The translations under genes were made by a program, and so were the position numbers. The notes under the pieces are model-generated. The model was given only the letters and a program-made list of their open reading frames with translations, did not search any database and had not been told where the DNA came from. From Phallusia mammillata (taxonomy: Eukaryota), in the NCBI GenBank assembly GCA_965637545.1, contig OZ281500.1, positions 5,332,001 to 5,396,000 of the forward strand: 64,000 bases of DNA. The letters are read 5' to 3'. The number at the start of each line of letters is the position of its first letter. Position 1 is the first letter of the stretch. This document shows, in pieces, positions 1 to 64,000 of the stretch.

Positions 1-1287
1 TGACCGGAAACAAATTTAGACGACTCTAGTTTACAGAGGCAAAGTTTTTTTAAACAAAGCGACAGCAAGATAAAAAGCCTTGGCATAGCACAAGTGGTTT
101 AAAAATACTACAGTAAACAGAAAGTTTGAATAAATAGATTGTGTTAGTCGAAAAAGAGTGCTTTGCGAAATTTACCTTTCAAAAACCATCAACCAAACGG
201 TGAAATATCGGAAAGAGAAATATTTACAAGACTTTTTCAGGAGCAATTAAACTTTTTCGTTCGCTCAGCTTCGTCACAAACTGCATTACTTTGATAAAAC
301 TTCAGTTGACCAGTTTGTTGAAAAGATTTTACCGCTCAATCTAAGCACATACAAACTTTACAACGGTACCAACCCTACCGTAAAACGAGTTGTGAAATTC
401 CCATGGGCAAATATTTTTTAGCCGTTTGTGAACGTGATTAAACCATTAAATTTTGTCTGTTTACCCAAACATTTCCATTAGCTTGTATAACAGCCCAGTA
501 ACTGCCATGTAACAAAGAGCATCAAAACTTTACGACAACGGTAACCAAAAACTTCCACAAAAGTACATTTACAGACAATTAGTTTCAAAATTTACCACAA
601 CAGGATCCTAAATCAACTATTAAAAGAGCGCGGTAAACCAAGCTAAATGATCGATTAATAACCGTTTGCCGATTTTTTATCGATGGAACGTACTTCAGTC
701 TTATATGGACGACAACAGCCTAAACTAAAAAAAAGTGGGTAAATCACAAAGTGGGTAAATCACAGTCTTGGGCCAAAAACAAAACGAAAAAACGTTGGAT
801 AAATGCGATTTAAATCAAACAGTAACGGTGTGTGAATATATTTAGGATCCATAACTCCATAGGACAAGTTTGCAGAAAGCATTTTATTACATATTTTTGC
901 TTGGTTACAATTGACCCAATTGAATTGTTTTAAAGTGGATGTCACGTACCGGTTTTCACGGGTACGCAAAAGTTTGGGACTGACTATCGGAAGTTCCTTA
1001 ACAGCTAACGCTCGTGTACTCTGATCGGCAGCAACACTTTTCTTTTACATTTATTCACGTCCAACCACACGTAATCAAAACAACAAACAAACAATCCAGC
1101 ACTACTTTTCAGTTATCTCTCAATTCTATCTTATATTATATGTCTCTTTTTTAAATCGTTAGATAGGGGCGCTTATATGTCTTGCATTACAATGACCGGG
1201 AAAAGGCGTTAATTCGCTGTGACCATTTCCTACAAATAAAACAATGAACTCTGCAACGGGCAACGGCGACGCGATAAAATTGGGACA

Positions 1288-2694
1288 CTATAACAATGAC
1301 AACACAATAGCGCTTGCAACGATAGACTCCAGACGTACAGAAATTGTCCGTGATGCGTTGTAACTGGGTCGCAGGATATTGTCATGGGGCGGTCTAGAAC
1401 ATTTGTGACACAACCCCGTTTTTGAAAGGAGATTTTCTTCAAACAAGAAAATTTCGCGCAATTTAGCACAAATGTTCTCACAACTCATTAGTGTCACCCG
1501 AAAGTGAAAGCTTTTGCATCCTGAAGGTATTGCTTTCTCTATCCAATGTTTTCTTTCTTTGGTTTCTTTCTGCTTACTTCTGCACTTGGACAACGTGTGG
1601 AAATCCCCCCGGAAGTAACATGGCTTGGAATCTCGGAAAGATGATTCCGCAAATTGGTCACCTGACTGCATTGGTTGTTCCATCTGTAGGTGGGTTGTGA
1701 TGCACGGCAGGACAGGGCTAAATGTGATTTGGAAGTTGCACTCACTGGTCGGCGCTAAACCGAGACTGCCATCAGTTGGTTCCTCGAGAATTTGTTGCAA
1801 TGAAGAAATAGACTGTTTCTCATCCAGCATTTGCACCTCAACACTAGGGCGATTCTGAACCAATTCTTGATCTTGCACATCGACGACTGTGTTTGATATG
1901 GCGCTCTTCTCCGTCGTCTTTTGTATTGAAGCAACAATCCCGCATCCCTCTTCTGTATGCAATTGCATATTGACCTGCTCCTGCGACAAGTCTGCGTCTT
2001 GCCCGCCGGTCTTCGTTTGCATCGTGTCGTTTTGCTCCGTCGCTTGCTGTGTCACAGAACCTGACTCTTCTTTGTCACATATCTCCACTTCCGTTTCAAT
2101 GCGACCCTGCGACAAATCCTTATTTTCCTCGTCTAGCGATTTGACGTTTTGCTCCACTGAACCGCAGGTTTCCGTCCTCTCAACAGCAGTTGTCACAAGC
2201 CTTTTATTCATTGGTTCTGGAATGCGCTCTTGCTCATCTTCCACCAGGTGGACACGATCCAGGTCGACTTTCTCCTTGTTTGTTTTTTCTCTACGGCGGT
2301 TCATAGCTTCCAGATCAAGCTCAAGCTTCTTCATAGCCAGCTCGTGTTCGCGGACTTGTCGCCGTTCTTCCCTTTCGGCGTCAAGTTTTCTCTGCTCGAC
2401 CTCGGCGTCATGCTTTCTCTGCTCGGCTTCAAGCTTCCTCTGCTCGGCGCCAAGTTTTCTCTGCTCGACCTCGGCGTCATGCTTTCTCTGCTCGGCTTCA
2501 AGCTTCCTCTGCTCGGCGTCAAGTTTCCTCTGCTCGACCTCGGCGTCAAGCTTTATCTGCTCGGCTTCACGGTTAAACCTCCTTTCCTCACGTTCTTCTT
2601 CCTTATTCATTTGCTCATCGACGTATCGACGCAAGCCTTCGTCAACAAGTCCCAACTGTTTTCCCGTCTCCACGTACCGATTTACAGACGCCAT
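1288..2694 (-). CDS. Gag-like ORF (468 aa) of the LTR element, with a coiled-coil repeat N-terminus
   Basis: ATG lies just downstream of the PBS. The N-terminus (GKQLGL..EGLRRYVDEQ...ERE...REHELAMKKLELE-type) resembles Gypsy gag starts from memory. Degenerate Cys/His remnant CYFRGDFHTLSKC. The ORF runs into the 3' LTR. Confidence 0.7.
   Translation of the reverse strand: MASVNRYVETGKQLGLVDEGLRRYVDEQMNKEEEREERRFNREAEQIKLDAEVEQRKLDAEQRKLEAEQRKHDAEVEQRKLGAEQRKLEAEQRKHDAEVEQRKLDAEREERRQVREHELAMKKLELDLEAMNRRREKTNKEKVDLDRVHLVEDEQERIPEPMNKRLVTTAVERTETCGSVEQNVKSLDEENKDLSQGRIETEVEICDKEESGSVTQQATEQNDTMQTKTGGQDADLSQEQVNMQLHTEEGCGIVASIQKTTEKSAISNTVVDVQDQELVQNRPSVEVQMLDEKQSISSLQQILEEPTDGSLGLAPTSECNFQITFSPVLPCITTHLQMEQPMQSGDQFAESSFRDSKPCYFRGDFHTLSKCRSKQKETKERKHWIEKAIPSGCKSFHFRVTLMSCENICAKLREIFLFEENLLSKTGLCHKCSRPPHDNILRPSYNASRTISVRLESIVASAIVLSLL
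2380..2570 (-). repeat. Coding tandem repeat, 69-bp period (7/7/9-aa subunits EQRKL(D/E/G)A)
   Basis: CTGCTCGAC recurs at 2392, 2461 and 2530; about 2.7 copies inside the gag ORF. Confidence 0.9.
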
Positions 2695-2740
2695 TGCCGA
2701 TCTTACAAGGGTTAGTGTTCAACTTCGCTTTTAAGTCAGT

Positions 2741-2758
2741 TCCCGGACGAGCCCCAGA
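2741..2758 (-). promoter_or_regulatory. Primer-binding site, tRNA-Pro type
   Basis: The plus strand reads TCCCGGACGAGCCCCA, matching the 3' end of eukaryotic tRNA-Pro (one C short), directly adjacent to the 5' LTR. Confidence 0.85.
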
Positions 2759-5013
2759 TGTCACGTACCGGTTTTCACGGGTACGCAAAAGTTTGGGACT
2801 GACTATCGGAAGTTCCTTAACAGCTAACGCTAGTGTACTCTGATCGGCAGCAACACTTTTCTTTTACATTTATTCACGTCCAACCACACGTAATCAAAAC
2901 AACAAACAAACAATCCAGCACTACTTTTCAGTTATCTCTCAATTCTATCTTATATTATATGTCTCTTTTTTAAATCATTAGATTGGGGCGCTTATATGTC
3001 TTGCATTACAATGACCGGGAAAAATGCGTTAATTCGCTGTGACCATTTCCTACAAATAAAACAATGAACTCTGCAACGGGCAACGGCGACGCGATAAAAT
3101 TGGGACACTACAACAATGACAACACAATAGCGCCTGCAACGATAGACTCCAGACGTACAGAAATGCGTTGTAACTGGGTCGCAGGATATTGTCATGGGGC
3201 GGTCTAGAACATTTGTGACAGTGGAATTATTAAGAAAGTTGAATAACGCAGACCCGTGTTTTGCCCAGCACCAACAAGCTTTCACTACAGTAGCTTTACT
3301 TAGGATTCTAAAAAAATCGCAACAGAGTTAAAATATGTCAGTTAGACGTCTAAGAAACTTCTAATATGTCCGCCACCATGTAATGATCAGACGAGAAAGC
3401 AAAATACACTTTTATCTTTGATTGTGCTTTGCGTAACCTGTAAAATGTAATTTAACGTCAATAAAGTCAAATACCGCACTGAGACTTGGGCAAAACATGG
3501 AAAAAAGCAAGAAACTGCCTATTTGTTCGCAACCATGTAATAATCAGCCGAGAATAGCAATGTGCACTAGCAACAGAAACGAACTTACAAACAAACAAAA
3601 GTAGAACGTATGGAAACTCATTCAGATGTTAGAGTTTCAAATGCAAGGGTTGCACGTTATCATATATGGCTAGGGAGTCGACAGACAAGTGCTATAGTGA
3701 AAGTATGCAGAAGGCTGACGTTATACGTGCAAAGACACAAAACGCATCATTTGTTTATTGTTTTAGAACAGAGCATTTAATTGTTTTCGCTCGACAACGG
3801 ATATTCAATATTAAAACAAAGTATGAAACTAAAACCAAAATTTGCCAACAATCGATTGTAGCTCTTGGTCCCAACAAATTATAGCTAATACACAACTATT
3901 CATAATGACAACAATGTAATCAGTTTAAACGACTTGTTTATTTGAGGGTTAATGAAAAATCTTCATGTTAAAACAATGATAGCAACCGCAAACCTACCAT
4001 AACCGTTACGCACAAAAGTTATTTTTCATTATTTTCACATCGTCACGTTAGCCTGCCCAACGTTGTAAACAGGCCTAAAATTAGAGCCGAAACCCATCCC
4101 AAACACAAATCGTTTTGGAAAAGCTCAATTAGGCCCGAAAGTTTGATCGACGAGGTATTAAAGCCCTAGGAAAGACCAACACAACAAACACAATAGACAA
4201 GTGGTTTTGAACAGGGCGTTTTAGGGCTTTTTGACATTAGGTTAGGTCCTGCAACTGGCTACTTAGCTAGTTAAATTTAGTTAAAAAATACTGATACAAA
4301 CCGTAAAGTCAAACCCAAATCATTCCTGTTGTTTTTAAGAAACCTAGCCTGAATCCGGCTCGACCTACAACCCTGAGCCCGACAGCCATAGAGCGTGAAA
4401 CTTTGACCTCAGTTTACTGATAAGCACTAAAGCAACGAACAAACACAAACTTTACCACAACACGTCCAAAATTCAACCATAAAAACAGTTGCAAAACACC
4501 TCGATCACAGCCAAATATTGACATGTCGTTGTTTACTATTTCTTAAAATTTCCCAATGGTTTATCTCGTTCGCGAGTTTATTACTGCCGGAAGCTCAAAT
4601 AAACAGCTATAATTTGCCTTATAAAAACTGAAATTGAACAATGCACTGGAGCAGGAGTCCAAATCCGCTGCAAGAGTAGTTATAAAACACCACAGAAACA
4701 AATAAATAAGGTATGTGCAGAGTAAAAAAGGAAATTATAATAATCTTTCTTAAATGTTCAAGTTATGAGAAAATAGTTAATAAAACTAAGTTGGTACGTC
4801 ATGAAATGCCTAAAATTATTTTCCATTTTGCTACTGCACAAATACTTCCTCTTGGTAAACGTGCAGGGGGTAATTCAGCTATAGCTATGTACACATCAGA
4901 TCGCAGAACAAAGTTCAAAAACACTTCACATATTGGCAGAAAGTCTATCGTTGCGTCATGCTAGCTGTAGTTTGTTATCAAAACGATCAGCTTTTTTAAT
5001 TGAAGAATACGCG

Positions 5014-6817
5014 ATGGATTATGTACGAATTCTAGTAGTTTGGTTCGCCTTGACCGGTGTGTCTTTGGCAGAAGAAATGGTGACAACAGCAGTACCCAAT
5101 AATGTAAATGAACCTCAGTCGTGTAGCTGTGAGGATTTAAGCAATCTTGAAAAGGTGGTGATGGTTATGCAGGAAGGCTTAATGGATTGGAAGGCAAGAA
5201 AAACAGAACAAAGGGGTTTGAGCAGATTTAACAACATTGTGCCTATTACAAGACATTGATTGTTTTAAACCTTTCACTAAAGCGCAATATATATTGCTTT
5301 CTGTAACTATAAACAAGCACATTAAAATACTAGTTCCAGGCCAAAAAAGACGATTTATGCATGACAACATCACACATTGTTTTGCATTGAATCAACCAAA
5401 CCTTAAATTAAACACTTTTGTTTGAAGATCGCCTTAAAAACACGACTTGTGAGGAAATTTGGAAAAGCGGTGTGACTGAAAGTGGAGTTTACCCCATTTA
5501 TCCGTTCCATGACCGCAGCAAATCTCTCGATGTATATTGTGATTTTACAATTGATCTACCAGGGTGGATAGTAAGTTTTTTTTGTCAGTGTTGGAATTTT
5601 AAATATTCGATCTAAACTCTGAATCGACAACTGAGGTTCCGTCGTATTTCTAAATAAACCTTAGTTGTCGACTGTAATTTTGAAGTTTGTCGATTTGCCT
5701 AAGTGACATTTTGCAGACCTTTCAACGCCGAATAGATGGATCTGAAAACTTTTATCGGTACTGGGACGACTACGTGAGTGGATTTGGACATTTGAATGCA
5801 GAGTTTTGGATGGGTATGTCTTTTATTCACCTGCAAAAAATCCACGTTAATTGGTTTATTTTACTACAGAATGTTCTTGTTTTTGTATCATTTTTTTTGT
5901 TCGTTTCGATAAAATGAAACTAGTTATCACACGTCTTTAGTGTATAGTGTACAAAAATGAGCAAACAAATCACTTTCGCCATTACGTCTCAAACTCAAAG
6001 GATGGAGTTCATTTAGGCATGTAATGTATTTGAAGCACGCACAGCGCAATGAAGGGTGGTTTTTATTTTATGACACAGAAGTTTTCAGTTGCGAACCTTA
6101 ACCAAAATAATAGTAGCTGTAACATGCTGAAAAAAAAAACAGTTTTACACCACCCTTCGTTTTGTAGCATTTGTTCAATGTATAGCATTGTGTTTACTTG
6201 GACCATTCTGGCGCATCGCTCGAAATAATGTAGACACCGTGTTTGATGCTGTATATTTGTACAGGATTGGAAACTCTGCACCAACTCACTTCAGAGCGAG
6301 AATACGAACTCAGAGTAGATATGGAAGATTTTGAGGGACAAACCAGATTCGCAAAATACAGGTATCTATTTTGGTGATCTAGAGTTGTTATAAAAAACTT
6401 TTCAGTCGTTTCATATTCCACGGCCCAAATCTGTTTCTAGTACATTTAAAGTGGGAGACGGAATAGGCTACACTCTCCAGGTCAATGGGTATTCCGGAAA
6501 CGCAGGTTTGATATACCCACGCAAGTAAACATACATTTTAATTAAAAAAAAACTGTGATTAATGTACAGGTGATGCAATGGCAATTCATAACAGAATGAA
6601 GTTTACAACAAGAGACAAGGACCAAGACCACGCACCACACAACTGTGCCTCAAAATTCCAAGGAGCTTGGTGGTATAACTACTGCCACGAAACCAACCCA
6701 AACGGATTGTATTTGGCAGGACCCCATCACTCTTTTGCTGATGGTGTTGAGTGGTATACATGGCATGGACACTATTACTCGCTTAAAAGAATTGAATTCA
6801 AAATCAGAACCAAGTAG
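5014..6817 (+). CDS. FReD lectin gene A (class 1 N-terminus), secreted fibrinogen-domain protein, ~283 aa if the 5215/5216 donor is used
   Basis: Exons: 5014-5215 (or 5193), 5428-5570, 5717-5813, 6265-6361, 6441-6505, 6570-6817. Signal peptide, SCSC, then FReD motifs [58 protein letters not shown]. Exons 2-6 have no stops. Confidence 0.8.
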
Positions 6818-7122
6818 TAGGGTTTTTGCAGCAATCATAATTTCTATCAAGTTCGGTTAATTCATTGATGATAATAATCATACATAAAACAATTTAATAA
6901 GGTACAATAGAAAATTTCAATTTGGTGTTGATAAAAAAAAGTGAAAACGCTATTTATGGATCCTGTTGATAAATTGTATGAAGATTAGTTTGTCACTAGT
7001 TGTTACAAGAGGAAGGCAATGGTAAAATTTGGGTTTAAAATAAAATTAGTCTCTATCGTGGCCACAAACCATAAGACGAAGGCACAACTGAATATTTATA
7101 TCTGGACATGTAAACAAATTTA

Positions 7123-7171
7123 AAGTAGGCATGGAAGATTTTGAGGGACAAACAAGATACGCAAAATACAG
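7123..7171 (+). pseudogene. Orphan 3' half of FReD exon 4
   Basis: ATGGAAGATTTTGAGGGACAAACAAGATACGCAAAATACAG|GTATC ([13 protein letters not shown]) with an intact donor and no neighbouring exons. Duplicate at 27056-27104. Confidence 0.85.
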
Positions 7172-8325
7172 GTATCAGCTATGGTAATGTACAGAAGTTG
7201 ATGTTAAAAACGTTTCAGAACTTAGTCGCTTTTGCAAACGAACGTTCAATTGGTAAGAACTCGTTTCAAATACACTAGTTACCCAAAACAATAGAACGAC
7301 TTTTGTTCAGCAAATACCGTTGTTCTCACGATAACGCTCGAGTCATGATCAAGTGGCTTAGACCTCCTGCGATCGACAGGCACCGCATAACACACGAACT
7401 AAAATCCAATAATACAAGTTAACATACTTGTACTAAAAAACAAGTCCAAATCAGTCTAAAAACAAGTTCAAATCTGCCTGAAAAAACAAGTCTGTACATG
7501 CCAAATGGCATACTTAGTATATTTAGGATATTACAAACAACTTCCAAACTTTACCACTACAGGATCCTAAATCAACTTCAAAAGCAGTTGCAAAACACCT
7601 CGATCACAACCAAATATTGACACGTCGTTATTTACAACGTCATCGAAATTTCCACATGGTTTTTCCCTGGTCGAGAATTTATTACTGCCGTAAGCTCAGT
7701 TAAACAGCTATAAACTGCCACGTAAAACTAAAATACAACAGTGTACTTGAATAAAAGTTCAAATTCACTATAAAAGTAGTTAAAAAACAAATAGCCTGCC
7801 GTACATATACAATCTGATTTGATAGAAACAAGACAAAAAGAATAACATTTTAATAGTAGGTAGCTAAACCAAACCATCTCAAATGTTCAAGAAAAAAGTT
7901 ATTACAACAAAGTTTGAAGTTATAAAAAGCGTAAAAATATTCTTTGCGCTAGTGTAGTAATGTCGTAAATTGACTGTGGGGAGGAGAGGTACATTAGTTA
8001 CGACGATATAGGTACACACATCGAATTGTAAATTAAAGCTCGTAAAATGAACCTAATACATTGACAATGAGTTTTTTTTATTTATTCCCTTGTTCATCGT
8101 GCACTTTACTACGCACATTCAGTGTTATTTGCCCTAAGGAAGGCGACCTGCATAGGACGTCGCAACGTCAGTTCCAAATACATTTGCCAGAAGAGGTCTG
8201 TATAGATTATATTATGTCTAGTAGAAACAGCTAATAAATGACCAAGAGTTTGTTTGTCTCTGCGCGATGCTAGTTGTAGTTTTTTAGCCAAATGATCGGT
8301 TATTTTTACTTTGACAGAAACCGTG

Positions 8326-10039
8326 ATGGGTTTTGTACGAATTCTAGCAGTTTGGTTTGCCGTAACAGGTGCATCTTTGGCGGAAGAAATGATGACAACA
8401 GCAGTGTCTGATAACACTCTGTCTAAATGAACCTCGGTCGTGTAGCTGTGAGGATTTAAACAATCTTGAAAATGTGATGACGGTCATGCAAAAACGGCTT
8501 GGTGCAATGCAGGAACAAGTACATGCATTGAAAGGCAAGAAAAACTGCAAATTTATCGCTGTACTACATGCCTATGCAAACTACTTTGGTGTTACAAACG
8601 CAAAGTTTCACATCGGTTAACTTACACTTGTAGGAATCACAATAGGCATCACCAAACGAAAACCAGGTTACAGACGCCGGTACAACAAAAAAATAATAGA
8701 ATGCTGATCATATCGATTCAAACTCACATTATGCACCGCAAACTTCGTTGTTTTGGCAGTGCAGTTAAGTAGTTAAAACATAACTAATTTCAAGCGACCT
8801 AACACATTGAACTCTTTTTGTGTTTTGTTATCAACCAAAACCTTGCACATGTTTGCAGATCTTCACAAAAACACGACTTGTGAGAAAGTTTGGAACAGCG
8901 GAGTAACCGAAAGTGGAGTTTACACAATTTATCCCTTCCATGATCGTACTAAACCTCTTGATGTATACTGTGATTCTACCACTGATCTACCAGGATGGAT
9001 AGTAAGTTTCCAGTATTACTTGTAGTGTTTTAGGTTATGACTGCTGTAGTGTAGTCAAGGCAATTTGTGCTCCTTTTTTTCGTTTAGACGTTTTAGCGCC
9101 GAATCGCCGAATCTGAAATTTTTTATCTGTACTGGAACGATTATGTGAACAGATTTGGGGATATGAATACAGAATTTGGATGGGTAAAGCATAAATCCGG
9201 ATGATTTAATGCTTCATGCCAGAAGTTTTTTGCAATCAGTATCATAATATTTCACTTTCTTTAATCGTTACAGTATTCACACCTAGATTGTTTTTTTTGT
9301 GTGACTTTTTTATCTTTTCGTTCAGTCCTAAAAGTGCCCAGAACAGTGTGCAAACACGTTAGTACTAACGCTTTTCTTTGCACAGGGTTGGAAGTTCTGT
9401 ACCAACTAACATCAAAGAGAAGATACGAACTGAGAGTGGACATGGAGTATTTTGAGGGAGAAACAAGATTCGCAAAATACAGGTAGCTGTGCAAGGAGTT
9501 GTTCCACTTTAATTATTCTTTTTATTTTGAAACCATTTTTCCTTAATATGCAAACAATTATGAAGTTACTGACACAAGGTATTGCATGTTTTTTGTTCAG
9601 CACGTTCAAAGTTGGGGAAGGAACTGGTTATGTCTTAAGTGTCTCTGGATACTCAGGCAATGCAGGTAAAGTATTTAAAAGCTGTACGTCATTTGAATGA
9701 TTATGGCTAAGGGTGAATAACACCAGTCTCTTTGTGACTAAATGACAAATTCAAATGTTTGCATAAACATGGGTTCCCATAACAGGAGAATAATTTTAGG
9801 AGACTGTTTGGAAAGGCACAACGGTTCGAAATTTTCGACAAGGGACAAAGAGATGCAAGTTCTTCTAGTTGTGCCTCACTATATAATGGAGCTGGGAGGT
9901 ACAACGCATGTCATTGCACAAACCCAGATGGATTATATCTGGGAGGCCCACATCATTCATACGCAGATGGTGTTGAATGGTATAAATGGCACGGGCAATA
10001 TTACTCACTCAAAAGACATTCAAAATCAGAGTCAAATAA
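8326..10039 (+). pseudogene. FReD pseudogene B (class 1)
   Basis: Exons: 8326-8534, 8859-9001, 9088-9183, 9386-9482, 9601-9665, 9800-10039. A 4-nt insertion in exon 1 gives an early TGA. TAG at 9094-9096. Exon 3 is 1 nt short. Exon 6 has several frameshifts. Confidence 0.92.
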
Positions 10040-10848
10040 CGATATATTATTTTGCACGTCCTACAATACAGTAGTTGCAATAACATTACATAGTGGCATT
10101 AAAATGATGCTTTGTACAATTTGACCTGAGTATAACCAATCGAATTCTCAATCATATTTTTCAAAGTAGCCCCAATCGCATTTTTCGAAGTAAAATGATT
10201 AAGAACGTGTACTGTATGCTGGTCTTTGTTTCAGAAAATAGAATGAAACTCTTGGAGGAGAAAAAATAAATTTGCATGTAGTGACACAAATCGACGAAAA
10301 GCGCAAAAATTTTCTCAGCGCAAATAAAAAACGTTTAGAAAATTGGTCCTCAAGCCAGTCAAGAAGAAAGTGACACTGGCAACACTAACAGGCACAATAA
10401 GCAAACTAAAGCATAATCTACAAAGTCATAGAACTGTGTTGTAACATATAGCTAAAGTACCGCGCTTTTCTTTTTAAATTTAGAAGAATATGAACCAAAT
10501 GAATTTCATCGTACGCCAAAAAAGACGTAAGTCGATAGTGACAACTTACAGTAACAAAACCTCTCTTTCATCATGCAGTTGTTTGAAGTGGAAAGTCAAG
10601 TACAAGTAACAGCATGCAGAAACACGGCACCTTCCTAATATTTTATGTGCCAGAGAACACAAGGTTATTTCTTACTTATTATTGAAAACGAAAGTAAGGA
10701 ACCTAACAAATACGATAACAACTGAAAAAAGGGTAACCAAAGAAGGAAGTCTGATAACTAAAACTGACAGGTGAAGTAATGCTTTCCCAACTATGATTAA
10801 AGAATTAAAAATTTTAACTTAAATACTGCACAAAAATATTTATTCTAG

Positions 10849-11010
10849 CTCATTTAAATTGAAAGCAGGAGATGGCTACACACTCCAAGTCAATGGGTAT
10901 TCAGAAAACGCAGGTTTGATTAACGGACACAATGAACTGTTTTAAAATAAAACTCTGTCGGTCATTTAACGGAATAATGGAATTAAGATTACAACAAGAA
11001 TCAGGAACAT
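10849..11010 (+). pseudogene. Orphan FReD exon 5 plus decayed start of exon 6
   Basis: An exact 65-nt exon, 10849-10913 ([21 protein letters not shown]), with AG and GTTTGA sites, followed by an AATAATGGAATTAAGATTACAACAAGA relic. Duplicate at 30775-30940. Confidence 0.85.
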
Positions 11011-12889
11011 GGCATATAACATTCAGGATCTTACCACTCTAATGTTGATGACATTAAAGTGTCTGCAGTGTCATGAGTATTTGCTTAATAATAGTAAGGA
11101 TTTTACCAGAATTAAGTAACGATCGCATTCGAGTCGTGATCCCTAACAATCTTAAAATCGATTACGTATCTCTCTGATTAATATACTAGCATCAACTAAT
11201 TGGTAATAAATCTATTTCAACATCAATAAAGAATAAAGTACTGAGGCAGCGACCACAACAATACATTTTTGATTTACAAAAGCACAGAAGTAGATTTACT
11301 GGTTCAAAACTAACCTCAAACATACATCATTAATATGTGCCGCTAAGGCTTTGAATTTCCAAACAAGAAAGGTTTACAACATGTTTACAAATCAATGAAC
11401 TTGCATAACGATGTTTCCAAGCCCCACTAAAATGGTCAGAAAAGACAGAATGGGTACCGTAAGCCGAACAATAAGTTTTTTTTGTTTGCGGTGGTGTCCA
11501 ACCATAAACAGTATCGACTTCATTGCAAAGAAGTAGACACACTACAAAAAATTGAAAAAGGCAAGCAACAGGTGGGTTCTTGATTTTGCATTGTGTCACC
11601 AGTAGTTTAGGATTAGACCGCAAGTCAACGGTGATTCTAACAATTCATGCCTGTACAGCAATTCGTTTTAGATAACTTAGTAAAGTGAGTTAATGTCTTG
11701 TATATTTAAAAAGCATAGATAATTTGAAAGAAAAGTCCTACATTTTGGCAGTGGCTTATGGAAAATAGAAACACAAACATAAATATGACTTACGTTTTCT
11801 TTGTCCCGACTTACGTTTTCTTTGTCAAAATATAACGCAAAAAACGCCAGTCCGTACACCCTAGCCAAGCTTAACTCGATGAAGATTGGAATTGAACCTG
11901 TGTGTTAGCGCGAAGAAACTTTTAAATGTATGTTAGTATTTGGAAGCTATCCTGCATAGTGGTATTGTAAATAAAAAATGCTAAGGAGCTCATATGGATA
12001 AGAAACATGCCGTTAATACGGCGTCCAAAAACATACAATAATTTTCTGCGGCATTATACAACCACAAACGTAAAACAAAACGCAAGCAATGAAAAAATAC
12101 AAGGCAACCGTTAAGTTGTTGATTTTGTATCATTTGCTGCCAGTAGAATAAAATCTCGACGATACAGCCACGTCAATGAAAGTATCTTAATCAACACACA
12201 ACCCTATAAGAGGGTTTATAGCCTAAAAGAAAAATATCGTACTGCAGTTTGCAAATGTTTTTTGTGTGTTTCTCAGACAAAAAACAGCTAAAGGAGTGAT
12301 TAACGCATGGTGAAAAGGTCTGAAATATAACCAAAACACAACAACAGTAATTCAATTGAATTTAACATACTGGACAAAAAGGAGGGCATTTGTTGTCAAA
12401 TTCAATACAACTTGCCTTCAATACAAATGCATTTAACCGAAAAGTGAGTTTAATTCATAGAATTTAGATGTTGTTTGTAGCGCTTAAAATAACTGTAAGT
12501 TTACCTACAGAACATACACCTCGTTGCAAGTTAAGTTCTGGTACAAAATGGAGCAGGTACCCACCCACAAACCAACACACAGCTTAATTATGAAACACCA
12601 CCAATCAATTGTTAATCTACAGGGCAATAAACATAACAAAATAATATCTACAAAGATATGTACTATAAACGTTCCGAAACAACAAACATATCGAAAAAAT
12701 AACCATTTCCTCCAATCCCCTGTAACACCAGCTTTTGATCTTTGATATTCATGGGCCCTAGTGTGGCGCACTGGCTGCACCCCACTCTGATGGGGTTTGA
12801 TCTAACGCAGTAAAATAAACCGATATGCAACCTTGCAAACATGCAAAGCTGCTAATTCTTGAAGAACAAAATATTAAAATAACGTAGAG

Positions 12890-13553
12890 CAGCGGTTCTC
12901 AAACTGGGGTCCGCGGTCCTTTAGGGCAGGGGTCGGCAACCTTTTTTGCACTGCGGACCGGTTTTTAAACTAAAATTTTATTGCGGACCGGTCTTCAAAA
13001 AACTACAAATATATAGCTAGAAAAAGGCTTAGATTAGTTTATCATGCCCAGGATATATGGGCAAAATGTTTGAAAGCATTTAACCTGAAAAATTATACGG
13101 CCCGGTAACAAACTCCTCGCGGACCGGTACCGGGCCGCGGACCGGCGGTTGCCGACCACTGCTTTAGGGGTCCGTGAGGCAATTTTGGTGGACCGCGTAA
13201 AGGTTGAAGTACTTTTATAATCTTATTTTGCGCCAGTTTGTGCCACTGAATAAGTTTAAATCACGGTAGAATTGAGAATCGACTGTCCCCAATTGCTAAA
13301 CAATAGCTCTTATTGCATGAAAACTGACAAAAATGCAATTGTTGGCACACAATCGTAATGTTTTGTTTGTCTTGTTTGTGATGTTACATGCTTTCTTTGG
13401 ATTATTGTTAAGCGCAATTTTGCATAACTAGCTAAAATCCTGCAATCAACTTTCGTTTTTCTGAAATACACATTCAGGCTTAAGGACCGCGAGCCCCCGA
13501 AACAATGGCAAAGGGTCCGTTTTGAAAAAATAATGACAGTTTGAGATCCACTG
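12890..13553. mobile_element. hAT (Buster/Charlie-type) MITE, outer element
   Basis: TIRs CAGCGGTTCTCAAAC / GTTTGAGATCCACTG; perfect 8-bp TSD ACGTAGAG. The paralogous site near 32790 is empty. Confidence 0.92.
12927..13161. mobile_element. hAT MITE nested in the previous MITE
   Basis: TIRs CAGGGGTCGGCAACC / GGTTGCCGACCACTG; perfect TSD CTTTAGGG. Confidence 0.93.
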
Positions 13554-15961
13554 ACGTAGAGGGTAAGACGAAAAGTTTTTGGCAAGAGTATTTTACAATA
13601 AACACAATAGACACCACAGTTAAATAATTTGGAGAACAAAAGCAGGAGAAAGAACTTGAGACTAAATTTGCATCGTTTGTAACCAGAAGAATACGATGTC
13701 AGAGATACACCCACAAGCCCACGTTAGCTTAACATACATTCAAACCAAAAGCTCTAAGTAAAATCAACACAAAACAATCTCGGCCAGAACTCATGGTAGA
13801 TCACAAATTACTTGAATTGAGGATTTGGTTTGCTGGTTGTTCATTAAAAACAGTAGAGTATGTAAAGGGAACACGCAAAAAGTAATGCAGGGAATTGTTT
13901 CACTGGTCACATCACACAGTCATGTATGTTTTTGATAACAATTTAATTTAAAATAAATCGAAACCGAAACTGACTCACAGACACCCCGTTGCGCTGACTA
14001 ACCTAACACACCAAAGCGTAGGCATGCCTTTGTTGTCAGATTAAATATAAGTCTGTCCTAAACCGGATAATGGGTGGATTTTTTAAAAACAAATTTTGTC
14101 TGTTGGGATTGTAACAACTGTAGGATGACAGTGAATCACAAACACCTCGTTGCATGTAACATCCTGGCATTAAGTTACGACTGATGCATAAATATACCAC
14201 CACTGATTGCATGATACAACACAAGTATCACTTCAAAGGTTGCAAAAATAACTGTCCACCTTTAAAGAAAATTTAAACCGCAGTTCCGAGTTAGTATTCA
14301 ATATTTCACAATACCCAGGCATAAACCAAATTTACAATACTATACTAAAGCTAGTAGTGCACCAAAAGTGTTTGTTGGTCTGAACAGTTTGACCAAATAT
14401 GTAATTTTGAGATGAATCTTTTCAAGCAACGCTTTGGTCAGTAACACAAGTACGCCAGTTGGCAAACCAGCAGTTAACTGTTTGATAAAATGTTACGTTG
14501 GGGGCGAAAATCAGTCCAATTGTACCTAATCATAATACAAGGAAGTTGTTGCCTTGATTATATTGCAACAATTTAGAGTTAGACCATGAACAGAAGAAGG
14601 CAACCAGTAGGTGCGTCTTTAAACTTGTCCGTTTGCAACAAGTAAAATAGGATGCTGGTGATACACCCACAACCTTGTTAGAACAATAAGTTTAGAAGCG
14701 TGTTAGTTATTAGTATTGTTTGCCAACACTGTGCCAAACCCCAAACCTCAACATTCCCGAAAAAAGACACACTTATTAACGTCGTCAAAAAGCGATTGGG
14801 AAAGTGCATTAAAATAGAAGTTCTAACAATCAAGGCATGTTTATGTATATATCTCATCTGTCCTAAGCAGATAATAGGTGAATAGTTTTAATGCAACATA
14901 AACCACAACCGAAAGTAAATAAAATACACAAGCCCTTTGCATTTTACATCCTGAAAAAGCGTAGGAGAGCATGAATCAACACCACGCTTTTAACAGGATA
15001 CTGGAAGCTATAGCGGGTGAGCGTATGTTGTCAGATTCAATATAAAGCTGTTCTCGAACGAATGATGGGCGGAATTTTAAATACAGATGTTGTTTGTTGG
15101 GCGTAAAACAACTGTAGGTTTAATGTGAATCATAGATACCTTGTTTCAAACAACTTCCTGGCACTTATGTGTTTAAAGATTGACACATTGTGCACTATAT
15201 TGTAAGATATAGTGAAGGGGAAAAGGTTGCATCTTCAAAACACTCCACCATTAAATGTTACACGGATTATCAAAACACACAACCGTGAAGCAGTATTTTA
15301 TAACGTAAAGGTTAAGTATGGTGACAGTCTTTTTTGAAAAAATGTGCGTTGCACACTATAGTAGCATCATGTGATACTCACAAATATGCCGCGAAAAATT
15401 TGTTTTTGCAGACTGCAACTACCATCGCATGCTGTAGAACTTCATAGCTAAATGATGGTGCCGTGACAACGCTAAGAGGGAAACACTAAAGTCACAAACA
15501 GCAGCTTTCCTATAAGTTAATACAAATGACAGCGTATGATATTACAATGTCAAGCGTGGTGATGTTTCCCTACCTGAGTAAAAATTTGGCGAAATTTGGT
15601 TTTAAAACAGATTGGAAATCGTGGTTATTTTAAGCAAATGAAAACGATTGTAAATGGTCTAAAAAGGAATATCCAGTTATACAAGAAGGCATTTATTGCA
15701 TCAGCAGCTAACTGGTCATGAAAACAAAACCATTAATGTTTGTTCGGTGGGCGATTGCTTCAGGTTAGGACAGATACAACGAGAAAAGGAAACAGAAGCA
15801 GCACATGTAGGCGGTAAAAAAGATAAGGCCTATAACCATAAAAGAAAAAAATAGCAGAATCTGGCAGTTTAAAAGAACAACATGTGTGAAAGAACAGTTA
15901 GACTTTAAATCGATATCGACGACAGAAGCATTTGCCTAGAAACTTGAACAAAAAGAAAAGA

Positions 15962-16951
15962 ATGGCATTGGTAACAGGATTTTTGTCGGGCATTTTAGGA
16001 TCAATTGAACTGGAAACGGAGAAAGCTGTCAAAAAGCCAAAGGCATACAACGTTGGAAAAATTATTTTGGTTGCAATGTTCTTTGTAAGCAGTGCGATGT
16101 TTGCAGTGTACGAGCCTCATTTCGTTACTTGTTACCCTGTTGATAAACTAGAAACCGAGCAGACCATGGAACAAAAAAATGACGTCGGTTTTCAGTGCTG
16201 CTCACAGAAGCCTTGGATTCAGCTCATGAAATATTCTCCGCTGACTTTTCTTGCAGTCACTTGTTTCTATTTTCTGGCTAGCCAAGTGATGGTGGGTTGT
16301 TCCAAAACCAACCTCTCCAAAAAAATACAGTCATTCGTTTACCTTTTCCACCAGTTCCGCCGAAGCAATGGAAAATTTGACTATCACAAAGTGAAAAGAA
16401 ATTACATCCAGCACGATTCACCAGCAGAAATAGTAAAAGACTTTGTTTTTTCCGAAAACGGTCAACTCAGGTACACGGAAGATATTTACCAAGGATACAA
16501 GAAAGACGCCACTCTATGTTTAGTTGCAGCAGGTGTTGGAATCTTTTTCGGACTCCTAAATGTTATTTCAGGAGGAATTAATCACCAGCAGTTTCATTGC
16601 AACTTGGGCAATTTATCTGAAGGGGTTATTGCGTACAAATGTTTTGTTCTAAATGTTGATGTTTTTATTATTTTGTCCGTCATGTTTTGCGTGCTGGCAA
16701 TAATCCAAATTGGTTTAAAGTTGGCACTACTCATCGCAATACGGCACATTAGAGACGTAGATGGAAACCCAATACCACTGGGTATATGCTTGCAAAATAC
16801 CGATTTAAAGTTTTTACTTGTCATAACCAAAACAATTACCGTGAACGAAAGAAGACAGTTCGCGGATTATTTGCAAGATTGTATAAATAATCCGGAGGCA
16901 CATGCACTTCCATTGGTTGGTAATAATAATGGACAGTGTGTACAACAATAA
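15962..16951 (+). CDS. LRRC8/pannexin-like 4-TM large-pore channel protein without LRR domain (L1), 329 aa, intronless
   Basis: Manual alignment to the LRRC8A pore domain, written as L1 / LRRC8A: MALVT/MIPVT; VTCYP/MICLP; CC..K.W..LMKYSP/CYENRLHWFAKYFP; LSKKIQSFV/SSKLEHFV; DIYQGY/DIVYRLY; FHC..AYKC/VDC..TYRC; TDLKFLL/NDFAFML; RQFADYL/KRFAVFL. Four hydrophobic segments. First ATG at 15962. Confidence 0.85.
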   Translation: MALVTGFLSGILGSIELETEKAVKKPKAYNVGKIILVAMFFVSSAMFAVYEPHFVTCYPVDKLETEQTMEQKNDVGFQCCSQKPWIQLMKYSPLTFLAVTCFYFLASQVMVGCSKTNLSKKIQSFVYLFHQFRRSNGKFDYHKVKRNYIQHDSPAEIVKDFVFSENGQLRYTEDIYQGYKKDATLCLVAAGVGIFFGLLNVISGGINHQQFHCNLGNLSEGVIAYKCFVLNVDVFIILSVMFCVLAIIQIGLKLALLIAIRHIRDVDGNPIPLGICLQNTDLKFLLVITKTITVNERRQFADYLQDCINNPEAHALPLVGNNNGQCVQQ

Positions 16952-19437
16952 CATGTAAATCCTGTGGATCTAGGTTTACCCAATCAGTAAACAATGTTGT
17001 TGTGTTATGCTTTGTGCATGTTTATGTAATAACAATGTATCTAAACAAAGTAATGTATAGCAATGCTTTACCGTCGATGATCGTATACAGAAGAAAAAAA
17101 AAAACTAAACAGCTACACCGCTTCAATAACTGATCTGGTGGCATATCTCAAAGTTCCACAACCTTTTTCAATCATGTTTCTCATCAATACAAACCTTTCA
17201 TCAAGCATTACTTCTGATTTTCGTCTTTCGCAAACACCTATTTCACATACGCAACTTAACTTTACGTCGAGCCGAAAACCAAGCACCCAGAAAGGAACGC
17301 ATACAAGTTTGTGACAATATAAAAATTGTTTAATGTAATGGAACACCAAAGTGTATGGAAATTCGTTTGTGTCAGATTTAATAGAGGTTTGATTTTGGCA
17401 GAGAGTTACAAATTTTAAAATAGAATAGAAACAATACAAGAGTCCGTTTGGTGTAAAATAGCGGTACGCTAATCGTGCATATCTCATTTCATGTTAATTT
17501 TGGTACTGAGTGAAGTAAATAATGACGCTTAAATTAACATCACATCACATTAACAATAGAATGTGGCGTGTTTATACCACCGCCGATGACAACATTCGTA
17601 ACAAACAAACACAATGCTTCACAATAACTACGGCAATATGCAGGTCCAGCTTAAAAAAGAACGAGTCTAGCTTCAAAAGGTCGACACATGTACAGTAACT
17701 AATGTCAGTGAATTTATTATATCTTCAACAAAGTTATGGTTGGATGAACTGTTCGGTCAAGTAAAACATTTCCAGTGAGATTTGTAAGCATAAAAACCCA
17801 CGTTTAAGTTATGCTTATACCATTAAAGTCATGTATAGCTCATTTAAATAATATTTCGTAATACCAGATGATTGTTTTTAACTGAAACAAGTTGTAGTAA
17901 TTTGGCCCACGAACAGAAAAAGGTAATGAATTGGTAGGCCTTTGCAACGTGCTCGGCCAGTAGCATAAGAGATACACTAGTTGTATGCGATTCCAAGGAT
18001 ATTAGATGTTCTACACATTCTAAAAAAAATTTCAATGCAAAAAAATGATATTGGTAGCATTTACCCTTATATAATAAAACGTAGGACAGTATAATTCAGC
18101 TTTTAACAGGAAACTGGAAAGTATTGTTTGCTGTCTAATTCAACAAAACCCGAAACATTTTAACTGCATGGTAATGGGCGGCATTTTTAACTACGGCTGT
18201 TCTTATAACAGCACAAGACTGTATGTTGAATATGAGTTATAAGTCAGACGCCTCGTTTCATGCACAATCCTGGCACGGATGATTGTAAAGACAAAAACAC
18301 TATTGTAAATTATATTACAATTGGTTCACAGGAAAATGTTACATATAACACGGCAAACAAACGCATTTCGTCATATAAGCTACAAAGATGCGGACCACGG
18401 CTGATTTTATTTAAGTATCGCAGAGAGAATAATGAGTTGTGAACGCCAGCACTGCTACAACAACCCAAAACAAATTTTAGTGTGAGAGAAAAACGTTTCG
18501 TACATAGGTTCTCATCTTGTTTACTACCATATTTTAAGATAAGATGAATGTTTTTTTAAGATGAATGTTTGTCAGTAAACCAGCAACCCAATTTGTTGGG
18601 CTTTAAGATTAATCAAAAGCCACATATATTGTTAGAAAGTGAGACGTTTTCTCAAAGGAAAATTTGAAAACCATTGACACGGCTGTATTAAATACACTAT
18701 TATTAGTTGCACACGCAAACTATAATGAACACTACATAGCTTTAAGCTAGTATTGTTTGATATAAAAACCAGGTTATTTTCTATATGCTCAACGTGTAAC
18801 CCTACATTTCAGCATTGAAGTAGTGTATTTTTCATGGGATTCAAGCCCACGACCCTCCAAAAACAAATCCTTTTTGTATGTGTTTTTGTCAGCACATACG
18901 TTCCAAATCATTTTCGCAAAGCACGTGGGAACTGATCGTTCCGGCGCCATATGGATTATATTACGTCACGACAGTGTAGTTTAATCATACGAAGAAAGCT
19001 AATTCTGCAAATAGAACAAAACGTAGGCAATTTTCGCCCCATATGCGTCAACATTGACTGCACTTGAGTAGTAATTAAACATACTTCACCTTCTAATAAC
19101 CTTCAACTTCAACTGTTTTAACTTCAGGATCAAAAATGTTTGCTGAATTTCGACAACGCGGTATTTCTCGTCCTGTGTTTTTTACCACAAATGTTGGCAT
19201 AAAGTTAAAAAAAGACAACACTTCCCCTCTTAACCACGCATGACGTATGCAGTGTCGAACGAAACACGTACATACATGTTTGTACAGTTTCGCCAATGAC
19301 ACGAGTATAGTTCGGTCGAAGATACCAGGGAAAGTATATATAAACATCGTGCAGCGCAGGTTGAGAAACTGTCTCGGTTGTCTATGTAGTAACATACAAG
19401 CTAAGCTAAACGCATTTCAACGGAAATCGATACAGTT

Positions 19438-21208
19438 ATGGGTTGTTCGCAAATAGTTGTTAGTTTTTGCGCTGCTCTGCTTGGCATTGGTTATGGACAA
19501 CGATCAGAAATCGTTCCATTTGATCCATATACATCGAACGATTTGTCTATTTGTCAGTGTCCAGATATCAACGACTTACAAAGCGCAGTGGCTGACCTGT
19601 ACGAAAGACTTGACTTGTTGGAAGGTGAGAATATGATTACCCACATATTTAAGACATTGAATAACAAAATTAAAAAAAATAAGCAATAAAAAACAAAGAA
19701 ACCGTTGCAACCCTAACGAAATTCTTAGAACGGCTGAAAAATACGACTTGTGAAGAAGTTTGGAAAAGCGGAGTGACCGAAAGTGGAGTTTACACGATTT
19801 ATCCTTTCCATGACCGCACTAAATCTCTTGATGTTTATTGTGATTTCACTATTGATTTACCAGGATGGATAGTAAGTCTGCTCTATTATTTGCAATTCAA
19901 AAATGTTCCAACCACACCCACAATTGAAATGCTAATATTATTGTAAAGTTATGCTCTGTTACGCCTCATAATTCAACTTACTTAGACATTTCAACGCCGA
20001 ATAGACGGATCTGAGAATTTTTTCCTCTACTGGAATGATTACGTGAACGGATTTGGAGACATGAATACAGAGTTCTGGATAGGTATGACTTTTATCCACA
20101 AGTGAAACACCACAATTTTGTTTGAATTCGGTGTTTGTGCTTAGTTTCTTGTTTTCCGTTTTAAACAAATAAGGTATCAGTGTAAATATCAAAACCGAAA
20201 ACGGGAATTGGCCAGTTTAGGATGATATATCTTTACTGAATTTGCTTTTAAGATGGTCTTTGCGCCACCTTTCGATACTCCCAATTTGAGTGTGAATTCT
20301 TACGTTACTAGAATTTCCAGCTACAACGGTAAGCAAAAACTTTCGTGTTAACAGGAGTCTGTTCGATATACCGCGCCGTGTGTTTCGGTTATTCATAATA
20401 GACTAAAATATGGTGTAGTAAATCAGTAGTTCTCAAACGGTGCGTCGTTTCAATTTTCCAAGGGCGTCGCAGAATAGTTCCGTTTAGTGGCTTTTTATGT
20501 TTTGTATCAATAAACACAACTTTAAAAATAAGTTTCCTCATTAACTTTTATTTGCTGGTGCGACGTAAGATTAGAAAACTTTTCCAGAGGCGTCGCAACA
20601 AAAAAAGTTTGAGAACCACTGGTGTAAACGGTGTAATTTCTTTATTTTGTTCATACAGGATTGAGAACTCTACACCAACTGACATCAGAGCGACCGTACG
20701 AACTTAGAGTAGACATGGAAGATTTTGAGGGACAAACCGGATATGCAAAATACAGGTAGCTGCATGATGGACTAGGGTTGTTATCAAAATACTCCCAGAC
20801 GTTTTATATTGCATGGCATGAAATTTATTTTAAGCACATTTAAGGTGGGAGCAGGAGTTGGTTACACTCTCCAGGTCAATGGGTACTCCGGAAACGCAGG
20901 TTTGATATACCCACGTCAGTAAACATATTCGAATTAAAAAAAATTGTTGGCAACTTGCAGGTGATTCCATGGCAACTCATAACGGAATGAAGTTTACCAC
21001 AAGAGACAGAGACCAAGACTACGCACCACACAACTGTGCCTCAAAATTCCAAGGAGCTTGGTGGTATAACTACTGCCACGAAACCAACCCAAACGGATTG
21101 TACTTGGCAGGACCGCACGACTCTTTTGCTGATGGCATAGAGTGGAATACATGGCATGGTTATGATTACTCTCTTAAAAGAATAGAATTTAAAATCAGAA
21201 TTAGGTAA
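19438..21208 (+). CDS. FReD lectin gene C (class 2 N-terminus), 278 aa, intact
   Basis: Exons: 19438-19624, 19729-19871, 19986-20082, 20659-20755, 20835-20899, 20961-21208. All introns GT-AG; 837 nt open. Confidence 0.93.
20424..20621. mobile_element. hAT MITE in intron 3 of gene C
   Basis: TIRs CAGTAGTTCTCAAAC / GTTTGAGAACCACTG; degenerate TSD TAGTAAAT/GTGTAAAC (5/8). Confidence 0.8.
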
Positions 21209-24200
21209 CGTTGGTTTTTGCAGCAAAAGTAGTTTCTAGCAATATCAACATCGGTTAATTCATTTATGATAATCAAACATTAAACAATTTAATTGAGTAC
21301 AATAAAAAATTCCGATTTGGTGTTAATAAAAATAAAATGAAAACGGTATTTGTGGACCTCTTGATAAATTGTAAGAAGATTAGTGTGTCACTAGTTTTTA
21401 AAAAAAGAAAAGCAAAACTTGACACAACAGGATATTTATTTCTGGACATGTAAACTTTTTTACTGCGACCACTTATCAAAACGTAATCGTTAATGTTTCT
21501 CGTGCAGTAATTTGCAGTCCAACTTGCTCATAGTAGAGAGATGAGCAAACTTTTCAGTAAAAGGGCCAAAAACACTAAAATCAAAAGTGGGCAAAAATAT
21601 CTGAAATTTCTAAGGTTTTAACATCAGTAACTAAATGTACATGAAAACAAATCATGTCTTAACTATTTTTCCGCAACCAAATTTTTGCCATCTCATATTT
21701 GTTGCCATCTGAGAAGATTTAAGGTCGAGATTCCGCAGGGTTTCAAGGCATTGTGGTCTTTTTTTATTATGCTTTGCATAACTTTATTTTGTAAAAAACG
21801 TTTCCTGCCAAAAATTGTAAACAGAACAATAAATGCGAATAAACTGAGAAAAACAGTCGGAGTAACTCTGGGGTTGACCTTAAGTGCATAAGACTGCTAT
21901 GTCTAATTGTCTTATTATCTCAGGTGTAATTACGAATACAAAACTCAAGTAGTCCTACTCAGATACGTTTAGTTTGAACTCAAAATTTATGTTTTCCGCA
22001 CGTTAGTGATTGACGTTGCAAAACATACATTCCAACCTCCAGAACAAAACTTTTTATTCTTTTTTTACAAGTTTAAACGAAGAAGTAGGAAATTAAAATG
22101 ATCCCAGAATGCGAAAACATCTTCAACCACGTTGTCATTTTTTTGCAGTATGATTTTGTTATTGGTAATTTATATGCTTGGAAGGTCGTAAGTAAGTTCG
22201 CATGAAGACCAGCATTCGCTACAACACACTTCAACAATGCTGACAGTTACATGTCAATCAAAAAACTACTTCAGAACCCAAAACTTTAAAGTAAACTGCT
22301 TTTGAAAGTCTATTATCAAATCAACTAAAATCGTTGTGACCGAAGATTGAATTAAAACTTACATACATCAATCAAGTTCGGAGCCAGAAAGACAATACTC
22401 AAGACAACTAGTTTTATTCGCATAACTGCTGACAACTAAAATATTGCAACAATACACTGCAATTTAGTCACTTTTTTAGTGCTGTATCAAAATCTATTTT
22501 AAATAGACAGTTTTCATACACACTGACCCGGTGTCCATTTATTAACGTTTAGTTGAGTACATGATAGTAACCTGTAAAATAACGGATTTGGACTTCAGTA
22601 CATTCGTCGACTTTTTTCGAAAAAAGTAATCCTCAAAACATGTTTTTATGTTTGTGTATGAGTCAAGTCCCTGTTTTTGCAAATGATTGTACATTTAATT
22701 GGCTTAAATTCAATACGGTGTGATGTACCGATATCCCAATCAATTAAGAAACCCATTTTCATCGCTTACAATTAAAACTAAGATCAGTGTACCGTGACAT
22801 GTCACCCACGAGCGAAGTAAGTAACACAAGTAACGTACGTCACCTGTAAAAACAGTAGAGCTACTTCCACAGGAACTCACAACAAGCCGGTTTAGGAATT
22901 TCCGGTAAGTGACGCAACGGAGCATAAGCGTTTACGGTGACAATAATAGCTGATTCAGCAGTTATTGTCACAACCCTTTAAATTGCCTCGAACAGTAAAC
23001 GTAAAGAGAACTCTGAATCATTGACCATATATTTTAAATACATACTACAAGAGTTTTACGCTAAGAGAACTCCAAACAGATAAGAAATTCCTATAATGTG
23101 ATAACTGTGCAAAAGAACCGGTTTACAATTTTACGACAGATAATTCAGTTACTATCTAAAGACTATCAAAAGAACCGCTTCGTGGACAACTATTTAATGG
23201 CGCAATATCGTGCGTAAACTACCTATTCTTAATGTGGCAAAAACGATATATTGTAACATTCTTCTGTTGGTAGCATACTAAAGAAGCAGAAAAGTTTTGT
23301 GTAGCAAACAAGAAACAGTTTTCCAAAGGCCTGTGCTTTAAAGTTTTTTTAAGACACTGACACGTGTATTGTTGGATTTGGTGAAACCTTTCAAAATTAC
23401 ATTTATTACAGGCCTATAGAAGGAAAAAATGAGTTCTTTCGCCATCTGTTATAGTGTCTGAACCATATCAATAGGTATATCCATCTTGTTTGTTCGTTTG
23501 ACAGAAACAGACACTAACCAAAGAAAAGTACGAGGTGAATACAGGCTGCGATCAGCCGATAATCATGTTTAAACAAATATCTTGACTCAGCGCACAAACA
23601 AGTTTGTGTTTTTCGTAAAAGCAAAAATTAACTGCATTTCTTTACCACAACTGTAAACTAAAGTTTAACCCTATTTGTAAACACTAACCAATAAACATTT
23701 TTGGTATTTACTCGAAACATTAGAGTTACTCAATTTATTTGTGCTATTCTGTGGTTACCTCTAGGTAATGTGGTGACAAGGTTCCAGTATCCACGAGGTA
23801 ACGCGCTTTGCTCACACAACGTTAATTGTTGCGCAAAATAAAGGCTATTTTTGCTAAACAGCAAAAAGTTTGCCTAGCAGCGTATCATGTCTATAATCAC
23901 AAACATATCAATCACTTTCTTCACGTTTTGCATGCAAGAAGCTGAAATGGAGAGTTTTACACATTTGGGGCTAAAAAAGTCGTCACTGAGCTGACCAGTA
24001 TATGACTTTGAAATACCAAGCAACGCACTTTTTTCAATAGGTTTTCAACAACTGGAGTTTGTATTTATCATTTAGAAAATATGAAATTGGCAAATTCGAT
24101 CTCGTTTAAAAATTATTTTATTTTATAATGCAAACAGCACTTAAATCAAAAGTGTTTGAGAGTTTGCCAGTTTAATCAGAGTTGGAAACGCGACTGCACA

Positions 24201-24294
24201 TAAAATGTTACTATACACAGTTTGCTTTGTCGCACGTTTACAGTGGGACACATGGTAACCACTTGAAGCAGTCACACAGGACCTGACGCCAACC

Positions 24295-24827
24295 CATAGG
24301 CGCCGAGTTTTACAAAATGCAAGGTGGCGGAGGTAAAATATGACGTCACTAATGGAGACAACCTCAAGACAAATTCAACGCCCAACTAATTTCTAAACGA
24401 ATGCGAGGTTCGTCAAAAATATAAAACATTAAATTTTGGAAAAAAAAGTATTTGAAACACTTTGCTAAAGCATTGGTTTAGCAACGTATAAAAAATGTTT
24501 CGTCACGTTGTTGTTTCTTTGTATCAGCTAAAATAACCTTTACTCACAGTACAATCGCATTGTACACAATAGTAGCTGAAATTGACTATAGTATTGTTGC
24601 CATAGCAACAATTGTTTGTTTGACGTTATAAACAAGGTACTAACCAAAACAGGCCACATTTTGTTGCTTTCCAACTCACGCTTGTTTAAAGCAGATCGTT
24701 TCTGATTTTCTTCAGGTTTCACGATGTTTTGACAAAAAACAAGCCAAAATATGAACAGTGGCCGCCATGGTTCTTAAAAAAACCAACGTGGAGGCGCCAC
24801 CCCGCCACCGCCAATTAGGCGCCTATG
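24295..24827. mobile_element. hAT-like non-autonomous element upstream of gene D
   Basis: TIR CATAGGCGCC / GGCGCCTATG; TSD CGCCAACC/CGCCAAAC. The paralogous site upstream of gene H (~46903) carries a single CGCCAAAC (empty site). Confidence 0.9.
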
Positions 24828-25016
24828 CGCCAAACAGTACCAAAATGTATTTGTTTTTTTAATGCTTTACGCCAGAAATAGTATATAAAGAGTGTCCAAC
24901 GCGGGATGGTTCAGTGTCTAGGGATAGAGTTTTTGAGCAACGTCTGACTACGAGAAAAAATCTGCCCGTGTGATAAAAAGTTTTCTTAAAGTATTGCAAC
25001 CAAAAACGTAGCAGAT

Positions 25017-26749
25017 ATGAGTTATTTGCCAATTGTGGTTAGTTTTTGTGCTGCTCTGCTTAGCAGTGGTTACGCACAACGATCACAAATCGTCCCGTTT
25101 GATCAATACACATCGAACGATTTATCTATTTGTCAGTGTCCAGATGTCAATGACTTGCAAAGCGAGGTGGCTGACATGCAAGAAAGACTTGACATGTTGG
25201 AAGGTGAGAAAAAGATTTGCTGACATTGAAAAACAAATTACATAAAAATAACATGTAACAACAAAAAAACAAAGAAATCATTGCAGCCCTAACGAATTTC
25301 TTAGAACGGCTGAAAAATACAACGTGTGAGGAAGTTTGGAAAAGCGGAGTAACCGAAAGTGGAGTTTACACGATTTATCCTTACTTCGATCGCACTAAAT
25401 ATCTTGATGTTTATTGCGATTTTAGCATTGACCTACCCGGATGGATAGTAAGTTCGCTCTATTATTTGCAATTCAAAAGCGTTTTAACCAAAATCGAAGT
25501 AATGACATCTACCGCAAGGTTGTGTTCTGTTATGCAACAAAATGTAACTTACTTTAGACATTTCAACGACGAATAGACGGATCTGAGGATTTTTTTCTCT
25601 ACTGGAACGACTACGCAAATGGGTTTGGAGACCTGGATACAGAGTTCTGGCTGGGTACGACTTTTATCCATCTGTAAAACACGAAAATTTCGTTAAATTT
25701 CAAATAGGATCTTTACGTGTGGAAATACATAAATAGTATAGAGTTAGTATCTTTTTTTTTGTTTAAAGATACATAAATAAACAAATTATGATGGTTGAGC
25801 GGTTTATTTCATTAAACCCGAGCCGCTAATTACGATTTCCTAAACAGAAAAATATAACAGAACCAGCAAAAAAGCAATCTGTATTATGTTTTGTGCTTTT
25901 TTCAAAACAGCACATAGAAAAATATGCAAGATAACAGCTACTGGGCGGTAGCAATGAAGATTAACATACGAAGATTCGTCCATGCAAAACCATAACGAAT
26001 CAGATTCGTCCATGCAAAAACCCATAACAATAGAGTGGTTATCAGTTTTGCTTTAAAAGTGGTAAAACGGGAATGTATGAAATTCCTGAATTCCGTGTAA
26101 TGAAGCCTATTGATATTTACATTTTGGGGGCATTTTGTTTTTATTGAGACTAAAATATTGGGTAAATAATGTATTTTCGTATATTTGTACAGGATTGGAA
26201 ACTCTGCACCAACTGACATCAGAGCGAGAATACGAACTCAGAGTAGACATGGAAGATTTTGAGGGGGAAATCAGATACGCGAAATACAGGTATCTACATT
26301 GGTGATGTACCAAGGTTGTCATCAAAAACCTTTCAGTGGTTTTATATTCCACGGCACAAATTTGTTTTTAGCACATTCAAAGTGGGAGGAGGAATAGGTT
26401 ACACTCTCCAGGTCAATGGATATTCCGGAAACGCAGGTTTGATATACCCACGCCCGTAAACATTTTTTAGTTTAAAAAATCCGTGGGTAACTTAATTGCA
26501 GGCGATGCCATGAAGGGGAATAACGGAATGAAGTTCACAACAAGAAACAAGGACCAAGATATTTATCCAAATAATTGTGCCTCAGAATTCCAAGGAGCTT
26601 GGTGGTATAATGCATGTCACCTTACTAACCCAAACGGATTGTATTTGGCAGGACCCCATCACTCTTTTGCTGATGGTGTTGAGTGGTATACATGGCATGG
26701 ACACTATTACTCGCTTAAAAGAATGGAATTCAAAATCAGAACCAAGTAG
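25017..26749 (+). CDS. FReD lectin gene D (class 2), 278 aa, intact
   Basis: Exons: 25017-25203, 25305-25447, 25558-25654, 26193-26289, 26372-26436, 26502-26749. All GT-AG, open frame. Confidence 0.93.
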
Positions 26750-28259
26750 TAGGGTTTTTGCAGCAATCATAATTTCTATCAAGTTCGGTTAATTCATTGA
26801 TGATAATAATCATACATAAAACAATTTAATAAGGTACAATAGAAAATTTCAATTTGGTGTTGATAAAAAAAAAGTGAAAACGCTATTTATGGATCCTGTT
26901 GATAAATTGTATGAAGATTAGTTTGTCACTAGTTGTTACAAGAGGAAGGCAATGGTAAAATTTGGGTTTAAAATAAAATTAGTCTCTATCGTGGCCACAA
27001 ACCATAAGACGAAGGCACAACTGAATATTTATATCTGTACATGTAAACAAATTTAAAGTAGGCATGGAAGATTTTGAGGGACAAACAAGATACGCAAAAT
27101 ACAGGTATCAGCTATGGTAATGTACAGAAGTTGATGTTAAAAACGTTTCAGAACTTAGTCGCTTTTGCAAACGAACGTTCAATTGGTAAGAACTCGTTTC
27201 AAATACACTAGTTACCCAAAACAATAGAACGACTTTTGTTCAGCAAATACCGTTGTTCTCACGATAACGCTCGAGTCATGATCAAGTGGCTTAGACCTCC
27301 TGCGATCGACAGGCACCGCATAACACACGAACTAAAATCCAATAATACAAGTTAACATACTTGTACTAAAAAACAAGTCCAAATCAGTCTAAAAACAAGT
27401 TCAAATCTGCCTGAAAAAACAAGTCTGTACATGCCAAATGGCATACTTAGTATATTTAGGATATTACAAACAACTTCCAAACTTTACCACTACAGGATCC
27501 TAAATCAACTTCAAAAGCAGTTGCAAAACACCTCGATCACAACCAAATATTGACACGTCGTTATTTACAACGTCATCGAAATTTCCACATGGTTTTTCCC
27601 TGGTCGAGAATTTATTACTGCCGTAAGCTCAGTTAAACAGCTATAAACTGCCACATAAAACTAAAATACAACAGTGTACTTTATAAAAGTTCAAATTCAC
27701 TATAAAAGTAGTTAAAAAACAAATAGCCTACTGTACATATACAATCTGATTTGATAGAAACAAGACAAAAAGAATAACATTTTAATAGTAGGTAGCTAAA
27801 CCAAACCATCTCAAATGTTCAAGAAAAAAAGTTATTACAACAAAGTTTGAAGTTATAAAAAGCGTAAAAATATTCTTTGCGCTAGTGTAGTAATGTCGTA
27901 AATTAACTGTGGGGAGGAGAGGTACATTAGTTACGACGATATAGGTACACACATCGAATTGTAAATTAAAGCTCGTAAAATGAACCTAATACATTGACAA
28001 TGAGTTTTTATTTATTTATTCCCTTGTTCATCGTGCACTTTACTACGCACATTCAGTGTTATTTGCCCTAAGGAAGGCGACCTGCATAGGACGTCGCAAC
28101 GTCAGTTCCAAATACATTTGCCAGAAGAGGTCTGTATAGATTATATTATGTCTAGTAGAAACAGCTAATAAATGACCAAGAGTTTGTTTGTCTCTGCGCG
28201 ATGCTAGTTGTAGTTTTTTAGCCAAATGATCGGTTATTTTTACTTTGACAGAAATGGTG

Positions 28260-29970
28260 ATGGGTTTTGTACGAATTCTAGCAGTTTGGTTCGCCGTAAC
28301 AGGCGCATCTTTGGCGGAAGAAATGATGACAACAGCAGTGTCTAACAACACTCTAAATGAACCTAGGTCGTGTAGCTGTGAGGATTTAAACAATCTTGAA
28401 AATGTGATGACGGTCATGCAAAAACGGCTTGATGCAATGCAGGAACAAGTACATGCATTGAAAGGCAAGAAAAACTGCAAATTTATCGCTGTACTACATG
28501 CCTATGCAAACTACTTTGGTGTTACAAACGCAAAGTTTCACATCGGTTAACTTACACTTGTAGGAATCACAATAGGCATCACCAAACGAAAACCAGGTTA
28601 CAGACGCCGGTACAACAAAAAAATAATAGAATGCTGATCATATCGATTCAAACTCATATTATGCACCGCAAACTTCGTTGTTTTGGCAGTGCAGTTAAGT
28701 AGTTAAAACATAACTAATTTCAAGCGACCTAACACATTGAACTCTTTTTGTGTTTTGTTATCAACCAAAACCTTGCACATGTTTGCAGATCTTCACAAAA
28801 ACACGACTTGTGAGAAAGTTTGGAACAGCGGAGTAACCGAAAGTGGAGTTTACACAATTTATCCCTTCCATGATCGTACTAAACCTCTTGATGTATACTG
28901 TGATTCTACCACTGATCTACCAGGATGGATAGTAAGTTTCCAGTATTACTTGTAGTGTTTTAGGTTATGAGTGCTGTAGTGTAGTCAAGGCAATTTGTGC
29001 TCCTTTTTTTCGTTTAGACGTTTTAGCGCCGAATCGCCGAATCTGAATTTTTTTATCTGTACTGGAACGATTATGTGAACAGATTTGGGGATATGAATAC
29101 AGAATTTGGATGGGTAAAGCATAAATCCGGATGATTTAATGCTTCATGCCAGAAGTTTTTTGCAATCAGTATCATAATATTTCACTTTCTTTAATCGTTA
29201 CAGTATTCACACCTAGATTGTTTTTTTTTGTGTGACTTTTTTATCTTTTCGTTCAGTCCTAAAAGTGCCCAAAACAGTGTGCAAACACGTTAGTACTAAA
29301 GCTTTTCTTTGCACAGGGTTGGAAGTTCTGTACCAACTAACATCAAAGAGAAGATACGAACTGAGAGTGGACATGGAGGATTTTGAGGGAGAAACAAGAT
29401 TCGCAAAATACAGGTAGCTGTGCAAGGAGTTGTTCCACTTTAATTATTCTTTTTATTTTGAAACCATTTTTCCTTAATATGCAAACAATTATGAAGTTAC
29501 TGACACAAGGTATTGCATGTTTTTTGTTCAGCACGTTCAAAGTTGGGGAAGGAACTGGTTATGTCTTAAGTGTCTCTGGATACTCAGGCAATGCAGGTAA
29601 AGTATTTAAAAGCTGTACGTCATTTGAATGATTATGGCTAAGGGTGAATAACACCAGTCTCTTTGTGACTAAATGACAAATTCAAATGTTTGCATAAACA
29701 TGGGTTCCCATAACAGGAGAATAATTTTAGGAGACTGTTTGGAAAGGCACAACGGTTCGAAATTTTCGACAAGGGACAAAGAGATGCAAGTTCTTCTAGT
29801 TGTGCCTCACTATATAATGGAGCTGGGAGGTACAACGCATGTCATTGCACAAACCCAGATGGATTATATCTGGGAGGCCCACATCATTCATACGCAGATG
29901 GTGTTGAATGGTATAAATGGCACGGGCAATATTACTCACTCAAAAGACATTCAAAATCAGAGTCAAATAA
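28260..29970 (+). pseudogene. FReD pseudogene E (class 1; copy of B)
   Basis: Exons: 28260-28464 (open, GC donor), 28789-28931, 29018-29113, 29317-29413, 29532-29596, 29731-29970. Shares the exon-3 TAG, the exon-3 1-nt deletion and the exon-6 frameshifts with B. Confidence 0.92.
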
Positions 29971-32900
29971 CGATATATTATTTTGCACGTCCTACAATAC
30001 AGTAGTTGCAATAACATTACATAGTGGCATTAAAATGATGCTTTGTACAATTTGACCTGAGTATAACCAATCGAATTCTCAATCATATTTTTCAAAGTAG
30101 CCCCAATCGCATTTTTCGAAGTAAAATGATTAAGAACGTGTACTGTATGCTGGTCTTTGTTTCAGAAAATAGAATGAAACTCTTGGAGGAGAAAAAATAA
30201 ATTTGCATGTAGTGACACAAATCGACGAAAAGCGCAAAAATTTTCTCAGCGCAAATAAAAAACGTTAAGAAAATTGGTCCTCAAGCCAGTCAAGAAGAAA
30301 GTGACACTGGCAACACTAACAGGCACAATAAGCAAACTAAAGCATAATCTACAAAGTCATAGAACTGTGTTGTAACATATAGCTAAAGTACCGCGCTTTT
30401 CTTTTTAAATTTAGAAGAATATGAACCAAATGAGTTTCATCGTACGCCAAAAAAGACGTAAGTCGATAGTGACAACTTACAGTAACAAAACCTCTCTTTC
30501 ATCATGCAGTTGTTTGAAGTGGAAAGTCAAGTACAAGTAACAGCATGCAGAAACACGGCACCTTCCTAATATTTTATGTGCCAGAGAACACAAGGTTATT
30601 TCTTACTTATTATTGAAAACGAAAGTAAGGAACCTAACAAATACGATAACAACTGAAAAAAGGGTAACCAAAGAAGGAAGTCTGATAACTAAAACTGACA
30701 AGTGAAGTAATGCTTTCCCAACTATGATTAAAGAATTTTAGAACTTAAATACTGCACAAAAATATTTATTCTAGCTCATTTAAATTGAAAGCAGGAGATG
30801 GCTACACACTCCAAGTCAATGGGTATTCAGAAAACGCAGGTTTGATTAACGGACACAATGAACTGTTTTAAAATAAAACTCTGTCGGTCATTTAACGGAA
30901 TAATGGAATTAAGATTACAACAAGAATGAGGAACAAGGCATATAACATTCAGGATCTTACCACTCTAATGTTGATGACATTAAAGTGTCTGCAGTGCATG
31001 AGTATTTGCTTAATAATAGTAAGGATTTTACCAGAATTAAGTAACGATCGCATTCGAGTAGTGATCCCTAACAATCTTAAAATCGATTACGTATCTCTCT
31101 GATTAATATACTAGCATCAACTAATTGGTAATAAATCTATTTCAACATCAATAAAGAATAAAGTACTGAGGCAGCGACCACAACAATACATTTTTGATTC
31201 ACAAAAGCACAGAAGTAGATTTACTGGTTCAAAACTAACCTCAAACATACATCATCAATATGTGCCGCTAAGGCTTTGAATTTCCAAACAAGAAAGGTTT
31301 ACAACATGTTTACAAATCAATGAACTTGCATAACGATGTTTCCAAGCCCCACTAAAATGGTTAGAAAAGACAGAATGGGTACCGTAAGCCGAACAACAAG
31401 TTTTTTGTTTGCGGTGGTGTCCAACCATCAACAGTATCGACTTCATTGCAAAGAAGTAGACACACTAAAAAAATAGAAAAAGGCAAGCAACAGGTGGGTT
31501 CTTGATTTTGCATTGTGTCACCAGTAGTTTAGGATACGCCCGCAAGTCAACGGCGATTCTAACAAGTCATGCCTGTACAGCAATTAGTTTGAGATAACGT
31601 AGTAAAGTGAGTTTATGTCTTGTATATTTAAAAAGCATAGATAACTTGAAAGAAAAGTCCTACATTTTGGTAGTGGCTTATGGAAAATAGAAACTAAAAC
31701 ATAAATACGACTTACGTTTTCTTTGTCAAAATATAACGCAAAAAACGCCAGTCCGTACACCCTAGCCAAGCTTAACTCGATGAAGATTGGAATTGAACCA
31801 GTGTGTTAGCGCGAAGAAACTTTTAAATGTATGTTAGTATTTGGAAGTTATCCTGCACAGTGGTATTGTAAATAAAAAATGCTACGGAGCTCATATGGAT
31901 AAGAAACATGCCGTTAATATAGCATCTAAAATCATACAATAATTTTCTGCGGCATTATACAACCACAAACGTACAACAAAACTCAAGCAATGAAAAAAAT
32001 ACAAAGCAAACGTTAAGTTGTTGATTTTGTATCATTTGCTGCCAGTAGAATAAAATCTGACCGATACACCCATGTCAATGAAAGTATCTTAATCAAACAC
32101 ACAACCCTACAATAGAGGGTTAATAGTTAAAAAGAAAAATATCGTACTGCAGTTTGCAAATGTTTTTCGTTTGTTTCTCAGAAAAAAAAAACAGCTGAAT
32201 GGGTTATCAACTCAGAGTAAAAGGGTCTAAAATATGACCGAAACACAACAACAGTGACTCAATTGAATCTAACATACTGGACAAAAAGGAGGAAATTTGT
32301 TGTCAAATTCAATACAACTTGCCTTCAATACAAATGCATTTAACCGAATAATGAGTGTAATTCAAATAAATCAGATGTTGTTTGTTGGGGTTAAAATAAC
32401 TGTAATTTGAAACTACAGAACAAACACCTCGTTGCAAGTAAAGTTCGGGCATAGAAAGAAGCAGGTGCCCACTCATAAACCAAAACAAAGCTTTGTTATG
32501 ATGACACCACCGATAAGTTGTTATTGCGGAGAGCAAACAGATAATAAAATAATACCTACAGAGGTATATGTGCTATAAACATTTAGAGACAACAAACGAA
32601 TCGGAAAAATAACCATTTCATCCAATCTGCAACACCAGCATATGAGTATGATATTCATGGGGCCTAGTGTGGTGCACCTGCAATCCCCTCTTGTGGGGCT
32701 TGATCTAACGCAGTAAAATAATCCGGGGTAAAACCTTGCAAACATGCAAAGATGCTAATTCTTGTAAAAACAAAATGGTAAAATAGCGCAGAGAGTAAGA
32801 CGAAAAGTTTTTTTGTAGAGTATCCTACCATAAACACAATACCAACCACAGTTAACTGATTTGGACAACCAAAAGCAGGAGACGGGACATAGGACTAAAT

Positions 32901-34966
32901 TTGCTTCGTTACCAAAGTAGAATGCAATGTAAGAGAAACACCCACAAGCCCACGTTAGCTTAACATACATTCAAACCATAAGCCCGAAATACATTTAACA
33001 CAAAACAATCTTGGCCAGAACTCATGGAAGATCACAAATAACCTGAATTGAAGATTTGGTCAAATAGTCAAAAGGACTATACACCTATATTGCAACCAAC
33101 GCGTGTGTTTTGAAAACAATTAAATTTGAAATAAATCGAAACCGAAACTGACTTACAGACACCCCGTTGCGCTGACATCCTAAAATACCAAAGCGTAGGA
33201 AAACCTTTGTTGTCAGATTTAATATAAGTCTGAGCTGAACCGGATAATGGGCGGAAATTTTAAACACAGATGTTGTCTGTTCAGCGTAAAACAATTGTGG
33301 GATGACAGTGAATCACAAACACCTCGTTGCATTAACATCCTGACATGAAGTTAAAACTGATGCATAAATGTACCACCACTGATTGCATAATACAAAACAA
33401 GTATCACATTAAAGGTTACGAAAATAACTGTCCACCTTTAAAGAAAATGTTAACCGCAGTTACGAGTTAATAATAATATTTCACCCTGACCAGTCATAAG
33501 TTAATACAAATTTATACACCAGGTTTTATGCAGACTATTTAATAAACAAGTGGGTGTTTTAGTACCAGGTTCACAAGACTATGGTAAAGCTAAAGCAAGC
33601 ACGCTGTTGCCTTGATTATACTGTAACAATTAGGACCATAAACAGAAGAAGGCAACCAGTAAGTGCGTCTTTAAACTTGTCCGTTTGCAACCAGTAGAAT
33701 AGGATGCTGGTGATACACCCACAACCTTAGTTTCAACAAGTTTAGAAGTGTGTTGGTTATTAGTACTGTTTGCCAACGCTGTGCGTAACCCCAAACCTGA
33801 TCATTTCCAATAGTTTTGTGTGAAAACCAAACAATGAAATGGATTTAACAGACAATTGGCACTAAACAAAAAAGACACACGAATGGGGAAAGTGCATTGA
33901 GGGGGAAGTACTAACAATCTATGCATGTTTATGCATATGTCTCATCTGTCCCAATCACATAATGAGTGAACTTTACAAAATATTTAAAAAAAGACGTAAC
34001 TTAAACCACAACCGGAAGTGACAAAAATACACATGCCCATTGCATTTTACATACTTGTGAAATGTAAAGGGTAGGAGAGCATGATTCCACACCACTCAGT
34101 TTTTAACAGGATATTGGAAGCTATAGCGGGTGAGCGTTTGTTGTCAGATTCATTATAACGCTGTTCTCGAACGGATGAAGAGCGGAATTTTTACATACAG
34201 ATGTTGTTTGTTGAGCGTAAAACAACCGTAGGTTTAATGTGAATCATAGACGCCTCGTGCCATGCAACTTTCCGGTACTTATATGAGGACAGTGCTTTTA
34301 ATTTAGCCAATGTGTCTTGCACATTATAGTAGCATCATTCGATATTGACAAATGCGACGCGAAAATACGTTTTGACACATTGCCACTATCATCGCAGAGC
34401 TTCATGACGAAATGAGGATGCCCGGGACAAAGCCAACGCCTAATTTTAATATTATTTGTTACCAAAAGCATGAACATCTATAACACCAACGTTGAAAATT
34501 AACTTTAAGAACATTTTTTGTTTTTTTAGAGTTAAAGTCCTAAACATACTAGAACGCATACTTAGAACTTAACAGAAATATCAGTGAATGTTACTGTACA
34601 ACTCTGTCCATTCCAGTAATGTTCTGCAACTTATAAAACTTGGGCCAAATGTGCTTTAAAATGGATTAAAAATAGTTGTTGAATAAAATGTAAACAGCAG
34701 TGAGTAAATACGGTTCCATAGATCATAGACACAAAATACATTAGTGTTGGACTAGTTTGCGAACGTTTCAGGTTAGGTTTTCAACGAACAAAGAAAACGG
34801 AAGCAGCACATGTGGGTGTCAAAACACGTAGCGGCCCAAAACAAACGTAAAAGAAAAAAATGGGCAGAACCTTGCGGTTTAAAAGAACAAACATGCGTGA
34901 AAGATCGGTTAGATTTTAAAACGATTTTGACAACAAACTATCTTTGACTAGAAAAGCGAACAGAAA

Positions 34967-35941
34967 ATGGCATTGGTGACAGGATTTTTGTCGGGCATTT
35001 TAGGATCAATTGAACTGGAAACGGAGACCGCTGTCAAAACGCCAAAGGTATACAACGTTGGAAAAATCATTTTGGCTGCAATGTTCCTGATAAGTTGTGC
35101 GATGTTTGCAGTGTACGAACCTCATTTCGTTACTTGTTACCCAGATGAAAAACTAGAAACCGAGCAAACTATGGAACAAAAAAATGACGTCGGTTTTCAG
35201 TGCTGCTCACAGAAGCCACTGATTCAGCTCATGAAGTATTCTCCGCTGACTTTTCTTGCAACTACATGTTTTTATTTTTTATCAAGTCAAGTCATGGTGG
35301 GCTGTTCCAAAACCAACCTTTCGACAAAAATTCAATCATTTGTTCGCCTTTATCATCTGTATCGTAAAAGCGAAGGATATTTCGTCTATGACAAACTTAA
35401 GCAGGGACGTGTTCAGAACACTGAACCAAACCAATGCATCAGAGACTTCATTTTGTCCAAAAAAGGAGAAAAAACCAAGTACACGAATGATATTTACGGT
35501 GGTCACAAAATCGACGCCATTTTGTGTTCAACTGCTGCATTTATTGGAATCGTTTTCGGAGCGTTGAATTTTATTGCAGGGGCAGTTAACCACCAACAGT
35601 TTGACTGCAACTTGACACATTTGACCGAAGAAGTTGAGGTATATAAGTGCTTTGTTCCAAATGTCGACGTGTTTATTATTTTGTCAGTATGTTTTTGCGT
35701 ACTAGCATTTATCCAAATCGGCTTAAACTTAGCACTATTCATCGCATGTTACTTCAATGACAAATGTGGTAATATAGTTGACATTAAAATATGCTCCAAA
35801 AATAGCGATTTAAAATTTCTACTATTTATAACAAAAACTATTACCGTGGACGAAAAAGTAAGTTTTGGGAGGTTTTTGCAAAAATGTGTAGATACTGCAA
35901 AACCACATGAGAAACAACCAAATGGTAATAATCCTGTCTGA
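34967..35941 (+). CDS. LRRC8/pannexin-like channel protein without LRR domain (L2), 324 aa, intronless
   Basis: Paralog of L1 with the same Cys pattern (VTCYP, FQCC, FDC, YKC), MKYSP, and SDLKFLL. 13 differences from L1 in the first 126 aa. Confidence 0.85.
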   Translation: MALVTGFLSGILGSIELETETAVKTPKVYNVGKIILAAMFLISCAMFAVYEPHFVTCYPDEKLETEQTMEQKNDVGFQCCSQKPLIQLMKYSPLTFLATTCFYFLSSQVMVGCSKTNLSTKIQSFVRLYHLYRKSEGYFVYDKLKQGRVQNTEPNQCIRDFILSKKGEKTKYTNDIYGGHKIDAILCSTAAFIGIVFGALNFIAGAVNHQQFDCNLTHLTEEVEVYKCFVPNVDVFIILSVCFCVLAFIQIGLNLALFIACYFNDKCGNIVDIKICSKNSDLKFLLFITKTITVDEKVSFGRFLQKCVDTAKPHEKQPNGNNPV

Positions 35942-36017
35942 ACTGCCGAAAGAGATTAGGTATCGGTTTCCTCGTATTGTAAACATTTTTATAAAATGTG
36001 TCGTGCATAACCTATAT

Positions 36018-37587
36018 TTTTTTTATTTTTTTATTTTACGACAATCAGACGACAGTCCGAAAACTGAAAACTGTCCTTTGTCGTGTCACCATACGAGAAA
36101 TAAACGTATTTTCAGATAAAGGATAGACGACAATAATAGTAAACAAAAGAAGAAAAGCGAACGAAAGAGGCTAAATGTCAATAAAACAGCAGCAGAAATC
36201 AAAATCTATTACATGCACGCAAATATTTATGAACAGCATGGAATAATGACAGTGTGTGAGCGTCCGTTAAATCAGGATGACCAAATAGCATGAAACGAAT
36301 AAATGCCCCAGGAGAAAGATTAGAAAGAAATGATGCGTTAAACTTAGCGTTTGCTCACAGAATATTCGAAACAGTAGAGAACAAAATTGTGCGATGACGA
36401 ACCAATAGTGGACAATAGAGAAACAAATGTTGCGTGGTTTCTACGGCCTGACATGCACAAGGACGAAAGTGCCTAGGATTGATATTGAGTGGGCTATGGT
36501 TAAGTCGAAGCATGCAATGAAGGGCAGTTGTCCTAGGACAAGAGCCATACAGATGCAAGGTTCTGACCCGATGCGTAAAGAAAAGTTTTTTAACCTTATT
36601 TTTAAAAACTGAAACAGATTTTATCGATCGAATTTCTTTTGGGAGATCATTCCGTAAGCGGATAGTTTTGGGAAAAAATGAGTTAAATTTGGTATTTGTG
36701 CGGCACGCAATGGGATGGATTTTTAGGGGGTTACGCAAGTCATGTTTAACTGAATTTTTAATGTATTCAGGAATGCAGTTTTGTAAATATGATGGTCCTA
36801 TGCGATTGAGAATTTTGTGAAATTGAACGAGGGAGTGAACGTTGCGACGAACACGGAGGGGTGTCAAACCAAGGTCCTGTAACATTTTATTATACGAGGT
36901 TGTCCTCATACACCCTAAAATTAGTTTAGCCGATTGGTGTTGCACATTTTCTAGTAATTCACAGTCAGAGAGGTTGCAGTTATCAAATACAAGATCGCCA
37001 TATTCAAGTGTAGGAAGAACGCAGGACCTATAAAGGGTCAGGATGATATGCCGGGAGACTATGTTAGATACTTTGCGCAATCGGTTAACTTTGATTTGTG
37101 CTTTGTGGCATATGTAGCGAATGTGGTCGTGCCAAGAAAGTGTTGGTGTAAATACAAGGCCTAAATACGTATGTGCATGGGTTTCAGGCAGAGCTACACC
37201 TTTGAATAAAATTTGAGGAATATTTGAACTTTTACAAAGCGATAGTACTTTAGATTTGGAGGGATTAAAGTTAATTGCCCAAGTGGAAGCCCATTTGTCG
37301 AGGTGGTTGAGATCTCGCTGTAAAATTTTTTGAAGTTGATTTGGAGATTTATCCGAATAGTAAAGAGCAGTGTCGTCAGCAAAAAGTGAAATGTTAGAGG
37401 TTAAGTTATTGGAGATGTCATTGACATAAATCAAAAAAAGCAAGGGACCTAAAATTGAACCTTGTGGGACCCCGGCATTAGTAGGCTGTAAGGTTGAAAG
37501 ATTGTTGTTAAGGCGAACTTGTTGTACACGACCAGTTAAGTACGATTTTAGTAGAGGAAGCAAACTGCCATTTATCCCAATTTGTTG
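36018..37587 (-). mobile_element. 5'-truncated non-LTR retrotransposon (CR1/L2-like LINE)
   Basis: Open RT C-terminal ORF: GVPQGSILGPLLFLIYVND, LFADDT, YLG, C-terminal CAC...HLFLYCP. A-rich 3' tail at ~36018-36037. Flanked by TAACCTATAT at 36008-36017 and 37588-37597. Confidence 0.92.
36355..37587 (-). CDS. Reverse transcriptase (partial ORF2) of the LINE
   Basis: Uninterrupted frame with the FADD catalytic motif. Codons upstream of 37587 are flank sequence, not RT. Confidence 0.88.
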   Translation of the reverse strand, partial: QQIGINGSLLPLLKSYLTGRVQQVRLNNNLSTLQPTNAGVPQGSILGPLLFLIYVNDISNNLTSNISLFADDTALYYSDKSPNQLQKILQRDLNHLDKWASTWAINFNPSKSKVLSLCKSSNIPQILFKGVALPETHAHTYLGLVFTPTLSWHDHIRYICHKAQIKVNRLRKVSNIVSRHIILTLYRSCVLPTLEYGDLVFDNCNLSDCELLENVQHQSAKLILGCMRTTSYNKMLQDLGLTPLRVRRNVHSLVQFHKILNRIGPSYLQNCIPEYIKNSVKHDLRNPLKIHPIACRTNTKFNSFFPKTIRLRNDLPKEIRSIKSVSVFKNKVKKLFFTHRVRTLHLYGSCPRTTALHCMLRLNHSPLNINPRHFRPCACQAVETTQHLFLYCPLLVRHRTILFSTVSNIL

Positions 37588-39578
37588 TAACCTATATATA
37601 TATATATGTAGACTACTCAAGAAAGGACTACGAGTAAATGTTTTTTCGTCGATAATATACTGAAAAAGTACCATACAGTTTGGCATGTATAACACTTTTT
37701 GTCTTCCCAAAAAAGATGTAAACTACAGTAATTTTAGCAAGGCAACCGATAACAAAGAAAACTCAAAAAATAATCAAATAAATCAATTGTCGCGACCTCA
37801 ACACTGTGTGTTTTTTCTTGTGTATCGAAGTGTGTAAAAATGTTGTCGCCATTGCCTCTGTATTTTTTAAACATTCCCTCTTGGCAAGTGACTCCACAAA
37901 AGTGTTTGTTGGAATCCGCAATTGAAATAAAACATATAACACAACATCACAAACAAACAACCACAATAACATGACCTTTTTATATTAAAAACAATTTAAT
38001 GATTTGAATAGCAAACGGAGGGAATCACCAGGTCGTAGTGTCAGACTAGCAATATACAATACTGGCCAAAATGGAAGTTCTAAGTTCTTGTTCACAAGTT
38101 ATCGGAGCCAATCAAATCAAATGCTACGCTGCGTGAATTTATCCATCGCCAGACAAATTTGCCAAATTAAATGAAAAAAAGGACAATCATGATATATCAG
38201 ACAGTTTTTTGCAAATAACATTTCAATGCAAAATTCAATGCAGAAAGGAACAGTCAGGACAGTATAATCAATTGTTGTTAAAATCCTTTTGACTACCTTG
38301 GTAAACAGTCGAATATAGTTGCTGTAACTTAATTTATGGTTGTAATATTTGGTTGTTTTTGCAAAACCTTAAACTCTTGTGTCAAGTGAGATTGATGAAA
38401 TGAAGACATCCAGACGATTAGAACCGTAGAAAGCGGCTGGAAGGTAGGCGAGGACCAGTTTTGCTAAGATCATGGTGGAAGCGTTACAACTTTATGGTTG
38501 TTATAGTTAGTGTACCAGTGACCTTACTTACGCGACCTTACCTAAGGACCGTGCAAGCGTAAAAACACAGTCACAGAAAAATGTGTAAAACGATTGCCCA
38601 GGCTTGAAAACATACCGATTGTTTCGTCGGTACATCATTTTCGCAAACTGCTTGACATGTTGTTGTGCATTAGATAAGAATGCTTGGGAAAAAATCGTTC
38701 TTGCGCTATGGTACATATTACGTCAAGACAGCGCAGTTCACAACAATCGTGCCAAAGAGAGTCCTTCAACTTATTTGCACAATAAAACGTTGGTAATTTT
38801 ATCTTCATGGGAGTCAACATTGGCTACACTTAAAGCTCCAGTCAAACATACTTCACCTTCCATGAACCTTTAACACCAGGACCCGAAATGTTTGCTAAAT
38901 TTCGACAACGCAGCATTTCTCGTCCCGTGTTTATCACCACAAATGTTGGCACAGGGTTAAAAATAGAAAACAATTCACCTCTGAAGGAGTCATTACGGTT
39001 GCAGCTTAGAAAAACAATTTTACACAAAGAGAAACGTGGCACATATTGGGTAGTCTGTTTGTTTTGTGTGTGTGGTTAGTTCACCCTACCTGAGCAGCTG
39101 TGCACGATATGTTTAATGAAATAAAATCGACGGTGTGCGGTTTAATTTGTTATGCACCACTTATTTGGCAATTTTGTACAGCTAAAAACGGCAAATAAAA
39201 TTAAAAGGTATTTTAATTTTATCGACTATATGTGGCAGTGTATGTAATATGTTACATTCCTTTTGAAAGTGTCGATGATTTTAGATTCCTTTGTGAACAC
39301 CTCTGTTACCTTATCACTATTGTCAGATCAAACAACGTCACGAACGTATATGTCATGTTTGAACAGTTCCATCAACGACACGAGCCTTGTTTGGTCTAAA
39401 ACCCATGTGGTAACCAATTGAAACAATCCCACGGATGAACCAAAAAACTTTAAATTTTGCAACAACATGTACCAAGAAAGGTCTATAAAAACGTGCATGT
39501 CAGTTTGAAAAACTGTCAAGGTAGAGAGTTGGTAAGCGAAGCAGGAGAAAGAGAAAAATAATTCTGGGTCGATCAGAT

Positions 39579-41409
39579 ATGGGTTATTTGTACAATATTG
39601 TCAGTTTTTTGTGCCTTTGCGCCGCTATGCTTAGCGGTGGTTATTCACAAGGTTTGAAAGTGATTCCTTTTGATCCATACTCATCGAGCGACCTGTCTAT
39701 TTGTCAATGTCCAGATATCAATGACTTACAAGACGCGGTAGCTGAACTGCAGCAAAGACTTGACATGTTGGAAGGTAACAGAAAATATAATACTGATTAG
39801 GAACACATCAGGATAACAACACGCATATTTAAATAAAGCTTTCTAGATCGTCTAAAAAACACGACTTGTGAGGAAGTTTGGAAAAGCGGAGTAACCGAAA
39901 GCGGAGTTTACACGATTTATCCCTTCCATGATCGCAGCAAACCGTTAGATGTATATTGTGACTTTACCACTGATCTGCAAAGTTGGATGGTAAATTAGTG
40001 ATATTTATTGCAACTTAAGTATACCCCAACTTAACTTACAATTAGAAAGAACACAGCTAAAATCTACTTCTAGACATTTCAACGCCGAATGGACGGATCT
40101 GAAAATTTTTATCGGTACTGGGACGATTATGTGAATGGATTTGGAACTATAAACAGAGAGTTTTGGATGGGTATTACTTTTATCCAGCTGTGAAACGTGA
40201 TTTTTGAGATCTCGCTGGATAGGTCGTGGGATATCATCATGAAACAGTATTCGACACTTCACAAAGGCGTATTTTACACACTGACAAAATTTTTTTAATT
40301 TACAAATATTTAAGAATAAGACGAGTTGTAGAGGTAACGGCAGGGTACCCTACAGACAACCTTAATCGGATGGAAAAAACTAACAACTGCATTTAAATTA
40401 TTGTTATATTTGGTAGCAGTTTAACAAATGCAAGACCAGGGACGTTTATTACAGAAAACACTTCGGTCGTACCTCTTCGTTCTAACGGCCCAATTTTTAT
40501 ATGCACAAAAATACCATTTAACGAATACAACATGTCCACCCCCACGACTAATGTATATCGATCACTGTTACAACCTCTGTGAAAGAAAAACTTTTTTATT
40601 TATGGCCTGTAAAATTTTCGTCCACTCCCAGGTAACCACTAACAAAACGTGAACTTTAAAGCAACATTATTTGGTAACCATGCCAGAAACGCAGGTAATG
40701 CGTTTTCAGCAATTTCGTTCAACTTATATTATCAGGACTCTCTGAAAAACTGACTAAAATATGTGTGCGCGTGTTTTATGTTGTTGTTTTTTTGCACAGG
40801 TTTGGAAACTCTGCATCAACTAACATCAGAGCGAGAATATGAACTCAGAGTAGACATGGAAGACTTTGAGGGGGAAATCAGATACGCGAAATACAGGTTC
40901 TATACTCAAAGTTGTATTGTGTGCAATTAAGTTCCACTATTTTTCGGAAATTGCCTCTACACACACACCAAACAAAAACGTTTTTGTGGTTTGTTTAGCA
41001 CATTCAAAGTGGGAGGTGGGACACAGTATACTCTTCAGGTGTATGGATATTCTGGCAACGCAGGTTTGAAACATATTTAGACTCCTAAATTAACAATTTG
41101 CTTTAATGCGCTTAGCAGCTAGGTATATGCCACAACTAAAATCTAACGTTACACGTTTTAGGCGACAGCATGTTTTTCCACAATGGAAAGAAATTCACCA
41201 CAAGGGACAAGGACCAAGACAACAGTCCACACAGCTGTGCATCGGAGTTTCAGGGAGCGTGGTGGTATGACAATTGTCACAGCTGCAATCCCAATGGGTT
41301 ATATTTGGCAGGGCACCATGACTCTTATGCTGATGGAGTTGAATGGGGGGAATGGCATGGGTTTCATTACTCGCTTAAAAGAATTGAATTTAAAATTAGA
41401 GTTAAGTGA
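39579..41409 (+). CDS. FReD lectin gene F (class 2), 281 aa, intact
   Basis: Exons: 39579-39774, 39847-39989, 40074-40170, 40800-40896, 40999-41063, 41162-41409. All GT-AG, open frame. Confidence 0.93.
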
Positions 41410-42090
41410 TAAGATGTTTCTACGCCTTAATGTGACGTTAAATTGGTGTCGATTCAATAAATGAAGTAAAACTGAGTTGTCGTGCTTGTTTAACTGACAA
41501 AATCGTAAGTAGTCGCAACCACAACAACAGTTTTTTAAAACATTTTAACTGGAATGTGCGCTTAGGTTAAACTTTTATAAATCTCTACGGATCTGTGTTC
41601 TATCAAAAAATAACAGCTTTAGTTTTAACATTGTTTAATTTAAAAAAATGGCAGCCAGGTATTTGAATACAATTCCAACAGTCTCTGATTATGCATGTCT
41701 GATTTCGTAAAACAGTTGATTTGTTAAATTCCATGCCTACTACGTGAATTGGAATGCTCAAGAGGTTATAGTATAAAAAAGTTAACCAATCAATTGCAAT
41801 TTTAATCGATGCGACGTTTTAATGTTATTTTAAGCAACCATGACAATAAAACGTACCTGTAAAAGTTCGATATGATTGTTTTGCTCTTTCATCTAAACAT
41901 TGTGAAATTTTTGAAACAATTTAAGTGATCCGAATGCTTATTATTGTTCAATTTCAAACGTTTTGCACCTTTTCATAAATAAGAATACAGAAATCGATAA
42001 ATTTAAAAACCTTAGCGTTTCCAATCCTTAAAAAACATCAAAACAGCATAACCATATATGTATTGGATCACAAGCCATGTGTATTTGACC

Positions 42091-42140
42091 CATAGGCGCC
42101 GACTTTAAATTTTTTCCCGGGTATGCCATAAATATGATGT
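42091..42140. mobile_element. Left end of a CATAGGCGCC-type element
   Basis: CATAGGCGCCGACTTTAAATTTT matches the terminus of the 24295 element; no clear right TIR found. Confidence 0.45.
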
Positions 42141-43339
42141 CATGAAATACCAACTTCATTTCCTGTCGCTATATATGATGAGACTACGTTAAAGCTTGCA
42201 GTATATAAGTTTACACACCATATTCCACTGCCAGGCCCTTCTGCTAGTGTTGCGATTGAACGCATGTTTGTGCGCAGTAACGCGGTAACATTACAAAAAA
42301 TGGGACCCACTTGCCGAAATTACGGGGATGCCGAACAATAAAGATACAAAAGATTTAGGTCGGACGTCACCTTACGTCGCAAATTACTATAGCCTTTAAC
42401 ATTTATTTTCTCTGTAAAAACTACTACAAAAATGCTTTGTTTTCACGCAACAAAGCCCACACACTTCTGAACTAGCCACAGTCGTTGTTTTGGCGTCCAC
42501 GGCAGTTAAAACAAAGACTGGACTGTATTCTTAAAATTTAGTACACAAAGCTAAACTTTTTTTATCACGTGGTTGTTAACGTATAACCCGGGGCAGCGGA
42601 ATTCCTCCTTTCTCCCCTAAGAGAGCGCCAACACCTACGTTTATTCTTTTTACCACCCTTTAATGTTCAAATTCCTATGATTCTTGAAGACGTTACAATT
42701 GTCATGATTGTTAATTAATGCGAATAATTCATGGGTTGTGAAACAATAACCGCGATTGAAATCAATTGTGAAAAATTGTTATTGGTTCGTATCAGAACAA
42801 TTTTCACAAAGCATGTAACGCATGACTAACGTCGGTCCGATTCTCGAGTAGGCGGCATACCCGAGGTTTTAGACAGATTTAATAACAAAGCCCCAACTCA
42901 CATCAGAGAGAACACAATCTTGCAGCTATACGATCAGCTGCGTTTTATGTAGCCACGATCTGCTCCGCAACAACAATATTTCAAAGTTTATCACAGCAGA
43001 AACCAAACTTAATCGTAAAACTAGTCGTAAACAACTTAATACCTCAGAATTCCGCGTAACATTAAAACTTTTCCACAGTAAAAGCACAACCAACAATGAA
43101 AGTAGGCAAGTTAAAACATCACAAAGGCAAATAGGTACAAAACGTATTTTATCATGTGAGACAACTGCGATTGCTTTTATCCCATGGTTACTATCCCAGC
43201 TATAAACCCTTTTATAGCTGTACAAACATACTCTTCACTAACAAGTGTGTTTTTGATGCAAACAAATCAAACCATAAAGGCAAGCGAAGTTAAACGCACT
43301 TTATACAATAGCGGTTAGATTGAGTGCTGTAGTTTAGGC

Positions 43340-43430
43340 CAGGGGTCGGCAATCGTTTTGTTCTGCGGACCGTAAACTGCAATTTTTATCACGGACCAGC
43401 CTTCAACAAAAAGCGTTTCAATGTGCAGTT
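43340..43430. mobile_element. hAT MITE fragment (family of 12927 element)
   Basis: CAGGGGTCGGCAA...TGCGGACCG left end only. Confidence 0.7.
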
Positions 43431-43476
43431 TCTTCACCACATAAACATATTATATTTTGTTTTAACAGCATACACA

Positions 43477-44417
43477 ATGGTTTACTTGCAAACTATAGCT
43501 GTTTAGTTCGCCATAACAGGCGTTTCCTTGGCAGAAGAAACCACAACAATAGCAATGTCCAACGACACTTTAAGTGAACGTTCGTCGTGTAGCTGCGCGG
43601 ACTTAAACAACCTGCAGAATGTGTTAGAAGAAATGCAGAAACAGTTTGAAAAAATGGAGCAACGAGTTGACGGGTTGGAAAAAAAAAACTTGTTGCGAGT
43701 TTGTCAATATAGACTTTGAGTATAACTAAAACAACATGTAGATATTATTGAAAAAATATGTTAAAGCAAATAAGTTGGTCTTGGCTTTTAAATAGATATT
43801 GATATAAAACAGATAGGCTACATAAGATTAATAAATAGCTACTAATTTGGTCTTGGCTTTACAACAAATTGTATCAAATAATATTTTGGACCTGCAGCGT
43901 TGTACGACATTTTGTAAACCCTAGTTAACGTTAAGTCCCATTTATCATTGCCTGATAACTTCTATGGGGAGTGGCATATACCAACACCAAATAAATAATT
44001 GGGGGGGAAATAAGTAATGAAGAAACCTAAATATGTCAATGACATTAAAATTAGTTCATAATTAAAACCTCTCAACGCACATGCAAACCTGCTTATATAT
44101 CTCATTTAGTAACATACATGTAAAAATTAAATTTAGGCAAGACATTAAACTCGGTCCAAGACGAAAAAGCACCGATTCCATCTGAAAATCTAAGACACAA
44201 AACTTTTTTTCTTTATATACAACGTATATAACGTTATATACAAAGGTTATATACAACGTGGCTATCGTTTGTAGATCTTCACAAAAACACGACCTGTGAG
44301 AAAGTTTGGAACAGCGGAGTGACAGAAAGTGGAGTTTACACGATTTATCCTTTCCATGATCGCAGCAAACCTCTTGATGTGTATTGTGACTTTACCATTG
44401 ATTTACCAGGATGGATG
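43477..44417 (+). pseudogene. Truncated FReD pseudogene G (class 1; exons 1-2 only)
   Basis: ATG at 43477. TGG>TAG at 43504-43506. The exon-1 donor is replaced by an A-run. Exon 2 at 44275-44417. No exons 3-6 follow. Confidence 0.88.
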
Positions 44418-44769
44418 GTAAGTGGCTACGTTGTCCATCAATTTGGAAGTTCAATTTTTACATACAACCAAACTTGCGCCTATTCAATTATATGGAAGCA
44501 AACAAGATACTTGAATGCTTTACTACTAATGGTGGCAGTACGGTATGCAGGGTTGCCATCGACTTGAAACCAAAAATAAGGACAACCGAAAAATTAAATT
44601 CTTATGCGAAACGAAACAAACGTTTTTGAACAAATCTTTGCATTTATATGAGCCATGACATAATATTTGCAATATTTTGGCCAGAAACAATCTGTTCCAG
44701 CAACTCATTGTTCGTAAAAAATACTAAGTGCATCTCACAACAGGCCAGGTCTAGGTTCTACTGTAAAAT

Positions 44770-47700
44770 ATCAGAACAATAAATGCGAATAACCTGACAA
44801 AAAAGACGGAGTAACTCTTGGTTTGACCTCATGATCTCACCTACACGGTATAGTTACAAATACGAAACCCAAGTAGTCCTAATTTATGTTTTCTGTGCGT
44901 TACTGATTAACGGTTGCAAAAACACATTCCAACCATCAGAACAAAACTTAATCATTTGTTTACAAACTTAAACGATGCAGTTGGGAATTGATAGGAACCC
45001 AGGGCGCAAAAACATCTTCAACAACCTTGTCATTTTTTCGCAGTATGATTTTGTTATTGGGATCACGGTAAGGTTAATTTATATGCTTCAAAGGTCGTAA
45101 GTAAGTTGGCATCAAGAGCAACATTCGCTACAACACACGTTAACAGTGCTGACAGTTACATGTCAATCAAAAAACTACTTTAGAAACCAAAACTTTAAAG
45201 TAAACTGCTTTTGAAAATCTATTATCAAATCAACTAAAATCGTTGTGACCGAAGATTGAGGTAAACCTCACATACATCAATCAAGTTTGGAGCCTAAAAG
45301 ACAAGACTCAAGACAACTAGTTTTATTCGCATAACTTCTGACAACTAAAATACTGCAACAATATACTGCAATTCAGTCACTTTTTTAGTGCTGAAGTACC
45401 CAAAATGTATTTTAAATTTTTATGTTTGTGTATGAGTCAAGTCCCTGTTTTTGCCAAAGATTGTGCAATTATTGGGCTTAAATTTAACACGGTGTGATGT
45501 ACCGAGATACCGATCAATTAAGAAACCCATTTTCATCGCTTACAATTAAAACTGGTAAAGTTAGTGTACCGTTACATGTCGCCCAAAAACGAAGTAAGTA
45601 ACACAAGTAAAGTACGTCACCTGTAAAAACAGTAGAGCTACTTCCACAGGAACTCACAACACGCCGGTTTGGGAATTTCCGGTAAGTGACGCAACGCAGC
45701 ATAGGTGTTTACGGGGACAACAATTGCTGATTCAGCAAGTTGCAACATGCTGATTCAGTAATTATTGTCACAACCCTTTCAAGTGCCTCGAACAGTAAAC
45801 ATAAATAGAACCCTGAATCATTGACCATATATTTTAAATGCATACATCGATAGTTTTACGCTAAGAGAACTCCGAACAGAGAGAAATTTCCAAAAAGTGA
45901 TAACCGTGCAAAAGAACCAGTTTACAATTTTACGACAGATAATTCAGCTGTTTACTATAAAAAGAACCACTTGCTGGACACCTATATAATGGCATAACAT
46001 CGCACTGTAACGTACCTATACTTAATGTGGCAAAAACGATATATGGTAACATTCTTCTGTTGTTAGCATACTAAAGAAACATAAAAGTTTTGTACAGCAA
46101 ACAAGAAATAGTTTTGCAAAAGTCTGTGCTAATGTTTAATGTTTCTTTAAGACATTGACACGTGTATTGTTGGATTTGGCACTAAAAATGTCCTAGCACG
46201 CAATTTGCTTTTGACATTGCATGACATCTTTTAAAATTACATTTATTACAGGCCGGGAAAAATTAGTTCTTTTGCCATCTGCTAAAATGTTTGGACCACA
46301 TCTATAAGTTTATCCAGCTGGTTTGTTCGTTTGACAGAAATAGACACTGACCAAACAAAAGTGGGGGTCGAATGCAGGTTGTGACAAACTGATAATCATG
46401 TTTAAACAAATATCTTGACTTAGCGCATAAACACAAAGAAACTGGCGCAATTTTTATGTCGAAAAAGCAAAATCTATCTGTATTTCTTTACCACAACTGC
46501 TCTCTTGAAAACATTTGGGGTTGAAAAAGTTATTACTGAGCTGACCAGGATAAACTTCGAAATACCAAGCAACGCTCTTTTTACAATGGTATTTTAACAA
46601 ATAGGGTCTGTATTTATCAATCAGAAAATATGAAATTTGGCAAATTTGATTGGGTCTAAACAAAATTTCATTTTATAAACAGCGCTGAAAATCGAAAGTG
46701 TTTGAGAGTTTGCTAGCTTAATGAGAGCTGGAAACGCGACTGTACATAAAATGTTACAACACAGTAGTGTTAAAGAAACTATTCACCAAAGTCCAGTTTG
46801 ACGCACGTTTACATTGGGACACATGGTAACCACTTAAAGCAGTCCCACGGATGTACGAAGAAATCTATATTTGCAACAACATATGGCATGTTTCAGGACC
46901 TGACGCCAAACAGTACCAAAATGTATTTGTTTTTTTATGCTTTACGTCAGAAATAGTACATAAAGAGCGTCCAACGCGGAATGGTTTAGTGTCTCGGGAT
47001 AGAGTTGTTAAGCAACGTTTGACAAAAAGAAAAGAATCTGTCTATGTGATAAAAGTTTCTAAAAGTATTGCAACCAAAAACGTAGCAGATATGAGTTCTT
47101 TGCAAATTGTGGTTAGTTTTTGTGCTGCTATGCTAAGCAGTGGTTATGCACAACGATCACAAATCGTCCCGTTCGATCCATACACATCGAACGATTTGTC
47201 TATTTGTCAGTGTCCAGATATCAACGACTTACAAAGCGAGGCGGCGGACATGCAGGAAAGACTTGACATGTTGGAAGGTAAGAAAACGATTACCCACATA
47301 ATTGCTAACATTAAATAAGAAAGTAAATTGAAAAAAAAACTAACAAAAACCAAAAACAAGAAATCGTTGCAAGTCGCAGCCCAAACGAATTTCTTAGAAC
47401 GGCTGAAAAACACGACTTGTGAGGAAGTTTGGAAAAGCGGAGTAACCGAAAGTGGAGTTTACACGATTTATCCTTACTTCGATCGCACTAAATCTCTTGA
47501 TGTTTATTGTGATTTCAGCATTGATCTACCAGGATGGATGGTAAATTCGCTAAATTATTTGCAATTCCAAAGCGTCCAACCAAAATTTAAATAATAACCG
47601 CAAATGGTGTGTTATGTTACGCAAAAAAATGTAACTTACTTTAGACATTTCAACGCCGAATAGACGGGTCTGAGGATTTTTTTTCTCTACTGGAACGACT

Positions 47701-49140
47701 ACGTGAACGGGTTCGGAGACCTGGATATAGAGTTTTGGATGGGTACGACTTATATCCGCCTGTAAAACATAAAATTCGTTAAATTTTGAGTTGACATCTT
47801 TTCTGCTTAGAAATAGATAAATACTATAGAGTTGGTATTTTTTTGTTCAGACATACAAAAATAATAAAATTACGATGAATTAAGACAAGTAAAAACCGGG
47901 AGTCACCCTGGAACTGAACCCAAACCCAGCACATACCGGTTCGAGCGGTTCATTTCATCGAACCCAAACCGCTAATTACGATTTCCTTACCAGAAAAATA
48001 TAACAGAAACCAATCTGTATTATATTTTCTACTTTTTTCAAAACAGCACATAGAAGAATAAGCGACATAACAGCTATTAGGCGGTAGCAATGCAAACAGA
48101 GCTCTTAACATACGAACTAAACAATAAAGTATGCTCAAAACCGATAAATGACGTAACACTGAATAATGACGTAAGCACAGTTATGTTGGGATCTAAGTTT
48201 ATTAGTTAGTATTGTTGTTATCCTACTATAAAACCACCAAACCCACCCCAACTCTAATAGCCCTACTGGTCAACATCTTATAGAATTGGCTTTTATGTGT
48301 TCGCATATGCTCTTTGCGCCATGTGAATCCTTACGTTAGCAGAATTTTTAACAATGGCAGTGCAAAAATAGAGGTGGTCCTATTAAAAAAATGACGCTCT
48401 GATGTCAGTTGGTGCAGAGGTTTATTAAAAAGTCTGTTATTGAGACTAAAATATTGCATTAACAGTGTATTTTCGAATATTTGCACAGGATTGGAAACTC
48501 TGCACCAACTGACATCAGAGCGAGAATACGAACTCCGAGTAGATATGGAAGATTTTGAGGGGGAAATCAGATTCGCGAAATACAGGTATCTACATTGGTG
48601 ATGTATTGGGATTGTTATCGAAATATACTCCCAAACGTTTCATATTGCATGGCATAAATTTTGTTTCCAGCACATTCAAGGTGGGAGCAGGAGTTGGTTA
48701 CACTCTCCAGGTCAATGGATATTCCGGAAACGCAGGTTTGATATACCCACGCCAGTATACATATTCAACTTTTAAAACAAACTGTAACTACCGTACAGGT
48801 GATTCAATGACCTATCAAAATGGAATGAAGTTTACAACAAGAGACAAGGACCAAGACAATAATCCAAATAATTGTGCCTCACAATACCAAGGAGCTTGGT
48901 GGTATAACTATTGCCACAGAACCAACCCAAACGGATTGTACTTGGCAGGACCTCATGACTCTTTTGCTGATGGCGTAGAGTGGAAAGCATGGCATGGACA
49001 ATATTACTCGCTTAAAAGAATAGAATTTAAAATCAGAACCAAGTAATGATGGTGCTTGTGGCAATAATAATTTATCAAGATAAAGATCGGTTAATTTCAA
49101 TCCCAATCAAATTAATTTGCCTCAGTAATAAATTACGTTT
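44770..49140 (+). repeat. Segmental duplication of ~21825-26800 (gene D region and upstream spacer)
   Basis: Long colinear matches, e.g. 22740-22925 vs 45514-45702, and D vs H upstream region, exon 1 and introns. Confidence 0.88.
47091..49046 (+). CDS. FReD lectin gene H (class 2) with +1 frameshift in an exon-3 T-run (recent pseudogene or assembly error)
   Basis: Exons: 47091-47277, 47398-47540, 47645-47742 (98 nt vs 97 in paralogs; T8 vs T7 in D), 48489-48585, 48671-48735, 48799-49046. All other exons are open. Confidence 0.8.
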
Positions 49141-49157
49141 TGGCGTTAGTAAAAGTA

Positions 49158-50647
49158 ACTAGAAGAGTGGCTTTCTGATATACTTCCATTTTATATATTC
49201 TATACGATATTTACCAATTTACTATACACATCATTTGATCTACACATATGATTGTTTTTGTAAACAAAAACTAATGGGTCCCCACACGCGTGTTTGTGCG
49301 GATTTACGGTAAACTAATGTTGCGGTGATTTTTAAATTCTTAAAACAAATTTTTAGAAAGCATTAACCCAACAATGAAAAATTTTGTTGTATTTTTTTGC
49401 ACTATTATTGTCATATAATTACAAAAACATTAAAAAAGAACGAAACAAATACTTTCAATTTAATCTCTTGCTTAACTTTGTTTCGTAAAACGAGTTTTTC
49501 ATTTAACTTTGTTTCGCAAAACGAGTACCATTGACATGTAGTAACCTTTTAGGATGCACACACCAAACGACTGTTTGACCTTTTGACACCGTTTTCAATA
49601 GCACGCCGTCCTTGGTGTTCAACAACACCGTTTGACCTAATTTATACATGCCTTGGGTATTTGATTCAAAAAAAAAAAAAACGCTACGTTATGACGAAAG
49701 AAAGTTCTGAACTGTGTTAGTAATACCTACTAATTGACCTTAAGTAACCCGTGGTCATGCAGCGGCCAACCTGACAACGAGCATTTAAAAAAACTTTTAT
49801 CTTGTAAAAAAGTCAAGTTTATTTTTTTATATTTAGTTTGTTTAACAAAGTTTTGCTTGACATTATACGAAACCGAAGCACGCTTATTAGGTTTAAATCG
49901 CGTCATATGTGTGAAACCTTTGCCGAAACTGAAAATGTGAGTGATAACTTAATAAAACGACATAGCATTGCTGTGCAAAACAGCTGATTTCTAATCACCG
50001 AAACGACGTCTCGTAAAACGTCTGTCCGACGTCAAGCTGAGCCTTCCCGCTCTGCCCTATTATTCGTAAACGTACTCTCTTGGGACTTCTGCCTACAGTG
50101 TCTTTCTTGACCAAACGAGCGTGTGTCGCTGGGTCATTCGGGGTCAAACTTCAGGTGGACCAAGTTCAGATTAATATTAAACATATGTCCAAATTTGAAT
50201 AAATTTGAAGCACTCTTTCTTTACTAAACGAGCGTTACAAACCAGCGTTAAAAATTTTACGTTTCGGGGGCCTGTGGGTGAACCGCTGGGTAACTTGGGG
50301 TCAAACTTCTGGTGGACCAAGTTTGGATTAATTTCTAACATATGTCCAAACTTCAATAAATTTGAAGCACGCTTTCTTCACTAAACGAGCGTTACAAACC
50401 AGCGTTAAAATTTTTACGTTTCGGGGGCCTGTGGGTGAACCGTTGGGTAATTTGGGGTCAAACTTCAGGTGGACCAAGTTTGGATTAATATCTAACATAT
50501 GTCCAAATTTGAATAAATTTGAAGCACTCTTTCTTGACCAAACGAGCGTTACAAACCAGCGTTAGACAGAAAAAAGAAAAAAGAAAAAAAGAAAAAAAAA
50601 ATACGGACAAAAACAATATGTGTCCCCTTCAGGGAAGGGGACCCATA
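49158..50647 (+). mobile_element. Helentron/HINE-like non-autonomous element carrying a tandem array (5' boundary inferred)
   Basis: The 3' end has an A-rich microsatellite, ACAAAAACAATATG, a 9-bp stem GTCCCCTTC-agg-GAAGGGGAC (50622-50642), then CCATAA. It interrupts the 3' flank that H shares with A/C/D. AAAAGTA occurs on both sides. Confidence 0.6.
50140..50565. repeat. 157-bp tandem repeat, ~2.7 copies
   Basis: GGGGTCAAACTTC units start at 50140, 50297 and 50454 and are highly similar. Confidence 0.93.
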
Positions 50648-50728
50648 AAAAGTATTGGCAATAATAAAGATAAAAACGCCCATTAACGACCTGTTGATAA
50701 ATTGAATGATGGATAATCTGGCACTAGA

Positions 50729-51125
50729 TCAGTGGTGCACAACCTTTTATGTGCGGCCGCACTGCAGATCCACACAAAGCCCAAATTAATTTGTACCTTG
50801 ATGAACAGATTGTGGTGAAGACCAGTCTGACAATCAGTCTTAACTGTTTGTTATGTCATAATATATATTGTGATGCTTGTGGTATTTGTTTTTTCGCATT
50901 GTTTGCACACAATAGGGGCACAAAAAGTCTGACGCATATGGCTACAAGGCTGTTAATACACTTTCCAGTCCCACTAAATCTGTTTAACGCAGTTTGAAAA
51001 TCAAAATATTTGGCAAAACAGCTTTATTTATGTCACAACCGTCAGTACATAAATTTTAATAAGAATGTCCAAACTCGTCTCTGCGGCCGCATGTTGCTTG
51101 TACGGCCGCAGGTGGTGCACCCTTG
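50729..51125. mobile_element. hAT MITE
   Basis: TIRs CAGTGGTGCACAACC / GGTGGTGCACCCTTG; perfect TSD CACTAGAT. Confidence 0.9.
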
Positions 51126-51208
51126 CACTAGATGCAAAAGAAGAAAGGTATTAGCAAAAAAACAGGAAACGGAAAACGGAATGCGTGGTAACGGAATAGT
51201 CTCTAGAG

Positions 51209-51970
51209 CAGTGGTTCCCAACCGGGGTGCCGCGGCACACTGGGGTGCCAATTGCAATGCTTAGGGGTGCCGCGAGATATTGATATTGCAATACTGCGAC
51301 CCATTTTTTTTTTATTTCTAACTGAGTTTCAGTGTGTATTAAGTTTCGCATCTCGCAGTTATTCCCGACTCCATTCTGGAGAGTCGCTGGCGGTAAGTAG
51401 ATACTCCGAGGTAAGCCTTTGTTTTCTCGCCCAGGAAAAACAGAGTGAAGAAGATTTCGACTCGTTGCGTTTCTTTCCATAAAAAAGTTTGAATAGCATA
51501 ATGATGGAAACATTAAGACGGGTTTATTTTCTCGATTTATTTCTCGACGGGTTCTGAATAAAAATTGAAAATGAATATCCTTGCGTTGGAAAGAAAGCTA
51601 TTGCATGTGCTTTTGTTGCAGTTTTTTCTCGTTATACCTATGTGAGAGTGGATTTTCCGTATTAACGAACATAAAAACTAAAAAACGAGAACGACTACTT
51701 ATAGTCGAGGAAGAAATGCGGGTGGCTTTATCGAATGTGCCTTCACACATTAAGGAACTTTGTGCAAAAAGCCAAGCCCAAATTTCACACTGACTTTTGA
51801 ACAAATACATTTATTTACGCGCGTTATTCTGTACAACTCATTCTGTGTTGTTTCATACTGTTATTTGATAAACAGAAACCTCATAAAATTGATCCAGTTT
51901 TGCCAGGGTGCCACAAACTGTTTATCTCTTTGATAGGGTGCCGCAAGGTCCAAAAGGTTGGGAACCACTG
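51209..51970 (+). mobile_element. Internally deleted hAT Buster/Charlie element with transposase C-terminal remnant
   Basis: TIRs CAGTGGTTCCCAACC / GGTTGGGAACCACTG; TSD CTCTAGAG/CTTTAGAG. 51620-51793 encodes YLCESGFSVLTNIKTKKRERL..EEEMRVALS...QAQISH, the typical Buster-type dimerisation-domain end. Confidence 0.92.
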
Positions 51971-52757
51971 CTTTAGAGTGATAACAATCCGTAAAACGAG
52001 AACAAAGCTGCATATTTCAGTTTTATCAGGAAATGTAACTATTTTACGGCGAAAACTACGATTAAACCTCATTCATTAATGTTTGTCGTGCAGTAATTTG
52101 CAGTCCAACTTGTGCATGACAAACAGACGTTTTTCGCGACCAAATTTCTGCCATGTCTATTTTTTGTTTAAAGATATTTAAGGTTGAGATTACGCAAGGT
52201 TTTATGGCATGTGATCCCAACTTCCATTTTAAAGTACATTTAACAGTAGTACCTCACACCAAACCTAAAATATATAATTTAATAGTTATTTGAATTTTTT
52301 TAAGAGTTTGTTTTAAGAGCAAAACATGTCAACCAGTGCATCAAACCTGAACAATTTTCCAAGACCGGAGGGTAATCAGATACAAACCCCAAACAAAACA
52401 GAAGCGTCGGTGACTCCTACCCTTTCCACGGAGACTAAACAATGTTTTGTGTCACTAAAATGACGTTAAAAAAAAACGTGGCACAAAAACACTAGCAAAG
52501 CAAAACAACTCGCGCTAGAGGGTATTACTTGCCAGTCCTTATGGCTGAATTAGAATGTATAAATCACATCACAAATACGCACAAAAAAACTGATGCCGGA
52601 AATGGACAAAAAATATAGCTTAGAAAAGAGCAGTATCTCAGTATGCAGGCTATCCTAGTGATAGATTATTGTAGACAATTGGTCACAATATATTTAAATT
52701 AGGGATTACTTAGCATAGCAAATTTTCTTGTATAAAGTTCGTTACTCTTGGCCTTTT

Positions 52758-53081
52758 GGTAGAGCTACTAACACGATACGTTTCTCCTGATCCAAAAGTG
52801 CTTAATTTTCGATAGGTGGCGTAAAGAGCTGAATTATTTATTTAGCGGCTATAAATGGGCTGGGTTGGGAAATATTTACATAAAATTTTTACATTAGTAA
52901 CTAATTTTTTGGGTTAGTTTTATTGAATTTTAAGTGCTAATACCTTACCCCAACCCTAATAGCCCTAACCGTTAGCAGTTTTTGAGATACCGTTTCAAAT
53001 AAAAAAAGTGCTCTTTGCGCCACCTGTCGAAAAGTAGGCACTTTTGGATCAGGAGAAACGTATCGTGTTAGTAGCTCTACC
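52758..53081. mobile_element. MITE with ~70-bp TIRs and 9-bp TSD (Mutator- or Merlin-like)
   Basis: GGTAGAGCTACTAACACGATACGTTTCTCCTGATCCAAAAGTGC... with the reverse complement at the right end; TSD TGGCCTTTT on both sides. Confidence 0.9.
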
Positions 53082-53509
53082 TGGCCTTTTAGGGCTCTAA
53101 GTGCGGCCTTCGAAGTCAAAATACATTAGATGATGTTGATATTACTACGGCACCAGGTGCTAAAAAATAGACAGAAACGTATTTTTTCACCTTTATTTCA
53201 CATTTCTACTTGATTAGTTCTGGTGTGGTACACAAAGCGATTTCCGTAGGACCACCAAGAGCCCAAGGTTCCACAATCTTACTTGTGTTGCAATAGAACA
53301 ATTGTTTGCGCGTAATGGAATGTCTTAAACTCGTCTGTGATGTCACAAGCTGCTCTTAAATCATTGATATTTGTAAACAAGCGAGTTTCCAGGTTAAATA
53401 TATCCTGAATGTTTTAGTTAAAGTTGAAAATGTAGTGAGGAATTTTAATTAGATTGGACCGTAAGTCCTACAGCTCTACGAGGAAATAGGAAAACGACCA
53501 TTTTGTGAG

Positions 53510-53621
53510 TCAAAAAGTTTGAACACCACTGTCCTTGGCCTGGGAAATAGTACATGCGGCCTAAACGAGTGTCGATAAACCGTTTGGTGGCCTTTATAAA
53601 CAAAAAGGTTCCCCACCCCTG
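53510..53621. mobile_element. Two hAT MITE right-end fragments
   Basis: AAAAAGTTTGAACACCACTG ends at 53531; AAAAAGGTTCCCCACCCCTG ends at 53621. Left ends were not identified. Confidence 0.5.
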
Positions 53622-53711
53622 CTCTAAACCAAAATTACTATCTTTTTGCAGCTTTAAACTAGAGTCGAATATTGGTTTAGGCTCGAATATTGGTTTAGGC
53701 TATATCTTATA

Positions 53712-54970
53712 ATGCCGATCTTGGGGGTTAGTTCAGTAAATGCTTTGCCTTTCCTGTCCCTATTTAAAGACAAGCCACTTCTGCCACCTTTAGAAAAAGT
53801 AAGAAACGTATTGTTTCTCTCAATGCTTGTGGCTGGGTGTGCATTATTCACTGTCTACGAATCCACGTTTGTTGCTTGCTTTTCTCAACGAAACAGCTCA
53901 ACAGCTTTAAATTACGTAGAGTTTGTCAAGGAAGAAACACACATCAACCAGCAATGCGGATTCATTGACGTTTGGATTCACTATCTGAGGTATTCGCCAC
54001 CGGCGTTTTTAGCACTTTCTGTATTGCTTTTTATGACAAACAGTCCGTTTTTCACCTGGCACAGTCAATGTTGCTCAGAAGCTCGATAAATATGCAGAAC
54101 TCTACAAACTCTGTCAGACGAAAAACGACAACGACAGCCCGAAAATTCCTGCGATGAAGATCGAATTGTCGGACAAGGTAAATGATCTTTTGGATAGAGT
54201 TGCTGTTTCACAACCAGACCCAATCGCAGCACATAATGTGCAAGTAAATATGGATAATCTTAACAACCAACAAAAAGAGAAAATAATGAAAACCGCAAGG
54301 TTTTCAAATTGACATTTTAGTCACGTTTTTCGGTGTTCCGTCTTTTCTTTGCCTGCTGATCTATTGCTACAGATACCGCCACTATTTGGTAGACAAGCGT
54401 TGCCGAAAAGATGACAAATTCCTCATCCGATTTAAAAACGAGAAAGATGCAGAAAATGTAAAAGAAACGATATCCGAGCTGGAACAAGGCCCATCTAAAT
54501 TCAAGACATCATTGACGAAAACTATGCACTTTTCATTAAAGCAATTAAAACGCAAATGACGCGTACATCGCTACAAAGCGTTTTAAACAAGGGATATTTG
54601 TGATTTCGCAGCGCATAAAAATAAAGCAGAACAAAACAACATGCCTCAGTGTTTAACAAAGGAGTTTGTAGAAGGCATGGCGAAAAAAGTGCGGCAAATA
54701 TGGAATTTTACATTACTTACTTCCGTAAATTGGCAGTTACGTTTTTGGTTTGCTTGTGGCTTACTTTGCAATACCTTATTTGTGACAGTCGTCTTATCAG
54801 CGCTCATACTTGTCAGCGTTTGCTTTTGCCGATTTTAACATTTCTAGTTTTATTGTGCATAACAAACCGCAATGGTCATGCTAGATTACAAGTGGTATTA
54901 CTTGAACAGTTTGAAATCGACTGTAAAATTACCGGCTCCGCACAGCTGTTACGCAAGTTCACATAATTAT
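53712..54970 (+). pseudogene. Divergent LRRC8/pannexin-like channel paralog L3, frameshifted
   Basis: LFLSML..CALFTVYESTFVACF and QQC..VWIHYLRYSPPAFLA match L1/L2. After a frameshift near 54062, VNVAQKLDKYAELYKLC continues the homology. Further frameshifts and stops occur downstream; the 3' end is approximate. Confidence 0.72.
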
Positions 54971-55543
54971 AAATCTGATAATACGAGTCTATATTGCGAA
55001 CAAACAACTATGAGAAGTTGTAATTTGAAACCGTCAAAATAAAAGTAGATGTAGGTTTTACCGTTAGAGGCAGTCAAGGACGATGTTTTTTAAGCAAGGG
55101 CGTATTTGAAACGGTTGCCTAATGTGTGTGAATATCATAGCCTAGAACCAGATGCAAAGTGAACTCTGGGTGATACGCTGCGTGTTGTGGGTACGTTTAG
55201 TAAACCACCAACGAATCAACAACATGTGTTGTGTTTCACAATGACGTAACACGAACTTTTGCACAAAAACGCTGCCGCCCTAATAACACAGACAATACCA
55301 TACGATGTTGCATACGGTCAATACCATACGGTCTTCATAACACCGAAAACTACGATAGAGTGTCATTTTCTCTTTACACACGATAACTTTTGTAGCGTGA
55401 AAAACAACTTTTTAAAAAAACGTGTCGCTAATACTTGAGGAAAAAAACAGATTCGGTAGAAGCGCTTTCATTGTAAACTTTGTAATATCAATCATAACGC
55501 TAAAAAGTCGGTTTAAATTCCAATTCACACTAATATTTGTTTA

Positions 55544-57545
55544 GGGGGGTGCGGCTACATCGCTATTAAAGTTATTTCAAAAGTTGCCGTGCTAAAAATC
55601 CTGAAATAATATGACGCCACGGGGAAAATGAAAATACACGTACTTATGCTGGCCAGAGCGTGAAGTTGAAACATTAAAGTCATTAATGGAACGAGAAAAT
55701 GGAACAGTAAAGTTGTCATACAGAACAGAAAAGTACAACGTCAGCTTGTGAATTCTTTCCCAGGGATCAGATGGTAATGTCATCTTACATGACGTCTTCG
55801 CCCACAAACAGATACAGTAACCAACTGGCACCGTATGTACAAGCCAAGCGGCCATATGTACCAGACTTTTTTGCCTATTGTGTGCAAACAATGCGAAAAA
55901 GCAGATACCACAAGCGTCACAATATAGATTATGACGTCATAAAAGCTAAGACTGTCAATTTGTGTGTCAAGTTAGAAATTAATTTAGGCTTTTTAGGTGC
56001 CATTAGAATGTATATATATATATATCTATATATAATATGTATTTCTTTACATTAGTAACTTTAAAACACAAGCAAGCAGGCAATAAGCGGCCGCTGGTGA
56101 AAAGATCTGTGATGCGGCGTCATAGCGAAAAGGTTGTGCACTCCTGCGCTAAACCCATCAAGGGGTGGCTGGAAATTTCTGTTTTAAAATGGGGCCGCAG
56201 ACCAAGAAAGTTTGAGTAGTCCTGATTTAAACCAATAGTAATATTTTTTTGGGGGTGTTGCGGTTAAATCGCCATAAACGTTGCCGTGCTAAAAAAAAAC
56301 TAAACAATATGACACCATAGGGAAAATGGAATGTATGTACTTATACTTGCAGAAGCACGTCAAACTAGAGTTAGAACAGTAAAAGTTGATGAACAGAACA
56401 GTAAACTTACAAAGTCAGCTTGTGAATATCCTAACGGTAATGTCATCTTACATGACGTCTTCGCCCACAAACAAATACAGTAACCGCAACTGTCACTGTC
56501 TCACGGTTTAACAATCAAATGCTAACTCAGAGAGACGACGCAACAATATGTAGATTAGAACCAGATGAAAATGTGAAATCTGGATGATACGTCGCGTGTT
56601 CGCATTATGGTATTCATAAGTAAACCACTAACCGCTGTCTCACGGTTTAACCTGTATATAACCCGAATCAACAACATGTGTTGCTTCGTAACAACAACTA
56701 AAATTAAACAATGCGTCGTTTTCCTTCCCATATATTTTTTAATCACCACTAATGGCCACCGGGTATGTTTCTGAAACTTTTAGCACATTTTACAATGTTG
56801 TCAATTACAAATTGATAAAAATTACTGTTTAAAACCAGACACTTATTTCGTTAAATTCTCATTTAAGTTTTAGGCTTGTTTGTGGCCAACATCTCAATAC
56901 TTGTGGTTCAAGACTAAAACACATGTACACATGCATTTTTGGCGCCCATATCAGCCAGCATTTGCGTTTGATTTCGCCGATATTTCTAGTTTTATGGTGC
57001 ATAAAAAAACGGAAAGTTCATGCCGGACAAAAAGTTTTAGTGGTTTTACAGAAACAGTTTGTGATCGGCTGGAAAAGGTAGCGGGCCCTCACAACTTTTG
57101 CGCAAGTTTACAGTGCTTGTAAATTTGGTGGCCTAATACCAGATGGAAAAACCTAGCGTGCTTCGACTATGATAAATATGGTAACCGTCACACGCCATCA
57201 GTTGGTTTCATGTTCGCGCTATGCAAAACGAGAATATTTTTGATTAATTTGTAAATCTTTGCTAGAATTTTTGGTTAATCTATTGCTAATGCTTTTGAAA
57301 AAAAAGATAAAAAAATAAGGTGCCTTGGGGAAAATGAAATAAATATACTTATACTTGCAGGAGCATGTCAACCTAAAGTTAGAACAGTAAAGTTATTAGA
57401 GAAACAAAAGAATGGAACAGTAAAGTTGTTAAACAGAAAAGTTACAACGTCAGCTTGTGAATTCTTTCGCAGGGATCAGATGGTAATGTCATCTTACATG
57501 ACGTCTTCGCTCACAAACAAATACAGTAACTAACTGGCACCGTCT
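55544..57545 (+). repeat. Three dispersed copies of a ~250-290-bp block
   Basis: ...GTCAGCTTGTGAAT...GGTAATGTCATCTTACATGACGTCTTCGC(C/T)CACAAACA(G/A)ATACAGTAAC at ~55544-55830, ~56245-56490 and ~57326-57545. Confidence 0.8.
55830..56224. mobile_element. Partial hAT MITE related to the 50729 and 60110 elements
   Basis: The internal segment (TATTGTGTGCAAACAATGCGAA...TCACAATA...TTATGAC) is shared with the 50840-50940 reverse complement and 60290-60350. Right end AAAGTTTGAGTAGTCCTG. Confidence 0.55.
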
Positions 57546-59381
57546 CACCGTTTAACAAACAAATGTTAATTAAAAGAGACGGCGAAACAACGGGCTTTGG
57601 GACCAGAAAAGGCTTGCATCAGCATTACAAACACCAAGTATGCTTGGTCTGCTAACATGAAGCAGCCAGCAACAACTAAATACAAAGGCAGCTTTCTTAA
57701 ATGTTTGTGCAGCACACAATCTATTTAGCACACCTACATGCGATGCAAAAATTGGCACCTGAATGAAATAGGGTGGCTATATTCACCAGACATTTCACAT
57801 CGCAGTTGTTTCTGCAAACAAAAAGAAATGGGTCCTTACATATGTGTTGATGTACACTCGTGACGTTATTAGTAGGCTAAGGTGCAATTATTTTTAAGAG
57901 AAAAAAGAAAAATTGATATTAAGTACGGAAAACTTTTTATATTATTAGCACGTTTGACCTTAAATAGTGAAGAACAAACATAAAAACCAAGTACACTCGT
58001 TTGATCGGACATTTTAACCTTTAACATTAGCCGGGTAACATGTATCCAAAGCCGGTTTAATTAAGTTAAAAATCCCAAATCAGTATTACATACAACAACA
58101 AACGTTTTTTAGAACTAAGATAAAAATGAAAAAGGTTTAGACCGCGGCCTGTGTATAAAGATGCGTATTATAATGCATCAAACTTTTTCCTTAAGCATTT
58201 AAAATTGTAATAATAGGTATAATCCCTTTAAATTCATGTCTGAATCCGCGATAAAACCGTGTAAGTTTGAAATAGAAGTGCAACATGGAAATTAAGGTTT
58301 AACATTGAGTACGTAGGTGTGGATAATACTGGCAAAGTCAAAGGTGAAATTTCTTAGCGTATTAAGCGTAAAGTGTCGGCATACAAAAATAAGCTAACAG
58401 CATATTAAAACAACTGTAAAACTGTTGCTAATCAACATAATGCTTGTAAATTTTGTAGAATAGAACCAGATGAAAGTGTGAACTTTGGATGACACGTCGA
58501 GTGTTTGCATTATGACATACACAAATACCAGTGAAGTTGCATAGCAGAAACAACCGAAAAAAGCTTTGTCCCGAAGTTTTACAACTTTAGACCAAGTTTA
58601 CAGCCCTCACAGAAACAAAATATATTACCGTATAGTAAAAAGAAAACATAGCATAAATCTAAATTTTAGAATACAAGTCTACATTTGTATTTTATTTGTG
58701 AAAGGCGTAGCTAACACATTTTCAACCTCACACACTATTTCGATCCGACAAAATAAAAGTAGAATTACCGCTAGGTAGCAGTCGAGGACAATGTTTCTTC
58801 CAAGCCAGAGCATATGTAAAACTGAAACATTTGTTTGGAATTGTTCTCTTTATTGTAACATGCGTAACGCGCGTCACGTTTGCTGCGCTTGTCGCGCCGT
58901 TCGCTTGCAACGCTCAAGAAGCGATAAATTCGCGCGTTATTCTGGTTACGCAACACACATCAAGTCTCATTTATCTCAAGGAAAGTAAACGGCGGAAAAG
59001 AGAAAAATCAACGACAAAACATTGACTTTTAAACTGATACTAGTTTTCCTTGCGATCACTGCAAAACAGTTTGTTTCAAGTTAAACGCTTGCAAAGATAT
59101 GCAGCACTGCAATGGATTGCACAACTATTTTGAAACACCCGGTTTGCGCAACAGTCTGTCTCATGGTCAGGCTGATGGAACATATCAGGAAGACGGGAAC
59201 ATGTAACAGTGTGGGAACAACGACAGTGAATATGTATCTCCAACAGTTACTAAATCATGAGAACACATGGAACAGTAAAGTTACACCGCTCAATACCATA
59301 TGTCGCAGCAAAAGGAACATATAATTACCGCGGAACGGAAAAAGTTATGTCTGCAAAATTAAATATTTCCATTACCTAATG

Positions 59382-60581
59382 CAGGGGTGGGCAAACTACG
59401 GCCCGGCAAAGGAGTTCATGCGGCCCGCCAAATGTTGGGAAATTTTAAAGAGAAAGTTGCATTTGCACAGAGCAACGCTGAATAGTATTATAACCACAGG
59501 CGTAGTTTTGAAAAATACCGGGGGTGTTTACGTGAATTGGTCTGCTGTTTCTGCCACGTTATCATGCAAATATTCACTTGAAACAATTTCTTCGTTCGAT
59601 AAAAGTAAAAGCCATTCACATTTTCAAATACAGCCCACTTTGTACTGTTGACGCCAAAACTTTGGTCACTTTGGATCAAGTTTAGGTCTTTGCAGTACAT
59701 TGCAAACGGACATTAAACACGGGTTTAGAATCATTAACACAGACCACGACACTTAAGATGGATACTAAAAGCGGCTCGCTTTGTTTAATGTTGGCGCAAG
59801 GAATTTATTAACAAAAAAACGTGGTGCAGCCTATGTTATCGTTTTGATCATTCACTTGGACATTGGATCACCATGCACGACATGATGATGCCACATAGGC
59901 GAAATATATATTCCTTCATTTAAAACCGACTGATTCTGTTTAAACCAAGGATTTACAGTCTTTCGGTTTTACTGTATTAATGTTGCAACAAATGTTTGTT
60001 TATTTTTTATTTAATTCTAGCTTTTCAACCAATGTTTGTGCAAACAAAGTGACAACAAACGTATTTGCACATAGCTAAAAATATACTATGTTAATATCTT
60101 GAGCTAAATCAGGGGTGCACAACCTGCGGCCGGACGGTCACATGCGGCCGTGACCATGTATGTTAAAATACATGTACTGGCTGCCGTGACGTAACTAAAA
60201 CTATTTTGCCAAATATTTTGATTTTCAAACAGCTAAAAACAGATTTCGTGGGACTGAAAAAAAGATTACCATCCTAAGAACCAGGCTTATTGTCTGCAAA
60301 CAATGCGAATAAACAGGCACCGCAATCGTCACAATACCGATTATGACGTCATAAACAGTTAGCTCTGTTCAGTTAAACTTATGCACTAAGTCAGAAATTA
60401 TTAATATGAGCATTTTAAGCAACTTTAAATGGTATATACATGATATAAACCTAATTCTTTACACCAGTTATTAAAAAAAACAAGCAAGCAATTGGGGGGC
60501 CGTTGGTGAAATACAATGCGGCCCCATAAGATTAAGAACTTTTAAATGCGGCCCTTGCGCTGAAAAGTTTGCCCACCCCTG
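59382..60581. mobile_element. hAT non-autonomous element, composite with a second left end at 60110
   Basis: TIRs CAGGGGTGGGCAAAC / GTTTGCCCACCCCTG; perfect TSD ACCTAATG. Internal CAGGGGTGCACAACC at 60110 belongs to the 50729 family. Confidence 0.88.
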
Positions 60582-61545
60582 ACCTAATGCTTAACCAACC
60601 CAAATGTCAAAATGATGGTTTGAAAGCACGTGACCGCTACATATGCGAGCGGTATCCCCACTCTTACACACACAACAAAGCAATATACCTAATAAACACT
60701 GGACAAACATAAAAACCGAAAACATATTTTATCAAAATCAAAACTTCGATCCGGATCCGATCAATTAATTGCCTAAACATTTTAGCAAAAGCCTTTCAAT
60801 GTCGACAAAAATTTTAACGCGTGTTTCAAAGGCCCAAAAAAAGTTTAGACCGGTGCCTAGATATGTCTTTTAGAGATAACCGAAAATACTACATGACAAT
60901 TAAGAATGCATCCACCAATCACAAAAATGCCACGGATCCGCCACAGTTGAGGGTTGAATACTACAAAATCATGTGTAGCAAAGACTGAAAGAAAAAATAT
61001 GGCTCATGTAATCCCACAAAAAGCGTGTTATTCAAAGTAAAAAAAAACACGTCACTTAAGGTTATGATAACTACGAATATAAGCGCTGCAAAATGACACA
61101 GGTTAAGTAGCAGCAATTGTTATTTATATTTCAGAACGTATGGCGTATATAACCAAGGACAAAAGCATCCTACCAGGTTTTTGCAAACAAATGTTGATTG
61201 AGAGTGTCCATGAAACAACTTGTAACTTAACATTTTTTTGAAAATAGAGTATAAGTAGTTTTACGTGTAATGATGTATCTGTATATATTTTCTTTTGTTC
61301 ATCTTTCCATTGAAAATTCGACTTTTTATGATAAAATATACCTTTTTAGGCAATAGCATTAGCTTAAAATTTTTAAAGCTTGTACACAGCTGGCCATCCC
61401 ATTAACCTTTTGCCAAGCAAACATTGCCACCAAAAATACACAAAATGACGAGCAGCTGAAGCAATATTTGATCTTTTCGTTCTTCTACAACACAACGGGT
61501 ATATAAGGGTTATTATTTTGTAAAAATATACTCAAAGAAAAAAAA

Positions 61546-61945
61546 ATGAACTGGCAAATTATGGTTAGTTTTTGTGCCGCCCTGCTTTGCAGCGGTGATG
61601 CGCATCAATCAAAAATGGTTCCGTTTCACTCATATGAATTAAAAGACGGGACTTGTCTGTGTTCGGATATCAACGACTTACAAGAAGAGATGACTGATAT
61701 GCAATGGAGACTTGACATGTTGGAAGGTAAGAAAAATATTTATCCGCGTAATTATAGTATAAGTTGCTGCGTTGAATAAAACTTGCCACCTCAATTTCTC
61801 AGAACGACTTAAAAATACAACTTGTGAAGACGTTTGGAACAGCGGAGTGACCAAAAGTGGAGTTTACACCATTTATCCTTTCTTCGATCGCACTAAATTT
61901 CTTGATGTATATTGTGATTTCACCATTGATCTACCAGGATGGATG
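61546..61945 (+). CDS. FReD lectin gene I (class 2, divergent), exons 1-2 only in this window
   Basis: Exon 1 61546-61726 (signal peptide, TCLC, coiled coil, LEG|GT) and exon 2 61803-61945 are open. Exon 3 is not reached before the window ends. Confidence 0.82.
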
Positions 61946-62111
61946 GTTAGTTTTTGTACAGTGTTGTAATTTAGCATTAGCTCTAAAAATTGCGTCCACA
62001 ACCAGTATTTAGTTTGAACTTTTATAGTATGAATAGTATATAAAATTTATACCAATCGATCGAAATATTTTTCTTCACGTCAGAAAAACATTAGTCGTTT
62101 TCAGTGGAAAA

Positions 62112-63960
62112 CAGGGGCGGCTCGTGTTAGGGTGCTGCGGAGCTGCAGCACCCCCTAGATATTTTCACCTGATATTCCTGCCGCAACAATACAGATAACC
62201 TTCATGCTACTTATTTTTTATTCCAAAGTATAATTTTTATAAGTATAATTTCCGCCTTGATCGGCATTTTTTTCATTTAAAAAAAATTATGGCATTAATA
62301 TGTTATCTATGGTGGAACTGCAGCTCCAGTTTGATGACGAATCGTGACGTTTTGCACTTGTGCGCATGCGCACTTGGAAAAGCTACTTGCCGGGCGAAAT
62401 AGGCGACTGGGTGCTGCTCCACCAATCACGCCGCGTGTGAACCGGCCGCTGTAGTTGTGTTGTCTGTTCCGGGTTTATTGTGCTCCAAAGCCAAACCCGT
62501 GTACTGTATTCTAAGTTCGACAGTGAGTACAGTTAAACAATTTTTTTGCCATGTTTTAATTTATTTGTTTGAATTTGAAGGTTAGTCGTTAATTTTTAAG
62601 ATGACTGTAAGTGGGCTTCAGTTTTTGCAGTTATCATTGAATTAGAAAGTGTATCTACCACCTTGGAAAAGAAACAGGTCATCTAACACTTTGAAAAGTC
62701 ACGATTAACCTTTATAATAAAAACCTGAAAAAAAAGTTAAGAAAAATGGGATAAAACATCTTCTATCTCAAAAATGTCATGCAGGAATAGGCAACCACAA
62801 GAACTACTCACACTGTGAAGTTAAATGCTTCACTGAAATTCAGGCAATATTAAATGCAGAACAAACAATTGCACAAGCAACAGGAATTTTGAAATACCTT
62901 AGTAATGACAACACAAGCAACAGGAATTTTACCTTAGTGATGACAATTTCAAGTTTTGGTTTCTTAACACACCATGTGGACAGTATTTGCAACCAAGTGT
63001 AATCTTGTGTATTGATATAATGGACATATGTTATGTTTCTTTAAACAGTAGCTGCTAAATTGCTTTGCAGGAAATGTTTCTTATGAATGCATTCTACAGG
63101 GGAGATAGTAGTGGCCACCAAACATATCCTGTTGTTAGAAAAGTTACTGAAGCTCTTAAAGGAAAAGCCAGTTAGCCAGCAATTTCCATCTCTCAAAGGC
63201 AAAACGGTTCTTGAAAAGGATGTCAACACTGAAAAGGATGCAAACTTTTCTAAGGAACACCATTATTTCCAAAAAGACTTGCACTTGCAGTGATAGCACT
63301 AAATAGAAAAAAAAGTTTCTTGGTTGTCATTTGGAAATCAAGGAAGAAGCTATCAATTATTTTGCTTAAACTATAGCTTTATGATTCATTTTGGTTGTAA
63401 AATAGAAGCACAAGGTTTAATAATATGTTTTAAATTTAAGTGAGAGTGTTGTAATTTTCAAAGCTTGCAGAGTTTTGTACTTCAAAATGGAATTATAAGC
63501 TATTTGCCACCAAATAAAGCAGCAAGTTTAGCAGTTAGGAAACTTACAAACAAATAATAGTTGTACACAAAAATTAAGAAAAGATGTTGAATAAACAAGT
63601 GCTGAAACAAATGTAATGTGGTTGTTGAATTTGTCAGTTATGATACAAATAAAAAGCTTCATGGCTATTTTTTTGTGTGGCAATTATAATCTGTGACGTG
63701 TAATGGAATATGTTGAAAATGCTGACTGTGGCTATAAGGTGATACCGTCTGCTGTTTACACCCGTGTACATTATTGCGTAACAACCATTACGTCACAATG
63801 GAGTTGCTAATTAGGATTTGTATTACTTGTTTTTCTACACAAAACAATGACTAGAAAACTAGAAATGTGGCTTTTCTATATATTGCCAACTTATATTTGT
63901 CCAATAAAGCCTAAAAATTGGAGCAGCACCCCCAGAAATTTTAGGCACGAGCCGCCACTG
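62112..63960 (+). mobile_element. hAT element (1849 bp) with decayed transposase, inserted in intron 2 of gene I
   Basis: TIRs CAGGGGCGGCTCGTG / CACGAGCCGCCACTG; TSD GTGGAAAA/GTAGAAAA. 63130-63370 resembles a degenerate hAT dimerisation domain (KLLKLL...FPSLKGKT..L, RLALAVI, INYFA). Confidence 0.85.
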
Positions 63961-64000
63961 GTAGAAAAGAATGTGTTTTCACAATTATCTTGTCGCTATC

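What the first reader, a model, noticed from the sequence alone, without database searches (positions are those of the whole stretch)
5014..61945. Candidate undescribed system: fibrinogen-domain lectins co-duplicated with LRR-less LRRC8-like channels
Seen: same-strand order FReD A, psiB, channel L1, FReD C, D, psiE, channel L2, FReD F, psiG, H, psi-channel L3, FReD I. Each channel gene is followed by a class 2 lectin, and L3 is far more diverged than L1/L2, so the linkage is older than the last duplication. Established: FReD lectins are invertebrate recognition proteins; ascidian self-incompatibility uses linked pairs of a fibrinogen-like ligand (v-Themis) and a polycystin-type channel (s-Themis). 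Inference: this may be a different ligand/sensor plus large-pore effector cassette (immunity, allorecognition or cell lysis/ATP release) using a pannexin/LRRC8 channel. Passive co-duplication is not excluded.
Basis: partly seen in the sequence, partly recalled or inferred. Interest (0 to 1): 0.85.

Follow-up and report, generated by a model that had tools for sequence, protein, structure and literature searches.

The report
Lectin array interleaved with LRRC8-like genes
In a probable sea-squirt genome, a tandem array of fibrinogen-type lectin genes is interleaved with genes for LRRC8-like channel proteins that lack the leucine-rich-repeat (LRR) domain. The channel identification holds, but the pairing is best explained by passive block duplication of two large gene families, not by a lectin-channel system.

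Summary
Nine same-strand fibrinogen-domain (FReD) genes lie here. A, C, D and F are intact; H and I carry frameshifts; psiB, psiE and psiG are dead. Between them sit L1, L2 and psiL3.

L1 and L2 are truly LRRC8-type. Pfam misses them, but a family profile hits LRRC8A at E 2e-9, and an AlphaFold model (pLDDT 79) matches LRRC8 pore domains best. The reading frames end where the LRR domain would begin.

The proposed lectin-channel system is not supported:
- One old block duplication copied L together with the FReD gene downstream of it.
- psiL3 is a truncated recent copy of L4, which lies just outside the window.
- L4, L5 and L6 follow with no FReD gene between them.
- The genome holds at least 35 more LRRC8-like genes at 11 other places, none near a detected FReD gene.
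- FReD genes number in the hundreds.
- Paralogs are under purifying selection.
- L1 is transcribed in two probable RNA runs that show nothing of FReD C.

Passive co-duplication is the best reading (about 0.7). The scan had already noted this LRR-less family on other DNA of this genome.

The parts
5014..6817 (+). FReD A. It has a class-1 signal exon and six exons: 5014-5215, 5428-5570, 5717-5813, 6265-6361, 6441-6505, 6570-6817. The frame is open, with a weak exon-1 donor (GTTTGA).
8261..10041 (+). psiB, a dead class-1 FReD. It has an in-frame stop and a 1-nt deletion in exon 3, and 8-nt and 4-nt deletions in exon 6.
15962..16951 (+). L1, a single-exon 329-aa protein with four TM helices and an LRR-less LRRC8-type pore domain. 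It is covered by contigs of two probable RNA runs.
19438..21208 (+). FReD C. Class 2, intact, 278 aa. Exons: 19438-19624, 19729-19871, 19986-20082, 20659-20755, 20835-20899, 20961-21208.
25017..26749 (+). FReD D. Class 2, intact, 278 aa, and a mosaic. Exons 1-3 resemble H. The 3' part, from about 26179 in intron 3, lies in a long block that matches the A region (6251-12889) at 95.4%.
28195..29972 (+). psiE, a dead class-1 FReD. It is a near-copy of psiB with the same lesions.
34967..35941 (+). L2, a single-exon 324-aa LRR-less LRRC8-type protein. This is the protein that was modelled and used for the fold searches.
36355..37710 (-). Reverse-transcriptase reading frame of a retrotransposon (no other domain tested), inserted between L2 and F. 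It is not part of the gene families.
   Evidence: RVT_1, E 1.5e-17
39579..41409 (+). FReD F. Class 2, intact, 281 aa.
43496..44423 (+). psiG, a FReD remnant. Only a trace of a class-1 exon 1 and exon 2 (44272-44423) remain.
47091..49046 (+). FReD H. Class 2, with all six exons and splice sites, but a +1 frameshift in a T8 run in exon 3 (about 47675-47682). It is either a pseudogene or a homopolymer assembly error.
53712..54499 (+). psiL3, a truncated copy of L4. It has a frameshift near 54060, a stop, and a deletion of L4 residues about 199-264 (TM3 to TM4).
61546..64000 (+). FReD I. Class 2; exons 1-2 are in the window and the gene continues to about 65025 beyond it. A +2 insertion in exon 4 gives a stop, so it is probably a pseudogene.

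Best explanation
Two tandemly expanding gene families happen to abut at this locus and have been copied together by segmental duplication.

Family 1 is an array of secreted lectin genes. Each encodes a signal peptide, a short coiled coil and a fibrinogen-related domain. About half the copies are broken, which fits normal birth-and-death turnover.

Family 2 is a local clade (L1, L2, psiL3, L4, L5, L6) of single-exon membrane proteins. Their four TM helices, two cysteines per extracellular loop, extracellular beta-sheet and first cytoplasmic helices are those of the LRRC8 (volume-regulated anion channel) pore domain. The protein stops where LRRC8 would begin its LRR domain.

Inferred mechanism: L1, L2 and L4 assemble into pannexin/LRRC8-like large-pore oligomers. 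Without LRRs they must be gated differently. They act independently of the neighbouring lectins.

Shown here: the gene models, the homology and fold of the L proteins, the duplication structure, the genome-wide distribution of both families, purifying selection, and probable transcription of L1.

Inferred: channel activity, oligomeric state, and absence of a lectin-channel interaction.
For: Identity of the L proteins:
- A profile of the L family plus two distant homologs hits LRRC8A at E 2e-9 (query 69-313 aligned to LRRC8A 104-401). It hits LRRC8C at 1.6e-7 and LRRC8D at 1.4e-4, with no pannexin listed even at E up to 10. A 27-sequence profile gave the same families: LRRC8A about 1e-9, LRRC8D about 1e-7, LRRC8C 5e-7 to 1.5e-5.
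- The AlphaFold model has pLDDT 79 and pTM 0.77.
- Foldseek against PDB: the top 50 hits are all LRRC8 or pannexin, E as low as 2.6e-7.
- VIA-align: the best match is LRRC8A, Z 15.4 over 266 residues.
- ESM Atlas: LRRC8B-E at TM 0.68-0.70, pannexin 0.64, connexin 0.50-0.52.
- Extracellular cysteines are conserved in a 2+2 pattern.

Duplication structure:
- A colinear block, 13555-20108 matching 32787-40196 at 70-87%, contains L and the downstream FReD gene. Next to it is a 95.4% identical block, 6251-12889 matching 26179-32793.
- psiL3 is a partial copy of L4.

Genome-wide context:
- L4, L5 and L6 follow with no FReD gene.
- The window's L genes form one clade, support 100/99.
- 45 family matches genome-wide lie at 11 other places. 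All 22 examined are LRR-less single-exon reading frames.
- No FReD gene lies within 1.5 kb of those loci. No listed FReD match lies within about 0.6 Mb of those places.
- The FReD family gave 623 first-look candidates.

Selection and expression:
- dN/dS is 0.34 for L1 versus L2 and 0.07-0.22 for FReD pairs.
- L1 is covered in probable RNA runs X1 and X2, with nothing on C exons 1-3, 5 and 6 or on the L1-C spacer.
- No RNA-like run holds the C-D stretch.
Against: - The L-FReD juxtaposition has persisted through at least two duplication events. The L clade sits on a long branch, which could reflect a new function tied to its neighbourhood.
- Only 150 of 623 FReD candidates were scored, and only 1.5-kb flanks of the other arrays could be read. 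A FReD gene a few kb from another array cannot be excluded.
- Synteny in related species could not be examined.
- The RNA runs are few, small and of guessed type.
- Channel function and oligomerisation are untested. The one co-folding job gave no verdict.
Confidence: 0.7

Rival explanations
1. This is a functional lectin-channel cassette. A secreted FReD lectin would act as ligand or sensor for the adjacent LRRC8-like large-pore channel, in immunity, allorecognition or lysis/ATP release. Linkage would be kept by selection.
For: - An L gene sits 2.5-3.6 kb upstream of a class-2 FReD gene in both old duplicates: L1-C and L2-F.
- Both families have intact, selected members.
- Ascidians do use linked pairs of a fibrinogen-like ligand and a channel-type receptor, the s/v-Themis system (PMC7018956).
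Against: - The adjacency is accounted for by a single block duplication plus a partial L4 copy.
- L4, L5, L6 and all other arrays have no detected FReD partner.
- The contig of the distant homolog P0002 has a tandem paralog but no FReD gene within 10 kb.
- Extracellular loop 1 of L1/L2 is the most conserved part (pN 0.037). FReD pairs have omega 0.07-0.22, so there is no sign of diversification.
- L1 RNA is seen without FReD C.
- No L1 variant was seen in the DNA run.
- The arrangement is not nested or antisense as in Themis.
Confidence: 0.08
2. This is a co-regulated neighbourhood without physical interaction. L and FReD genes would share a chromatin domain or enhancers, for example in haemocytes or tunic cells. 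Co-location would then be mildly advantageous, but the proteins would work separately.
For: - All genes are on the same strand in a compact 75-kb region.
- Tandem immune-gene clusters are often co-regulated (general knowledge).
Against: - In the available probable RNA runs, L1 is covered while C and D are not.
Confidence: 0.12
3. The L proteins keep the LRRC8 fold but are not pore-forming channels. They could be auxiliary subunits, scaffolds or trafficking factors. Alternatively, the local copies could be drifting towards loss.
For: - The L clade lies on a very long branch.
- Three of six local copies are broken or interrupted.
- Pfam models fail on them.
- dN/dS of 0.34 is looser than for the FReD genes.
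Against: - The four TM helices, the 2+2 cysteines and the extracellular sheet are kept across about 23% identity.
- dN/dS is well below 1, and L1 is probably transcribed.
Confidence: 0.1

Closest known systems
Vertebrate LRRC8A-E (VRAC subunits)
   Same: The pore domain matches in several ways:
- Profile E 2e-9 to LRRC8A residues 104-401.
- Best structural match: Z 15.4, TM up to 0.70.
- Four TM helices.
- A beta-strand plus helix in extracellular loop 1 and a beta-hairpin in loop 2.
- Two cysteines per extracellular loop.
- Cytoplasmic helices after TM4.
- The wider family in this genome carries an N-terminal 'MKPWWE' motif. From memory, this recalls the KPWWD motif of LRRC8A.
   Different: - There is no LRR domain. 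The frame stops about 60-70 residues after TM4, and no LRR Pfam hit was found in any of the 10 paralogs tested.
- Identity is only about 14-16%.
- Pfam PF12534 does not reach its threshold on L1, L2 or L4.
- The intracellular loop is much shorter.
- The family is a lineage-specific expansion of 40 or more single-exon genes.
Pannexins / innexins
   Same: They share the superfamily fold: pannexin-2 Z 14.4, pannexin-1 Z 13.6, INX-6 Z 10.4. Both lack an LRR domain and have a 2+2 cysteine pattern. The language-model feature search puts L2 nearest to pannexin/innexin clusters, score 0.90-0.91.
   Different: No sequence-level match was found. There is no PF00876 hit, and no pannexin chain was listed even at E up to 10 in the PDB profile search. 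By sequence the family is nearer to LRRC8.
Ciona s-Themis / v-Themis self-sterility pairs (PMC7018956)
   Same: A fibrinogen-like secreted protein gene is linked to a gene for a channel-type membrane protein, in an ascidian.
   Different: - In Themis the lectin gene is nested in the receptor's first intron on the opposite strand. The receptor is polycystin-1-like (REJ, GPS, LH2). Both partners are hypervariable and multi-allelic.
- Here the genes are separate, on the same strand and 2.5-3.6 kb apart. The membrane protein is LRRC8-like, and paralogs show purifying selection.
Tandem FReD lectin arrays of invertebrates (ficolin, techylectin and ryncolin-like genes)
   Same: The genes encode a signal peptide, a short coiled coil and a Fibrinogen_C domain. 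They form tandem arrays with many pseudogenes and mosaic copies. FReD arrays on unidentified eukaryotic metagenome contigs look alike.
   Different: Nothing essential differs. The closest named database hit is only 54% identical, so the local clade is lineage-specific.
Other LRR-less LRRC8-like arrays of this same genome (earlier notes s1-355917, s1-355951)
   Same: They belong to the same protein family, also as single-exon tandem arrays.
   Different: I found no conserved small upstream reading frame with a crude search.

Membership tests
LRRC8 (VRAC subunit) family | Pannexin-like four-TM pore domain homologous to LRRC8 by sequence | tested here: met
   Family profiles hit LRRC8A, C and D at E 1e-9 to 1e-4 over TM2 to the post-TM4 helices. 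The distant homolog P0001 passes the Pfam PF12534 threshold, 26.7 bits against 25.
LRRC8 (VRAC subunit) family | Pfam PF12534 (Pannexin_like) above the gathering score on the protein itself | tested here: not met
   L1, L2 and L4 give no hit. A six-frame scan of the genome with PF12534 gives no match.
LRRC8 (VRAC subunit) family | C-terminal leucine-rich-repeat domain (about 15-17 LRRs) | tested here: not met
   The reading frames stop 60-70 residues after TM4. No LRR family was found in L1, L2, L4 or in 10 longer paralogs. The alignment to LRRC8A ends at residue 401. From memory, that is just before the LRR domain.
LRRC8 (VRAC subunit) family | Hexameric channel assembly | tested here: inconclusive
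   Co-folding three copies of L2 gave no verdict. This is evidence neither for nor against.
Pannexin/innexin superfamily (fold level) | Four TM helices, extracellular three-stranded sheet plus a helix in loop 1, and two conserved cysteines per loop | tested here: met
   The model has pLDDT 79, with strands at 56-59, 212-216 and 224-229 and a helix at 69-82. Conserved cysteines: C57, C79/80, C214, C228 in L2 and C56, C82, C248, C261 in L4.
Pannexin/innexin superfamily (fold level) | Pfam Innexin (PF00876) match | tested here: not met
   There is no hit on L1 or L2. The genome scan had no candidates, and that control was uninformative.
Fibrinogen-related domain (FReD) lectins | Fibrinogen_C domain (PF00147) behind a signal peptide | tested here: met
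   PF00147 hits at E 1.7e-28, 9.8e-25 and 8e-07 on exon translations. Full spliced models of C, D and F are 278-281 aa with hydrophobic N-termini, judged by reading. No signal-peptide predictor was run.
s/v-Themis-type self-incompatibility pair | Lectin gene nested antisense in the first intron of a polycystin-1-like receptor gene | tested here: not met
   The genes here are separate and on the same strand. The membrane partner is a single-exon LRRC8-like gene. Themis features are taken from PMC7018956.
s/v-Themis-type self-incompatibility pair | Hypervariable, multi-allelic partners | tested here: inconclusive
   Paralog omega is 0.07-0.34 and extracellular loop 1 is conserved. One DNA run shows no variant in L1 but shows variant contigs in C exon 6. 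No population data were available.
s/v-Themis-type self-incompatibility pair | Gamete-specific expression of the two partners | not testable with these tools
   The runs are coded and their tissue is unknown.

The most novel reading that the evidence does not exclude
The L1-C and L2-F pairs, and perhaps I-L4, would be working two-gene modules. A secreted FReD lectin would gate or target an LRR-less LRRC8-type large-pore channel, so the lectin would supply in trans the sensing role that the LRR domain plays in vertebrate LRRC8. That would be a new kind of innate-immune or allorecognition effector in tunicates. The family would also be the long-missing invertebrate relative of the VRAC pore.
Probability: 0.07. 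Interest if true: 0.8.

Novelty: new variant of a known kind. Interest (0 to 1): 0.35.

Why it matters
LRRC8 genes are described as chordate or vertebrate innovations, made by fusing a pannexin-like pore to an LRR domain (PMC6363415, PMC3928549). A large tunicate family whose pore domain is nearer to LRRC8 than to pannexins, yet has no LRRs and escapes Pfam, bears on that origin. It could descend from the pre-fusion form or reflect secondary loss of the LRRs. It also offers natural LRR-less pores for studying gating.

The lectin-channel system itself, the reason this finding was flagged, would matter for invertebrate immunity or allorecognition. The evidence here favours a passive arrangement, so it should not be carried forward as a system without synteny and expression data.

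Tried and rejected
- **Direct Pfam, word-index and sequence-level PDB searches.** Pfam on L1, L2 and L4 gave no pannexin or LRRC8 hit. L2 gave only a weak CD20 hit (E 3e-4, below threshold). CD20 also appeared weakly in the PDB profile search at E 0.012. I rejected a CD20/MS4A reading because profile, fold and full-length coverage all favour LRRC8. The word-index homolog search with L2 found nothing. The profile of the window copies alone found nothing in PDB.
- **Exhaustive profile search.** A search of 1.84 billion representatives gave only two distant homologs. A second profile search added only relatives of one of them.
- **Co-folding.** Three copies of L2 gave no verdict, so it counts neither for nor against. 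I did not submit a lectin-channel co-fold, because I do not claim binding.
- **Flanks of the other arrays.** Only 1.5-kb flanks and coordinate lists could be used.
- **FReD arrays in other organisms.** Two arrays on metagenome contigs have no L-like gene within 10 kb. These are not close relatives, so this says little.
- **Operon reading.** I consider it unlikely. The L1-C spacer is 2.5 kb and carries no RNA contig.
- **Operators' limits.** No N stretches occurred in the 134 kb examined.

Full report
**What is in the window.**
The window is G000:C7:5332001-5396000 of a 240-Mb eukaryotic genome. The genome has many intron-split connexin genes (43 matches). Connexins are confined to vertebrates and tunicates (PMC6391747). 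This fits a sea squirt, as earlier notes of the scan also say.

Six-frame searches and exon-by-exon alignment to gene C confirm the reported order, all on the + strand: A, psiB, L1, C, D, psiE, L2, F, psiG, H, psiL3, I. The FReD genes share a six-exon plan with conserved GT-AG sites. Their translations hit Pfam Fibrinogen_C at E as low as 1.7e-28.

- C, D and F translate cleanly to 278-281 aa. A is open with a weak exon-1 donor.
- psiB and psiE share a stop and several frame-breaking deletions. psiG keeps only exon 2 and a trace of exon 1.
H has a run of 8 T where D has 7, in exon 3. I has a +2 insertion in exon 4 that gives a stop. The H lesion could be a homopolymer error.

**What the L genes are.**
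L1 (329 aa) and L2 (324 aa) are 67% identical single-exon reading frames. They have four hydrophobic segments and conserved cysteines, two in each predicted outer loop. Direct searches were blank:
- Pfam gave no pannexin or LRRC8 hit.
- The word-index homolog search found nothing.
- A PDB sequence search with the local profile found nothing.

An exhaustive profile search of 1.84 billion representatives found only two distant homologs, P0001 and P0002. P0001 passes Pfam PF12534, 'Pannexin-like TM region of LRRC8'.

With these two added, the family profile hits LRRC8A at E 2e-9 over LRRC8A residues 104-401. It hits LRRC8C at 1.6e-7 and LRRC8D at 1.4e-4, and no pannexin is listed. A 27-sequence profile gave the same picture.

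A first AlphaFold model (pLDDT 61) already drew only LRRC8 and pannexin chains in Foldseek. With the deeper alignment the model reached pLDDT 79 and pTM 0.77. Its matches:
- Foldseek E as low as 2.6e-7, with all top 50 hits LRRC8 or pannexin.
- VIA-align best match LRRC8A, Z 15.4, 266 residues, model 16-314 against LRRC8A 15-401.
- ESM Atlas TM 0.68-0.70 to LRRC8B-E, 0.64 to pannexin and about 0.5 to connexins.
- The language-model feature search also pointed to pannexin/innexin/Pannexin_like clusters.

The frame ends 60-70 residues after TM4 and carries no LRR. So 'LRRC8-like, ending where the LRRs should start' is correct. Because a defining feature (the LRR domain) is absent, I file the proteins as LRR-less LRRC8-type members of the pannexin superfamily, not as LRRC8 proper.

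**Beyond the window.**
Just downstream, FReD I ends at about 65025. It is followed by L4 (intact, 333 aa), then L5 (a frame change near residue 85) and L6 (interrupted by a proline-rich repeat). No FReD gene lies between or after them for at least 29 kb. None lies in the 30 kb upstream of the window either.

psiL3 is an 82-92% identical copy of L4 plus about 650 bp of its upstream DNA. It has a frameshift, a stop and a deletion of TM3 to TM4. It is therefore a young, dead copy of a different subfamily.

**Genome-wide picture.**
The family profile finds 45 matches in the genome. Besides this locus they lie at 11 other places, most of them tandem arrays:
- C8 at 1.66-1.69 Mb and 16.23 Mb
- C6 at 17.21-17.24, 17.68-17.72 and 17.80 Mb
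- C2 at 4.05-4.07 and 8.94 Mb
- C7 at 16.31 Mb
- C3 at 5.99 Mb
- C5 at 2.24 and 2.63 Mb
- C15

The 22 examined are single-exon reading frames of 261-758 aa with an N-terminal 'MKPWWE' motif. None of the 10 tested has LRRs. In a maximum-likelihood tree the paralogs group by location. L1, L2, L4 and L5 form one clade (100/99) on a long branch.

FReD exons are very numerous: 623 first-look candidates and 165 matches at tens of places. None of the listed FReD matches lies within about 0.6 Mb of another L array. No FReD exon occurs within 1.5 kb of the 22 paralog loci. The contig of the distant homolog P0002 has a tandem paralog but no FReD gene within 10 kb.

With about a dozen L loci and tens of FReD loci in 240 Mb, one chance juxtaposition within 20 kb has a rough probability of 0.15-0.3. 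This is my estimate, and it is an inference.

**How the interleaving arose.**
Self-comparison shows a colinear old duplication, 13555-20108 matching 32787-40196 at 70-87% identity. It carries L together with the first exons of the downstream class-2 FReD gene. Next to it is a much younger or gene-converted block, 6251-12889 matching 26179-32793 at 95.4%. That block carries the 3' part of A or D and psiB or psiE. Other blocks link the C-D spacer and D to the G-H spacer and H.

So the L1-C and L2-F adjacencies are one event counted twice. psiL3 is a third, independent, partial copy.

**Selection, variation and expression.**
- L1 against L2 gives dN/dS 0.34 (dS 0.67). Extracellular loop 1 is the most conserved part and the cytoplasmic loop and tail are the most divergent.
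- Intact FReD pairs give omega 0.07-0.22.
- Neither pattern is what a diversifying recognition pair would show.
- Contigs of two probable RNA runs cover L1 (15917-16840). They cover none of the 2.5-kb spacer and none of C exons 1-3, 5 and 6. A third run covers neither gene. The only signal in that part of gene C is a high-copy repeat at 20424-20623 in intron 3, and contigs that carry it reach at most 20629, short of exon 4.
- No RNA-like run holds a twentieth or more of the C-D stretch. These runs are small and their type is a guess, so this is weak evidence of disjoint expression.
- The DNA run shows no variant in L1 but shows variant contigs in C exon 6.

**Comparison with known systems.**
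In the Ciona Themis pairs, the fibrinogen-like gene is nested antisense in the first intron of a polycystin-1-like receptor gene, and both partners are hypervariable (PMC7018956). None of these features is met here.

LRRC8 genes are said to be absent from invertebrates and to have arisen by fusing a pannexin-type pore with LRRs at the origin of chordates (PMC6363415; PMC3928549). I found no paper in the held library on LRR-less LRRC8-like genes in tunicates.

The scan itself has already noted this family on other DNA of the same genome (s1-355917, s1-355951). There the repeated neighbour is a small helical protein, not a lectin. Another note describes a FReD array co-duplicated with a GAIN/GPS receptor (s1-388508, unchecked). 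Both fit the view that these arrays copy whatever lies beside them.

**Verdict.**
The lectin-channel 'system' is not supported. Passive co-duplication at a chance junction of two expanding families is the best reading (about 0.7). A working module remains possible at under 0.1. The lasting point of interest is the LRR-less LRRC8-type family itself.

Noticed in passing
window 938-3220: A 468-aa reading frame on the minus strand (1288-2694) is rich in 'EQRKLDAE' coiled-coil repeats and has no Pfam hit. It lies within a span bounded by 474-bp direct repeats (938-1410 and 2757-3220, 96.4% identical), the first of which overlaps its 3' end. This could be a small LTR-like element or a local duplication.
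   Followed up: no
window 20424-20623: A repeat of about 200 bp sits in intron 3 of FReD C. Its summed contig depth reaches hundreds of thousands in the DNA run against about 150 nearby, and it is also present in the probable RNA runs. It is probably a SINE or MITE.
   Followed up: partly
window 6251-12889 vs 26179-32793: A 6.6-kb block is 95.4% identical between the two copies, directly next to a colinear block that is only 72-87% identical. This indicates gene conversion or a younger overlaid duplication. The left edge falls in intron 3, just before exon 4, of A and D, which makes D a mosaic gene.
   Followed up: partly
window 15962-16240 (L1) vs 34967-35245 (L2): The first 92 codons or so of L1 and L2 have much lower synonymous divergence (pS 0.08-0.25) than the rest (0.4-0.9). 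This suggests a conversion tract at the 5' end of the channel genes.
   Followed up: no
window 50127-50564: A tandem repeat with a period of about 157 bp lies between H and psiL3. Copies are about 92% identical.
   Followed up: no
L009:485-769 (G000:C7:5406485-5406769): L6 carries a proline-rich repeat ('PSKPGEQESE'-like) in the stretch that encodes its cytoplasmic loop, together with a change of frame. It could be an expanded loop, an intron or a lesion.
   Followed up: no
window 20974-21114: The DNA run X3 has a second contig over FReD C exon 6 that differs at 9 of 141 positions. This is too different from C for a simple error and too similar to be paralog A or D. It may be a divergent haplotype or an unassembled copy.
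   Followed up: no
L014:10001-14622 (JGI 3300027611 contig) and L013 (SRR23343704 contig): Distant LRRC8-like, LRR-less genes occur on DNA from unidentified eukaryotes, two of them in tandem on metagenome contigs and one on a contig assembled from a single public run. P0001 carries a 300-aa non-LRR C-terminal extension. The family therefore reaches beyond this genome.
   Followed up: partly
G000:C8:16227579-16235520: Three near-identical LRRC8-like paralogs have open frames of about 740 aa. Their long C-terminal extensions have no Pfam match.
   Followed up: partly
G000:C5:20.0-27.3 Mb: Dozens of isolated matches to Fibrinogen_C positions 44-82 only are spread over about 7 Mb. This could be a repeated exon or a very large diverged FReD family.
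   Followed up: no

Follow-up and report, generated by a model that had tools for sequence, protein, structure and literature searches.

Gene A1, an open reading frame (ORF) in the 64-kb window of the Phallusia mammillata genome analyzed here (i.e., the whole stretch of 64,000 nucleotides), is likely to be a real, maintained, and probably transcribed single-exon gene encoding a very divergent homolog of the LRRC8/pannexin pore domain that lacks leucine-rich repeats (LRRs) and is probably channel forming. The frame is open from position 15932 to 16951 (+), with its first ATG at 15962, the stop codon at 16949-16951, and no internal stops (Table 1). The earlier note on this DNA had described an intronless ORF with four transmembrane (TM) segments, two Cys pairs, a KYSP motif, and a DLKFLL segment followed by a stop about 25 aa later, and all of these are present. 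Kyte-Doolittle windows give four hydrophobic segments (residues 29-52, 93-114, 181-206, and 220-263), the first Cys pair, C57 and C79 (with C80 next to it), falls in loop 1 and the second, C213 and C227, in loop 2, and the motifs KYSP, DLKFLL, and FADYL lie at residues 90-93, 281-286, and 300-304, respectively, with the stop 25 residues past FADYL. No AATAAA or ATTAAA signal was found within 750 nt 3′ of the gene.

Table 1. Coordinates of A1, its parts, and related genes (window positions except for B1).
Feature	Position	Strand	Basis
Gene A1 CDS, 329 aa plus stop, intronless	15962..16951	+	ORF, AF2 model, structural matches
Probable 5′ UTR of A1	15917..15961	+	Contig starts: two probable RNA runs at 15917, third at 15930
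A1 N-terminal helix, residues 2-17	15965..16012	+	Model secondary structure, pLDDT only 53-68
A1 TM1, residues 27-49	16040..16108	+	Model and hydropathy
A1 extracellular loop 1: conserved C57 and C79, strand 55-59, helix 73-82	16109..16234	+	Model, family alignment
A1 TM2, residues 92-112, KYSP (90-93) at entry	16235..16297	+	Model and hydropathy
A1 intracellular loop, helices 118-135 and 154-162	16298..16477	+	Model
A1 TM3, residues 173-206	16478..16579	+	Model and hydropathy
A1 extracellular loop 2: beta hairpin 210-214/224-229, C213, C227, sequon N217	16580..16654	+	Model, alignment
A1 TM4, residues 232-261	16655..16744	+	Model and hydropathy
A1 cytoplasmic C-terminal helices 280-288, 294-309, and 311-315	16799..16906	+	Model
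Gene A2, intact 324-aa paralog, 67% identical to A1	34967..35941	+	ORF, alignment
Broken B copy, without approximately residues 216-270	53712..54493	+	Three pieces in different frames, TGA stops
B1, intact B-subfamily copy, 333 aa	L004:1429-2427		Six-frame search

A1 is under purifying selection and is not a chance ORF. Its paralog A2, located 19 kb downstream, has diverged from it by a dS of 0.67 and a dN of 0.23 (Nei-Gojobori), the excess of synonymous change being significant (Fisher p 2.5e-12), and the resulting dN/dS of 0.34 compares with 0.09 over residues 56-110 (loop 1 plus TM2). Random neutral mutation to the same A1/A2 divergence left none of 2000 copies open. We exclude a chance origin of the frame on these grounds, i.e., because a paralog of only 67% identity has remained intact, because of the dN/dS ratio, and because no neutrally mutated copy stayed open.

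Contigs assembled from three small runs of the same species, which are probably RNA (the library type is a guess), are confined to positions 15917-16840, with none in the 2.3 kb that precede A1 or the 2.6 kb that follow it. A DNA run, unlike these probable RNA runs, gives even coverage throughout the A1 region. The contigs show no joints and no loose ends, and they stop at 16840, ~110 nt before the A1 stop codon, the 3′ end thus lying outside their coverage. This pattern, for libraries whose RNA type is guessed, fits what is probably low-level transcription of an unspliced A1 message.

An AF2 model of A1 was built on a paralog-only, 30-row family alignment, giving a pLDDT of 78 and a pTM of 0.77 (pLDDT 42 from the single sequence). 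In Foldseek searches against the PDB, the top 50 matches were all LRRC8A, LRRC8C, LRRC8D, or pannexin 1 (E ~1e-6, prob 1.00, TM-score 0.5-0.6). VIA-align against 48,161 chains gave an LRRC8A:C structure as the best match (Z 15.3, 259 aligned residues, rmsd 4.2), with residues 17-325 of the model superposed on residues 15-410 of the LRRC8A chain, while pannexins 1 and 2 scored Z 12.7-13.5 (pannexin 1, Z 13.5 with 253 aligned residues) and connexin-50 reached Z 13.6 over 172 residues, restricted to the TM bundle. In the ESM Atlas, four LRRC8B-E clusters matched with TM-scores of 0.67-0.69 over A1 residues 1-329, compared to 0.62 for a pannexin and 0.50 for a connexin. These TM-scores are moderate (0.5-0.7) and helical bundles have a high background Z; because of that background, the fold call draws jointly on the fact that loops and cytoplasmic helices are covered too, on the concordance of three methods, and on an independent chain of sequence evidence.

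The model displays the features of the LRRC8 pore domain, namely, an N-terminal helix, four TM segments, structured outer loops, and cytoplasmic helices, together with the 4-TM fold and two conserved Cys per extracellular loop of pannexins and innexins. The predicted helix of residues 2-17 corresponds in position to the N-terminal helix that lines the pore in LRRC8 and pannexin, and the C-terminal helices, which carry DLKFLL and FADYL, align to the LRRC8A post-TM4 helices up to residue 410. The intracellular loop is far shorter in A1 than in LRRC8A or in the B subfamily of relatives described below. In LRRC8A, the LRR region comes after the post-TM4 helices (PMC6363415). A1 as modeled adopts the pore-domain fold shared by LRRC8 and pannexin; since the model extends to LRRC8A residue 410 and the repeats follow those helices, the protein stops just where the LRR domain starts in LRRC8A.

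Queried alone, A1 gave no significant match in Pfam (E≤1), PDB sequences, a word search of 5.8 billion proteins, or a language-model atlas. Since direct sequence searches were blank, its connection to LRRC8 had to be made by profile-profile and structure comparison and is transitive plus structural. Scanning the genome with PF12534 (Pannexin_like) returned weak matches (15-21 bits) to ORFs without introns, 370-520 aa long and located on other contigs, whose translations start ...MKPWWE.... By hhalign, the profile of A1, A2, and the B genes (A/B) aligned to a profile of four of these KPWWE ORFs over 235 columns (probability 97%, E 1.2e-10), from before TM1 to TM4, with the loop Cys in register. 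An hmmsearch of 1.84 billion representative proteins with the A/B profile yielded two matches only, P0001 (E 3.5e-4, residues 14-313) and P0002 (E 8.5e-4), and P0001 itself scores above the PF12534 gathering threshold (26.7 versus 25 bits).

The earlier note had called A1 LRRC8-like and proposed Pannexin_like and Innexin profiles as a check. The likeness was borne out at the level of the fold, by the AF2 model matches, and did not extend to motif matches to LRRC8 in direct sequence searches. A1 itself does not reach the PF12534 gathering score (and has no Pfam match at E≤1), while 11 of the 30 family rows match that profile (best E 5.2e-7); neither A1 nor any of the 30 rows matches Innexin (PF00876). 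Searching the PDB with a profile of the A/B alignment found only a chance match (SURF1-like, E 4.8), and word-index searches stayed blank, whether the query was a 10-row alignment or region 1-350 of a long KPWWE paralog, the limits on word and length making these a weak test. Weak Pfam matches of B members to CD20 and DUF2207_C were dropped as low-complexity TM matches far under the cutoffs.

Six-frame searches of the 240-Mb assembly of the same genome detected relatives only in the A1 cluster on contig 7, the A/B clade, with A1, A2, and four B copies, being confined to 5.35-5.41 Mb. B1 is intact. The broken B copy of the window is 92% identical over its first 117 aa to B1, which lies 12 kb further on, and thereafter has frameshifts, TGA stops, and no TM3-TM4 segment; two more B copies nearby are each in two pieces. 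A joint profile gave 73 matches across the whole genome, corresponding to ~40 or more loci, arranged as tandem arrays on contigs 2, 3, 5, 6, 7, 8, and 15 and consisting nearly always of single open frames of 300-800 aa. At least 90% of the 30 family rows share P26, C57, C79, C213, and C227. Most paralogs begin MKPWWE, and the KPWW motif before TM1 is one that we take to be LRRC8 specific; A1 lacks it and has KKPKAYNV at that site, with only the Pro kept.

In a maximum-likelihood tree of the family (unrooted and without LRRC8 or pannexin sequences), A1 plus A2 (100/99) is sister to B (100/99), and the A/B clade sits on a long branch of 1.5 changes per column. A1/A2 and the sister B group are, as judged from these sequence comparisons, a fast-evolving branch that is invisible to Pfam and diverges most within a family numbering 40 genes or more. 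The earlier note's proposal of a lineage-specific family of LRR-less channels is supported insofar as A1 belongs to a lineage-expanded set of LRR-less genes, with at least 40 loci and LRRs found in none of them.

The KPWWE-type arrays include, among others, those at C6:17.22-17.24 Mb, C6:17.68-17.72 Mb, C8:1.66-1.70 Mb, C8:16.226-16.235 Mb, and C2:4.05-4.07 Mb. Several of these genes are extended by 200-450 aa at the C terminus, giving open frames of 560-985 aa, and Pfam recognizes no domain in the extensions. At C8:16.23 Mb, the open frames of the three copies are ~740 aa long.

P0001 derives from a Logan assembly and P0002 from JGI and ENA metagenome contigs, and both are only 24-36% identical to the members of the Phallusia genome. 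From this origin and low identity, it follows that the family is present in at least one other organism. On the contig of P0002, another LRR-less member follows 2 kb downstream. The metagenome contig JGI 3300027611 has tandem LRR-less members at L053:10001-11185 (394 aa) and L053:13394-14341 (315 aa), the second of which matches PF12534 (E 7.6e-4).

Among known channels, the vertebrate volume-regulated anion channel (VRAC) proteins LRRC8A-E (PF12534 plus LRR) are the best structural match across the whole A1 ORF. The order of elements is the same, i.e., N-terminal helix, TM1, Cys loop with helix, TM2, and helical intracellular loop, followed by TM3, beta-hairpin loop, TM4, and cytoplasmic helices; the coding sequence likewise lies in a single exon, and relatives of A1 in the same genome match PF12534 and have a KPWW(E/D)-type N terminus. 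Unlike LRRC8, A1 has no LRR domain at all, ending at the equivalent of LRRC8A residue ~410, and itself lacks both a PF12534 score and KPWW; identity in structural alignments is 13-19%, and A1 is 329 aa long compared to about 800 aa. The C-terminal ~15-17 leucine-rich repeats of LRRC8 are missing in A1, which stops after residue 329. Because both the LRR domain and a PF12534 score were looked for and are lacking, A1 is not, on sequence grounds, an LRRC8 member in the strict sense.

With pannexins and innexins, A1 shares the superfamily fold, two Cys per extracellular loop, the absence of LRRs, and a similar length, and with pannexins an N-glycosylation sequon in an outer loop. It differs in that the family matches the LRRC8 TM profile (11/30 rows) and not Innexin (0/30), and pannexin structural scores are below those of LRRC8. 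The four-helix TM bundle of connexins (PF00029) also superposes on A1, but the A1 cytoplasmic helices remain uncovered, the TM-score by query is 0.50, and there is no Connexin Pfam match; connexins occur only in vertebrates and tunicates (PMC6391747), and the Phallusia genome has many bona fide connexin genes elsewhere. The KPWWE-type LRR-less genes of the same genome are homologous to A1 and share its intronlessness, tandem arrangement, four Cys, and lack of LRRs; identity to them is only 11-18%, however, and A1/A2 plus B form a separate, long-branch clade (support 100/99) without KPWWE.

By homology, the A1 product probably assembles as a ring of six or seven subunits and would act as a non-junctional large-pore channel of the plasma membrane, for release or uptake. 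Family biology suggests that the N-terminal helix and the beginning of the helix in loop 1 would line the central pore, with K72 of A1 at the latter site, presumably at the general position of the LRRC8A constriction. Loop 2 has a sequon in both paralogs (N217 in A1, N215 in A2) that, if used, would block gap-junction docking, and a non-junctional channel appears most likely because outer-loop sequons argue against docking. For chordate pannexins, a passage in PMC8769644 argues that glycosylation prevents gap-junction docking. Gating could not use an LRR ring and would have to depend on the N-terminal helix, on the intracellular loop, or on partner subunits.

An alternative that we regard as unlikely is that the fold has been kept while A1 forms no pore alone, the A/B proteins being a degenerate or regulatory subunit or a non-conducting membrane protein. 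They might co-assemble with KPWWE-type paralogs, by analogy with LRRC8B-E, which need LRRC8A, or they might have a different role tied to the neighboring fibrinogen-domain genes. The very long branch of the clade would agree with this, as would the loss of the KPWWE N-terminal motif that most family members keep and the state of the B copies (one broken, two in pieces, and one intact), a pattern suggesting that constraint has relaxed or is shifting. Against it stand the retention in A/B of all four Cys of the loops, of the motif at the entry of TM2, and of the helices after TM4, and a dN/dS between A1 and A2 that is low overall and lower still over loop 1 and TM2, the region that forms the outer pore constriction in LRRC8. 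Vertebrate VRAC does require heteromers (PMC6363415), which speaks for this alternative.

The earlier note had also seen no LRR exons downstream of A1, an observation that held up on a wider search. An LRR-core regular expression gave no motif cluster on either strand of the window, 10 paralogs, including 7 with lengths of 454-811 aa, showed no LRR Pfam domain, and the best 150 of 689 LRR_8 candidates in the genome all lie away from the family clusters, the nearest on the A1 contig being at 4.26 Mb. An exon-wise six-frame search found no PF12534 match above the cutoff anywhere in the genome, and a canonical LRRC8 gene therefore seems, on this sequence criterion, to be absent from it. The same kind of search gave no Innexin match at E≤1 and thus detected no pannexin gene, but its control likewise matched nowhere, so that this negative does not establish the absence of pannexins.

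It is accordingly very improbable that the A1 ORF is the first coding exon of a canonical LRRC8-type gene spliced to distant LRR exons. A GT after TTG at 16918-16921 could in principle serve as a donor, and the probable RNA contigs fall short of the stop codon; these contigs are nonetheless free of joints, the 47 kb downstream hold no LRR motif cluster on either strand, the best 150 of 689 LRR_8 matches include none near the cluster, and A2, B1, and the other subfamilies all stop in frame shortly after the same helices.

According to passages in PMC6363415 and PMC5064130, no Lrrc8 genes are known from invertebrates; both papers also state, with reference to Abascal and Zardoya 2012, that LRRC8 originated when a pannexin-like channel joined an LRR domain, an addition that may have brought volume sensitivity. 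The tunicate LRR-less family, including A/B, could tentatively be regarded as descending from a stand-alone pore protein that predates an LRR fusion in the vertebrate stem, a possibility we hold as somewhat doubtful. If it were true, the LRRC8 pore lineage would be older than VRAC, and the sister group of vertebrates would have natural LRR-free LRRC8-type channels gated by non-LRR means. A rooted tree would tell a vertebrate-specific fusion from an LRR loss in tunicates. The existence of such a pore family makes the idea linking fusion and volume sensitivity directly testable, through conduction, gating, and the effect of a grafted LRR domain. The location of A1 in a fast-duplicating cluster shared with fibrinogen-domain genes hints at a role outside housekeeping volume control. 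Our literature search, which missed most subscription journals, including Abascal and Zardoya 2012, found no publications on tunicate LRR-less genes of the LRRC8 type.

Self-comparison of the window revealed a segmental duplication of ~20 kb. It comprises a 6.6-kb block (6251-12889 versus 26179-32793, 95.4% identity), co-linear flanks (13555-15171 versus 32787-34285, 78-87%), and the gene segments themselves (15716-16889 versus 34723-35894, 75.5%). On this sequence evidence, A1 and A2 arose by DNA-level segmental duplication within a cluster interleaved with fibrinogen-domain genes. Intronlessness appears to be a family trait, since every member examined reads as one open frame across the channel domain. 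The retrocopy origin that the earlier note held possible is not supported, with the flank homology, the ~20-kb co-duplication with A2, the tandem arrays, and the family-wide lack of introns all speaking against it. That A1 is a dead processed retrocopy or a chance ORF is scarcely credible, for the lack of introns in A1, an A-rich run at ~17095-17107, and a reverse-transcriptase ORF adjoining A2 (36355-37710) are outweighed by two frames both open at a dS of 0.67 and a dN/dS of 0.34, by flanking DNA duplicated along with the gene, by examined family members that are single open frames in tandem arrays, and by probable RNA contigs restricted to the ORF.

The 95.4% block adjoins channel genes that are only 75.5% identical, and this contrast in sequence identity suggests that the part with the fibrinogen genes underwent recent gene conversion or was overlaid by a younger duplication. 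Exons for fibrinogen C-terminal domains occur among the channel-like genes at 6253-6862, 20654-21409, 26141-26794, and 48477-49096 and also at about 40791-41400, and the ORF at 48555-49046 matches PF00147 (E 1.7e-28). Because these exons recur between channel-like genes, the two gene types are interleaved in one duplicating cluster.

The reverse-transcriptase ORF on the minus strand (451 aa; PF00078, E 1.5e-17) starts 414 nt downstream of A2 and is probably a non-LTR retrotransposon remnant. Elsewhere in the window, a 468-aa ORF at 1288-2694 (-), with no Pfam match, has a highly repetitive, charged, coiled-coil-like N-terminal half with EQRKLDAE-type repeats, and the opposite strand of the same segment also has long ORFs, as expected of a repeat.
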